Part shown: piece after piece, positions 1-64,000 of the stretch
How positions within the stretch are numbered: position 1 is the stretch's first letter
Layout of the letters: every line of letters starts with the position of its first letter
From: Dicyema japonicum
Lineage: Eukaryota; Animalia; Dicyemida
DNA length: 64,000 nt
Direction of reading: 5' to 3'
NCBI GenBank assembly: GCA_011109175.1
Contig: RDEW01000008.1
Location: 1,063,931-1,127,930 of the forward strand
Program-made: the position numbers and the translations under genes
The notes under the pieces: model-generated
Seen by the model: the letters and a program-made list of their open reading frames with translations, nothing else
The model's database searches: none
Told to the model about the DNA's origin: nothing

Positions 1-1261
1 AAGCATAAAGGAGTACAAAGTTAGTTAGTTTTGATATATAATAGGTTTTTCATAAGCTAACTATTCAAAAGGTCAAATATATTATTTAAGCGATCAGCTT
101 TTATATAACCACATAGGTCTTCTGATGATTATATCATACATTGTATCGAAAAATATATAATGGAATATCGTATAGGAAAGATTTGAACAAGATAAGTGAC
201 AGAAGAGATCCTAATAGGAGCCCGTTAGGCAAAACTTATGATGATTTTGTAGAACGTGAAATACCCCTCCTCTCTGTCCATTTTGGAAATTTACGATCCA
301 CTTTTTCAAATCGTTCACGAAGACATAGACAAAGAAGTTTTTTTAAGTATCTTACCTAAACAGTGAGTGTTTCTAAGCTCGCTCTTCAAAACGGAAAGGT
401 AAAAAAGACATTACTGCAGAGATGTCATTGTCAATCAACAAATAAATTAAATTTTGTCGTAAATAATAATAAAAAGGTAAATTGTTTTAAATTCTCATGG
501 AAAATAAAAACGGTATTTTTTTATGAGCCGTAACCAAAGTCGTAGTTTTACCGTCACAACTAGTTTCAAATAGATGCCAAAAATAGGTTTGATTGATTTA
601 TCTATTAGTCAACCCGTGAAGATAAGGCAAAGTGTTTTTTTCTACTAAATGACACCACGTCGTCGACAAGCGACATGACATTTGATTGAATTAATGATAT
701 CTTGATTCAAACGGGTAATTTAAATATTTTAAAAATTATTTAGTTTGCATTAATTAAATTAACATAATTACTTTGAAATATTTCATAGAATTGAGATAAT
801 TCATTTCCAAAACAAACAAATTAACTCATATGATCACAAAGTTCTAACGGGGTAGCTTAAGAAATAACAAAAATCTTTGAAAATTAATATTATTCAGTAT
901 GAGATCATCATAATAACAACTTATCAAGCTTTCAATTTATTATACTCATTTCTTTTTTCAATTCAATTCTTCGTTAACAATAAGTCCAATTTCAGGAAAA
1001 CATCAAATAGATCATATTTCTCATATGACAACAGATAATCTCTAGGAGAATGTCTATCACTGTGGTTTTGGAACGAATTATGTGTTTAAATATAACAACA
1101 GATAATCTCTAGGAGAATGTCTATCTCTCCGACTACAACTTAATCGTTGGAAAAACATAATTGATTATTAATTACATACTTTTTTCTTTGTGTGTCCTGA
1201 GTTAAATAATTAATAAATTAGTCTCAGAAAATAATTTAACTAAGATATCTGCTAGTTTAAG

Positions 1262-2769
1262 TTAAATTAGTATGTTAATTAAAATCCATCCAAGTAGGAG
1301 GAATGATAATTCCACTGGACGAGAAACGGAGGAAGTACTGAATTTTCGGGCATGCGTGCTTACTATCAAATTAGAGTTAATTATTGAACTTGTTATGCTC
1401 AAATCTTCAAATAAAAATATTAAAATGATTAAATGTTNNNNNNNNNNNNNNNNNNNNNNNNNNNNNNNNNNNNNNNNNNNNNNNNNNNNNNNNNNNNNNN
1501 NNNNNNNNNNNNNNNNNNNNNNNNNNNNNNNNNNNNNNNNNNNNNNNNNNNNNNNNNNNNNNNNNNNNNNNNNNNNNNNNNNNNNNNNNNNNNNNNNNNN
1601 NNNNNNNNNNNNNNNNNNNNNNNNNNNNNNNNNNNNNNNNNNNNNNNNNNNNNNNNNNNNNNNNNNNNNNNNNNNNNNNNNNNNNNNNNNNNNNNNNNNN
1701 NNNNNNNNNNNNNNNNNNNNNNNNNNNNNNNNNNNNNNNNNNNNNNNNNNNNNNNNNNNNNNNNNNNNNNNNNNNNNNNNNNNNNNNNNNNNNNNNNNNN
1801 NNNNNNNNNNNNNNNNNNNNNNNNNNNNNNNNNNNNNNNNNNNNNNNNNNNNNNNNNNNNNNNNNNNNNNNNNNNNNNNNNNNNNNNNNNNNNNNNNNNN
1901 NNNNNNNNNNNNNNNNNNNNNNNNNNNNNNNNNNNNNNNNNNNNNNNNNNNNNNNNNNNNNNNNNNNNNNNNNNNNNNNNNNNNNNNNNNNNNNNNNNNN
2001 NNNNNNNNNNNNNNNNNNNNNNNNNNNNNNNNNNNNNNNNNNNNNNNNNNNNNNNNNNNNNNNNNNNNNNNNNNNNNNNNNNNNNNNNNNNNNNNNNNNN
2101 NNNNNNNNNNNNNNNNNNNNNNNNNNNNNNNNNNNNNNNNNNNNNNNNNNNNNNNNNNNNNNNNNNNNNNNNNNNNNNNNNNNNNNNNNNNNNNNNNNNN
2201 NNNNNNNNNNNNNNNNNNNNNNNNNNNNNNNNNNNNNNNNNNNNNNNNNNNNNNNNNNNNNNNNNNNNNNNNNNNNNNNNNNNNNNNNNNNNNNNNNNNN
2301 NNNNNNNNNNNNNNNNNNNNNNNAAAAAAAGTTTGATTAACTAATGCATCAGAATCACCAAAATGTGGTATCTATAATATAAAAATACCGACAACATTAA
2401 CATAAATATATTTTAGATTAATAAAACTAGAATCTATTTTCATGTCAAATCCAACAAGTATATTTTCAAATAGAAAATTGATGTAGAACTCATTATTTCT
2501 TCTATTCACAAATTTGACTTCTGTCTGTTTGAATTTAATATCTCGATTCTACTACTATGAAATTCACTTACGAATCTATTATGTTTAATCAATACGTAAA
2601 TCTCTCCAGAAAATAATATAGAAAATTTGTTATGTACGCGAATGATCCACATTGGAGCTTGATTTAATAACAGTTCATCAATAGTGATTTCAAGTAGAAT
2701 TAAGCCAAAAAACAACACAATTACTACAAAATTAATAAATTCAAACAAACCTTCAATTATAAAGATCAT
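1262..2769 (-). CDS. Surface glycoprotein family copy 1 (leader + LAMP-like domain + mucin stalk + GPI-like tail); middle lies in the assembly gap
   Basis: Removing three tiny GT-AG introns (~23-27 nt) gives an open frame MIFIIEVIVLFFGLILLEITIDELLLNQAPMWIIRVHNKFSILFSGEIYVLIKHNRFNRDIKFKQTEVKFVNRENNEFYINFLFENILVGFDMKIDSSFINLKYIYVNIPHFGDSDALVNQTF up to the gap. The last exon beyond the gap reads DLSITSSIINSNLIVSTHARKFSTSSVSRPVELSFLLLGWILINILI*. Homologous to copies at 8688, 16869 and 32749. Confidence 0.75.
1438..2323. other. Assembly gap (886 N)
   Basis: Run of N, located where the other copies carry the end of the head domain and the tandem mucin exon-intron repeats. Confidence 0.99.
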
Positions 2770-2853
2770 TAAGTTAAATAATTAATTATTCATGAATAAT
2801 TAATTATAAGAAATTAATATAATATAATAAATTTACTTAATAATTATTTTATC

Positions 2854-2921
2854 TCAAGGAGAGACTCTCGTTGGCTGTTGTCCGTGGGAATAGCTTGTGC
2901 ATCTCCCAACAGCTGAATTAA
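2854..2921 (+). mobile_element. Extremely 5'-truncated CRE-like non-LTR element with 56-bp target-site duplication
   Basis: Insert translates KERLSLAVVRGNSLCISQQLN*, matching the C-terminal motif of the CRE-like copies here (QKIGIAILRGNSFAI). Flanked by 2798-2853 and 2922-2977 (one mismatch). Absent from the other promoter copies. Confidence 0.75.
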
Positions 2922-3629
2922 AATTAATTATAAGAAATAAATATAATATAATAAATTTACTTAATAATTATTTTATCAAAATAATTTAAGTTATTAAAAA
3001 AAAGTTAAATATGTAACATATGAATTAATTTACCTAATTTATGATTAGATCTTCATTTTGGAATAATGTTATCGTGTCGTCATGTGGTTCACTTTTATGG
3101 TGGCGCTCGATGTCTAATAACAACAAAAAGAATTATTTTCTCTTCCTTATCCATACTTCTCGTATCTCTGGATGTTATACCTTAACAGAAACTCAAAATT
3201 TTATTTGTTCCCGTGGATTCTATTTCTTTCTGGAGATATTGCACATACCATAGACCAAATCCCTTTGTTATTGTGCATATCAATGCTACCAAAATAAAAA
3301 CAAAGATTTTGGATGTACGATGTCTATTATCGTAGCACAATTTTCATATTTGCCTTATCTAGGAGTCAAAACTTTTTACAAAGAATACAACCCCACTTTT
3401 CCTTGATACATCTCTATCAGAAAAGGCCGTATCGGACGTGGTGGCGGATTACTTCCTATTAATAAAAACGGTTTATCCTTCGACTATGTAAGCTCACAAG
3501 TAGATGATTTAATTTTACACGACAGGACCGCGGAACGAATTTCTATTGATCTTATTAATAGGTCAGAACATCTTTTTTTTAATCTACATTTACATTCCAC
3601 GGCAGTGATTCTATCCTAAGAGATCTTAT

Positions 3630-3860
3630 ACGTATGGTCCTGACGGTATTTCGGAAATTTTTCTTAAACACCTTGCTAATGTTGCAATCAATTCGAATAC
3701 GTCAATTTTTTATCTGTCTTCTAACAGAATGTCATCCTATGCAAATAGAACAACTCATTTATAATACCCCTTTTTAAAAACCAGGAAAACCGGAAACCTG
3801 ACCTTCTTCCTACTGTCCAAATTCATTGACATGCGAATTATTGGGCTTACTAAAAAAACT
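3630..3860 (+). mobile_element. Degenerate LINE reverse-transcriptase fragment
   Basis: Frameshifted GPDGIS..LKHL ... LKPGKP..PSSY.PISLT motifs. Confidence 0.65.
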
Positions 3861-4082
3861 CGTACTTTGTAAAATCAAACCCCATTTGCCGGCTGCCCTG
3901 ACTGCGTGGCTATTCCTTCTCAGGGTAGGGATCGAGATTCGCTCAAATAAACAGCAGATATATAAGAATTATTGATTTACGAACATTAATTACATATTCT
4001 TCATTAATAAAGTCTGTAGAAATGTAGAAATAGTACAAAGTCTAACTTTTAAAAACCTTTTAGTAAGGAAAAATGTCATCGG

Positions 4083-4343
4083 GAAAAAAGAAACAAAATT
4101 AATATACAAGAAACAGGAGATATAATTGCACTTACGGAAAAAACGGCAAATTTAGAGAATTTTGTGATTACTCATAAACCACAGAGATCTCATTAAAACT
4201 ATAATTTTTAAATAAAAATTTCTCTTAAATAATTCCTGTACGTGGTAATAACTTTTTGACTTCTGAAATAAAGGGCGATAAATGATTGAAAGGCGAAAAA
4301 ATAATTTGCGGAGGCAATTAGATAAAAAGGTTGAGAACCACTG
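4083..4343 (+). mobile_element. 3' end of hAT (Buster/Charlie-type) DNA transposon
   Basis: Transposase C-terminus KKRNKINIQETGDI.IALTEKTANLENFVITHKPQRSH*; terminal repeat AGGTTGAGAACCACTG at 4328-4343 (reverse complement CAGTGGTTCTCAACCT). Confidence 0.75.
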
Positions 4344-4349
4344 CCCTGG

Positions 4350-4987
4350 AGGATCAGATTCATGCTTCTTAAATATGCTGACGACATAATTATCGCTAGC
4401 ATAGCAAATAAGTGGATATGGCAAAATCAGAGCTTCAGTCACATATTGATGACCTATTATTTTGGAAGTGACTTTCGACCCTTTGATAACATTTTCTTAA
4501 CATGTGAAAAACGTTTTGACAAAGGGTCTTAGAAAACTGAATGTAATGAAATCGTTCTTAAAGTCCATGCCATCACGGTAATTCGCTGTTGTCTTGTATA
4601 ATTAACTTTTAAAATCGACGGTAGAGCATGCTAGTACCTCAGCTTATGGAGTATCAATATCCGATTTGTACAAGATCAATTCCTTAACATTCTAGTTGGT
4701 ACCTCTAACTAATCCACTTGCCGATCTCCCCATGCTTTAATCGAAAAAAACGTCTCCAACAAGTCGTTTCTTCCATTCAAGACTAGAAGCCTCAAATATA
4801 CGTAAATTGGCGAAAAACCCACCTCTCTTCAAATCTTAATGAACGGTGAACGCCATCGATACAGGAAAGCCGTGGGTACTATGGAGTAACATAAGAAAAA
4901 CTCTATTTTTTTGAACTGTACCAAGATAATTTAATAACTCGGTCTTTCTTGGTGTTCTCTACTCGAGGTTATTAAATAATAATAAAT
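4350..4987 (+). mobile_element. Degenerate LINE RT/3' end with TAA-rich tail
   Basis: LKYADDII motif near 4368-4391. Ends ctttcttggtgtt...ggttattaaataataataaat, the same end as the 10167-10271 insert. Confidence 0.65.
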
Positions 4988-5480
4988 CCCTATCTTACAC
5001 GACTCTTACACATCGTAAAATCAATAATTTTCAGTGAAACTCCAAAATATCAAAGTAAATTGAAAAATATATAATAAATTTGACATTCCGATAAGTTCTT
5101 CATGATTAAAAGTTACGTAATAAATTAATTAATCAAGGAATTATTTAATAAAACATTGAACATTCTTGCACGTTAATAATGAAGAAATAATAAGGTGAAA
5201 AAAAAACATACAAGACCACAAGAGGCAATTTTTTTTATCATTTCTTTATCTTTTCTTGTTTCACAAGAATTGCGTCATGTTATTCAAATATAATTTATTC
5301 AGTGTTTATCCACAGTATTTGTAGAATTGAGTATATCATCGAAGCCATCGTCTCATCCGACATGATGACTTTATAGATCTAAATTGAGGATACTTTATCC
5401 GCATCAAATTAGGCATGACGGCGAATCAACGAAAGTGATCTAAAGTCGTGGATTCAAAAGATTCTAAATAGTTCTTTACC

Positions 5481-7800
5481 GAATTAAAAAATCAACGATT
5501 TCGTATAATTTTAAAAATCGTAAAACCTGTTTTTTTCAATTATCTCTGCAACTTTAAATGAATAAAATAATCCAGAAACATTTTTTCAATATATTTTTAT
5601 TAAAACTAGAAATTAAATTGTTCTTATTTTCATAATTCTTTTTTAATTCAAAAAATTCTGTTTTTTTCCAATTGAGTTAAGATTTTAAGCTTAAAATGTT
5701 CGATTGAGAGCGATGGCTTCATCGCCTTATTGGAAAATACTATGTCACATTGCAAACAAAGCGGTTTATGAAGAGCTTTGAGGATTTTTTTATATATTTA
5801 AATGAAAGATATTTCTCTTTATTTGTTCTAATTTTATTAAACAAGACTCATTACGAAGTATTAAAAATCACGATTATAATTTTAAATAAATTATAATTAT
5901 TATTATCGAACCTGGACTACATTCCATATACATACAGTTCACCGAGTCTACAATAGGATACGCATGTAATGTCTGAGGTTCTAACTTTGCAGTAACGAAT
6001 TCGGACAAGATCAGCAACATTCAAGTGAAGGTAGTAGTTAAGGAGGCCGGAATCACCTGAATTTGTATATTTTGGATATGCTGTGGTTTTCTGGTTTAAT
6101 AATAATAATAATATAAATGAAATATAATATAATGCTATATATCTGCTGGTTATTTGAACGAATCTCAATTGCCATCCTGTGAGAATATAGCCACGAAGTC
6201 AAGGAAGCTTTTATATAACCGTTTACTCTCTAGTCTTTCTTTTTATCAAATGAAAATGAATAATATAAGACTCAAATATTTATTCGTCTTTAATTTTTCA
6301 CATGACAATTAGCTCTTTGAGGACCATCGCCTCCTTGTCAAAACAAAAAGTCGTCCAAAAGGAGCAATTCGCCCCTCGTTGAGACCTCTGCTCCAGGACA
6401 TGTTAAACCGTTCGTTTAGGAATAAATTGAATAGGACTGGAAAGATGGGCGATCCTTGATGGCCGCCATTTGGTAGAAGACGGTACTATCGTGTATGGCC
6501 TACAAAGACACGTCCTCTTCTTCCGGAAAGAAAATTAGCTATTCATCTTTTTAATATGGGAAGGCTATTTAGCATATTGTTTTAAAGTAATCTTCGAATG
6601 TCTTTGGTAGAGATTTGATCATGTATCGTCTATTTCAAAATCTTTTGTAGCTCTATTTGGGATTTTTTGAATTTTTTGGATGCTAAAAAAATGAGGCCCA
6701 GGAGAGGTTCCTGTAGTTCTAAGTAGTCCTGATATATTGATTGTAGATTATTAATAACGATTTCGAATTAAAAAATCAACGATTTCGTATAATTTTAAAA
6801 ATCGTAAAAACTGTTTTTGCAATTATCTCTGCAACTTTAAATGAATGAAATAATCCAGAAACATTTTTTCAATATATTTTTATTAAAACTAGAAATTAAA
6901 TTGTTCTTATTTTCATAATTCTTTTTTAATTCAAAAAATTCTGTTTTTTCTAATTGAGTTAAGATTTTAAGCTTAAAATGTTCGATTGAGAGCGATGGCT
7001 TCATCGCCTCATTGGAAAATACTATGTCACATTGCAAACAAAGCGGTGTATGAAGAGCCTTGAGGATTTTTTTATATATTTAAATGAAAGATATTTATCT
7101 TTATTGGTTCTAATTTTATTAAACAAGACTCATTACGAAGTATTAAAAATCACGATTATAATTTTAAATAAATTATAATTATTATTATCGAACCTGGACT
7201 ACATTCCATATACATACAGTTCACCGAGTCTACAATAGGATACGCATGTAATGTCTGAGGTTCTAACTTTGCAGTAACGAATTCGGACAAGATCAGCAAC
7301 ATTCAAGTGAAGGTAGTAGTTAAGGAGGCCGGAATCACCTGAATTTGTATATTTTGGATATGCTGGGTTTTCTGGTTTAATAATAATAATAAAAATAATA
7401 AATGAACTATAATATAATGTTATATATCTGCTGGTTATTTGAGCAAATCTCAATTGCCATCCTGTGAGAATATAGCCACGAAGTCATGGAAGACTTTATA
7501 TAACCGTTTACTCTCTAGTCTTTCTTTTTATCAAATGAAAATGATTAATATAAGAATCGAATATTTATCCGTCTTTAATTTTTCATTTGACAATGAGCTC
7601 CTTTAGGCCAAGAAGGGCAATTCGTCCTTGTAGACCACTGCTCCAGGACAGGTTAAAACGTTTAGGAATAAATTGAATAGCACTGGAGAGATGGGCGATC
7701 CTTGATGGACGCCATTTGGTAGAAGACGGGTCCTCGATCAGGCATAACCTACACATACACATCCTCTTCATCCGGAAAGAAAATTGGCTATCCATTTTTT
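5481..7800. repeat. Direct duplication ~1.05 kb (5481-6550 and 6765-7800) containing hAT BED-finger relic and LINE fragments
   Basis: Near-identical blocks offset 1284 nt. Minus strand CLQCDIVFSNEAMKPS is a Buster-type BED zinc-finger motif; LPNGVHQGSPISPVLFNLFL-like RT relic. Confidence 0.85.
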
Positions 7801-8687
7801 CAACCCGGCTGATTGGTGGTATCAAAACACTTTTTTGTGAGTAATGTTCTCGGGACATAATCGATCGCCTTCTAGATATCCAGAAAGACTAATTTTGTCC
7901 GTAAATTGCGTTTCGGTTAGTTTTACTATTCTGACATAAATGAGACAATTAAGTCAAATGTGTCGTAGTTGAACGCTCACATTTGAAACCATGTTAAAGT
8001 GACAGTCGAGCAAATGGGGTTTAATTTAACAGAGTCCAGTCGTCATGTCGCTGGAGTCCTGTCGTGTAGAATTAAATCATCCATTTGCGAGCTCACGTCG
8101 TGGAAGGATAACCGTTTTTAAAAAAGGTAAGTAATCCGTTACCACACCTAATACGTTCTTTTCTGATATAGATGTATCCAGGAAAAAGTGGGGTTGTATT
8201 CTTTGTAAAAGGTTTTGACACCTAGATAAATAAAATATTTATATTCTGCTTCGATAATAGACATCGTAAATCCAAAATCTTTGTTTTTATTCCGTAGCAT
8301 TGAGATGCATAATAACAAAGGGTTTCGGTCAATGGTATTGTTCAATATCTCCAGAAAGCAATAGAATCCACGTTAACAAACAAGAACTCTAGTTTCCAGT
8401 TAAGATATACCATCTAGACAAACGAGAAGTGTGGATGAGGAAGAGAAAATAAATCTTTTTGGTGTTATTCGACACTGAGCGCCACCATAAAAAATGAACC
8501 ACATGACGGCACGCTAACATTATAGCAAAATGAAGATCTCTCATAAATTAGGTTAATTAATTCATAATTTGCAAATTAAACCTTTTTTAATAACTTAATT
8601 TATTTTTATAAAATAATTATTAGATAATTAATTTTATTATAATAATTTTTATAATTAATTATTCATGAATAATTAATAATTTAACTA

Positions 8688-9787
8688 ATGATCTTTATGT
8701 TTGGAGGTTTGTTTGAATTTAATAATTTTGTAGAAATTGTGTTGTTTTTCGGTTTAATTCAACTTGAAATCACTACTGAACTGTTATTAAATCAAGTTCC
8801 AAAGTGGATCATTCGCGTACATAACAAATTTTCTATATTTGTTTCTGGGGAAATTTACGTATTGATTAAACATAAGAGATTCGTAAGTGAATTTCATAGT
8901 AGTAGAATCGGTTATTAAATTCAAATAGACAGAAGTCAAATTTGTAAATCGAAGAAATAATCAGTTCCACATCAATTTTCAATTTGAAAATATATTTGTT
9001 GGATTTGTCATGAAAAAGGATTCTTAATTTTATTAATCTAAAACAGATTTATGTTAATGTTTTCGGTATCTTGATATTTTAGATACCAGATTTTGGTGAT
9101 TTTGATGCATTAGTTAATCAAACTTTTTTGATTAAGAATTATTATTTTTGTCTCATTTTTAAATTGGACTATGTTAGAATTATTCTTTACATATTCAATT
9201 TACAACTACAAGTATCACAAACATCTGAAATTACATCATTTTCTGGAATCGGTTATATTTATAATAATTTTAAGCTGATTTTTGTAATAAAAATCTGTTG
9301 TGTAATGAACCTATTGAACAAAATAATCAATACTTTAAGTTGTTTTATTAATATTTATTTTCTTTTATTTTTTTATTATTTTTAGAAAACACAACGACTA
9401 TTTCCACAACTACAACTGAAAGTATATATATTTTAATTTCATATTTATAAATTCATGCATTCAAATAATATTTTTATTCATAGAAATGGCCACTACACTT
9501 ACTCCCACAAGTACATCTGAAGGTACAAAATCTTCAATTATTGATTAATCAATTCATATAGTGAAATGTTAGATTCATCCACAGAATTGGCCACTACACC
9601 TACTCCCACAAATACAACTGAAGGTAAAATATCTTCAATTAATGATTAATCAATTCATATACTTAAATGTTAGATTCACCCACAGAATTGGCCACTACAC
9701 ATTCTCCCACAAATAAAACTGAAGGTAAAATATCTTCAAATTATGATTAATAAATTCAAATGGATTTTAATTAACATACTAATTTAA
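8688..9787 (+). pseudogene. Surface glycoprotein family copy 2, disrupted
   Basis: Same exon structure, but indel and CAG>TAG in exon 3. A deletion near 9760 fuses a mucin intron to the last ~27 nt of the final exon. Confidence 0.7.
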
Positions 9788-10166
9788 ATTAAACTAACAG
9801 GTATCTTTGTTAAATTATTTTTTGACACTAATTTATTTATTTTTTAACCCATACACATAAAGAAAAACTTCAGTGATTAATAATCAATTAAGTTTATCCA
9901 ATGACCAAGTGTTAGTCGGAGATAGAGATGTGTTTCTAAACACATAACTCGTTCCAAAACCACACTGATAGACATTCTCCAAGAGATTATCTGTTGTCAT
10001 ATGAGAAATATGATCTATTTGATGTTTTTCTAAAATTGGAATTTTTGTTAACGAAGAAATGAATTGAAAAAAAGAATCAGTATAATAAATTGAAAGCTTG
10101 GTAAGTTGTTATTATGATGGTTTCATATTGAATAATATTAATTTTCAAATATTAGGTTGTATCTTA

Positions 10167-10271
10167 TTTATTTATTTATTTATTTAATAACCCCGAAAAG
10201 GGAACACCAAGAAAGAAGGAGTAATCCAACTTATTAAGTGATCCCGGTACGCCTCAACAGGATCGAGAGGT
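10167..10271 (-). mobile_element. Short 5'-truncated LINE 3' end with (TAAA)n tail
   Basis: TSD TTGTATCTTA at 10157-10166 and 10272-10281; the empty site is seen in the left arm near 860-870. Confidence 0.85.
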
Positions 10272-10421
10272 TTGTATCTTAAGCTGCCCAATTAGAACTT
10301 TGTGATCATATGACTTAATTTGTTTGTTTTGGAAATGAATTATCTCAATTCTATGAAATATTTCAAAGTAATTATGTTAATTTAATTAACGCAAACTAAA
10401 TAATTCCTAAAATATTTAAAT

Positions 10422-11404
10422 TTTTAAATATTTAAATTTTTAGGTACCTATCATCTCTCTCAAGCTGCAGTCATTTGACACGGCAAGTCCTTCATAACAC
10501 AATTGGACTTTGCTGGAATGAGTCATTTGACGAAGCTTGTCGGAAATGGAACGGGTCCGGACTCAAAATCCCAGAAGACACAACGAAGCAAAGAAATTGG
10601 GATGACATTGTCTGCTCCAAAATTTTGAAGGACCTTAAGAAAGAAGCAAATCAACATCGTCTGGCTTGTTTGGTGTCAGCTTCAAGTCGAGGGAGTGGAG
10701 CATGGCTTGGTGCAATACCTTGCCCAAACCTCGGGACCTTTTTGGACGACGATTCTTTGAGGATTGGAATCGGACAAAGGCTGGGACTAGACGTTTGCCA
10801 GGAGCACCGATGCCGATGCGGGAAAACAGTCGATGTGAAAGATTGCACCCGCTGTCCTGCAGAAGAAGCGCCGGAAGGGGACCACGTCATGCTGCTTTGA
10901 ATGATGTGATCGTCAGAGATCTGAAGGCTTCAGGCATCCCAGCACAGCTTGAACCAGTGGGTCTTGATCGAGGAGATGGGAAGAGACCTGACGGGATGAC
11001 CCTTTTCCCCTTCACGTCTGGAAGATCTTTGGTCTGGGACGCAACTTGCATAGACACGTTCTCAAGTACGAACATTTTTAAATCTGTTCAGAAAACCTGG
11101 AGCAGCTGCTTCGACCGCGGAAAACCTAAAAATCAAGAAATATTCTTGCCTCGGGGATCGCTACCGATTTACTCCTGTTGCGACCAAATCATCGGGAGCC
11201 GTTGGTCCAATGACGGCTGAATTCTTGCAAGAACTCGGAGGATTGCTTGCCAGAAAGAAAAGGGATCAACGAGAAGGGCTATGGCTAAGACAAAAGATTG
11301 GAATAGCCATACTCCGAGGGAACTCGTTCGCAATCCACGCAGCAGGCTTCCTCAACTGATATTTGTTTAATTGTTAAAAAAAATTTTTAATTAAAAAAAA
11401 TAAA
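10422..11404 (+). mobile_element. 5'-truncated CRE-like non-LTR retrotransposon (zinc motif + restriction-like endonuclease)
   Basis: [44 protein letters not shown] and RGNS motifs; A-rich tail; TSD AAAATATTTAAAT at 10409-10421 and 11405-11417; empty site near 715-730. Confidence 0.85.
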
Positions 11405-12075
11405 AAAATATTTAAATCACCCGTTTAAATCAAGATATCCTTAAATCAATAAAATGTCATGTGGCTCGCTGACTACGTGGTGGCATTTAGTAGAAAAAAA
11501 CCACAATTTCCCCTATCTTCAAGTGTGGACTAATAGATAAATCAATCAAACCTATTTTTGGCATTTATTTGATGCTAGTAGTTTACAGTAGAACTACGAC
11601 TTTAGTTACGGCTCATAAAAAAGACCGTTTTTATTTTCCATGAGAATTTAAAACAATTCACCTTTTTCTTATTATTTACTACAAAATTTAATTTATTTGT
11701 TGATTGACAATTACATATTTGCAGTAGTGTCTTTTTGACTATTCCTTTTTGAAGAGCGAGCTTAAAACACTCACTGTTTATGTAAAATACTTATATAAAA
11801 GTTCTTTGTCTATGTCCTCGTGAACGAATTGAAAAACTGGATCGTAAATTTCCAAAATGGACAGATAGGAGGGGTATTTCACGTTCTACAAAATCATCAC
11901 TAAGTTTTGCCTAACGGGCTCCTATTACGATCTCTTCTGTCACTTATCTTGTTCAAATCCTTTCTAAACGATATTCCACCTATATATTTTTCGATATACT
12001 GAATGATATATTCATCAGGAGACCTGTGTGGTCACATTAATGCTGATCGCTTAGATAATATATTTGACCTTTCGA

Positions 12076-12640
12076 AAAAGTCATACTTTTTTTCTCTCCA
12101 CCTCCACAGTATACAAACGGTCTTGAGACGTAATGACATTTTCTATGATGTGAACTAGGCCAGACTCTTCATAGTGTACCACAAAATCATGTTCATTGCT
12201 TGACTAGCATAGAGTGTCATAGTAATTGGCATAACGCTATCACTTTTAATAACCCACCATCATCAACAACATACTTAGCGAACACAAAAGGTTTGAATGT
12301 GCCTAGGTGAGTGGGCCTTGTTTTCTCGGTCGTTGTTATGGCGTGCTTCCTAGCAGACACACTAGACCCAGCTATCAAGGTCTCATGCATTTGCATAAGA
12401 ATTCGCTTCACCTTGTTGGACTACTCCTAATTGGCTGCCAGCACATAGACATAATACTCCACGAATCATAAAATCATTTTATAGTACTTTTTGGCTCAAA
12501 ATCAACAACACCTATGTAGTAGTTTAGAACCGTAATAGCATACTCATTTAATGCTAGGACAACTTCCGTGCATGTCTTACATAATAGCGTTGCTATTCTA
12601 CTAATGTCTTTAGTTACTTATCGCTTTATCTCATGGACTC
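12076..12640 (-). mobile_element. Degenerate R4/Dong-like non-LTR RT fragment
   Basis: Homologous to 30230-30960, which keeps the YKYLG and RL.L.R..GR motifs. Confidence 0.6.
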
Positions 12641-12879
12641 AATGGAAATCTGTAGATAAAAAATCCATTCAGATTCAAAATTGAAATATTGAGGATACTT
12701 TTTTATAAAAAATAAATAACCGGACAAATAAAGAAATAATCAAAAATTTAAACTAAAAGCACGAGATATTAACTTCCGACCGATTTCAAGCTTAATATTA
12801 TAAAAATTTAGGATATCCAGTCAAAAGCAGTAAATTTACTAGTAAAATATACGGCTTTAAAAGTTTTCCTAAGTGGGCA

Positions 12880-14045
12880 GCGATAATTTCCGCCACTTCC
12901 CTCTGGTCCACAATTTGCGTTCTTTGTCATCTTTTATAATTATCGGTTGATGGGGTCTTTCCCTTCATCTGTTTCACAGCCTCGTAGAATCTAGCGTTGT
13001 CCTTGAGAGATTCTATCTTCTTAATCTGGTCCAGTGCTCGATTTCTGTTATGCTGGCGCATAGTTTTTCTTATTTTTGCTTTGATAGTTATTCTTTCTAG
13101 CCTCAATTTTGATTTTACGTTCGAATCGTCAGTATCTTGATATAGCATCCATATGGTCTTCTGTTTATTGGCAAGGTCCTTCACCGTGTACATGTCATTG
13201 TGCGATGGGATTTTCTCATTTTCTTTCATAGATGCAGATTGGCTTTTTTATGTATTGACTGTTTTACAAAATCCCAGGATTTTCCGGGCGGCAAATCTGT
13301 AGGCATGTATTCTAGTTCTGCATCCAGATATTCTCTGAATGCTAGGGCCCCTTCTGATTGACTGATTAAGGATTCCAAGTTATAACGTCTATAGCTGGGT
13401 TCTGTGGTTTTAATTTGCTTTCATTTCGTTCTTTGTAGTACCATAAATCTTTTTTGAGAAAGTCTAGCAATAACCATTTTCTGGTCGCTGTCGATAATCG
13501 ATCCATTATAAGCTCGTGCATCAAGTATAATCCCTCGATCTTTTTGCCTGCATATGATATAGTCGATCTGGTTGTACATATTTATCACTCACCTTCGAGA
13601 TTTGTTCTGTGTACCGACCACGTAGATTTATGTCTGGCTGGATGCATGAAGGTGTATTGCATAAAAATAGGTTGTTCGTTTGACAGAAGTTAGCTAGTAG
13701 AGTTCCCGGGGAATTTCTTTTCTCCCTTCCATGCTTTCCCATGAATATATCATCGGTCGTAACCTGGGTGCCATTTTTCGCATTTAGGTATCCTGCGATC
13801 ATTACTAATGTCGAGAAAGCATACTTGGAAAAGACGGCAGAAAGATTGGTGTAAAAGTCATCAATCTCCCCAGGGTTTTTATTAAGACATCCACTGTGAA
13901 GGCCGTAAACGTTTATTATAGTTATATATTTTTTCGACGGGTTGAGGTCATCCAGTTTCAATTGCAACACCCCGATTCTATCATTCACACTGTAATATCG
14001 GCAGACTCTTGGATAAATCATTCCTGACGGCAAATCCTAGCCCAG
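12880..14045 (-). mobile_element. RTE-like LINE fragment (AP endonuclease)
   Basis: INVYG, MIAG.LNAK, NNLFLCNT and NQIDYII motifs; duplicate of 31200-32598. Confidence 0.75.
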
Positions 14046-14084
14046 TGTGCTTGAAACTGAAACGAATCATAATGAATTTTAGCA

Positions 14085-15830
14085 GTCATAACATACACGC
14101 AATACGTGAACAGCCACTTAATGTCAATGAGGTCGAAACCAGAGGAGCATACATCAAATATGTCCCCAACAAACTAAAGGAAGAGTAAACCGGAAACTTC
14201 TGGAGGCGACGTGCGGGCTGCCTTACGGTTATCACGTCCGGTGACACAGTATTGTCTTGTACCTCCGAGTTCCTGAATACCTTAATACTGAAACACTCAG
14301 ATGCACCGATGACTATGAAAAGTTTTTGAATCCTGATGGAACTCCGGAGATTATCATTACCAAATCCGAAGTGCGCCACATAATAGCCTCCTTTGCGCTA
14401 GCAGCGGAGGAGGCTTGGAAGGGTTACGTCCTGGCCATATTAAAAACCTTACGTCTACTTACAACTCAGAAGCTGAACGCTGTTTGTCAAATTAATTTCC
14501 GACCTAATCAGAAAAATGGATAACGGCGACATCAAAATTTGCAGAGAACTCTTCTCCGCAAGGCTCTTGCTGTCAAAAAACCCAATGGAGCAATCCGCCC
14601 ATTGCGGTGGAAATATTATAAACACTTGCAGCAAAGGAAGCATCGACCTGGTGAGCCGACAACTTGGAGAGGAGTTCGTTCCTAAACAAATGGGTGTTAG
14701 TATCCAGAACGGATGTGAGGATGCGGTTCATGCAGCAAGGCGTTTCTTCACACAGAAAAATATTTCAAATGAATGCATTGGAATAAAGTTGACAAAACGA
14801 ATGCATTCAATTTTCTCAGAAGAATAAAATTATGGAAACGTGTTGGAAGAGGGCTCCAAAGCTTTTCCCTCTTGTCAATTATCTTATGGGGAAGATACGT
14901 CTCTGGTTTTTGAAAATGAAATTATTAAATCAAAAACGGGTGTCCAACTAAGGAGATCCGCTCGGACCTCTTTATTTGCACTGACCATTGATGAGGTTGT
15001 GAGATCAATTGATGCTCAGCTAAATCTCTTGTACTTCGATGATGCCACAATTGGAGGATCATTAAGGAAAAATACAATTCATTACGTAAAGCGTTACCCG
15101 CTTTAAAACACTTGGGCTTTGACATCAATGTTAACAAATCAGAGCTAATAGATGTCTCATATCCAAACACCGAGTTCTCTCTATCAAGGAGTCCTTAAAC
15201 GAACTGCTTCCTGGGATCCTGACAGTTCCAGTTGATAAATTATATTTCCTCGGATGCCCACTCAGCGAAGAAAAACTCAAGAATTATATACTTTCCAAAA
15301 ATGAAGAATTAACACGCCTCACGAAAAGATTGTCATGTCTGGAATTTCACACATTTTTCTTCCTGATGAAAAACAACATCGGACTACCCAAGCTTTTATA
15401 TCTCCGGACTCAAAATCCCGAAGAGACAATGAAGAAAGTAATTGGGATACCATTGTCTGCTCCAAAATTTTGGAAGACCTTATAAAAAAGCAAATCAACT
15501 AGTTTGGTGTCAGCTTCAAATGGAGGGAGTTGACCATGGCATGAAGCAATACCTTACCCAAACCTCGGGACTTTTTTGGACGACGATTATATGAGGATTG
15601 GAATCGGACAACGTGTAGGACTACAAGTTTGCCAGGAGCACCGATGCCAATGCGGGAAAACAGTCGTTGCGAAGGGATTGCACCCGCTGTCCAGCAGAAG
15701 AAGCGCCGGAAGTGGACCACGTCACGCTGCTCTGAACGATGTGATCGTCAGAGCTCTGAAAGCTTCAGGCTTCCTAGCACAGCTTGAATCAGTTGGTCTC
15801 GATCGAGAAGATGGAAAAAGACTTGACGAC
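14085..15830 (+). mobile_element. Degenerate CRE-like element (RT + endonuclease fragments)
   Basis: [59 protein letters not shown]. Confidence 0.8.
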
Positions 15831-15949
15831 ACTGATCGCCACCATAAAAGGTAGACCACATGACGCCAAGCTAACATTATTCCAAGATGGGGATCTTATC
15901 TTAAATTAGGTTAATTAATTCATAATTTACATATTAAAAATTTTTTTTA

Positions 15950-16613
15950 ATATAAGTTTTTTTAACAATTAAACAAATGTCAGTTCAGGAAGCCTGCTGC
16001 GTGGATTGCAAACGAGTTCCCTCGGAGTATGGCTATTCCAATCTTTTGTCTTAGCCATAACCCTTCTCGTTGATCTCTTTTCTTTCTGGCAAGCAGTCCT
16101 CCGAGTTTTCGCAAGAACTCAGCCGTCATTGGACCAACGGTCCCGATGATTCGGTCGCAACAGGAGTAAATCGGTAGCAATCCCCGAGGCAAAATATTTC
16201 TTGATTTTTAGGTTCTCCGCAGTCGAAGCAGCTGCTCCAGGTGTCTGAACCGATTTGAAAATATTCGTGCTTGAGAACGTGTCTACACAAGTTGCGTCCC
16301 AGACCAAAGATCCTCCAGACGTGAAGGGGAAAAGGGTCATCCCGTCAGGTCTCTTCCCATCTCCTCGATTAAGACCCACTAGTTAAACTGTGCTGGGAAG
16401 CCTGTAGCCTTCAGAGCTCTGACAATCACATCGTTCAAAGCAGCATGACGTGGTCCCCTTCCGGCGCTTCTTCTGCAGGACAGCGGGTGCAATCCTTTCA
16501 CATCGACTGTTTTCCCGCATCGGCATCGGTGCTCCTGGCAAACGTCTAGTCCCAGCCGTTGTCTGATTCCAACCTTCAAAGAATCGTCGTCCAATTAGGT
16601 CCCGTCCAAAAAG
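15950..16613 (-). mobile_element. 5'-truncated CRE-like element inserted upstream of copy 3
   Basis: ORFs 15980-16594 nearly identical to 10422-11404; interrupts the conserved upstream sequence; 145-bp tandem duplication at its 5' junction (16576-16720 / 16721-16867). Confidence 0.85.
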
Positions 16614-16868
16614 GTTAAGTTTTAATAACTTAATTTATTTTTATAAAATAATTATTAAATTAATTAATTTATTATAATAATTTTTTATAATTAATATTCA
16701 TGAATAATTAATTATTTAACTCAAAGAATCGTCGTCCAATTACGTCCTGTCAAAAAGGTTAAGTTTTAATAACTTAATTTATTTTTATAAAGTAATTATT
16801 AAATTAATTAATTTTATTATAATAATTTTTTATAATTAATTATTCATGAATAATTAATTATTTAACTT

Positions 16869-18485
16869 ATGATCTTTATGTTTGGAAGTTTGTTTGAATT
16901 TAATAATTTTGTAGAAATTTTGTTGTTTTTCGGATTAATTCAACTTGAAATCACTATTGATGAATTGTTATTAAATTCAGTTCCAATGTGGATCATTCGC
17001 GTATATGAAAAATATTCTATATTATTTTCTGGAGATATTTACTTATCGATTAACATTATGAATTAGTAAGTGAATATCAAAGTAGTAGAATCGAGTTATC
17101 AAATTCAACCAGACAGTCAAATTTGTGAAACGAAGAAATAATGAGTTTCTATCAAATTTCAATTTGAAAATACACTTGTTGAATTTGTCATGAAAAAGAA
17201 TTCAAGTATTATTAATCTAAAACAGATTTATGTTAATGTTGTCGGTATCTTGATATTATAGATACCGTATATTTGTGAGTCTTATGCATTAGTTGATCAA
17301 ACTTTTTTGATTAGCAATTATTATGATTGTCCTATTTTTAAATTGGACTATCTTGGAATTATTCTTTACATTTTCAATTTAAAACTACAAGTATCTCAAA
17401 CATCTGGAATTACATCATTTTCTGAAACCTGTTGTATTTATTATAATTTTAAGTTATAATTGCAGTAATGACTTGTTATGTGATGAACCTAGTGAACTAA
17501 TAATCGGTACTTTAAGTTGTTTTATTAATATTTATTTTCTTTTATTTTTTATTATTTTTAGATAACACAACAACTACTTCTACGACTAAACCTGAAGGTA
17601 AATATCTTCAATTAATGATTAATCAATTCATATACGTAAATTTAGATTCACCCACAGAATTGGCCACTACACCTTCTCCCACAAATACAACTGAAAGTAA
17701 AATTTCTTCAATTAATGATTAATCAATCATATAATTAAATGTTAGATTCACCAACAGATTGACCACCACACTAACTCCCACAAGTACAACTGAAGGTACA
17801 ATATCTTCAATTAATGATTAATCAATTCATATACTTAAATGTTAGATTCAACCACAGAACTGACCACCGAATCTACTCTCACAAACAACTGAAAGTACAA
17901 TATCATCAATTAATGATTAATCAATTCATATACTTAAATGTTAGATTCACTTACAAAACTGACCACCACATCTACTCTCACAATTACAACTGAAGGTACA
18001 TTTTCTTCAATTAATGATTAATCAATCATATAATTAAATGTTAGATTCAACCACAGAATTGACCACCACATCTACTCCCACAAGTACAACTAAAGGTACA
18101 ATATCTTCAATTAATGATTAATCAATCATATACTTAAATGTTAGATTCATTCACAGAATTGGCCGCTACACCTACTCCACAAGTACAAATGTAGGTAAAA
18201 AATTTTAATTAACATTTAATCAATTCATACACTTAAATGTTAGATTCACCCACAGAATTGGCCACTACAACGACTCCACGACTATAATTGAAAGTAAAAT
18301 GTTTTAATTCAACATTTAATCAAGTTTATTATTTTAATTTAAGATTCGAGCTTAACAAGTTCAACAATAAACTCTAATTGATAGTAAGCATGCATGCCCG
18401 AAAATTCAGTACTTCCTCCGTTTCTCGTCCATTGGAATTATCATTCCTCCTACTTGGATGGATTTTAATTAACATACTAATTTAA
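16869..18485 (+). CDS. Surface glycoprotein family copy 3 with 7 mucin repeat exons (small indels: pseudogene or assembly error)
   Basis: Same tiny-intron structure; repeat exons such as DSPTELATTPSPTNTTE; hydrophobic terminal exon ending LLGWILINILI*. Confidence 0.65.
17598..18345 (+). repeat. Tandem ~100-bp exon+intron repeat (7 units)
   Basis: Intron gtaaaatatcttcaattaatgattaatcaattcatatacttaaatgttag alternates with a ~51-nt Thr-rich exon. Confidence 0.9.
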
Positions 18486-18660
18486 ATTACACTAACAGAT
18501 ATATTTGTTAAATTATTTTCTGAGACTAATTTATTAATTATTTAACCCAGGACACATAAAGTAAGTAGTCGGTGATTACCTGTTGTCATATTAGAAATGT
18601 AATCTATTTAATGTCTCCTGAATTTGTACTTCATGGTAACAAAGAAATGAATTGAGAAGA

Positions 18661-19205
18661 GGACTCAAAATCCCAAAAGACACAAAGAAGCAAAGTAATT
18701 GGGATTCCATTGTCTGCTCCAAAATTTTAGAAGATTTTAAAAAAAAAGTAAATCAACTTATTTGTCGTCAGCTTTAAGTGGAGGGAGTAGAGCATGGCTT
18801 GGTGCAATACCTTATCCAATCCTCGGGACTTTTTTAGACGACGATTATTTGATGATTGGAATCGGACAACGGCTAAGACTAGACGTTTGCCAAAAGCACT
18901 GATGCCGATGTGGGAAAACAGTCGATGCGAAAGGATTGCACCCGCTGTTTAGCAGAAGAAGCGCCGTAAGTGGACCACGTCACGCTGCTCTGAACGATGT
19001 GATCGTCATAGCTCTGAAGGCTACAGGCTTCCCAGCACACCTTGAACCAGTGGGTCTCGATCGAGGAGATGGAAAGAAACCCTTTCACATCCGGAAGATC
19101 TTAGGTCTGGAACGCAACTTGTGTTGACACATTCTCAAGCACGAATCTTTTCAAATCAGTTCAAGACACCTGGAGCAGCTGCTTTGACTGCGGAAAACCT
19201 AAAAA
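18661..19205 (+). mobile_element. Degenerate CRE-like fragment
   Basis: [20 protein letters not shown]; duplicate of 35566-36110. Confidence 0.8.
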
Positions 19206-21845
19206 TGACTTTCTCGACTTTTTCATGAGAACATTATCAATCCTTTTGACGAGAGAAAAACTACGCTTCACACCCGTATAGTAGCTCTGGTAGAATAATC
19301 TTTATGAAGATAAACAAGAAGGTCTTCAAGCTTACGAACAACTTGCTCGTACAGAGAAGCGCTTGTACCGCCTTCTTCCTTCTTCGTCTGATATTTTCCA
19401 TTAAGGAACCTTCTCCTTCAATAACTACTTTGAGGTAACAGAGTAAGTTTACTTTTGGAATATCAAGTGAGTAGGGCTGTGTACGGTGTCTCGTAGACGG
19501 CTAACTCTCAAGTAGCTGGACTTCTCCGTAGATAGTCTTATCCCTCTCTTGGAGCACCAATTTTGCACTTGGTCGATGAATGACTTGATTCTTCTTTCCG
19601 ATAGAGTTTACTTCCAAGACATATCTGTAATTAGAATATCGTCTGCGTATATCAATAGTTTGGTGTTCGCATCCAGAGGAATTGGAAAGTCTGATAGAAA
19701 CACGTTGAACAGAAGCGGGCTCAAGGTAGAGCCTGTGGAACGCCCCTCTTCAGAAAGATATCTTTTGACATACTCGTCCCAACACGTATTTGGGAAGTCC
19801 GTCCTGTTAATAAGTTTTTTATCCATATGAAAAGTTTCCTTTGGATAGTGACAGCCGCTAGCTTTGATAGCAGTGCATCATGCCACACGCTATCGAATGC
19901 CTTGGTCAGGTCCAAACATACTATGTTAACTTGCTTCTTGAATTCAGACCTCTCAATACCACCGAATGTATGTGGTGGATGCAATCCGTGCAGGATTTCC
20001 CAGGTCTGAAGCCACATTGTTCTGCGAAAGGAAACCACTTCTTATATGTGCTCGTTTAGCCTCTTGAAGATAATTCGCTCAACAATCTTGGAAATAGAGC
20101 AAATGAGGCTGATCGGCCTATAGTTGAGAGGGTCCCTCCCCGACTTTCCAGGTTTCAGGATCATTCTAACTATGGAGGTTTTTCAGTTTGGGGACATACA
20201 CATAATCTATGCTCGCGTTGACTAAATTCTTCAGCACGAGCAGCAGATCATCTGGGCCTTCCTTGAACATTCTCTTGCTAATATGGTCATGTCCACGGGC
20301 GTTAGCTTTGTACACTCTATTGGCAATCACGATGTCCTCTGTCGTTATCTTCATAACAGTATCTTTGAAATCGTCCGGGAATAAGTAATAAGTTCTTTTG
20401 AAGCTCTCAACTCTTCCCTCGGATCAGCTCCGTCGGGTTGACTTCCTGGATACGGTCTAGTTGCTTCTTAAAGATTTCCAGTACTTCTTCCATAGAATAT
20501 GATCTACCTTCCAGTTTGTTCAGAGAGATTTTCACATCATTCCACTTCTGGCCTGTTATTTTTTTGTAGATCTTCCAGATCGAAGGGTTTTGCTTGTTTC
20601 GACCCTCCAACATTGTTCTATTGCCAGTCTTGTTCCCTCTTCAATAGCTTTTTTGATTATTTTTAGTTGGCCAGTCAATGTAATCGGTCCATCCAGTCGA
20701 CACATCATCTGCGTTTGTTCCTCAGTCGGTTTCTTTCTTTAATCATAGATAGTGTAGAAGGGAGAAATTAATGCTCTTCTTATAATTGGTATCGGAGAGT
20801 CTCCTCCTGGCGTAAAGTGATAAGTATCTCTTCCAGAAAGTTGTCTATGTTGTCAATATCATTTCGGGAATAAGGTCCCTCCTTCCATTTTTTGAGATTT
20901 CAAACATGTATCTTCATAGTGTTCCCAATTTAATCTTGATTGGTCTGTTCCCTTAGCCTGTGAACACTGACTCGTAGTGTCCGGAGCCAGGTTCAGTGAC
21001 ATCTCTTGAGGGATGCGGTCGCTCCCGATGTCCCACATGATCATCGGTCTCTCCACATAAGTGTAGAGCAGTGATGACACCAGGAACACTTCAAGCATGT
21101 CTCCACCGTAGTGCGAGAAGTGATTCGGCTTCTCCGATGTCAAAATCTCGAAGCCAGTCTAGTAACTCAATTTTCTTAGCCTGATTCCATCCTCGTTGGT
21201 TCCAAGGCATCCATGTTTAATGTTCTTGGCGTTTAGATCTCCCACTAGGACAGACATATCGTTTCCCGCGAAGAATTCTTCAATTTCTGTGGAGCACTTT
21301 CTGAGGACCTTTGAATACAATCCTCCAACGTGTATCCAACGGCCACAGCATCTCACCTAGACGAAAACAAATTCACAATGTGTATTCATAATTACTTTTG
21401 GCTCACGTATCTGTAGAACATCACTGTAGAAAATGTGGTTCCAGTACTAGCCTCTGCATATTCGACCCATGGTATTTCTATAGAATTACATCCCCGTAGC
21501 ATTGTAGTGTTGGTCTTTTTCACCTTAGTCTCGTTGACCACCAGGATGTCAATCTTGGTGGCCGACAGAAGTAGTGCCAGGTCATGACGCCTATTCCTCA
21601 GTGATCGGGCGTTCACCAGCTATCTTCAGGTTTCTTCTCAATTTTCTTTTTGGTGAACTGGCTCTCCATGGCCAGGTCCACCATTCTTTTTAAATCCACT
21701 CCAAGTTCAGTTCTTCAGTCTATATTATTTCTTCCAGTTCTTTTGCAAATCTCCTGGTATCTTAGAAGAGGAGCTGGTTCATTCTTGTTAGTCCTTGGGA
21801 CAATTATTCTTTTTTGGGTAGGAGTTTCACTTTGTTATAACTTAT
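19206..21845 (-). mobile_element. Jockey/I-like LINE, ORF2 (APE+RT), 5' part deleted
   Basis: NARSL, LVVNETK, LVGDLNAK, YRPISL, LDLTKAFDSVWH, GVPQ..LSPLLFN and IYADD motifs with frameshifts. Confidence 0.85.
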
Positions 21846-21849
21846 ATCT

Positions 21850-21956
21850 GTTCTAATTGTCTGTTCTAAATAAAAAAGTTTTAAGGGTCGATTAAATAAT
21901 ATGGGGGTCAAAAAAAGTCAAGGGGTCGACGAGCAAAAAAAGGTTGAGAACCCCTG
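21850..21956 (+). mobile_element. hAT/Buster terminal fragment
   Basis: TIR AGGTTGAGAACCCCTG at 21941-21956 followed by CTCTAAAT (nnnTAnnn Buster-type target); absent from the duplicate at ~39456. Confidence 0.65.
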
Positions 21957-22469
21957 CTCTAAATCATCCCACCCACAGAGAAGTTGCGTTGGATCCCAGA
22001 AGAGGCACAAGGAGAGAATGAGAATTCGGTGTAAGATAATAAGCCTGGAGGTAATGGAGTCTCGCTGGAGACAATTCTGGCACTTCTTGAAGATGGAATT
22101 GGTATTCTTGCTTAACAGAGATATAGAAGACTACTATGTTTGTTTCCGACGACCCCCCGTTCTTACTGAGAAAAATGACGTCACTTCTAAACACTAACTT
22201 TCCAGAAAAAATAGATACCCCTTGGATCTTGGCTACTTCCTATCCAGAAACTAAACGATTCCCAATTCATGTGTATACGAGTTCGAAAAGTTATTGTCTC
22301 ATCTAGATCAATGGAGATGACTTCACCGGGAGGACCATACAGTAGCTTGTTTTTTTAGCCAATAATTTAAGCCAAATACTCTACTTCAGTGTGTTTTAAC
22401 AATTCTTGAAAGTAATTCAAATCTTGATGTTTGATATTTTTCGGTATTAAGAATTTGAAGATGACTAAT

Positions 22470-22542
22470 GCCTCCGTGGCGCAACGGTTAGCGCGTGTGG
22501 CTGTTAACTGCGAGGTTGCCGGTTCGAATCCGGCCGGAGGCG
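22470..22542 (+). tRNA. tRNA-Asn(GTT)
   Basis: GCCTCCG/CGGAGGC acceptor stem, D arm, CT-GTT-AA loop, GCCGG-TTCGAAT-CCGGC T arm, downstream T run. The anticodon stem has three G-U pairs. Confidence 0.85.
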
Positions 22543-22899
22543 AATTTTTATCTAAACAAAGTTACTTTTTTTGCAAATTGCCAAATTATAAAAAAATATA
22601 CCGTATTCCTTATACTAAAATATTTATAAACATCTATTTTTTCCTGTTTTCTTTCTAGGCAAAAATTAATTTTTTAAAAAAAACATATTCTTAGAAATTA
22701 TACTTCATTGCTAAACTAAGTAAAATCATTCGGGTCACTCAACTTAGATTCAATAAAATAATATTTTTTTATTTCAGGATGGCTTTAAGCGACACTCTGT
22801 GTTTACAGATATATTCACAATTTCACTAGTAAAGTTATACATAAACAATTTTTTTTTAAATCAAAATAAATTTTTCTACTTGCTGCTCTCAGAATCCAA

Positions 22900-23560
22900 G
22901 ACAAATTAAGTTAATGAAAGCCATATTAACCATGTCAAGATAAATATTCATCCAATGGGCCCCCAACTACTTCACTCATCGTCCTCTAATGGATTTCTTT
23001 GTGGTCAAATAGTGACGATGATCTATTCATTTATTTCATTTGCACTTTCATCTTCATAAAAGACGCAGTTACTTCTTCCTCTTTTTTGACTTATAGCTTT
23101 CCAAAATAATAATCCCTTCATTGCCGAGAAGGGTCTAAGTGTTTGGCTGTACTTCATAAACAAGATATAGTCAGACGTTCGAGATGTACAGTAGGACATG
23201 TGTGGTTGATAACTCCTTGAAACATCGCCATAAATTTATCATCTGCATAAACTTGAACAGTATGTATGGATCATTGAAGTATGGAATATCGGATAAAAAC
23301 AAATTTAATAATAAAGTGAACAGTGGATGTCTTTGAGGAACATTGTTCGGTAAGAAGCGAGATATTGATAACGTACTCTCCGGCGTCGCACGGAAAAATT
23401 GTTATCTTAGTATTATATCGGATTCGAATGTCTTTTGAATATCACTACAAATCCGAGATGTGTCACAGTAAAGCGACCCGGTTTGTAGTCGTATTGGAAG
23501 GAAGATGACAAAAGATCTGGGAAAATAATTTTTAAAACAAGCTTTGTGCATGTGAGAAAG
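22900..23560 (-). mobile_element. Degenerate LINE RT relic (duplicate 40420-41060)
   Basis: In the duplicate: DIQKTF, LPNGVPQ, LLNLFLSDIP, VQVYADD. Confidence 0.65.
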
Positions 23561-26500
23561 ACCGGGCTAGAGAATTAAGAGTAATAGGATTTATTTTTTT
23601 TAATTTAAAAATATTATTATTAATATTTAATCGATCTTAAATATAAAGTAAATGAACGTTTATATTTCTTTATGTGTTTTGGTGGTGCACTGAGATCTCC
23701 ATTTTAATTAGTTAAAATGGTCGAAAAGTGCAATATTATTCTACACTTAACGTTGCTACTATCTTAGTAGTTAGTATAGTGTACTACATTCATTTTTAAA
23801 CTTGTATATTGCCGATGATACTCGATATCCAGTAGAATCCATGAATCCACCATTTGTGATTTATACACTGAAATTTCTCACATATGCCCAAGAATATTCA
23901 TATTCTCCTTTATTGTTCAACCTTTCTCTGGTTGTTTTTAGCTGCTTTATTAGGTCGTTGTTTAGGGTGTATCCCAAAAATATTTCGTCGGGATGTGTTC
24001 TTTAATTACCATCTTCGAAAGTGATTCAAGCACACGTGACATTTTGAATTGAAATCGAATTTCCCAGCAATTGTATGATAACGTGTCAGATCACTGTGTA
24101 GATATGACATCCTAACGACAGCAGTTATTTCTTCAATTTGGAAATGTTCGCCAAATCGACACATTAAATTCGAATCCAGAGATCACTATATTCCGTCCAT
24201 CTGTATGAGAAATTCGACTTTCTGTGTAGACACAAGCAGAGACACTTCTGACAGAGGTTAGGTTTTTCGATGAACACAGGATGGAAATAGCATGAGCGAT
24301 AGGGGGAACCAGGTACATATAACTAGAACGGTTATCATTATCTAAGGGGTTGACTGGATGGCTATTCCCCTCAGGATGGCTAGCTAGATTCGCTCAAAAT
24401 AACCAGCGTCGCTGACGGGGATCTCCTGTTCATGCGAAATCAGATTTCCTAGACGACTCAAGAATTTTAGCATCACAGGAGCAATGGAACTTGACATTCA
24501 AAAGTGTGCAAGACTAACAAAAAATATGACCGTATACTCTCAGTTTCATATCAGCCGATTGAATTATTTATTTAACTTTTCAAGGATAAGTTGAGGTACT
24601 AACCTTTTTTGCACTAAAACCACACATCTGGTTTTAGATAGACTTTTGTAATATTGGAAGAACTGTTTCTGCAAAAATTGAAAGTAATGTATCTCTCTTG
24701 CTTCGTCTACTCTCCATATCTTCGATTCTTAGAATATTGTGTGGAAAGTAGAAGTCAAGAAAATTATTTTTTTTATTTTCAAGTAAGTACTACTTCACAT
24801 GAAAATACTAACCATCCAACAAGATTTCCAACATTGAACTCGACAGGCCAGCCCAGCATGAAAAATAATTTTTTCAAAAACCAATCCTGTCTTCTGAGTT
24901 AAATCTGAGTTGCCCAAGAAGACTTTTAACTATACCGTGAAAGTTCAATTGTGAGGATTTCAAAAGACAGTTACATGTCTGGTTGGGGGAGATGACTTTT
25001 AAAGGTATCAAATCGAAATTCGTGGAAATTGGTAATGTTAACAAAGGTTCCTTGGTTTTCTGAGGCATTGTTAAAACCCATGAACGGGTTTTCCCTCAAT
25101 CGCCTGACGTGATCTGAAAATTGTAGTCATGATAGATCCGCTACTTTCCGCAAAACTATGTAAAATCTGTAAACAACTTCGAAGACAAAGATTTGGATAT
25201 CGAATCGATCCTGATGCCTTTTTAGGGATATCATCTAAACATGGCATGCTACCAATTGACTCTTCAAGTCTGATCATAAAATACTCACAAATATAGTAAG
25301 GCAGTCGAGTTCTGCATTCGATACGTGATTATTACTGAAAAAAATCTCAGAAAGTGATATATGTCAACTGTAAAAATGAGAAAGAACAGTTCTCCGATTA
25401 ACAAGGTACTCATCAAAGGGGGTTCATTCATAGTCGTTTGTGAAGAAATGACAAAAAATCGTTGGGTATTCGACTTTTGGAAATTTCTAGTGCCTGGACG
25501 CCATATTAAGAGGATCTCGTTTTTCCATACTCCCCTTGAGGGGTTTCAAGTGGCGGATATGATGCATGGAAAATGCATCTCATTCTGACCGCTGGAACTG
25601 GGATTACTTTGTTAGTTGAGTACTCTCTTTCTCTTTAACCAGTGATCCTGAGTCAATAAATATAGAATGTCTTGTTTCAATATTTTTAGAAATATTATGA
25701 TGCTTTGTTAGAAATCAATGAGGCAAATAATTCCATATGTGGGGAATCTTGGAGTCGTTTAGCTACAATAGCGCTAGAGATAAAAGACAACGATCCTTGT
25801 TTCCAAATAATTCCAGAGTATTACCCCCATCTACTTAGAGTGCGCATCAAATTTGATGGAAATAAATGGCATTGTTGTACAATTGGAGAGAGCGAAGAGC
25901 TCAATTCCCCAGATTCAACAAAAATTAATTTACCACCTGTCCATTCAAGTGAAGGAAACCGGTGGTGACTTTTTCTCTCAGTTTTGTATAAATAGGCGTT
26001 GAGACCCACGTGATGACCGCAGCGGAGGCGCGAGAGTTTACCCGAATTTTAAGAGGAAGGCAATTATTCTGTCGGGGTGCGATTTTTGAATTAATTTTTT
26101 TTTAAATTGTTATATATTTATAATTAAATTTCAAATAATTAAATAATGTAGCATGCAGCTTTCTGGTGTGACCTGTTAAAAGTAAGAAAATATGTAGACA
26201 ACTATTTATCTTTTGTTTTCATTTAAAATATCTACTTAAAACCATGTGTTTTGCAAATGTGGTGTGAATTTTTTCTAACAAAGCGATTTAGCTATCTCGC
26301 TTATTGGAACACACACAACGCACGCATTCGGAATCACTAGGAAAAGTTATTGAATGTTTTTTAAATTTAAAGCAAAACTATGGCAAAGTGATAAACATAA
26401 CGTCATTAATAAATACCTGAAGACCCACAAATTATTCATGTCTTTTGTATTCACATAAAGATGGAGAAATTATCGCCAATGCTGGTTTTTTATCTTTTTT

Positions 26501-29500
26501 TAATTTATAAGACACTATTGGATGACAACGCTATGAGGATTGGGGTTTTCCGTCCGTTTCAAAAATAGATATTGCACGATCCATCGCTGTAGATGCGGAG
26601 GAATGGTCGAGGATAAAGTTTATCGAGGTTTCCCAATGGACGGTGACATAATTTATATTTATTTTGACGATGACTGCCATTTTATGAGGTTATTTTTAAA
26701 ATTATTAAAGATTTTTAATTTTCAAAGAATTTGAATTATATCTAAATATTGTGCATTATGATTTTTTTTAAAAAACAAAACTGCCCAAATATAATATCTA
26801 TTCATTGCATTTACATAGGCACAGTCAATAAAGATATTTATTACGGCGTGGTCTCCCTTATGACTTGCAGGCATTGAGTACACAATCGGAGTTACCACAC
26901 ATGATCGAAGCCCAATGTTCTGGAAGAGCCAATTTATCATTCTGGGCTCTCCCTTTTGCAGTTTTGCAAGCTGCTCGATTAACTGATTAACTCAGACTTG
27001 CTCGGTCCAAAAACGCGAGAAGTCTCAACGGATATCGCTTGGAATGCGAACAGAATTGGAAGAACTAGACACGAGCCTAAACATCGTTCAAAATGAGAAA
27101 ATTAACAGGTTTCTTAGCTGTAAAATAGAAGTCCAATTTGAGGGTATGAAGTTGCTTGGATCGCTATTGAGTTCCCTGAGTATTTGCTGCAACATAGCCT
27201 CGCCTTAGAAGATTCTATTGTGGGACAGTTTTCCAACAATTCCCTGACGAATTAATGAATAATGTGGTTGAAGCAAATTCACTATGGTCAGGGATTCTTT
27301 TCTTCTGCCTTTAATTGTGACTAAATGCCTAATACGACTGTAATACAGTCTTGACCCCCTAAATACGAATTATCCACCTTGATCACGTCAAGATTGAAGA
27401 ACTTGTGAGCTGTTACACAGTTGTTGTATTATATGACAATTTATTATTCTTAATCATGTTTTTTGCTTTTAATTGTTATTTTACTCGAATTTTGAAATTA
27501 CAGAGGGGAAGCGGGAAAATTTAGTTGGATAAGTCGCATTAACTCTAAATTACCAAATGCAAAACCAATGAGCAAAGCCATCGACCACAGGTAAAAAAAC
27601 TGGAATCCTATTCAAGGTCATTTTCGCCGATTATACTGACCATCAAGCGAACTCGACGTTGGGCTTTTATAAACAATAGTTGCTCCGACCATCGAATACG
27701 CCTATTCCGCCTGGTTCAGATCCTTTGGAAAAGCACTCTGTCAGCCATCCGAAAATTGTTGAAAAGAATTAAGTACCTGACGAAGGAGAAAGACAAAATA
27801 GTTACTTCTGACATCCCTAGTTCTATACAAGAGAAACAATGGAGACCACAGTACTAATAGGTCTAGTAGAAATCTACAAGCAAAAGCCTGCGACTCTGTT
27901 TCGAGGTCGCACCTGACAGGCGCTAAAGAAGTCATGGTAAAGGAATTCCGAAAGTGAATTTTTTTGAAGGCTATTGGACAGAAAAGCCCTATCCCTCTTG
28001 TGACGTGTAGCAGTAGTTTTTATCATCAAATAACCGATTATCGAATACGCTTCTTCCACATGAAGATTAGCGTTTTCTCTTCGAAAAATGAACATATCAA
28101 CTCACTTAAAGGAAAATCTTGCATCTTTTTCCCTCATACAAAGGCCATCTCTTGAAGGTATCCGTGCATGTAAAGTCCTGGACCATAGACTTACCGACTT
28201 CAAACGGAAAGATGAAGATCCCATTTTTAAATTTTTCATAACTCCCACACAAGCAAAGAGGAATAACCATTTATAGTCGTCTGATGGCCTTATGTCTAGA
28301 ACTTCCACTACTCCTACAGGCGAGTGATGAATACAATAACCGTTGATCTGGTCATTTACTCGCCACGATGTGGTACAAAATCAAGACCTAATGAAAATAT
28401 CAAATTAACATAAAATAGCCAAATTTCAAAGTCATTAAACTTTTAATTAATGTTTTTTACCTTTTCTAACTTTGTCTCTTCTAAAGCGGACCGATATTCT
28501 CTAACTTGCCACTATTATCATAAAGATCACTTTTACATTTTTCTGAGCCCATTTATGGAAAATTAACTTTGTAGTAAGATCTTTTATCCCTCGTTATTTT
28601 AATCAGATTTCACTAAGTTTCGACCTTACATTAAATTGTAAACCCTAAAATCGTAAACATGGACAAAATAAAAGGCCATTAACAAGTACGCCTCAAGATA
28701 AGTCGTTTAAGAGTTAATCAGCTTCCAAGCCGAGTCATAGCCAGCTTGGGCAAGCAAAGAGATCTCGAACTTCTCTTCACTCAAGATTGACTATATCCAC
28801 ACCGTAGATGTGCGAGTCTCACTTTGACGGTAATTGGAGCAGCTATTCTGAATCCCTCCTTGTATGGCGGTAGAAAAAACTTTCAAAATTTAATGACACG
28901 TGACTTATCAATTGTTAGTAATGAAATGCTATTTATCACAATTTTTAACTAAAAAATGTCTCCGAGGAATACGGAGATATCCTTTCCCCACAACGGTCTG
29001 GGCTCACTTAGTTAGGTGAAAACATTTTCTTTTATAGAAGTAAAGTATATCAAGTAGAGTAAATACCAGTGACTGACGGGCAGTTTATCTTCTTCTAACC
29101 GTCTTTTATTAAAACGTCTGAAGTGTTTGACGTCAGGAATATGGAATCCGTCAAACAATCGTCGACCTGCAGAAACACTTAAGAGTGAACCCAGATATAC
29201 GTAAATGCTCTTCCAAATACATTGGCCTCTCAATCATGAGAAATCATATTTCCCATAATTCTTGAGCAATAGACTGTCTGTTTCTTCTTAAATGAAGAAG
29301 TTAGACACATCATAGCGGGACTTTTTGTCACCAGACCCTTTTGGGTAAACCATATGTGGATAATACATAGGAATGCAGTCCCAAGTCCGTTAGGTAAACC
29401 TTATATGGATAATACATAGGAAACAGGATACTATGTCGCATTTAATATAACATTAATTACTTTCTTGTATTTTTCTTTGACTAATTTAGTGGGAAGACAA

Positions 29501-30229
29501 CTTGTTTACATCAGAAAAATATTTGTACGATAATTTCGATTATTTATTTATTTTTTAAATAATTATTTTTTAAATAATTTTTATTATATATCTTGTCAAG
29601 AAGATTCTAACTCGCTCGCTGAATTCTCTACTAACCTGGACGCGGCCATGCTCGTGAGACCTTCAGCTTTCCCACGTTCTCTCAGTGGTGCCTGGACGAT
29701 GCTGTATGGCTGAATTCTTTTGAAGATCCCTAGTGTCATCTAACCAACATTACCGTGCCTGTTTGTTGTCAGGGGCATCTTCCGATTTTCCATGAGAATT
29801 TAAAACAATTCACCTTTTTATTATTATTTACTACAAAATTTAATTTATTTGTTGATTGACTATAACATCTTTGCAGTATTGTCTTTTTGACTTTTCCGTT
29901 TTGAAGAGCGAGCTTAGAAACACTCACTGTTTAGGTAAGATATTTAAAAAGAACTTCTTTGTTTATGTCTTCGTGAACAATTTGAAGAACTGGATTGTAA
30001 TTTACCTATGTGGAAAAAGAAAAGAAGTATTTCACGTTCTACAAAATCATCACTAAGTTTTGCCTAACGTGCTCCTATTAGGATCTCTTCTGTCACTTAT
30101 CTTGTTCAACTTTTTTCTGTACGATATTCCACCTATATATTTTACGATATACTGAATGATATAATCATCAGGAGACCTGTGTGGTCACATTAATGCTGAT
30201 AGCTTAGATAATTTATTAGACATTTCGAA

Positions 30230-30960
30230 AAAGTCATACTTTTTTTCTCTCCACCTCCACATTATACAAACGGTCTTGAGACGTAATGCCATCTTTCATG
30301 ATAAAAACTTGGCCAGAATCCTTATCGTGTACCACAATATCAGGTTCATAGTGAGTTGCATAACGCCTTCACATTTACTAGCCCACCATCATCAACACCA
30401 TACTTAGCAGACAAATAAGGTCTATAGTGCCTAGGTGGGTTGCCCGTGTTTTCTCGGTCGTTATTATGGCGTGCTTCCTAGCAGCCACACTTGACCCTCC
30501 TAACAGCGTCAAATGCATTTGCATAAGAATACGCTCACGTTTTTATAATACTCCACACAGTCTACGGCCGAATTTATCACGGAATAAATTTAGTCTCTCT
30601 TTACTGGCTGCCAGCATATGGACATGGTTCTCTCTGAGTACTCCACGGATCATAACATCCATCTCATCATACTCCTTTTGCTCAAACTCCACAACACCTA
30701 TGTAATAGTTTAGCAGCAAGACAGAATACTCATTTAATGCTAGGAACAAATTCCTTGCATTTAGAGACGTCTTACATAATAACGCTGCTCTTTTACAAAT
30801 GCCTTCAGTAATTTGTCGCTTTGTCTCAGGTGTTATAAGGGACTTTGGAGTTTCGGTAACACCCAGATACTTATATCCTTCGTGTTCCTCTAGGACTTTT
30901 CGTAACACCAGATACTTATATCCTTCGTGTTCCTCTTTAGTTACTTGTCGATTTATCTCA
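30230..30960 (-). mobile_element. R4/Dong-like non-LTR RT C-terminal fragment
   Basis: EGYKYLGVTE..CKTSLNARNLFLALNEY..LNYYIGVV..ASKERL.L.R..GR. Confidence 0.7.
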
Positions 30961-31199
30961 GGGACTCAATTGAAATCTGTCGATAAAAAATCCATTCAGA
31001 TTCAAAATTGAAATATTGAGGATACTTTTTTATTAAAAAATAAATAACTGAACAAATAAAAAAATAATCAAAAATTTGAACTAAAAGCACGAGATATTAA
31101 CTTCCGACCAATTTCAAGCTAAATATTATAAAAATTTAGGATATCCATTCAAAAGCAGTAAATTTACTGGTAAAATATACGGCTTTAAAAGTTTTCCTA

Positions 31200-32598
31200 A
31201 GTGGGCAGCGATAATTTCCGCCACTTCCCTCTGGTCCACAATTTGCGTTCTTTTGTCATCTTTTATAATTATCGGTTGATGGGGTCTTTCCCTTCATCTG
31301 TTTCACAGCCTCGTAGAATCTAGCGTTGTCTTTGAGAGATTCTATCTTCTTAATCTGGTCCAGTGCTCTATTTCTGTTTTGCTGGCGCATAGTTTTTCTT
31401 ATTTTTGCTTTGATAGTTATTCTTTCTAGCCTCAATTTTGATTTTACGTTCGAATCGTCAGTATTTTGATATAGCATCCATATGGTCTTCTGTTTATTGG
31501 CAAGGTCCTTCACCGTGTACATGTCATTGTGCGATGGGATTTTCTCATTTTCTTTCATTAGATGAAGATTGGCTTTTTTATGTATTGATTTCTTTACAAA
31601 ATCCCAGGATTTTCCGAGCGGCAAATCTGTAGGCATGTATTCTAGTTCTGCATCCAGATATTCTCTGAATGCTAGGGCCCCTTCTGATTGACTGATTAAG
31701 GATTCCAAGTTATAACGTCTATAGCTGGGTTCTGTGGTTTCAATGTGCTTCCATTTCGTTCTTTGTAGTACCATAAATCTCTTAAGAGAAAGTCTAGCGA
31801 AAACCATTTTGTGGTCGCTGTCGCTAATTGATCCACCATAAGCTCGTGCATAAGTATAATCCCTCGATCTTTTTGCCTGCATATGATATAGTCGATCTGG
31901 TTGTATATATTTATCACTCACACTTCGAGATTTGTTCTGTGTCCCGACCACGTAGATTTATGTCTGGCTGGATGCATGAAGGTGTATTGCATAAAAATAG
32001 GTTGTTCATTTGACAGAAGTTAGCTAGTAGAGTTCCCGGGGAATTTCTTTTCTCCCTACCATGCCTTCCCAAGAATGTCTCATCGGTCGTAACCTGGGTG
32101 CCATTTTTCGCATTTAGGTTTCCTGCAATCATTACTAATGTCGAGAAAGCATACTTGGAAAAGACTGGTGTAAAAGTCATCAATCTCCCCAGGGTTTTTA
32201 TTAAGCCATCCACTGTGAAGGGCGTAAACGTTTATTATAGTTAGATATTTCTTCGACGGGTTGAGGTCATCCAGTTTCAATTGCAACACCCCGATTCTAT
32301 CATTCACACTGTAATATCGGCAGACTCTTTTGGATAGATCATTCCTGACGGCAAATCCTAGCCCATAGAGCTTGTTTCTACCTGGAAGGAAGATTAGTCG
32401 AAAGTTCTCATGTTGTTCTTTGATCCCGTTGATTAGTTTAATCTCCTGAAGGCAGGCGATTGAAATCATGTATTTTGTTAGATCCTCGACCAGTTCCTTC
32501 CGGTTCCGAACGCTAGAAAGTCCCCTGACGTTAAACGTGAAAAAGGAGAGTCCAATAGCTTGATACTGTGTTTTCCAGACATTGAGTTCAAGAGCCAC
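31200..32598 (-). mobile_element. RTE-like LINE 5' part (AP endonuclease)
   Basis: TFNVRGL, IACLQE, GLGFAV, INVYA, NQIDYII, SDSDHKMV. Confidence 0.8.
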
Positions 32599-32748
32599 GT
32601 TAAATTAGGTTAATTAATTCATAATTTACATATAAAACTTATTTTAATAACTTAATTTATTTTTATAAGTTAAGTTATTAAATTAATTAATTTTATTATA
32701 ATAATTTTTTAAAATTACTTATTCATAAATAATTAATTATTTTACTTA

Positions 32749-33878
32749 ATGATCTTTATGATTGGAGGTTTGTTTGAATTTAATAAGTTTGTAGAAATTG
32801 TGTTGTTTTTCGGTTTAATTAAACTTGAAATCACTATTGATAAAGTGTCAAATAGTCAAATTCCAATGTGGATCATTAGTGTAAATGACGAATTTTCTAT
32901 TTTATTTTCTGGAGAGATTAACGTGAGGATTACAGATAATGGAATGGTAAATGAATATGATAGTAGTAGGATCGAGTTGTCAATTTCAACGAGACAGTTG
33001 TCGGTTATGAGAATCTAGGAAATAATGAATTCTATATCAATTTACAAGTTGGAATTACACTTGTTAGTTTTAAATTGAAAATGGATGATAATCTTAATTA
33101 TTTAAATCTAATTTATGTTATGGTTGTCGGTATCTTGACATTATAGATACGGGGAATTGGTAGTTCTTCTATTAATATTAATGAAATATTTTTGATTAGA
33201 AATTATTATTATTGTCATAATTTAAAGATAGAATTTCCTCCATTTATTTTACACATTCTACTTTAAACTACAAGTATCTCGAACACCTGGAATTACATCA
33301 TTTTCTGAAACCTGTTGTATTTATTATAATTTTAAGTTGATAATTGCAGTAATGATCTGTTAAATAATGAACCTATTGAACCAATAATCGGTCCTTTAAG
33401 TTGTTTTATTAATATTTATCATCTTTTATTTTTTTATTTATTTTTAGGACACACTACAGCTACTTCCACTACTACAAGTGAAGGTAAATATTTTAATTTC
33501 ATGTTTATAAATTAATGCAATTAAATAATATTCTTATTCATAAAATTGATAACTACAGCTACTCCCACAAATACAGCTGAAGGTAAAATATCTTCAATTT
33601 ATGATTAATCAATTCATATAATTAAATGTTAGATTCACCCACAGAATTTGCCACTACAACTACTTCCACTACTACAATTGAAGGTAAAATATTTTAATTC
33701 CCTATTTAATCAATTTATATCATTTTTATTTTAAGATCCGAGCATAACAAGTTCAACAATTAACACTAATTTGATAGTAAGCATGCATGCCCGAAAATTC
33801 AGTACTTCATCCGTTTCTCGTCCAGTGGAAGTAACATTCTTCCTACTTGGATGGATTTTAGTTAACATACTAATTTAA
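32749..33878 (+). CDS. Surface glycoprotein family copy 4, divergent head, short stalk (one frameshift near 33258)
   Basis: Spliced: MIFMIGEIVLFFGLIKLEITIDKVSNSQIPMWIISVNDEFSILFSGEINVRITDNGMDRVVNFNETVVGYENLGNNEFYINLQVGITLVSFKLKMDDNLNYLNLIYVMIRGIGSSSININEIFLIRNYYYCHNLKIEFPPFILHI[fs]KLQVSRTPGITSFSETFDNCSNDLLNNEPIEPIIGHTTATSTTTSE...DPSITSSTINTNLIVSMHARKFSTSSVSRPVEVTFFLLGWILVNILI*. Confidence 0.75.
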
Positions 33879-34430
33879 TTTAAACTAACAGATTTCTTTG
33901 TTAATTTTATTTTCGGAGATTAATTTAATAATTATTTAACCCAGGACACACAAAGAAAGATATCGGTGATTAATAATTAATTATGTTTATCCAAGTACAA
34001 AGTTGTAATAGGATAGAGACATGAACCTCTATACAAACAACTAGATCCGAGATCACAGTGAGAGACATTCTCCATGAGATTAACTGTCGTCATATGAGAA
34101 ATGTAATCTATTTGATGTCTTCCTGAATTTGGACTTCATGGTAACAAAGTAATGAATTGAGAAGAGAAGTAAGTAAGATGAATTGAAAGCTTGATGAACT
34201 GTTATTAGGATGACATCATACTGACTAATAAAACTTTTCAAAGATTTGGTTGATTCTTAAGCTGCCCCGTTGGAACTTTGTGATCATATGACTTAATTTG
34301 GTTGTTTCGGAGATCAATTATATCAATGGTTTTGAAAAACGAGTGATATGGTGTGATCAATGAAAATCTCAGATGGAAATTAAAGAACGAAAAGAAGACG
34401 AAGTCTAGAAACAAAGCCAGTAGAGACAAC

Positions 34431-36110
34431 TCAGGTATGTCTCTTATGTGGACATTCGAAACTCAGGAAATTTAGAATTAATTTCACGCAATATGAACCA
34501 TTCGTCCATTTGGGCTCGTAAAAATCAGTAAAGCTTGCGCCGAGACGCTGTCGGGTTATCTGTCCATTCTTGTATTGGAAAAAAGCTCCCCAGGCTGGAA
34601 AAAATAGCTCAGCCAAACTTTACACTGACACATACTGAGCAAACTATCTTGCGAACCTCCGGAAAGTCAGGAAGATCCCAGTAAAAATCCGTAAAGGAGT
34701 AAGAATTGCAGAAGCAACGTGTCAGATGCCATTGATCACGGACTGTAATGAGGTCGAAACTAGAGGAGCATACACCAAATATGTCCCCAACAAACTAAAG
34801 GAAAGAGTAAAACTGAAACTTCTGGAGGGCGACGACGTGCGGGCTGCTTTACGGGTTATCACGTCCGATGACACAGTATTGTCTTGTACTCCTGAGTTCT
34901 TGAAAACCTTAATACTGAAAAACCTTAATACTGACTATGAAAAGTTTTAGAATCCTGAATGAACCCGCTAAATCTCTGGTACCTCGATGATGCCACAATT
35001 GGAGGATCATTCAAGGAAACATACAATTCATTACGTGAAACGTTATCCGGTTTAAAACACTTGGGCTTGGACTTCAATGTTAACAAATCAGAGCTAATGA
35101 ATGTCTCATATCCGAACACCGACATTCTATCTATCAAAAAGTCCTTTAACGAAATGCTTCCTGGAATCCCGACTGTGCCAGTTGATAAATTATATTTCCT
35201 CGGATCAGCGAAAAACTCAAGAACTATCTACTTTGCAAAAATGAAGAATTACACGGTTCGCGAAAAGATTGTCATGTCTCGACTCTCACACATCCTTCTC
35301 CCAGATGAGAAACAACATCGGACTACCCAAGCTTTTATATCTACTATGATGTTCACTTTGCTACGAACAATACGACAGTCTACTTTCGATAGACAAATTT
35401 CTCAAATAAAATGTTGAATCACCTAATTAACGTCCGCTTCGACGAACTTAGTTAGAAGCAATGTAAGCTTCTTTCTGGAATTGATGTTGTTGGTCTAAGA
35501 TCGGTGCTGGAAACCGCGTACCTGGCATATCTATCGTCTCTCTCAAGCTGTACTGGAACGGGTCCGGACTCAAAATCCCCAAAGACACAATGAAGCAAAG
35601 TAATTGGGATTCCATTGTCTGCTCCAAAATTTTAAAAGATTTTAAAAAAAAAGCAAATCAACTTATTTGTTGTCAGCTTTAAGTGGAGGGAGTAAAGCAT
35701 GGCTTGGTGCAATACCTTATCCAATCCTCGGGACTTTTTTGGACGACGATTATTTGAGGATTGGAATCGGACAACGGCTAAGACTAGACGTTTGCCAAAA
35801 GCACTGATGCCGATCTGGGAAAACAGTCGATGCGAAAGGATTGCACCCGCTGTTTAGCAGAAGAAGCGCCGTAAGTGGACCACGTCATGCTGCTCTGAAC
35901 GATGTGATCGTCATAGCTCTGAAGGCTACAGGCTTCCCAGCATACCTTGAACCAGTGGGTCTCGTTCGAGAAGATGGAAAGAAACCTTTTCACATCCGGA
36001 AGATCCTTGGTCTGGAACGCAACTTGTGTTGACAGATTCTCAAGCACGAATCTTTTCAAATTAGTTCAAGACACCTGGAGCAGCTGCTTTGACCGCGGAA
36101 AACCTAAAAA
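34431..36110 (+). mobile_element. Degenerate CRE-like element
   Basis: [45 protein letters not shown]. Confidence 0.8.
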
Positions 36111-39100
36111 TGACTTTCCCGACTTTTCCATGAAGAACATTATCAATCCCTTTGACGAGAGAAAAACTACGCTTCACACCCGTATAGTAGCTCTGGTAGA
36201 ATAATCTTTATGAAGATAAACAAGAAGGTCTTCAAGCTTACGAACAACTGCTCGTACAGAGAAGCGCTTGTAGCGCCTTCTTCCTTCTTCGTCTGATATT
36301 TTCCATTAAGGAACCTTCTCCTTCAATAACTATCCTGAGGTAACGGAGTAAGTTTACTTTTGGAATATCAAGTGAGTAGGGCTGCGTACGGTGTCTCGTA
36401 GACGGTTAACTCTCAAGTAGCTGGACTTCTCCGTAGAGAGTCTTATCCCTCTCTTGGAGCACCAATTTTGCACTTGGTCGATGAATGACTTGATTCTTCT
36501 TTCCGATAGAGTTTACTTCCAAGACATATCTGTAATTAGAATATCGTCTGCGTATATCAATAGTTTGGTGTTCGCATCCAGCGGAATTGGAAAGTCTGAT
36601 AGAAACACATTGAACAGAAGCGGGCTCAAGGTAGAGTCCTGTGGAACGCCCCTCTTCAGAAAGATATCTTTTGACATATTCGTCCCAACACGTATTTGGG
36701 AAGTCCGTCCTGTTAATAAGTTTTTTATCCATATGAAAAGTTTCCTTTGGATAGTAGCAGCCGCTAGCCTTGATAGCAGAGCTTCATGCCACACGCTATC
36801 GAATGCCTTGGTCAGGTCCAAACATACTATGTTAACTTGCTTCTTGAATTCAGACCTCTCAATACCACCGAATGTATGTGGTGGATGCAATCCGTGCAGG
36901 ATTTCCCAGGTCTGAAGCCACATTGTTCTGCGAGAAGGAAAACCATGTACTCGTTTAGCCTCTTGAAGATAATTCGCTCAACAATCTTGGAAATAGAGCA
37001 AATGAGGCTGATCGGCCTATAGTTGAGAGGGTCCCTCCCCGACTTTCCAGGTTTCAGGATCATTCTAACTATGTAGGTTTTTCAGTTTTTGGGGACATAG
37101 ACATAATCTATGCTCGCGTTGACTAAATTCTTCAGCACGAGCAGCAGATCATCTAGGCCTTCCTTGAACATTCTCTTGCTAATATGGTCATGTCCACGGG
37201 CGTTAGCTTTGTACACTCTATTGGCAATCACTCTGTCGTTATCTTCATCACAGTATTTTGAAATCGTCGGGAATAAGTAATAAGTTCTTTTGAAGCTCTC
37301 AACTCTTCCCTCGGGATCAGCCCCGTCGGGTTGACTTCCTGGATACGGTCTAGTTGCTTCTTAAAGATTTCCAGTACTTCTTCCATAGAATATGATCTAC
37401 CTTCCGGTTTGTTCAGAGAGATTTTCACATCATTCCTCTTCTGGCCTGTTATTCTTTTGTAGATCTTCCTGAACGAAGGGTCTTTGATGTTTAGTTTGCT
37501 TGTTTCGACCCTCCAACATTGTTCTATTGCCAGTCTTGTTCCCTCTTCAATAGCTTTTTTGATTATTTTTAGTTGACCAGTCAATGTAATTCGGTCCATC
37601 CAGTCGACACATCTTCTGAGTTTGTTCCTCAGTCGGTATCTTTCTTTAATCATAGATAGTGTAGAAGAAGGAAATTAATGCTCTTCTTATAATTGGTATC
37701 GGAGAGTCTCCTCCTGGCGTAAAGTGATAAGTATCTCTCCATCACAGTTGAAAGTTCTCTGTCTATGTTGTCAATATCATTTCGGGAATAAGGTCCCTCC
37801 TTCCATTTTTTGAGATTTCTAAACATGTATCTTCATAGTGTTCCCAATTTAATCTTGATTGGTCGTAGCCTGTGAACACTGACTCCGTAGTGTCCGGAGC
37901 CAGGTTCAGTGACATCTCTTGAGGGATGCGGTCGCTCCCGATGTCCCACATGATATCAGTCTCTCCACATAAGTGTAGAGCATTGATGACACCAGGAACA
38001 CTTCAAGCATGTCTCCACCGTAGTGCGAGAAGTGATTCGGCTTCTCCGATGTCAAAATCTAGAAGCCAGTCTAGTAACTCAATTTTCTTAGCCTGATTCC
38101 ATCCTCGTTGGTTCCCAGGCATCCATGTTTAATGTTCTTGGCGTTTAGATCTCCCACTAGGACAGACATATCGTTTCCCGCGAAGAATTCTTCAATTTCT
38201 GTGGAGCACTTTCTGAGTTCCTTTGAATACAATCCTCCAACGTGTATCCAACGGCCACAGCATCGCACCTCGACGGAAACAAATTCACAATGTGTATTCA
38301 TAATTATTATTGCTCACGTATCTGTAGAACATCATGTGGTTCCAGTACCAGCCTCTACACATTCGACCCATGGTATTTCTACAGGAATTACATCCCCGTA
38401 GCATTGTAGTGTTGTCTTTTTTCACCTTAGTCTCGTTGACCACCAGGATGTCAATCTTGGTGGCCGACAGAAGTAGTGCCAGGTCATGACGCCTATTCCT
38501 CAGTGATCGGGCGTTCAGCAGCACTATCTTCAGGTTTCTTCTCAATTTTCTTTTGGTGAAACTGGCTCTCCATGGCCAAGTCCACCATTCTTTTTAAATC
38601 CACTCCAAGTATGCCGCTTAGTTCATTCAGTCTTGATATTATTTCTTCCAGTTCTTTTGCAAATCTCCTGGTATCTTGAAGAGGAGATGGTTCATTCTTG
38701 TTAGTCCTTGGACAATTATTCTTTTTTGGGTAGGAGTTTCACTTTGTTATAACTTATAACATTCATCTGTTTCGGTTCCGTATTGTTGTTGATTCGGGGA
38801 CTTCGCTTTCGCCTGGCCTCCACAAGCACAGGGAATCCTCCATATTTTGCATCGTGTTTTGTTGATCCGCAGTTAACACAATTAAGGTTCAAGACCCGGA
38901 TCCGCATTGCACCTGGAGGTGTCATGCTCTCCCGCGCAACGAAAGCATTTCTTCTTTCCCGTGCACTGGTATGCAAAGTGACCGACATGCTGACAGTTGT
39001 AACATATTGGCGGTCCTCTTCTCATCCATTCACAGGAGATCTTGTTCGTTCCAATGTAGAAGCCACAGCGTATTAGTGATGTGGCCTCGATTTAACCGAG

Positions 39101-39450
39101 GCCTTCTCCATTGGCATCGGCTGCGATCCTCTGGACATTCGGGTAACTTTGTAGTTGAGGGAACCATCTCCTGAAGGTAGTCCAAGAGGTCGTCCTCATT
39201 CGCCTTGAAAGGCAGGTTCCTGAATACAATCACAGACGGTTTTGTTAAGAGTGTTCTGAATTGGTGTTTGTCGGGACCAAAAAGACAGATCTCATTTACG
39301 GCCTCTATATAAGTGGCCATGTAGAAGTTGAACTGAAAATCCAGTCGGAAGGAGCCCGGTCCTCTGTGGCTCATTCTCATAGATCCGTAGTGGTCATACA
39401 CAGGCAGGATATGTCTTAAGTGAAAGATGTAAATCACCACTCTCTAATTT
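36111..39450 (-). mobile_element. Near-full-length degenerate Jockey/I-like LINE (gag ORF1 + APE-RT ORF2)
   Basis: ORF1 zinc-knuckle-like CVNCGSTKH; ORF2 motifs as at 19206-21845, including LIYADD. Confidence 0.85.
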
Positions 39451-39967
39451 CTATTTTCTAAATCAACCCACCCACAGAGAAATTGCGTTGGATCCCAGAA
39501 GGGGCACAAGGAGAGAATGAGAATTCGGTGTAAGCTAATGAGCCTGGAGGTAATGGAGTCTCGCTGGAGACTATTCTGGCACTTCCTGAAGATGGAATTG
39601 GTATTCCTGCCTAACAGAGATATAGAAGACTACTATGTTTGCTTCCGACGACCCCCCGTTCTTACTGAGAAAATGATGTCACTTCTAAATATTAACTTTC
39701 CAGAAAAAATACCTGCCTCTTGGATCTTGGCTACTATTTCCTATCCAGAAACTAACGATTCCCAATTCATGTGTATACGAGTTCGAAAAGTTATTGTCTC
39801 ACTTAGATCAATGGAGATGACTTCACCTGAGGACCATACAGTAGCTTGTTTTTTTAGCCAATAATTTAAGCAAATACTCTACTTCAGTGTGTTTTAACAA
39901 TTCTTGAAAGTAATTCAAATCTTGATGTATGATATTTTTCGGTATTAAGAATTTGAAGATGACTAAT

Positions 39968-40040
39968 GCCTCCGTGGCGCAACGGTTAGCGCGTGTGGCT
40001 GTTAACTGCGAGGTTGCTGTTTCGAATCCGGCCGGAGGCG
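39968..40040 (+). tRNA. tRNA-Asn(GTT) copy, probably degenerate
   Basis: Identical to 22470-22542 except T-stem 5' strand GCTGT instead of GCCGG, which also damages the B box. Confidence 0.7.
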
Positions 40041-43000
40041 AATTTTTATCTAAACAAAGTTACTTTTTTTGCAAATTGCCAAATTATAAAAAAATATACC
40101 GTATTCCTTATACTAAAATATTTATAAACATCTATTTTTTCCTGTTTTCTTTCTACGCAAAAATTAATTTTTTAAAAAGAGCCTATTCTTAGAAAATATA
40201 CTTCATTGCTAAACTAAGTAAAATCATTCGGGTCACTCAACTTAGATTCAATAAAATAATATTTTTTTATTTCAGGATGGCTTTAAGCGACACTCTGTGT
40301 TTACAGATATATTCACAATTTCACTAGTAAAGTTATACATGAACAATTTTTTTTTAAATCAAAATAAATTTTTCTACTTGCTGCTCTCAGAATCCAAGAC
40401 AAATTAAGTTACTGAAAGCCATATTAACCATGTCAAGATAAATATTCATCAAATGGGCCCCAACTACTTCACTCATCGTCCTCTAATGGATTTTTTGTGG
40501 TCAAATAGTGAGGATGATCCGTTCATTTATTTCATTTGCACTTTCATTTTCATAAAAGACGCAGTTACTTCCTCCTCTTTTTTGACTTATAGCTTTCCAA
40601 AATAATAATCCCTTCATTGCCGAGAAGCGTCTAAGTGTTTGGCTTTACTTCATAAACAAGATATAGTCCGACGTTAGAGATGTACAGTAGGACATGTGTG
40701 GTTAATAACTCCTTGAAACATCGCTATAAATTTATCATCTGCATAAACTTGAACAGTATGTATGGATCATTGAAGAATGGAATATCGGATAAAAACAAAT
40801 TTAATAATGAATGGGTACAGTGGATGTCTTTGAGGTACACCGTTCGGTAAGAAACGAGATATTGATACCGTAGTCTCCTGCGTCGCGCGGAAAGAAATTG
40901 TTGTCTTTGTATTATATTCGGATTCGAATGTCTTTTGAATATCCACGACAAATCCGAGATGTGTCACAGTAAAGCGACCCGGTTTGTAGTCGTATTGGAA
41001 GGAAGATGACAAAAGATTGGGAAAATAATTTTTAAAACAAGCTTTGTGCATGTGAGAAAGACCGGCCAGAGAATTAAGAGTAATAGGATTTATTTTTTTA
41101 AATTTAAAAATATTATTATTAATATTTAACAGATCTTAAAAATAAAATAAATGAACATGTCTATTTCTTTATGTGTGTTTTTGTGGTGCACTGTGATCTC
41201 CATTTTAGTTAGTTAAAATGGTCGAAAAGTGCAATATTATTCTACACTTAACATTGCTACTATTTTAGTAGTTAGTACAGTGTACTACAGTATTTGTTAA
41301 CATGTATATTGCTGATAATACTAGATATCCTATAGAATCCCATGAATCACCATTTGTGATTTATTCACTGAAATTCCCCACTTATGCTCCACAATATTCA
41401 AACTCTCCCTTATTAATCCATCTCTTTCTGGTTGTTTTTAGCCGCTCTATTAGTTCGTTTTTTAGAGGTGCATCCCAAAAATATTTACTCTGGGATGTGT
41501 TCTTTAATTACCATCTTCGAAAGTGATTCAAGCACACGTGACATTTTGGAAATGTTCCGCCAAATCTTGACCACATTAAATTCGAATCCAGAGATCACTA
41601 TATTCCGTCCATCTGTATGAGAAATTCGACTTTCTGTGTAGACACAAGCAGAGACACTTCTGACAGAGGTTAGGTCCTTCGATGAACACAGGATGGAAAT
41701 AGCACGAGCGATAGGGGGAACCAGGTACATATAACTAGAACGGTTATCATTACCTATGGGAACCAGGTTCATACAACTAGAACGGTGTTTCATGGGGGGG
41801 TATGTAAATAAATAAGATGTTACATCTATATGAGGAGAACACCTCAACCTATGATTAAATATTAGCGGTATAATTTGCATGTGCTATGTTCATGTCGAAG
41901 ATGAAGGTTTCGAGCATGGAAATATTTAAATTTCTTTAAAATCGTGCTTTATTAAAAATCCAAAGAACTTTATCTGCATGAGACTTCTTGAAGTTGCCCC
42001 CTACAAAAATTATCGAACTGGAGGATCCTTATAGCTCATGTAGATCATGATTTCTTGGATCAATGTTCATAAAATTCGGCTACACAAAAAGGGGGATTTG
42101 GAGTGATAGAGGAGTGGTTTACAGTCAAACAGAACATTGTGGCACGAAAAAGGATCATTTAGTCTCCTCCACTCAACTGGAGGGGTTCCGACAACTGCAA
42201 AGAATTGACGTTTCTACATTTTATGGTGGTTTTAGATTGATTTTTGTAATATTGGAAGGACCGTGTCTGCAAAAATAAAAATAATGTATCTCACGTGTTG
42301 CTTTGTCTACACTCCATATCTTCGATTCTTAGAATATTGTGTGGAAAGTAGAAGTCAAGAAAATTATTTTTTATTTTCAAGTAAGTACTACTTCACATGA
42401 AAATACTAACCATCCAACAAGATGTCCAACATTGAACTCGACAGGCCAGCCCAGCATGAAAAATAATTTTTTCAAAAACCAATCCTGTCTTCTGAGTTAA
42501 ATCTGAGTTGCCCAAAGAAGACTTTCAACTATACCGTGAAGTTCAATTGTGAGGATTTCAAAAGACAGTTACATGTCTGGTTGGGGTGACTTTTAAAGAT
42601 GTCAAATCGAGATTCGTGGAAATTGGTAATGTCAACAAAGGTTCCTTGGTTTTCTGAGGCATTGGTTAAAACCCATGAACGGGTTTTCCCTCAAATCGCC
42701 TGACGTGATCTGAAAATTGTAGTCATGTAGATCGCTACTTTCCGCAAAACTATGTAAAATCTGTAAACAACTTCGAAGACAAAGATTTAGATATCGAATC
42801 GATCCTGATGCCTTTTTAGGGATATCATCTAAACATGGCATGCTACCAATTGACGCTTCAAGTCTGATCATAAAATTACTCACAAATATAGTAAGGCAGT
42901 CGAGTTATGCATTCGATACGTGATTATTACTGAAAAAGTGATATATGTAAACTGTAAAAATAAAAAAGAAATAGTACCCGATTAACAAAGGTACTCATTA

Positions 43001-46000
43001 AAGAGGGTTCATTCATAGTCGTTTGTGAAGAAATGACAAAAAATCGATTTTTGGAAATTTCTAATGCCTGGACGCCATATTAAGAGGATCTCGTTTTTCC
43101 ATATTCCCCTTGAGGGGTTCAAGTGGCGGATATGATGCATGGAAAATGCATCTCATTCTGACCGCTGGAAACTGGGATTACTTTGTTAGTTGAGTACTCT
43201 CTTTCTCTTTAACCCAGTGATCCTGAGTCAATAAATATAGAATGTCTTGTTTCAATATTTTTAGAAATATTATGATGCTTTGTTAGAAATCAATATGAGG
43301 CAAATAATTCCATATGTGGGGGGAATCTTGGAGTCGTTTAGCTACAATAGCGCTAGAGATAAAAGACAACGATCCCTTGTTTCCAAAATAATTCCAGAGT
43401 ATTACCCCCATCTACTTAGAGTGCGCATCAAATTTGATGGAAATAAATGACATTGTTGTACAATTGGAGAGAGCAAAGAGCTCAATTCCCCAGATTCAAC
43501 AAAAATTAATTTACCACCTGTCCATTCAAGTGAAGGAAATCGGTGGCGACTTTTTCTCTCAGTCTTGTATAAATAGGCGTTGAGACCCACGTGATGACCG
43601 CAGCGGAGGCGAGAGTTTACCCGAATTTTAAGAGGAAGGCGATTATTCTGTCGGGGTGCGATTTTGAATTAATTTTTTTTTAAATTGTTATATATTTATA
43701 ATTAAATTTCAAATAATTAAATAATATAGCATGCAGCTTTCTGGTGTGACCTGTTAAAAGTAAGAAAATATGGAGACAACTATTTATCTTTTGTTTTCAT
43801 TCAAAATATCCACTTAAAACCATGTATTTGCAATGTGTGTGAATTTTTTTAACAAAGCGATTTAGCTATCTCGCTTATTGAAACTCACACAACGCACGCA
43901 TTCGGAATCACTAGGAAAAGTTATTGAATGTTTTTAAATTTAAAGCACAACTATGCAAAGAGATAAACATATCAAATAAATACCTGAAAACCCACAAATT
44001 ATTCATGTCTTTTGTATTCACATAAAGATGGAGAAATTATCGCCAATACTGGTTTTTTACCTTTTTTTAATTCATAAAGACACTATTGGATGACAACGCT
44101 ATGAGGATTGGGGTTTCCGTCCGCCTCGGAATAGATATTGCACGATCCATCGCTGTAGATGCGGAGGAATGGTCGAGGCTAAAGTTTATCGAGGCCTCCC
44201 AATGGACGGTGACATAATTTATATTTATTTTGACGATGACTGCCATTTTATGAGGTTATTTTTAAAATTATTAAAAATCGACAGGATTTTTAATTTTCAA
44301 CGAATTTGAATTATATTTAAATATTGTGCACTATGATTTTTTAAAACAAAATTGCCCAAATGTAATATCTATTCATTGCATTTACATAGGCACAGTCAAT
44401 AAAGATATTTATTACGACGTGGTCTCCCTTATGACTTGCAGGCATTGAGTACACAATCGGAGTTACCACATATGATCGAAGCCCAATGTTCTGGAAGAGC
44501 CAATTTGTCATTCTGGGCTCTCCCTTTTGCAGTTTTGCAAGCTGCTCGATTAACTGATTAACTCAGACTTGCTCGGTCCAAAAACGCGAGAAGTCTCAAC
44601 GGATATCGCTTGGAATGCGAACAGAATTGGAAGAACTAGACACGAGCCTAAACATCGTTCAAAATGAGAAAATTAACAGGTTTCTTAGCTGTAAAATAGA
44701 AGTCCAATTTGAGGGTATGAAGTTGCTTGGATCGCTATTGAGTTCCCTGAGTATTTGCTGCAACATAGCCTCGCCTTAGAAGATTCTATTGTGGGACAGT
44801 TTTCCAACAATTCCTTGACGAATTAATGAATAATGTGGTTGAAGCAAATTCACTATGGTCAAGGATTCTTTTCTTCTGCCTTTAATTGTGACTAAATGCC
44901 TAATACAACTGTAATACAGTCTTGATCCCTCTAAATACGAATTATCCACCTTGATTACGTCAAGATTGAATAATTTGTGAACGTAAGCACAGTTGTTGTA
45001 TTATATTACAATTTATTATTTTTAGTCATGTTTTTTGCTTTTAATTATTCTTAGTTATTTTACTTGAACTTTGAAATTACAGAAGGGAAGCGGGAAAATT
45101 TAGTTGGATAAGTCTCATTAACTCTAAATTACCAAATGGAAAACCAATGAGCAAAGCCATCGACCACAGGTAAAAAAACTGGAATCCTATTCAAGGTCAT
45201 TTTCGCCGATTATACTGACCATCAAGCAAACTCGACGTTGGGCTTTTATAAACAATAGTTGCTCCGACCATCGAATACGCTTATTCCGCCTGGTTCAGAT
45301 CCTTTGGAAAAGCACTCCGTCAGCCATCCGAAAATTGTTGAAAAGAATTAAGTACCTGACGAAGGAGAAAGACAAAATAGTTACTTCTGACATCCCTAGT
45401 TCTATACAAGAGAAACAATGAGACCACAGTACTAATAGGTCTAGTAGAAATCTACAAGAAAAAACCTGCGACTCTGTTTCGAGGTCGCACCTGACAGGCG
45501 CTAAAGAAGTCATGGTAAAGGAATTCCGAAAGTGAATTTTTTTGAAGGCTATTGGACAGAAAAGCCTTCTCCCTCCTGTGACATGTAGCAGTAGTTTTTA
45601 TCATCAAATAACCGATTATCAAATACGTTTCTTCCACATAAAGATTTGCGTTTCCTCTTCGAAAAATGAACACATCAACTCACTTAAAGGAAAATCTTGC
45701 ATCTTTTTCCCTCATACAAAAGGCCATCTCCCCTTGCTTAGGCAACTTGTGATGGCAACACCCAATGATTCACTACCTCTTACGATTTCTATGATAAACT
45801 ATTTTTCTTATCGACTGACACCTGTTTTGTTATCGATGATCCGGTGGCATATAGCATATTTGATCCAAGAATTTCTGAGGTTTTGACTAAGTGGGGTGTG
45901 AAGATGAACTGTTTTCTGGGGGATCTTATTTTTTTCTTTTTGGCCCTCATCGAAGTTAGAGGGAGAGATGACATTCTTTCTTTTCAACATTTCGGCTTTC

Positions 46001-48039
46001 AAGCTCACGGAACGGCTTTGGATGCGTTCTGGTTGAAGGTATCCGTGCATGTAAAGTCCTGGACCATAGACTTACCGACTTCAAACGGAAAGATGAAGAT
46101 CCCATTTTTAAATTTTTCATAACTCCCACACAAGCAAAGAGGAATAACCATTTATAGTCGTCTGATGGCCTTATGTCTAGAACTTCCACTACTCCTACAG
46201 GCGAGTGATGAATACAATAACCGTTGATCTGGTCACCTACTCGCCACGATGTGGTACAAAATCAAGACCTAATTAAAATATCAAATTAACATAAAATAGC
46301 CAAATTTCAAAGTCATTAAACTTTTAATTAATGTTTTTTACCTCTTCTAACTTTGTCTCTTCTAAAACGGACCGATGTTCTCTAACTTGCCACTATTATC
46401 ATAAAGATCACTTTTACATTCTTCTGAACCCATTTATGGAAAATTAACTTTGTAGTAAGATCTTTTATCCCTCGTTATTTTAATCAGATTTTACTAAGTT
46501 TCGACCTTACATTAAATTGTAAACCCTAACATCGTAAACATGGACGAAATGAAAGGCCATTAACAAGTACGCCTCAAGATAAGTCGTTTAAGAGTTAATC
46601 AGCTTCCAAGCCGAGTCCTAGCCAGCTTGGGCAAGCAAAGAGATCTCGAACTTCTCTTCACTCAAGATTGCACTATATCCACACCGTAGATGTGCGAGTC
46701 TCACTTTGACGGTAATTGGAGCAGCTATTCTGAATCCCTCCTTGTATGGCGGTAAAAAAAACTTTCAAAATTTAATGACACGTGACTTATCAATTGTTAG
46801 TAATGAAATGCTATTTATCACAATTTTTAACTAAAAAATGTCTCCGAGGAATACGGAGATATCCTTTCCCCACAACGGTCTGGGCTCACTTAGTTAGGTG
46901 AGGACATTTTCTTTTATAGAAGTAAAGGATATCAAATGGAGTAAATAACAGTGGCTAACGGGCAGTTTTCTTCTTCTAACCGTCTTCTATTAAAACGTCT
47001 GAAGTGCTTGACCTCAGGGGTATGGAATCCGTCAAACAATCGTCCGACCTGCAGAAACACTAAAGAGTGAACCCAGAAATACGTAAATGCTCTTCCAAAG
47101 ACATTGGTCTCTCAATCATGAGAAATCATATTTCCCATAATTCTTGAGCAATAGACTGTCTGTTTCTTCTTAAGTGAAGAAGTTAGACACATCATAGCGG
47201 GACTTTTTGTCACCAGACCCATTGGGTAAACCATATGTGGATAATACATAGGAATGCAGTCCCAAGTCCGTTAGGTAAACCTTATATGGATAATACATAG
47301 GAAACCGGATACTATGTCGCATTTAATATAACATTACTTACTTTCTTGTATTTTTCTTTGACTAATTTAGTGGGAAGAAACAACTTATTTATTTATTTTT
47401 AAATAATTTTTTTTAAAATATTTTATTATATATCTTGTCAAGAAGATTCTAACTCGCTCGCTGAATTCTCTACTAACCTGGACGCGGCCATGCTCTTCCC
47501 ACGTTCTCTCAGTGGTGCCTGGACGATGCTGTATGCCAGAATTCTTTTGAAGATAGTGTCATCTAACCAACATTACCGTGCCTGTTTGTTGTCAGGGGCA
47601 TCTTCCGAGAGCGGTTCATGGCTCAATGCCCATTCCCAATGGAGTTTTGGGTACTTTTCTGGATGATGAATGCGTCTACATTGGAATCTCATTACTACTG
47701 GGATTAAAAGTCTGTGTTCCACATCCGTTCCCATGAAAAGACCAGATCAACTGTTTTGGACTGCACTCCCTCTCCTGCATCAAGATTACAGGCAGATTCC
47801 CAGACACATGACAGTGAAAACCGAAAAATAAGTTAATTTTATACGCAAAAAGTTACTTTAAGTATAAAATTCACAATATCTGATTTCACTATAAACTGTT
47901 TTCACTGTAATATTTTGGATTATCAAATTTTATTTAATCTCAAAAACACTAAGAAGTCGTTAACGTGCTCTACACGTGGAACTATGTTTCCTTTTCAGTA
48001 ACCAATTGAAACTATCAGTTTACTCCTACAGGATCGGAA

Positions 48040-48640
48040 GAGACTTCACTCTTAACGGTCTTGGCTCACTTAATTAGACGAGGACATTAACTACTACTGG
48101 AGTAGAGGATATCAAGAGGATGAAAACCAGTAGCTAACAGGTCAGGTTTCTTATCTAACCGTCTTTTGTTAGACGTCTGGAGTGCTTGACCTTGGGACTA
48201 TGGAATCCATAAACCAGAATGAAGCAAATGATCCTTCAAAACATTGGACTTGCTATTATGAAGGGTTAACAATCAAATCATATTGCCCAGAATTCGTGGA
48301 GCAACAGAACCTGTTAAACGTTAGCAACAGCATGTGTTGTTTCTAAGAAATTTATCCTTAGGAAGAAATGAGTGATATTTTTGACGAATCAAGTGACTTA
48401 AGCGATTTGAAGATGAACGTGATGAATCAGAATAAGCGTAAGATACTAGCAGGTTAACTGGAGAGCTTAGACATATCACATCGAAACAATTTGTTCCAAA
48501 CACGCTGGGTAAATTATATGAGGATAATATATAAATGCAGTACTTGAACAGGACATTATATCCCGTCTAATAAAACATTAATTACTTTCTTGTACTATTT
48601 TCGGGGCTACACGACTTTCATCAGAAAAATATTTCTTCAT
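48040..48640 (-). other. Divergent third copy of an unidentified dispersed gene-like repeat (others ~28990-29520 and ~46860-47380)
   Basis: Shared blocks with the other two copies; ATG start MKKYFSDESRVAPKIVQE followed by a GT-AG micro-intron; downstream stops. Confidence 0.4.
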
Positions 48641-50060
48641 AATTTTTATTTATTTTAAATAATTATTTTTTTAATAATTTTTATTATTATAATTTTTCTG
48701 ATTCATTTTATGCGAATACAGAAAAAATCCATAATTTTAGAAAAATTGTGGGGATTTTAAAATTCTCCCAGCAAACTTCCGCATTTTGTGGAATTTTATT
48801 GTGGATTCGAAAGGTAGTACTTTATATCTGTGATAACTAAATGATTCTTCTAAGATTACTATTATTATCTAAAATCCATATAACATGTTCCATAAAAAAA
48901 GATGTCTTAAAATTGTAGCAATCGATCCATTTTTCTTTAGGTCATCCGACCTACAAGGTGCAAACCCTTATGAATTTGACGAATCTTAAACTCGTTACCA
49001 TTAGGCCAAAGGGATAAAGAAAATTTAATGTGTCCTTTTTTAATTTCTGACGTCCAATCACGTGGGTCTATTGCAAGCCTGGCCACTTATCACATATTAA
49101 TACACAAGGTAGTATTATACTGTAGAATTTCACTAAAAGGCCCTATGAATCAGCAACTAAACCACTATTCTTCCACTTAGTACATTTTCTACTGACTGAT
49201 CACTGTTAGTTTCTTTGTTGTTGAACAGAGCAAACCTATGAGATACTAAAAACGATAAGGGACTGAGAGAAATCGAGTAAGGGGACTGAAAATCTATGAA
49301 GGTAAATGGGAGACAATCCGTTTCACTTCAAGGCATGCCATTCCCGTCTGAGTTCGTCTAAGTTTTAAGTGAACCCAGAATGTTCACGAATTAGATGTTG
49401 CCTTGTTCAGTTCTCTCCGATTTGATGTAAGTAAATCAAATAAATCATTCGAATCCACATTTACTGGACTCAGACAAAATGACTTCTCAATATGATTTTC
49501 TAGAATCCGTAACTTTTTCAAAAATGCTTAAGTGTTTACGTTTCCACTGAGCTCCAAAGGAAAATAAATAATATCCTATATGATAGAGCTCCAATCGAAT
49601 CACAATACAGACAACAGTTTGATTTAATAATTTATTCTTTTTTTAAATATAAATCGTCATGTAATTAATTATTCGAAATTAATTTATTATTAAAAAAATC
49701 ATTATGTGTATATTGAGTCCTATGTTAGTATAATAAACTGAAAAAACAATATTGGGGTTACCAATCGAGTTCCTCCAGATAAATTCATGTAGGCAAGAAG
49801 TTCATCATTTCTTCAACATTCTGCACTCACAGCAAAATCTACGGTTCTTAAAACGTCACTGCTATTAGTTAGGTAATACCTAATCTTATCCCAGAGATCA
49901 AAAGAGTTCCTTGAGTTTACAGTCAACCTAAGGTTCCAGTATTTAGTCAACATCAGTCAATCTCTCAGAAAAAATTTCTAGAAACTAAAAAGTCGCTTAA
50001 AAAGCTTAAGAGATAAACGAAAAGGCCCAAATTAGTAAAACTAATAAATTAGTAAATCAA

Positions 50061-50720
50061 TCATTTCCAATCTCCCTTATCGTAATCCCACATGGAGGCA
50101 ATCCCTGTAATGGGGTTCATATTCTGCTTAAGCATTCTCTTAATCTGTTCCTCCTTAGCCTTTACAGTCAAATAGTTTGGCACTTCCGGCATCACTGATA
50201 TCAGAACACCAAATACTTAACATCTTTATCCCAGCGAACATCAGCATTGACACACCAATTATGAAGAAATAGTGGGCCAGGATCTTTCTCCAAATCCCCG
50301 TCTTAGCTTGCGATTCGCACAACGTGTGACGGAAGGAGACTCGATAAACTAAAAATAAATGGGATAGGAACGTGATTTTTTCTCCTCCAGGGTCAGCGTC
50401 TTCCAGTCGTTCACTTCCTTCTCCCTGAGAGCCATAACTTGGGGAGTGTTGGACATGAATCGGATTGGGGGAAGGACAGTCAATTCTGTCAAGATAACGG
50501 TAATTGTGTTCGTATGGATGTCCCACGATGTCCCGATCCCCGACTTCTGGGTAGAGCTTCTCCTTGAGGTCAGGGCTGTCAAAAATGATTGCCTGCTTGG
50601 CAGCAATTGGTCGGACGACACCTGAAGAACCAGTGACATAGCGGGGGATGGTTTGATTCTTTATGTTAGAAAGGATTTTACAACTAGTTTATAAGGTAGT
50701 CGAGAAAATAGTTGGGTCAT
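50061..50720 (-). CDS. COX4: Cytochrome c oxidase subunit 4
   Basis: Introns 50659-50681, 50349-50371 and 50195-50216. Protein includes VGDRDIVG, YLDRIDCP[fs]PIRF, LREKEVNDWKTLTLEEKKSLYRVSF, a TM segment and NPITGIASMWDYDKGDWK*. One frameshift at the G-run 50467-50471. Confidence 0.95.
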
Positions 50721-52099
50721 AAACACACAATGAATAATTTAAATTATTTTTATTCATTTAATTTGAATTTTTTATTTTTATTATTATTTTACAAATATTT
50801 TGTAGGTTATTCACTCATAAAGATGACTAGGCATACAGGAAATGCTACGTCTCCGAGAGAAACATCGGGAAATGTTGAGGCCGATATTGAGAGAGGCTGG
50901 GATCACCTGATGGTCTTCCCTCATAATTATTGCACAATTAAGTTCTGAGTACTTCCTCTTAGAGACGAATATATCCCTTGACTTCTTCCACCGGATCAAT
51001 TATCACTGAATCTACAAAAGTTTTCTTCTGTTCGGGAACTCCGGTGAACATCAGAGATCTGTGGAAGCATCCAACACTTGCTGCTGAACGCCCGAGGACA
51101 GCCGGCCTTCTGCAAAGTTAAATCCGAAATATAAGATGCAAACCCTTTGGAGTTCGAATCATAGACTTAAATTCGCTACCATTAACGACAAAAGGATAAA
51201 GGCAATTCAATGTATCTTTTTAAATTGCTAAACATCAATCACGTGGGTCTACAAGCATGGCACTGCCACAAATGTTTTGAGGAGTCTAACATCGAACAGA
51301 GGAGTAAGGAAAAGATTGATGACCGGAATCATAATAAAAAAGGAAATAGGTATCAGAAGGAAACTTAACTTCTTGATTTGTCCGAGAGATCACTGGACTC
51401 CATGAAGCACATTCATAGGAGATGCATTCCTATATATTCAGAACTGGGAGATTTTTTGCCTTCCAGATATACTGTCGAATCTTGGTCCACCAAATATGTA
51501 TTTTGTCCTTTCAGACTTCCCGAAATTCTTGATTGCATCACTGACAGCATCATCAGTTCTCAAAGTGATCGTCCAACGATGGTTAATTGTAATCGCCTAC
51601 CTTAAGTAGATCTCTCAACTTTTCTCAGTGCTTGTCCCAAGATCTGAAGCACTTCTTGTCGTTCGTGTTACTTGTGGAAGCCTACGACTCGCCATTCCTC
51701 ACAAGAGCCACGGGTGGAGCGATCTCTACATCAAAGTTGAGAACTTTTAAAATTTTCCATGACTTTTATTTGAATGTCGTGATTATCTTTAGATTTATTT
51801 TGGACAGGTTTTTCCTGATCGTCGGTTGCATGTTTGAACCGAAACAACCTTTTTAGTCTCAAGGAGAGTCTTTAAAATGTTCAGGTGGAACAAGATGACG
51901 TTGTGGTATACTGAATGTCATGAGGAACCGCAACACTCAATAACTTAACAGAGTATTCTCCGTTAAGGGTTATGGCTGCAACAGCTTGCTACTCTTCTAT
52001 TGAGGTTAATATCGTCGTGCATGACTTCACATACAAAACTCTGGTTACAGAATATTTTCTGAACGTTAAATTTATCCAATCATTCAAGGTAGCTTAAAG

Positions 52100-52650
52100 G
52101 TTAGGATGGAAGGGCTATAAATGGTCCATTAGTTCAATTCCACTGCTGGTCATTGTGTCACTACGTTGTTTTGAAAGTAAATGGTCATTTGTTCTCCTCC
52201 ATTTCACTGGATCATTATTTGAGGGGTTCCACATTATGGTTTTAATGGACTTTTTTACTGAAAAAGCTTGTCCCTCAACTACTAAAGGACTTGGATATAC
52301 ATGATTAGTTGTTGCCAATAACAAATTTGATCTCGACGTGAAAGTGAAGATCTTTAAGACCCGGCATGCATCTCGCTTCCTAATCGTCGCCACCTTCCTA
52401 CATACTTACTAAGCTGAAGTCAACAAATCTTTTCCACGTACCGTTGTCTGTCGTGCTCTTCCTTGTCCTTGAGGTATCTCCCGATTTTCAAATATCTTCA
52501 TCAAGAACGGTCGGAAGTGTCGCCCTTGGTTGACCATAAAAACGCGGAGCGTCAAGAACATAGTAATCCTCAATAACCACGTTTGCGGGATCCCCAGGTT
52601 CAGACGAAGTATATATTCAATATAAAATCCGTCCACAAGCATTTTGATGG
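52100..52650 (-). mobile_element. Possible LTR-retrotransposon integrase relic
   Basis: LRVFMVNQGRHF..EIPQGQGR resembles the integrase-core SDQG..F / PQ.NG..ER motifs. Confidence 0.4.
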
Positions 52651-53173
52651 CAACGTTAGTATGTGCCTACTTGATTGAAGATTTTATTTATTTCTTAATA
52701 GAATGGCGTCATGTGATCTACTAGTCTCAGGTGGCACGAAAAAAATCATTTACTCTCCCCCAATTAATTAGAAGGGTTTTCACAACTACGAGGAACGGAC
52801 GTCTTCTATAGGTGATTTATTGTCAGCATGTGGAGGTTGCAAAAAGGGCAGAGTACATCATAAGCTGGTAGATATGGGTGGTGCCCACATCGTAGACGAG
52901 CCAGGTTTACTCCCACGTCTCTTATCCAGTATACTGGTTTGGATAGACTTGTGTGACATTGGAAGGAATCTGCATCTGTGACAGTGGTAACTGGATTTAC
53001 TTAATTAGTTGGTAACTGTTAACTTCTTTCTCGGTGTATCCTGGGTTAATAATAATAATTGAAATGCGTTTTATCAACCACACTTTTTAGCTGTCTCAAT
53101 CAACAGTCTTTTTATTTATTTTTTTAATTAAAATTTTTTATTTAATTAATTTTTAATTAAAATTTTAGGAGGA

Positions 53174-53890
53174 ATGAGCGATAATTTAATATCGTCATAT
53201 GTACGCACGTTCAGATGTTATCATCCATTCCTTCCATCCCCAATGACAGGAGTCGTCTGAAACAGATACACGATTTTGTTTCTACGAGAAGCATCCGAAG
53301 ACTCGGAGACAATAAAATATTACAGCGACCCTCTCTCCAATAGACCAATCAGAATCCTCTCTTTCAAGGGACGTGGAGTAAACCTGGCTCGTCTACGATG
53401 TGGGCACCACCCATATCTACCAGCTTATGATGTACTCTGCACCTTTTGCAACCTCCACGTGCTGACAACAAATCACCTATTTCAATGTCATGAATTGGCA
53501 CAACATTTCTCCACAATGCCGGAACTGACCGATCTATGGGAGCGCACCAACTTAATAGCTGCTGGCTCCTGCAAGTTAGTGAGGCTGGGGTTACTTAACT
53601 AACTAACTTGCACGTTCAGGAATTTGCCTTTAGCATGTAGGAGGGGGTCGTAGGCGAGTTGTCTCTCACCGATCATAAAATAAATTTAATTTCAGAAAAT
53701 GGTAAGCATGACTATAAAATCTAATATTAAACTAGACACCTGCGGAGGGCCTGTCCCGAGCTACGATTATTTGACAAACGACATTAGTCTCTTCTGGGAC
53801 CTCCAAGCCCGGACTTGTATACTCTTATTAAAGCTCAATGACACGATAATTCAGGTGTCTAGTTTGATTTAAAGTGCTTAGGAGACTTGA
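53174..53890 (+). CDS. Small orphan protein (~71 aa), 4 exons
   Basis: Exons 53174-53200, 53641-53701, 53736-53854 and 53882-53890 give MSDNLISSYEGVVGELSLTDHKINLISENDTCGGPVPSYDYLTNDISLFWDLQARTCILLLKLNDTIIQET*; all junctions GT-AG. Confidence 0.5.
53215..53609 (+). mobile_element. 5'-truncated I-group-like LINE 3' end with (TAAC)n tail
   Basis: LARLRCGHH..C.FC..T.NHLF.C zinc motif; TSD GCACGTTCAG at 53205-53214 and 53610-53619. Confidence 0.85.
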
Positions 53891-55491
53891 AATAAGTATT
53901 TTATTATTGCATTTTTAAGAAGAGTGTTTTTATTAAACAGATTAAAAAATCAAGATTTGATTGTTTTACCCAAGTGCGGTATCTCCAAATGTCACCCATC
54001 TTCGGGATCTGCTAGGATCTTGTATTAGTGCCTAGAAATGATTAAAAATGACAGTTTTTGAAATTAGCATTCGGTCACGCCACTTGACAGGATGATATTG
54101 ATCGAAATTTTCAGAAACTCAAATTCTTCATATTTGGTTCACTTACTTTATCGAAAATATGGTTCACTCACTTTTTCGGAAATGTATTGTTTGTTCAAAA
54201 CTTTTTAAAATTAAAATCCGTCCATTTATCCGCAAATTATGGTGGAACATACATACAACATTGAGCTTTAATAAGTATATAGATATAGATGAATATCGGT
54301 AAAAATATGGTTCTTTGCTTAAAAGATTCTATTTGAATGATTTATCTCAAAAAAGACCACAAATAAGACGAGAACCAGTTGATGTGATCTCATAATGTAA
54401 CAGCAGGGCTCTGTACTAGTAATGGATGGAGAACATCCCTCAGAAGATGTAACGGACACCCTACACAGTTTAGGCCAATTAGGGTTTCCTGAGTATCTGG
54501 GACAGTCATTCACTTTTAGTCACTTGATAGGCTCATTCCTGAATAACCGTATTTTTTCGGATTTCAATAAGATGGCTTAACATAATTAAATTCAAGCTGA
54601 TAACTAATCAAAATATAATTTATTTACGCATAAGCATCACCACACAATATTGTCGCTAACAAGCAGGAGCTATAATTACAAGGTTTCCACTTCATATTAG
54701 TCATTTTCACATCAATTAAGCCGTTTCTATTTTAATTGAGTCGCGTTCAAAATCGAGCAATAATAATAAATGCCTCATGGTGCCATGTGACTACTTGGTT
54801 GAAGATTTCTATTTTGTTCGTCTGTTCACCCTCCTCCCTTTTCTATTAGAGTGGCGTCATGTGATCCACAACTGGAAGGAATGGACGTTTTTTACATTTA
54901 TGCTGCCCCCTGGATGGACCCTTTCGACGTTGAAGGTCTCTTTCTCTGACAGTAGAGAACGGATACACTTAATTAATATTCAACAAGTGCAGATAATCCT
55001 CGTCATCCAATTACTGTGAAATAACGGTATAAGAACGCAATTAATGCAGTTATGAGAATCCCTATATAGTGTGGGAAAGAGGGAATATTCCATTTTCCTG
55101 CCACTCTGAATGAGTTTAAACCCCCCACTGGATTGATCATATGATCCCCTCTAGTGAACAAAACCAGAGAGGGAACAGAGGAAAGGAAGAGAAATTCCAA
55201 CCAAATGCCCAACGGGGAAATCGAACTCACATAGTATTGACAGCACCATGACTTCCAAACCATCAGGCTACCTGGTCATCGGATACTTCCCTGGTGAGAA
55301 AAAAATCGGGTATCTTATAACTCCAAATTTCCTCATTACAGCCTTCACAAAAAGAAAACGCAGGCTTTCACCCGTTGGTAAGCAAAGTAGTCATCTACTG
55401 CAATAGAGGTACGTCCTCACCCTTCTGTCTACCAAATAACCCTAACCCCATAACTTCCACAAATAAAGTCAAATTTATTATCATTAAAGCA

Positions 55492-56337
55492 TCAAATTGG
55501 TGGTAGCTTAACTCCAACGACGGCTGGGTTCCTTTTAGCAAGTTCACGTTTCCCCACCATTTTGTAATCAAAAGGACAGCTGTGAGCCTCCGCCAATCTG
55601 TGCACAGTACAGAAGTGCCTCCACATCTTACCATATAAAAAAGAAAATACCGACAACTATATTCCCCCAAAACTCCAAGTTTACGTCTGCAAAGGAAGCA
55701 ACGTTTGCTGTGGGACTTTATTGGTAGGAGCGAGTCTTTATCAGACTTTTCCCTCTTTTCGGCAAAATCATGATTTTGCGAAAATTGTAAAGTTTAGGCG
55801 ATCTTTTACGACTCGATCCAATCAGCTCAAAAATCATCGCATCAGGTCTTACATTTCTCACAACAGGTAATTCCACTGACTCAACTAAAATAAAAAAAAT
55901 AATGTTATTAAAATTTGAAATTAAAAAAATAAATATTTAAAATAAAAAATTGTCTTACAAGTGGAGTAACCAATTGGCCCAGTATGCATATCCACCACTA
56001 ATCTGAGCAGTGACCCATCCTGGATGCCATAGTCGCATAGTAAACCGCCATTATTGAGCAGGACGTCATTAAATATTAGTTTTTGAGTCTCTGTGGAAAT
56101 ATCTGTGGAAATTTAGGGTACAAATACCTTCCAATTTACGGATCGTCTCTTTAAGGTCAAAAACCGACTTGAAACGAGAAATTGTGACCTCATAAATTTT
56201 GCCCACTAAGTTCTGGACACTAAATGTTATACGGAGGAAATGATCCTCGGTCTTTTTAAAGCTACTATATAAAACGTTTAGCTACTTCTGTGGTTGTTTA
56301 TTCCACTTTTCTGACGACCACCAGAATCGGCTGACAT
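55492..56337 (-). CDS. ZFAND4: AN1-type zinc finger protein with N-terminal ubiquitin-like domain (ZFAND4/ANUBL1-like)
   Basis: Ubl: VQNLVGKIYEVTISRFKSVFDLKETIRKLEDISTETQKLIFNDVLLNNGGLLCDYGIQDGSLLRLVVDMHTGPI. AN1: KRCFLCRRKLGVLGEYSCRCGG[fs]FCTVHRLAEAHSCPFDYKMVGKRELAKRNPAVVGVKLPPI*. Tiny introns, e.g. 56103-56127. Start and linker frame uncertain. Confidence 0.85.
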
Positions 56338-58329
56338 GGACACAAAGGTCGGATTAGTTTGAATATTTTATTATTTCGATTTAAATTTGAATATTTTAAA
56401 TTTTTTATTAATTTAATATAATTTTATCTTTAGTCATTTGTTAAATGTAAATAAACAATTTCCACCATAAAATAAATAATAACTATTCTACCTCAACGAC
56501 TTGAAAAACCTGGGAAAAGAATAGAAAATGACTGACGACTGGACTCAATAAGAGTCCTAGCTGACAATAGATTTGTGTAAGATAAGTCGACATTCAAAAT
56601 TGTTTCTTTTGCTGCATCAGCGGCTATAACTATAATGGAACGTGAAAGTGCTCTAATAGTAATAATGTTTGCAATACTAATTGAATCATCAATAACGATT
56701 GTTTATTTTGTTTGTTGTAATAGTGATTGATTTTTAGCTTAACCACTGTGTCCTTTATGCTAATTCAATAGGCCACTCATATCCGCTTGTCGATTATTAC
56801 TTTTATTAATTCCAAATACAACAAGTAGTAGGTCGGATGCTAACTGATTTAGCGCGTCTTGTTCCCTTCATTCGGATCGAGTGAGGAACAATGATCCTTC
56901 ATTGGAGTTCGTTTTCGTCAGACTGGGAGTAGTTTTCTCAATCAATTTGATAATTTTGTTATCTCTGTTAGTGAAAACCTTGTAAACCATTTGGAATAGC
57001 TCGACTTTCTACTTTGCGTATTTAAGCAGAGATTGAATTTACTGCTTATTTCTTTACCAAAAATCACTCAAAAGTTATTTTAACTAATACACCCTGTTTC
57101 ACGTGTCTTCAGTTCCCCATATCGGACATTTGGTTCACTTAATTATTAGCACGAAAGAAAACATACGTGAATCTGGAGACATACCCTTAAGTGTTCTCTT
57201 AAGCACAGCTGTATAAGTGGATATTTCTTTCTGATTCAAACTGTCTGAGTACCCTCTGGAATTTAGTAACGATACAATCCAGTCATCACAGAAGGAATAA
57301 ACTTTTTTGCTGTGAAATATAAACGGAGAAATTTTCAGAAAATCAAAATTTTATAGGTTTTTAAAAATTCTAAAAAAACTCCCAAAAAATTGGTTTTGGT
57401 CAAAAATATTATCGGCGTAAGCGCTACGCCAAAAATAGTCAATAGAGTCTATTTAGTTACTATCGACCTCGCTAGCTTGTAGACCCCTACAGCTTTGGGT
57501 TCGACGATATTAGACAAGATCTGAATGGAATACTGACATGACAAAATTTGTTACGCATGACTGATAAACAGAAGATAATCTGTGCACTAAGGATAACAAC
57601 GAAATCGGTGGAAGGATCCAAGATCCAAAGTGTCTTGATTTCTAAATGAAGTTGAAAATTCAATTAATACTAGAAATCCTTGAAATTAAGCTATTTACAA
57701 TATTCCAAAACAGTAAGAAAATCAAAATAATATTCCCATAATCAAAATTCGAGACGTTAGAATTTTGCTACTAAAACTCTTCTTGAAATTCGATAACTTA
57801 TATAATTATGTTTCTAATAATATTTTTTTAATGATGTTCATCTGTGTATTTATTTTAATAAGATATGCAAGTGAATTTTTTAATTAACATTAGTATTGGG
57901 ATAGACATGGTCCTCGGCTGTCTACGGAATCTTGGAGCGCTAGGAGTGTAGCAGTCATCCATGGAGACATCAGCTTTGACATTAAGGTCCATTCCTAGAA
58001 CGTATACAAAGAGCCTTCAGTCATTAATGAACCTCATTTTCTTATCGGATAAGCAAAACTTTGTCAATTGCAAAACTAACATGCTACGGTTCTAATACCA
58101 CAAAGAAGTTAAATGCGTTTATTGATAGTAAATGGCAATTTAATTTTTTTCTATGTCCTTTCTTTTGATAAAGTCCATCAATATCTTAAATTCTCGCAAA
58201 CCCTAGTAAGAGACAAGCTTTTTTTATTAAAAAAATAATTGTCTTAACTTACAAAATAATTTAAATAATTTTTAAATTAAATTTAAATTATTTTACAACA
58301 GCCTTTGTGTTAAAGTGATTGTTTTATAA

Positions 58330-59411
58330 ATGGACGATTCTAATCAAAGGTCAACTATTGTGGATCCTTTAAACAGCAATGAAGTATATAAATACATAAT
58401 TAGTAGCCGATTAGTCAGTTTCCGAATTTAAAGGACTCCGACTCAGAGTGTGAAATCTCAATCACCATTGGAGAGGTCGACAAGAGTCAATTTATGTATT
58501 CCCTCGTTAGCAAATCTTAGAAACCGACGGAATAACCAAATCAAACCTCCAGCACCCACCGAACTAAAGCCAGCTGGTGTCGACCTTCATACTGAGCCAT
58601 TCTACAAGAATATGCTTATTTATGACCTCGATCCGATCTCCATCGACGAACGTCCATGGAATAAACCCGGTTTCCATGTTTTTTCTTATTCCTAGGAGCG
58701 GATATTACGGATTATCTCAACTATGGGTTTGTCGAGGAATCCTGGAATATTTACCGAAAACGACAACGGAGAATCAGACAAGAGGTATTATGACGGTCTA
58801 TGAAGTCTGCAAAACTTCAAAGGGATGTTTCCATCATGGGTGGGGAGAATATGCCTGGAATTATGGTCCTCAACTCGGACCCGACCTACCTTGGGAATCA
58901 CCTGTATTTAGTGATTTGAAGTTTAGGAACCCCGAGTCCTCCGTTCCGTTGATGAATCCCCCGACGGCGTCCGTTGTTGGTGCTCCTGGTTCGATGGACT
59001 TGTCCAGAATGCAAAATCCGCAGCTTCCCGCTTTTTTTCATGGACATTCAATTCCTCCCAACTATTTTATGGCTCAACGGTTCGGAATGCGGGGAGTTCC
59101 CCCTCACTTTCCTCGACCGATAATCCCGAGTGACTCAAACTTTCGGATTAAGCAGGAGCAGCTGATTCATCCGTAACATTGTGAATGTAAAATGTAGGGT
59201 TGAGTCTAAGAACCGGAATGAGTCTCATGAAAGGAAGGAGACTCGTGATCGGCCGACTAAACGATGGGATCGATATTCTAGAAGAAGCGATTCTAATGAG
59301 AAGGAACGGAAGAAACGACGGAGGAGAAGTCGGAGTGATTCCAGAGATCGAATGGGACGAAGTAGAAGTAATTCGAAGGAGCGATCTCGGAGAAGTCGTG
59401 TTAGGAGATGA
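58330..59411 (+). CDS. FIP1L1: Pre-mRNA 3'-end processing factor FIP1
   Basis: Six introns (58384-58406, 58496-58520, 58670-58695, 58785-58805, 58904-58926, 59173-59197) give an open frame with the Fip1 motif ERPWNKPGADITDYLNYGFVEESWNIYRKRQ, a Pro-rich region and an RD/RS tail. Confidence 0.95.
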
Positions 59412-60427
59412 TTTTTTGTTTTGTGTGATTGTGAATTTTTTACTTAGTGTTTTTGTGTTAATTTCTATAATAAAGAGAAAGATCCTTGTTTTCAGGGAGA
59501 TCGTTTAACTCCTCCAGCTTACGATCTTTGGTTAGCTCAGCAAAAGCAGTAACAACTAATTAATCCGAGGAGCAAATGTCGCACACGTAGTTGAGGAGAT
59601 AACTTCGCCCAGAACCATTGAAAGATAAGTCTATTTTCAGTTCAATAAAAATGTCATTAAGGTTTTCGATCAATACTGTTATTATTAGCAATAAACATGG
59701 AATTAGATTGACTATTATCCTATAGTTGCAGCTCTTTACAGACAATCCTTCATGTTCTCTCAGCTTTGGGCTAGAGGACACTAGACAAAAATCCTACGTG
59801 CATTCGACACTTATTTGTTCAGTCGGATTTCTGATGTCTTCTTAGTCCATTACCTCGTCCATGCTCATGAAAAGAGTCACATAAATCCAATTCCTCATAG
59901 AAGCATTCACTGGTGAGCATTCACTTGTCATACTCAAGTATCATAGATGCGTGGAACCTTCAGTCATATGTACACAAGAGATATTGGGACTTTGCCCGGC
60001 ACTTACAACACTGCGCCATCGTGGAGCTAATAGAAATTTCATCCAATAGAGGTACATGTACGTTGCTACCTCAACATCCTGCCAATTGACCACTTACATC
60101 ATTTATGGGAATTGGGTTAACATTTATGGGAATTGGGTCATCATTTATGGGATTGAGTGTAACTATCGATCTAATGGCAGGAAACAAAATTGTCTATCGG
60201 TGGAATGAATAGGATCTTCTTTGAAAGCCGGCAGGCATTAGGAACCTCCAGAGTAAGGTGGATCCAATGACGCCATTCGAGGGAAGGGAGTGAAATTTCA
60301 ACTAATTAGCCACATAGCAACACGTGGCTTGATTAAAATAGCACTAAGTGACAAATGAACAATAAATCCGATAAAAACTTGAAATTAACGTAATTTATTG
60401 CGAAAAGTCGAAATGTTAGTAAAAATT

Positions 60428-61904
60428 CTAAATTAAGATATTTTTTCTATTAAATTCGTAATTCACTTCACAACTATTTTTTCCCACTTTTTCCGAAATT
60501 TTACAATTTTTAGGATCCGCTCTATTCTCCACGTCAACTTTTCCATTTAAATTTTTTATAAAAGTTTCACAGTTTAATTTTTTGTTAATCCTCGTTCTTA
60601 CCTTCACCCGAACATTCGGATTTATCAGATTTTCTAACTTTATCTTATTTTTCACGCTTATTTCCCTGGTTTTGGAATCCTGAGGGGACTTTTCAGCAAA
60701 CTGGACGTTCAAATCACATTTTTCAAAATCTTTGAGTGAATTTTCAGAGTCTTCAGTCTTCGTTGAACTCTGTGAGCCTTCGTCGTTGCTCAAATAATTT
60801 ATTCGCCTTTGTTCAGATTTACAGTTTAATCTCAACTCTTCTGACGATTTCGACTTAGATAGACACATGGCTCTTTCGAACTCTTCCCGGGGATTGGGAG
60901 GAACAAGATCTAGCAAGTTCTTCGTTTCTACATAACTGATCCGTCATTGAAGGTCTTTCCGACTGTTCCTTTGAATATTGAATATTTAATGCATTATCTG
61001 GTGACCTTTCAGGCTCTTCATCCGTAAAATTCATTTTTGAGGTAAACTGCGGTGGAGATTTTACCTTTTCTTTGGAGAACCTCATATTTGAAGCCATTTC
61101 TGACAGTCTCTTCATCCTCTCTTTAAAATATTTCAAATTTGAGCTTTTCTCTGAAGAGCTTTGACTCTTCTTTTGAATATCGCATTGGATACGTTCCTGT
61201 AGACCTTCCTACATTTTTCTGCGGAGGTTTTTCTGAGACTGCATGTTGGGGTGGCTTTGGAGATCGTCAGTCATCACTTTCATTTTTGAGTCGATTTCCG
61301 AAGGAGTCTGTCTTTCATCATTTGTGTACTTCGCTATCAAAGGTACTTCTGGAGGTCTCCCTTCACAATTTTGGGAAGATCGCTTCTCTGAAGGAACACT
61401 TTCATATTCTCGAGTGAATCCTTTCTGATATTGCATTTCGGGGGGACTTTGAAGAGCATCGTTCAGTACTCTCATATTAGATCCTGCTTCAGATGGTATA
61501 TCAACCTCATCGTATGAATATCTCATGTTTAAGACCATTTCTGCAGTGACCTTGAAGGAATTCGTTGAAGAAGAGATCAAGGATAACTCAGAATTCTCAA
61601 ATTTGTGGCATACACACTCTGTACTCACCCAAACTGTAAGATCAGATATATTCTCTTGACTTTGAAGTAAGTTGTCCACGAAGATCTGAAAGTTGCCAGA
61701 ATTTGATGCCATCGCCATATTCGTGGAGTCTGTTACAAGTCTCTTTACATCCTCGGCCTCGAAAGAACTCCGATTCACTTCAGAGTGGCCACTAGCAGTA
61801 ATAACATTGTAGGGAATGGTTTGACCGACTGTAGTGAAAGAAACCGTTGCACGTGCGGTAAGTTTGATAGTTCCTTGGTCATTACTATTCGTGTAATAAG
61901 ACAT
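60428..61904 (-). CDS. Orphan protein with ~15-aa degenerate internal repeats (frameshift-fragmented)
   Basis: Consecutive ORFs of 231, 93 and 162 aa linked by frameshifts; repeats like SNMRFSKEKVKSPPQ, SKMNFTDEEPERSPD, LNIQYSKEQSERPS. Confidence 0.6.
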
Positions 61905-62039
61905 TCAGCCAATTTCCTGTACAATTTTGCAATGCCCTACGTCGTAACGATTGCAACAGATGCATATTTATATAAATGTTTTATCTCCTTAATTGCAGGT
62001 GTTTGCTCGTTCAACTGTGTTTGCTGATCATTATTGACC

Positions 62040-62575
62040 TGAGGCTAATTTATGGGAGAAAATCCGCATATTGGTTTTTATTCAATAAATCGAGCGTAAC
62101 GGTTGATGGTCGACGTCAAGAATTGAGTGAAAGTCATTTGGAGTCAAACAAAGGATAATGTTATACGACACCTTTATCAAACCAATCCTCCTATACAACT
62201 CTGGGACCTGGGCCATCACAAAATAGGACTTAGGGAGGCTAGATTTGTTTCACAGGAATCATCTAAGAAGCATAACTGGAATGTCCTGGCCATCCAAGAT
62301 CTCGCGGAAGGGACTGTACAATAAGTGTGACTGTAAACCATTAAGTCACGAGATCATTATCTCTCGTTGGAGACTTTTTGGACACGTCCTGAAGTTGGAC
62401 CCGATACCCCCCCCCCCGAATATCGCACTGGAAGATTACTACTCTTCTTCCAATGTAAAACGCATTCGTGGAAGACCGAGAACAACCCTCCCGGTCGTTT
62501 TGCAAAACGATCTGAAAGTTGTGAAGAAAACATTGGCATCTGGTGACGATCTGGGCTCACTAAGGGAATAATTTC
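62040..62575 (+). mobile_element. RTE-like LINE 3' fragment
   Basis: RWRLFGHVLK..P..IAL..Y..RGRPRTTLPVVLQNDL. Confidence 0.75.
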
Positions 62576-63494
62576 GAGAATTTAATTTTAATGATTTATA
62601 ATTTATTCGAATTTATAGTGATTGACGTCAAATGTGACGAAATATAAAATTATAGATTGATATTAAGGACGTTCAGGAATTTATAATCAAACTAATAATT
62701 GTTACTCCTCAGGGTAAGCTTGTCCATCCTCTAAATTTTGTGCAAGAACCCAAACTCCACATATCGGATGTCTCCAAGTCATCATTTCTTCCATCTACAC
62801 TAAGTGCGTGTTCTGCTCCTCACCATACGTTCTATCAGTTTCCCGTGTAATTTCCTTTTTACACGTCTCCGCAGTTCATCGAAGTCGTCCGCTGTCCTAA
62901 TGACGTTGAAAGTTGCAATTGTAAACGTGGTAGACTATAGTACGATAAACATAGATATTATTAAAGAGGTGACAACCATTCAATCAACGAAAATTATAGT
63001 TTAATTTATTAATTAAAATTAAATTTTTGATTGTATACAATTTTACGATATTTGTATCTCCGCGTGGCGCCACGTGGTGCTCGTAGCTAATTGGTTGAAG
63101 TTTTCTGTTTGTTTTGTCTGTTTCATTTCTTTCCTTTCCTACTAGAGTAATGTCATGTGATCCACCTGTCTCAGGTGACGCACAATGCCAGGCTGGCACG
63201 AAAAGAAATATTTGTCCTCCTTCAGTCCATTGGAGGGGTTTCCATAACTGCAATTAGGGGATACTTTTTTACCTTTTATGCCGGTTTCGGATGGATTCTT
63301 TCTGTAGCAGTGGAAACTGAATTCCTCTCAATATTAGCGTGGCGTCATGCGGTTCACCTGTTGTTGTTGTGGCGCTCAGTGCAAGTTCTGCATGGAAGAG
63401 AACCGTTCGACTTTCCCTACCATTCTGCTATCTTCAGTTAACTAGTTGGTTACTTTAACTTCTTTCTCGGTGTATCCGGGGTTAATTAATACTC

Positions 63495-63595
63495 GGATGG
63501 AACTCGTCCGCAATCCACGCAGCCGGCTTCCTGGACTGACATTTGTTTCTGTGTTAAAAAATTATTTTATTTAAAAAAATAAATAAAATAAAAAT
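63495..63595 (+). mobile_element. CRE-like 3' tip with A-rich tail
   Basis: NSSAIHAAGFLD* and 3' UTR matching 11320-11404. Confidence 0.7.
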
Positions 63596-64000
63596 AATTT
63601 AAAACTTATTTAATTTTAAAAATTGGTTTACAATATGGCGAACCTTTGAATACATTTGTTCGCGAGCGTTTTTAACAAGTTCTTGTGGTTAGTTGTTTGT
63701 GTTCAATTATCGTATTTTTCTGTTGTATTGTCATACATTTTCTTCAAAATTATATTTTGGATTCATCAAATAGTGTCGAAGGCTGTTATCAAAATGTGTA
63801 ATATATTTTATATTTTGGTGACCAATAAAAATTGATTATTCTTCACTATTTGTTTTTTCCCTATTTATGTTCTCTTGCTATACTTCTCTTCCAGGCTATG
63901 TTTATTCCAATTATCGTGTCAAGATCATTTTCAGGAATAATATCATCCACATGATTTTTTTCATCTCTGATCTGTTGTATTTATTTTCTTCTGACAATGT

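Follow-up and report, generated by a model that had tools for sequence, protein, structure and literature searches.

LAMP-domain proteins belong to the type I membrane proteins found in lysosomes and related organelles. We know of no described LAMP version in which a mucin stalk sits next to the membrane and the protein has a GPI-type end. Dicyema japonicum, the source of the DNA considered here, is a parasite of cephalopods; dicyemids use endocytosis by their outer cells for feeding and are bathed in host urine. The criteria for a LAMP protein are a match to PF01299, a beta-prism of 150-200 amino acids with two fully conserved disulfides, an adjacent transmembrane (TM) helix with conserved proline and glycine, and a short cytosolic tail carrying a Y-x-x-hydrophobic sorting motif (PMC3409847). 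The published D. japonicum assembly comprises 377 scaffolds totalling 67.5 Mb, and its introns average 38 bp (PMC6736024); introns shorter than 30 bp have been confirmed in this species (PMC13644364). The D. japonicum genome paper makes no mention of LAMP, and a literature search found no paper linking dicyemids to LAMP.

Four Copies in One Window

The window, a stretch of 64,000 nucleotides, is part of a gene cluster of about 86 kb on scaffold C356. An earlier sequence-only reading placed four paralogous copies in it (A to D), and self-blastn bears this out: their DNA is 80-90% identical, with 85% identity between B and C over 1168 nt, 80% between B and D, 81% between C and D, and 90.5% between B and the head of A over 529 nt. 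Start codons lie at 2769 (minus strand) in A, 8688 in B, 16869 in C, and 32749 in D; the corresponding stop codons lie at 1262 (minus strand), 9787, 18485, and 33878. The features of the four copies, in window positions, are as follows.

1262..2769, minus strand: copy A, whole locus, open wherever readable
2572-2769, minus strand: copy A exon 1
2549-2571, minus strand: copy A intron 1
2396-2548, minus strand: copy A exon 2
2372-2395, minus strand: copy A intron 2
2324-2371, minus strand: copy A exon 3, beginning only
1438-2323: assembly gap inside copy A, removing most of exon 3, exon 4, and the stalk
~1405 to 1262, minus strand: copy A tail exon, stop at 1262
8688..9787, plus strand: copy B, pseudogene under a homologous splice model
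8688-8882, plus strand: copy B exon 1, intact
Plus strand: copy B exon 2, with a frameshift and an in-frame TAG
9083-9250, plus strand: copy B exon 3, in frame, region of the second Cys altered
9404-9758, plus strand: copy B stalk units
Plus strand: copy B tail exon, mostly deleted
16869..18485, plus strand: copy C, pseudogene
Plus strand: copy C 1-nt deletions in exon 1, in exon 2, and ahead of exon 4
17262-17429, plus strand: copy C exon 3
17592-18300, plus strand: copy C stalk of 7 units, frameshifted too
End at 18485, plus strand: copy C tail exon, intact
32749..32946, plus strand: copy D exon 1, 66 codons, covering the hydrophobic leader and the first head strands
32947..32969, plus strand: copy D intron 1, 23 nt, GT-AG, phase 0
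32970..33122, plus strand: copy D exon 2, 51 codons
33123..33146, plus strand: copy D intron 2, 24 nt, in frame, with a TAG inside
33147..33313, plus strand: copy D exon 3, carrying Y-x-C ... L-Q-V ... F-S-E-T
33314..33336, plus strand: copy D intron 3, 23 nt, phase 1, just ahead of the x-D-N-C codons
33337..33390, plus strand: copy D exon 4, second Cys, then P-I-E-P-I-I-G, a remnant of the LAMP TM-helix start
33391-33447, plus strand: copy D intron 4
33448-33483, 33559-33582, 33633-33683, plus strand: copy D, three short Thr-rich stalk exons, with introns within 33391..33735
33736..33878, plus strand: copy D tail exon, polar spacer, T-S-S, 15 hydrophobic residues, stop; GPI-signal-like

The architecture first proposed for these loci holds, with a leader, a head, a C-terminal mucin stalk, and a hydrophobic end without a cytoplasmic tail. 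That all four loci encode a protein was an overstatement. Under the homologous splice model, copy B is a pseudogene because of its frameshifts, its in-frame TAG, and its deleted tail exon, and copy C is one because it has at least three frameshifts and its stalk has no open path. The head and tail of copy A stand in the correct order and strand on either side of a gap of 886 nt, which would accommodate about 5-6 stalk units; frame and continuity across the gap cannot be demonstrated.

Copy D hangs on a disputed indel of 2 nt. In the assembly, its exon 3 is broken by 2 nt missing after 33247. The only read-derived contig that spans this position (703 nt, ~98% identical) has 'TA' there, restoring the frame, and agrees with D at sites that distinguish the paralogues. 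Only if the 2-nt deletion is an assembly error does copy D have an open frame. As assembled, three of the window's four copies are either broken or unreadable; B and C are dead, D is probably alive, and A is unjudgeable.

Gene Structure and Reading Frames across the Genome

Introns of 23-27 nt had been proposed for the whole family. This is correct for the head, whose three tiny GT-AG introns measure 23 or 24 nt in the window copies; intron 4 is longer, at about 56-59 nt, as are those of the stalk, at about 46-59 nt apart from one of 75 nt in copy D. The motif NYYYC...LQV...FSETFDNCSND turned out to be a composite from several copies. The stalk is a tandem Thr/Ser/Pro-rich array in which each unit of 99-101 nt consists of one exon plus one intron and codes for about 17 Thr/Ser/Pro-rich residues, as in mucin-type tandem repeats. 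There are 3.5 units in B, 7.1 in C, and 2.7 in D.

The same gene structure is found beyond the window. The heads of three further members (L001, L004, and L007) are open only after the removal of three 23-nt GT-AG introns at the same aligned positions. L007 and L004, whose DNA is 60% identical to that of the cluster copies, retain every splice site and have open frames from ATG to stop of 263 and 236 amino acids, respectively. In L001 the head is intact, and there are many more stalk units than in the window copies. A look for RNA runs found none, and read-derived contigs run colinear with the genome, so the splicing of the family is predicted rather than observed, and its expression is likewise presumed from the genes.

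Could the entire GPI-type family be dead DNA, that is, unexpressed LAMP-like relics carried by segmental duplications in a repeat-rich region? Several frameshifts and stops in copies B and C would fit such a history, and L002, L003, L005, and L006 are broken as well. The flanking DNA was duplicated together with the genes, LINE-like ORFs adjoin them, and dN/dS is about 0.7-1.8, values near 1 that taken alone are also compatible with neutral decay. However, the complete frames of L004 and L007 are hard to reconcile with decay, given that in substitution-only simulations at 20-40% divergence no more than 0.04% of neutral copies stayed open. Conservation of the Cys and Trp residues, the Q motif, and the tail goes along with synonymous changes, and the introns and a 48-nt upstream region are more conserved than the exons. 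Death of the whole family is thus improbable.

In this genome, which has about 5,000 genes, an exon-3 profile marks at least 52 sites. The six-frame Pfam scan of the whole genome missed the family loci. This family is a clean case of genes overlooked by six-frame and Pfam scans, owing to its 23-nt introns and extreme divergence.

Relationship of the Head to the LAMP Domain

Does the head descend from a LAMP domain, as had been suggested? Descent is supported by a profile match to a real LAMP, by introns in common with a LAMP/CD68-type gene, and by the fold of a paralogue encoded in one ORF, whereas strict LAMP membership fails. Searched against 1.84 billion proteins, the exon-3 profile gave three matches, one of which is an oyster protein with PF01299 (E=1e-28). 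This match sits on the C-terminal Y-x-C...Q motif of a LAMP domain and scores 35 bits (E=8.7e-4 over the whole library). Two non-LAMP proteins outscored the oyster LAMP, indicating that the profile is compositionally biased. Comparison with the oyster LAMP alignment by hhalign gave P=7e-4; the exon-1 and exon-2 profiles gave nothing against oyster LAMPs, and profile searches of PDB sequences found no LAMP.

The Pfam results follow the same order along the domain. Exon 3 of L008 matches PF01299 positions 114-146 (E=0.0039, 17.5 bits) and exon 2 of L007 matches positions 56-89 (E=0.054, 13.8 bits); each is the sole Pfam match, and their order is colinear. Scored one at a time, no exon reaches the PF01299 gathering score of 27.2 bits. 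Only the second LAMP disulfide is conserved, between the Cys of the exon 3 Y-x-C and the Cys of exon 4; exons 1 and 2 have no conserved Cys, so that one of the two LAMP disulfides is missing. The LAMP TM helix and the Y-x-x-hydrophobic tail are also absent, and the remnant P-I-x-P-I-I-G ends exon 4.

A connection to LAMP proteins within Dicyema itself is provided by L021 (C1:1193700-1196700), a CD68-like gene. Its TM piece matches the LAMP TM family PF21222 (E=5e-6), and its cytoplasmic tail contains N-Y-E-P-L-I, a Y-x-x-hydrophobic motif. The luminal exon of L021 aligns with exon 3 of the family (P=1.2e-4), and L021 has introns at two positions and phases in common with the window family: intron 1 of copy D, whose position is also found in the TM-type paralogues, and intron 3 of copy D. 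L021 likewise lacks the first LAMP disulfide pair. Its luminal exon finds no PF01299 match, which shows that Pfam is insensitive in this lineage.

The exon-1 and exon-3/4 profiles also match a second, TM-bearing Dicyema subfamily (E=1.2e-6 and 4.6e-9 by hhalign). One member, L024, has the whole domain in one ORF, and an AlphaFold model of middling confidence (pLDDT 57, pTM 0.50) was obtained from it. Among 350,542 chains, Foldseek ranked LAMP-3 (twice) and LAMP-1 first to third. VIA-align gave Z scores of 7.6 for LAMP-2 (137 residues), 7.1 for LAMP-3, and 6.8 for LAMP-1, with the LAMPs aligned over 137-142 residues; two V-ATPase chains complete the top five (Z 6.9 and 6.7), and the next match has Z 4.7. 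The proposed structural comparison favours LAMP for the paralogue; for the window family, whose domain is split by frame-shifting introns, a LAMP fold is a prediction through its hhalign link to L024, and a Z below 8 is not decisive alone.

It is very unlikely that the head is a lineage-specific, AT-rich and beta-rich domain not homologous to LAMP, whose resemblance arose by chance or convergence. All LAMP scores are weak, from 13.8-17.5 bits with Pfam to 35 bits in the large search; the first disulfide is absent, the exon-1 and exon-2 profiles are blank, and the look-alikes found by a language model are VOMI and not LAMP. Nevertheless, several independent weak signals converge on the same family in colinear order. 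Chance would also have to account for the two intron positions and phases common with a gene that bears a LAMP-type TM helix and tail, and for the five LAMP-fold chains that lead the structural matches of L024 by 2 Z units. The low Pfam scores lose weight when L021 misses PF01299 too.

C-Terminus and Proposed Membrane Anchoring

How would such a protein be held at a membrane? At the end of the tail exon, the stop comes directly after 15 uncharged hydrophobic residues, leaving no cytoplasmic tail. Eight copies share R-K-x-x-T-S-S, a polar spacer of 6-7 residues, 15 uncharged hydrophobic residues, and a stop; the exon DNA of these eight tails is 57-92% identical, with synonymous changes between copies. 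By rule of thumb, a GPI signal has small residues where cleavage occurs, then 5-10 polar spacer residues, and finally 10-20 hydrophobic residues to the end. The eight copies have S-T-S-S, the 6-7-residue spacer, and 15 residues with a mean Kyte-Doolittle value of 2.3-2.9, and their C-terminus is plausibly a GPI anchor signal. GPI-anchored proteins also begin with an N-terminal signal peptide; the putative leader here has an 11-residue hydrophobic window within positions 14-25 (mean Kyte-Doolittle 2.6-2.7), with a Glu inside it in the cluster copies.

Alternatively, the head may be LAMP-derived but the protein may have no GPI signal, being instead a short tailless single-pass anchor, secreted, or extended by a further exon. 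The genome scan for the GPI transamidase is in keeping with this: PIG-T was not found and Gaa1 matched at 25.5 bits, below its cut-off, in an exon-wise scan that is insensitive in a divergent genome, while Peptidase C13 scored 31.3 bits, above its cut-off, in a match that could be legumain. A further exon would be consistent with a strongly conserved branch-point-like motif and an AG about 15 nt past the stop in most copies, with a GT 18 nt ahead of the stop. However, the last six codons are conserved as protein in distant copies, L008 lacks the AG, and the frame after removal of the putative 31-nt intron varies, adding 2 amino acids in A, 3 in L007, and 15 in D. A stretch of fifteen hydrophobic residues is short for a membrane helix and has no basic stop-transfer residues behind it, whereas the TM-type paralogues have about 23 hydrophobic residues and then K-R-R-R-R. 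An ending other than a GPI signal is therefore the less likely choice, though it deserves some weight.

A Candidate Surface Coat Family

The explanation judged probable is a lineage-specific family descended from LAMP/CD68 proteins, in which the TM helix and tail were replaced by a stalk and a GPI-like end, and whose products would most likely form a lipid-anchored surface coat. An intact member would carry a hydrophobic leader and a LAMP-like, beta-rich head of about 150 amino acids, split by three 23-nt introns and retaining only the second LAMP disulfide, followed by the short remnant of the TM-helix start, the Thr/Ser/Pro stalk, and the tail exon with its GPI-signal-like end. Stalk length would be set by the count of tandem 'exon plus intron' units. 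With the ancestral TM helix and Y-x-x-hydrophobic sorting tail replaced, the protein would no longer go to lysosomes; it would most likely reach the outer surface of the cell, there to serve as a coat protein with O-glycosylation and a lipid anchor. The family evolves by tandem duplication, rapid exon change, and frequent decay.

A role as variant surface antigen or adhesin, which the sequence-only reading put forward, is speculation; what is seen is only fast exon divergence, with dN/dS about 1 and exons less conserved than introns, together with preserved frames in the intact copies. It is conceivable, but doubtful, that the parasite turned a lysosomal-glycocalyx domain outward, creating a GPI-anchored LAMP-mucin variant surface system at the host interface, encoded by a clustered family with a pseudogene reservoir, with diversifying selection on the heads and stalk length tuned by exon-plus-intron duplication. 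If true, this would belong to a wider growth of LAMP-like loci, to more than 50 among the roughly 5,000 genes of the genome. A coat derived from LAMP would be directly relevant to how dicyemids protect or present their surface.

Comparison with Known Systems

The family resembles LAMP-1, LAMP-2, and LAMP-3 in its beta-rich domain of about 150 amino acids, in which Y-x-C is followed after about 20 residues by a hydrophobic-Q-hydrophobic strand, an F, and a second Cys. The second Cys lies about 37-38 residues past the first, and the Pro-Ile remnant of the TM-helix start follows 9-10 residues after it, a LAMP-like spacing in both cases. In contrast to these LAMPs, the family has a mucin stalk between domain and membrane and a GPI-like end with no TM helix or sorting motif, falls below the Pfam cut-off, and has no first disulfide.

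CD68 (macrosialin) likewise combines a single LAMP domain with a mucin-like Thr/Ser/Pro region. L021 is of this type, with an N-terminal mucin, a TM helix of the LAMP type, and Y-E-P-L-I at the end of its tail. Unlike in CD68, the mucin of the window family follows the domain as a C-terminal stalk, and neither TM helix nor cytoplasmic tail is left. A third system for comparison is ATP6AP1 (Ac45), whose TM helix sits within the Vo sector: the V-ATPase chains 9cfc_U and 7uzf_c, which we take to be its LAMP-like luminal domain, match the L024 model over 132-133 residues (Z 6.7-6.9), but no sequence link to the family was found.

GPI-anchored coats of parasites, such as the trypanosome mucins, are unrelated in sequence and fold, and the head of the Dicyema family is a LAMP-type domain. 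The likeness lies in a possible way of working and not in descent: a leader, a Thr-rich stalk for O-glycosylation, and a GPI-type end. As in parasite GPI mucin families, the many genes are clustered in tandem with numerous pseudogenes among them, the number of repeats varies, and the presumably exposed parts change fast.

Four related copies and their condition

Dicyema japonicum, a dicyemid, lives as a parasite in the renal sacs of cephalopods and uses the standard genetic code; the window covers positions 1063931-1127930 of its scaffold C356. When the window is compared with itself, all four of the paralogous copies that had been proposed from the sequence alone are recovered, 80-90% identical with introns and flanks included:

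1147-2860, minus strand: copy A, interrupted by a gap at 1438-2323
8544-9900: copy B
16764-18578: copy C
32601-34000: copy D

Are these intact genes, as the sequence-only reading took them to be? In copy A, exons 1-2 and the tail are open and the rest falls inside the gap. In copy B, exon 2 is frameshifted and contains a TAG, and the tail exon is for the most part lost; in copy C, single nucleotides are deleted from exon 1, from exon 2 and ahead of exon 4, and the stalk is also frameshifted. In both B and C, the reading path closes before the tail. Copy D keeps its frame open except where 2 nt are deleted behind 33247. A single read-derived contig spans this site (three runs, one sample); it has an extra TA that restores the frame, and it is D-like wherever the paralogues differ. 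The break in D is therefore either an error of the assembly or confined to one allele. The motif string originally quoted for the family thus proves to be a composite of several copies.

Gene model and splicing

How is the head encoded in members with open frames? In L001 on C356, L004 on C1 and L007 on C17, it opens only after the removal of three 23-nt GT-AG introns at the same aligned positions. L007 is then open for 263 codons (introns of 23, 23, 23, 59 and 46 nt) and L004 for 236 codons (23, 23, 23 and 49 nt). In substitution-only simulations, at most 0.04% of copies are stop-free at 60% DNA identity, the level at which L004 and L007 stand to the cluster copies. Because neutral copies almost never remain stop-free, the frames of these two genes are maintained by selection. 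Joined exons were used solely in scripts, for frame checks, substitution counts and the decay simulation; searches and folding took single pieces or profiles.

The published assembly of the species (67.5 Mb, 377 scaffolds, GC 36.7%, repeats 49%) has a mean intron length of 38 bp (PMC6736024), and introns shorter than 30 bp were confirmed in D. japonicum by a 2026 study (PMC13644364). No RNA run turned up; the available runs are DNA-like, since their read contigs follow the genome colinearly and contain no intron-sized GT-AG joints. We infer splicing in this family from the conserved GT-AG sites, the conserved length and phase, and the restoration of frame. A ciliate code (TAA/TAG read as Gln), suggested by the TAG in the in-frame intron 2, was dropped, since 23-nt introns restore the frames under the standard code. 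A sigma-70 promoter scan was set aside because the organism is a eukaryote.

Introns of 23-27 nt had been expected throughout; those of the stalk measure about 46-59 nt instead. Units of 99-101 nt, each comprising an exon of about 51 nt and an intron of about 48-50 nt, are repeated in tandem to form the stalk, and there are 3.5 units in copy B, 7.1 in copy C and 2.7 in copy D.

The C-terminus is common to eight copies: R-K-x-x-T-S-S, a polar spacer of 6-7 residues, 15 uncharged hydrophobic residues and a stop. Distant copies differ synonymously in the tail exon, which shows that the unspliced tail frame is the coding frame. A 26-nt intron inside this exon was therefore rejected: its length varies from copy to copy, whereas the frame read without splicing is kept. 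It is also unlikely that a 31-nt intron spans the stop, because the downstream reading is not conserved. As read, the tail fits the usual rules for GPI signals and is too short for a membrane helix plus tail, and a GPI anchor is plausible for the family. For the GPI transamidase, exon-wise scans of the genome gave a C13 peptidase at 31.3 bits, which could be legumain, and Gaa1 at 25.5 bits, under its cut-off, but no PIG-T.

Directly past the stop, at 33879-33895 and at the corresponding position of every other copy, lies the strongly conserved motif T-T-T-A-A-A-C-T-A-A-C-A-G-A-T-A. It is retained even where exon identity is only 60%, and looks like a branch point with an acceptor, or a 3'-end signal.

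Genomic setting and extent of the family

Sequences flanking the genes are also repeated, at 82-89% identity (64-730, 11405-12076 and 29785-30229; 790-1434 versus 33704-34327), which indicates that the duplication unit is larger than the gene. Immediately upstream of copy C is a 144-nt tandem duplication at 16576-16867 (2.0 copies, 95% identical), so that the 5' flank of this copy is doubled. Two open reading frames adjoin copy D:

31256-31951, minus strand: open reading frame
32080-32598, minus strand: open reading frame with a weak match to an endonuclease/exonuclease/phosphatase domain (E=2.5e-4), as in LINE elements

The presence of a LINE-like frame next to copy D fits a repeat-rich setting.

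A DNA search of the genome gave 15 family matches, 8 of them in a cluster of about 86 kb on C356 and the rest on C1, C2, C17 and C89. Protein and profile searches added members on C19, C35, C135, C362 and C372, and the exon-3 profile identified 52 places in total. C135 (8600-160000) holds a divergent sub-cluster of at least six family loci (L011-L018), in which exon 3 carries V-Y-Q-C ... M-K-I-Q-I. Moreover, there is a second, larger LAMP-like subfamily of at least 30 loci (L023-L052), on contigs that include C10, C34, C35, C44, C48 and C326. Example loci are:

G000:C326:267800-270000
C48:35200-37400
C35:1154500-1175000
C44
C10

Genes of the second subfamily have few introns and encode G-Y-Y-N-C ... 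M-K-M-Q ... F-T-G-N-G, then a short stalk, a TM helix and K-R-R-R-R. The family profiles match them colinearly at exon 1 (E=1.2e-6) and exon 3/4 (E=4.6e-9), and weakly at exon 2 (E=0.047). Taken with the GPI type, these LAMP-like loci account for roughly 1% of the approximately 5,000 genes in the genome, an expansion of which the D. japonicum genome paper (PMC6736024) makes no mention.

Evolution of the head

In every copy pair, the exons have diverged more than the introns and more than the 48 nt that precede the start; between D and C, exons are 78% and introns 94% identical. Nei-Gojobori dN/dS among copies ranges from 0.7 to 1.8. Taken alongside the preservation of frames and motifs, these values fit a fast, perhaps diversifying, change of the head. 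Constraint on the tiny introns could account for part of the intron-exon contrast. A surface-coat or antigen role would be a reasonable inference for the family.

Relationship to LAMP

Is the head derived from LAMP? A whole-genome scan with PF01299, the LAMP luminal domain, found nothing at the family loci. Among single pieces, exon 2 of L007 matches PF01299 positions 56-89 (E=0.054) and exon 3 of L008 matches positions 114-146 (E=0.0039), each being the sole Pfam match of its exon. Chance matches of other pieces to unrelated Pfam families are scattered at E=0.03-0.15, so either match by itself is near noise; what counts is their agreement, with two exons of two members in colinear order.

The exon-3 profile, A3, gave three matches among 1.84 billion representative proteins. 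One is the Saccostrea protein P0003 (PF01299 E=1e-28), matched at the C-terminal Y-x-C ... K-V-Q of one LAMP domain (E=8.7e-4); the remaining two, a repeat protein and a bacterial F5/8 type C protein, are probably compositional. Against five oyster LAMPs in hhalign, A3 aligns at the same Y-x-C ... Q motif (P=7e-4). Exon-1 and exon-2 profiles gave nothing significant against the oyster LAMPs, exon-2 and exon-3 profiles found no LAMP among PDB sequences, and an ESM Atlas feature search with a piece of L005 returned weak matches to VOMI clusters of low recognition.

The fold was compared through a paralogue, L024 of the second subfamily, because the head introns of the window family shift frame and split its domain. 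In L024 the whole domain lies in one open reading frame, which runs on through two in-frame introns of 24 nt. An alignment of 44 Dicyema rows, containing no real LAMPs, yielded an all-beta AlphaFold model (pLDDT 57, pTM 0.50). Among 350,542 chains, Foldseek placed LAMP-3 (twice) and LAMP-1 first (probabilities 0.98, 0.97 and 0.75; E only 0.03-0.05), and the top three were identical with an earlier, poorer model. VIA-align matched LAMP-2 (Z 7.6, 137 residues, rmsd 3.6), LAMP-3 (Z 7.1), LAMP-1 (Z 6.8) and two V-ATPase chains (Z 6.9 and 6.7), which we take to be the LAMP-like ATP6AP1 domain; the next match has Z 4.7. A wide VIA search with the first model (pLDDT 49.6) gave no clear match, and an Atlas shape search turned up nothing beyond generic beta sandwiches (TM <0.5). 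A 125-aa read-through piece of L005 was dropped as a folding subject, as MAFFT misplaced exon-2 and exon-3 fragments on it. None of the LAMP matches to the L024 model is decisive singly; they are well separated from all other matches, extend over the entire domain and belong to a family predicted beforehand.

Comparison with Dicyema LAMP/CD68-type genes

A canonical LAMP/CD68-type gene, L021, is found at G000:C1:1193700-1196700 (minus strand), with the 3' end of a similar gene just upstream. Its product begins with a leader and an N-terminal mucin rich in Thr, continues with a single luminal domain and a TM helix, and closes with a tail whose last residues are N-Y-E-P-L-I; the tail of the upstream gene ends S-Y-E-E-V-N. 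The TM pieces of the two genes match PF21222, the LAMP TM family (E=5e-6 and 6e-4). The luminal exon of L021 does not match PF01299 at all, which shows the lineage to be highly divergent, and Pfam is nearly blind in it. The same exon aligns with A3 (P=1.2e-4). L021 and the family share two introns in position and phase: one in phase 0 after the second strand, and one in phase 1 right before x-D-C.

LAMP derivation of the family is thus well supported, by profile, gene structure and paralogue fold. Strict membership, by contrast, fails: the family lies below the Pfam cut-off, has one of the two disulfides and lacks both TM helix and tail. Its gene structure and fold nevertheless mark it as derived from LAMP. 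Most simply read, a LAMP gene had its 3' part, which encoded the TM helix and the sorting tail, swapped for stalk exons and a new tail exon. In L021 and the family alike, Pro-Ile lies nine residues past the Cys of x-D-C. In the LAMP/CD68-type protein it opens the TM helix (L-I-P-I-L-V-G), whereas exon 4 of the family ends P-I-E-P-I-I-G and is followed by intron 4 and the stalk.
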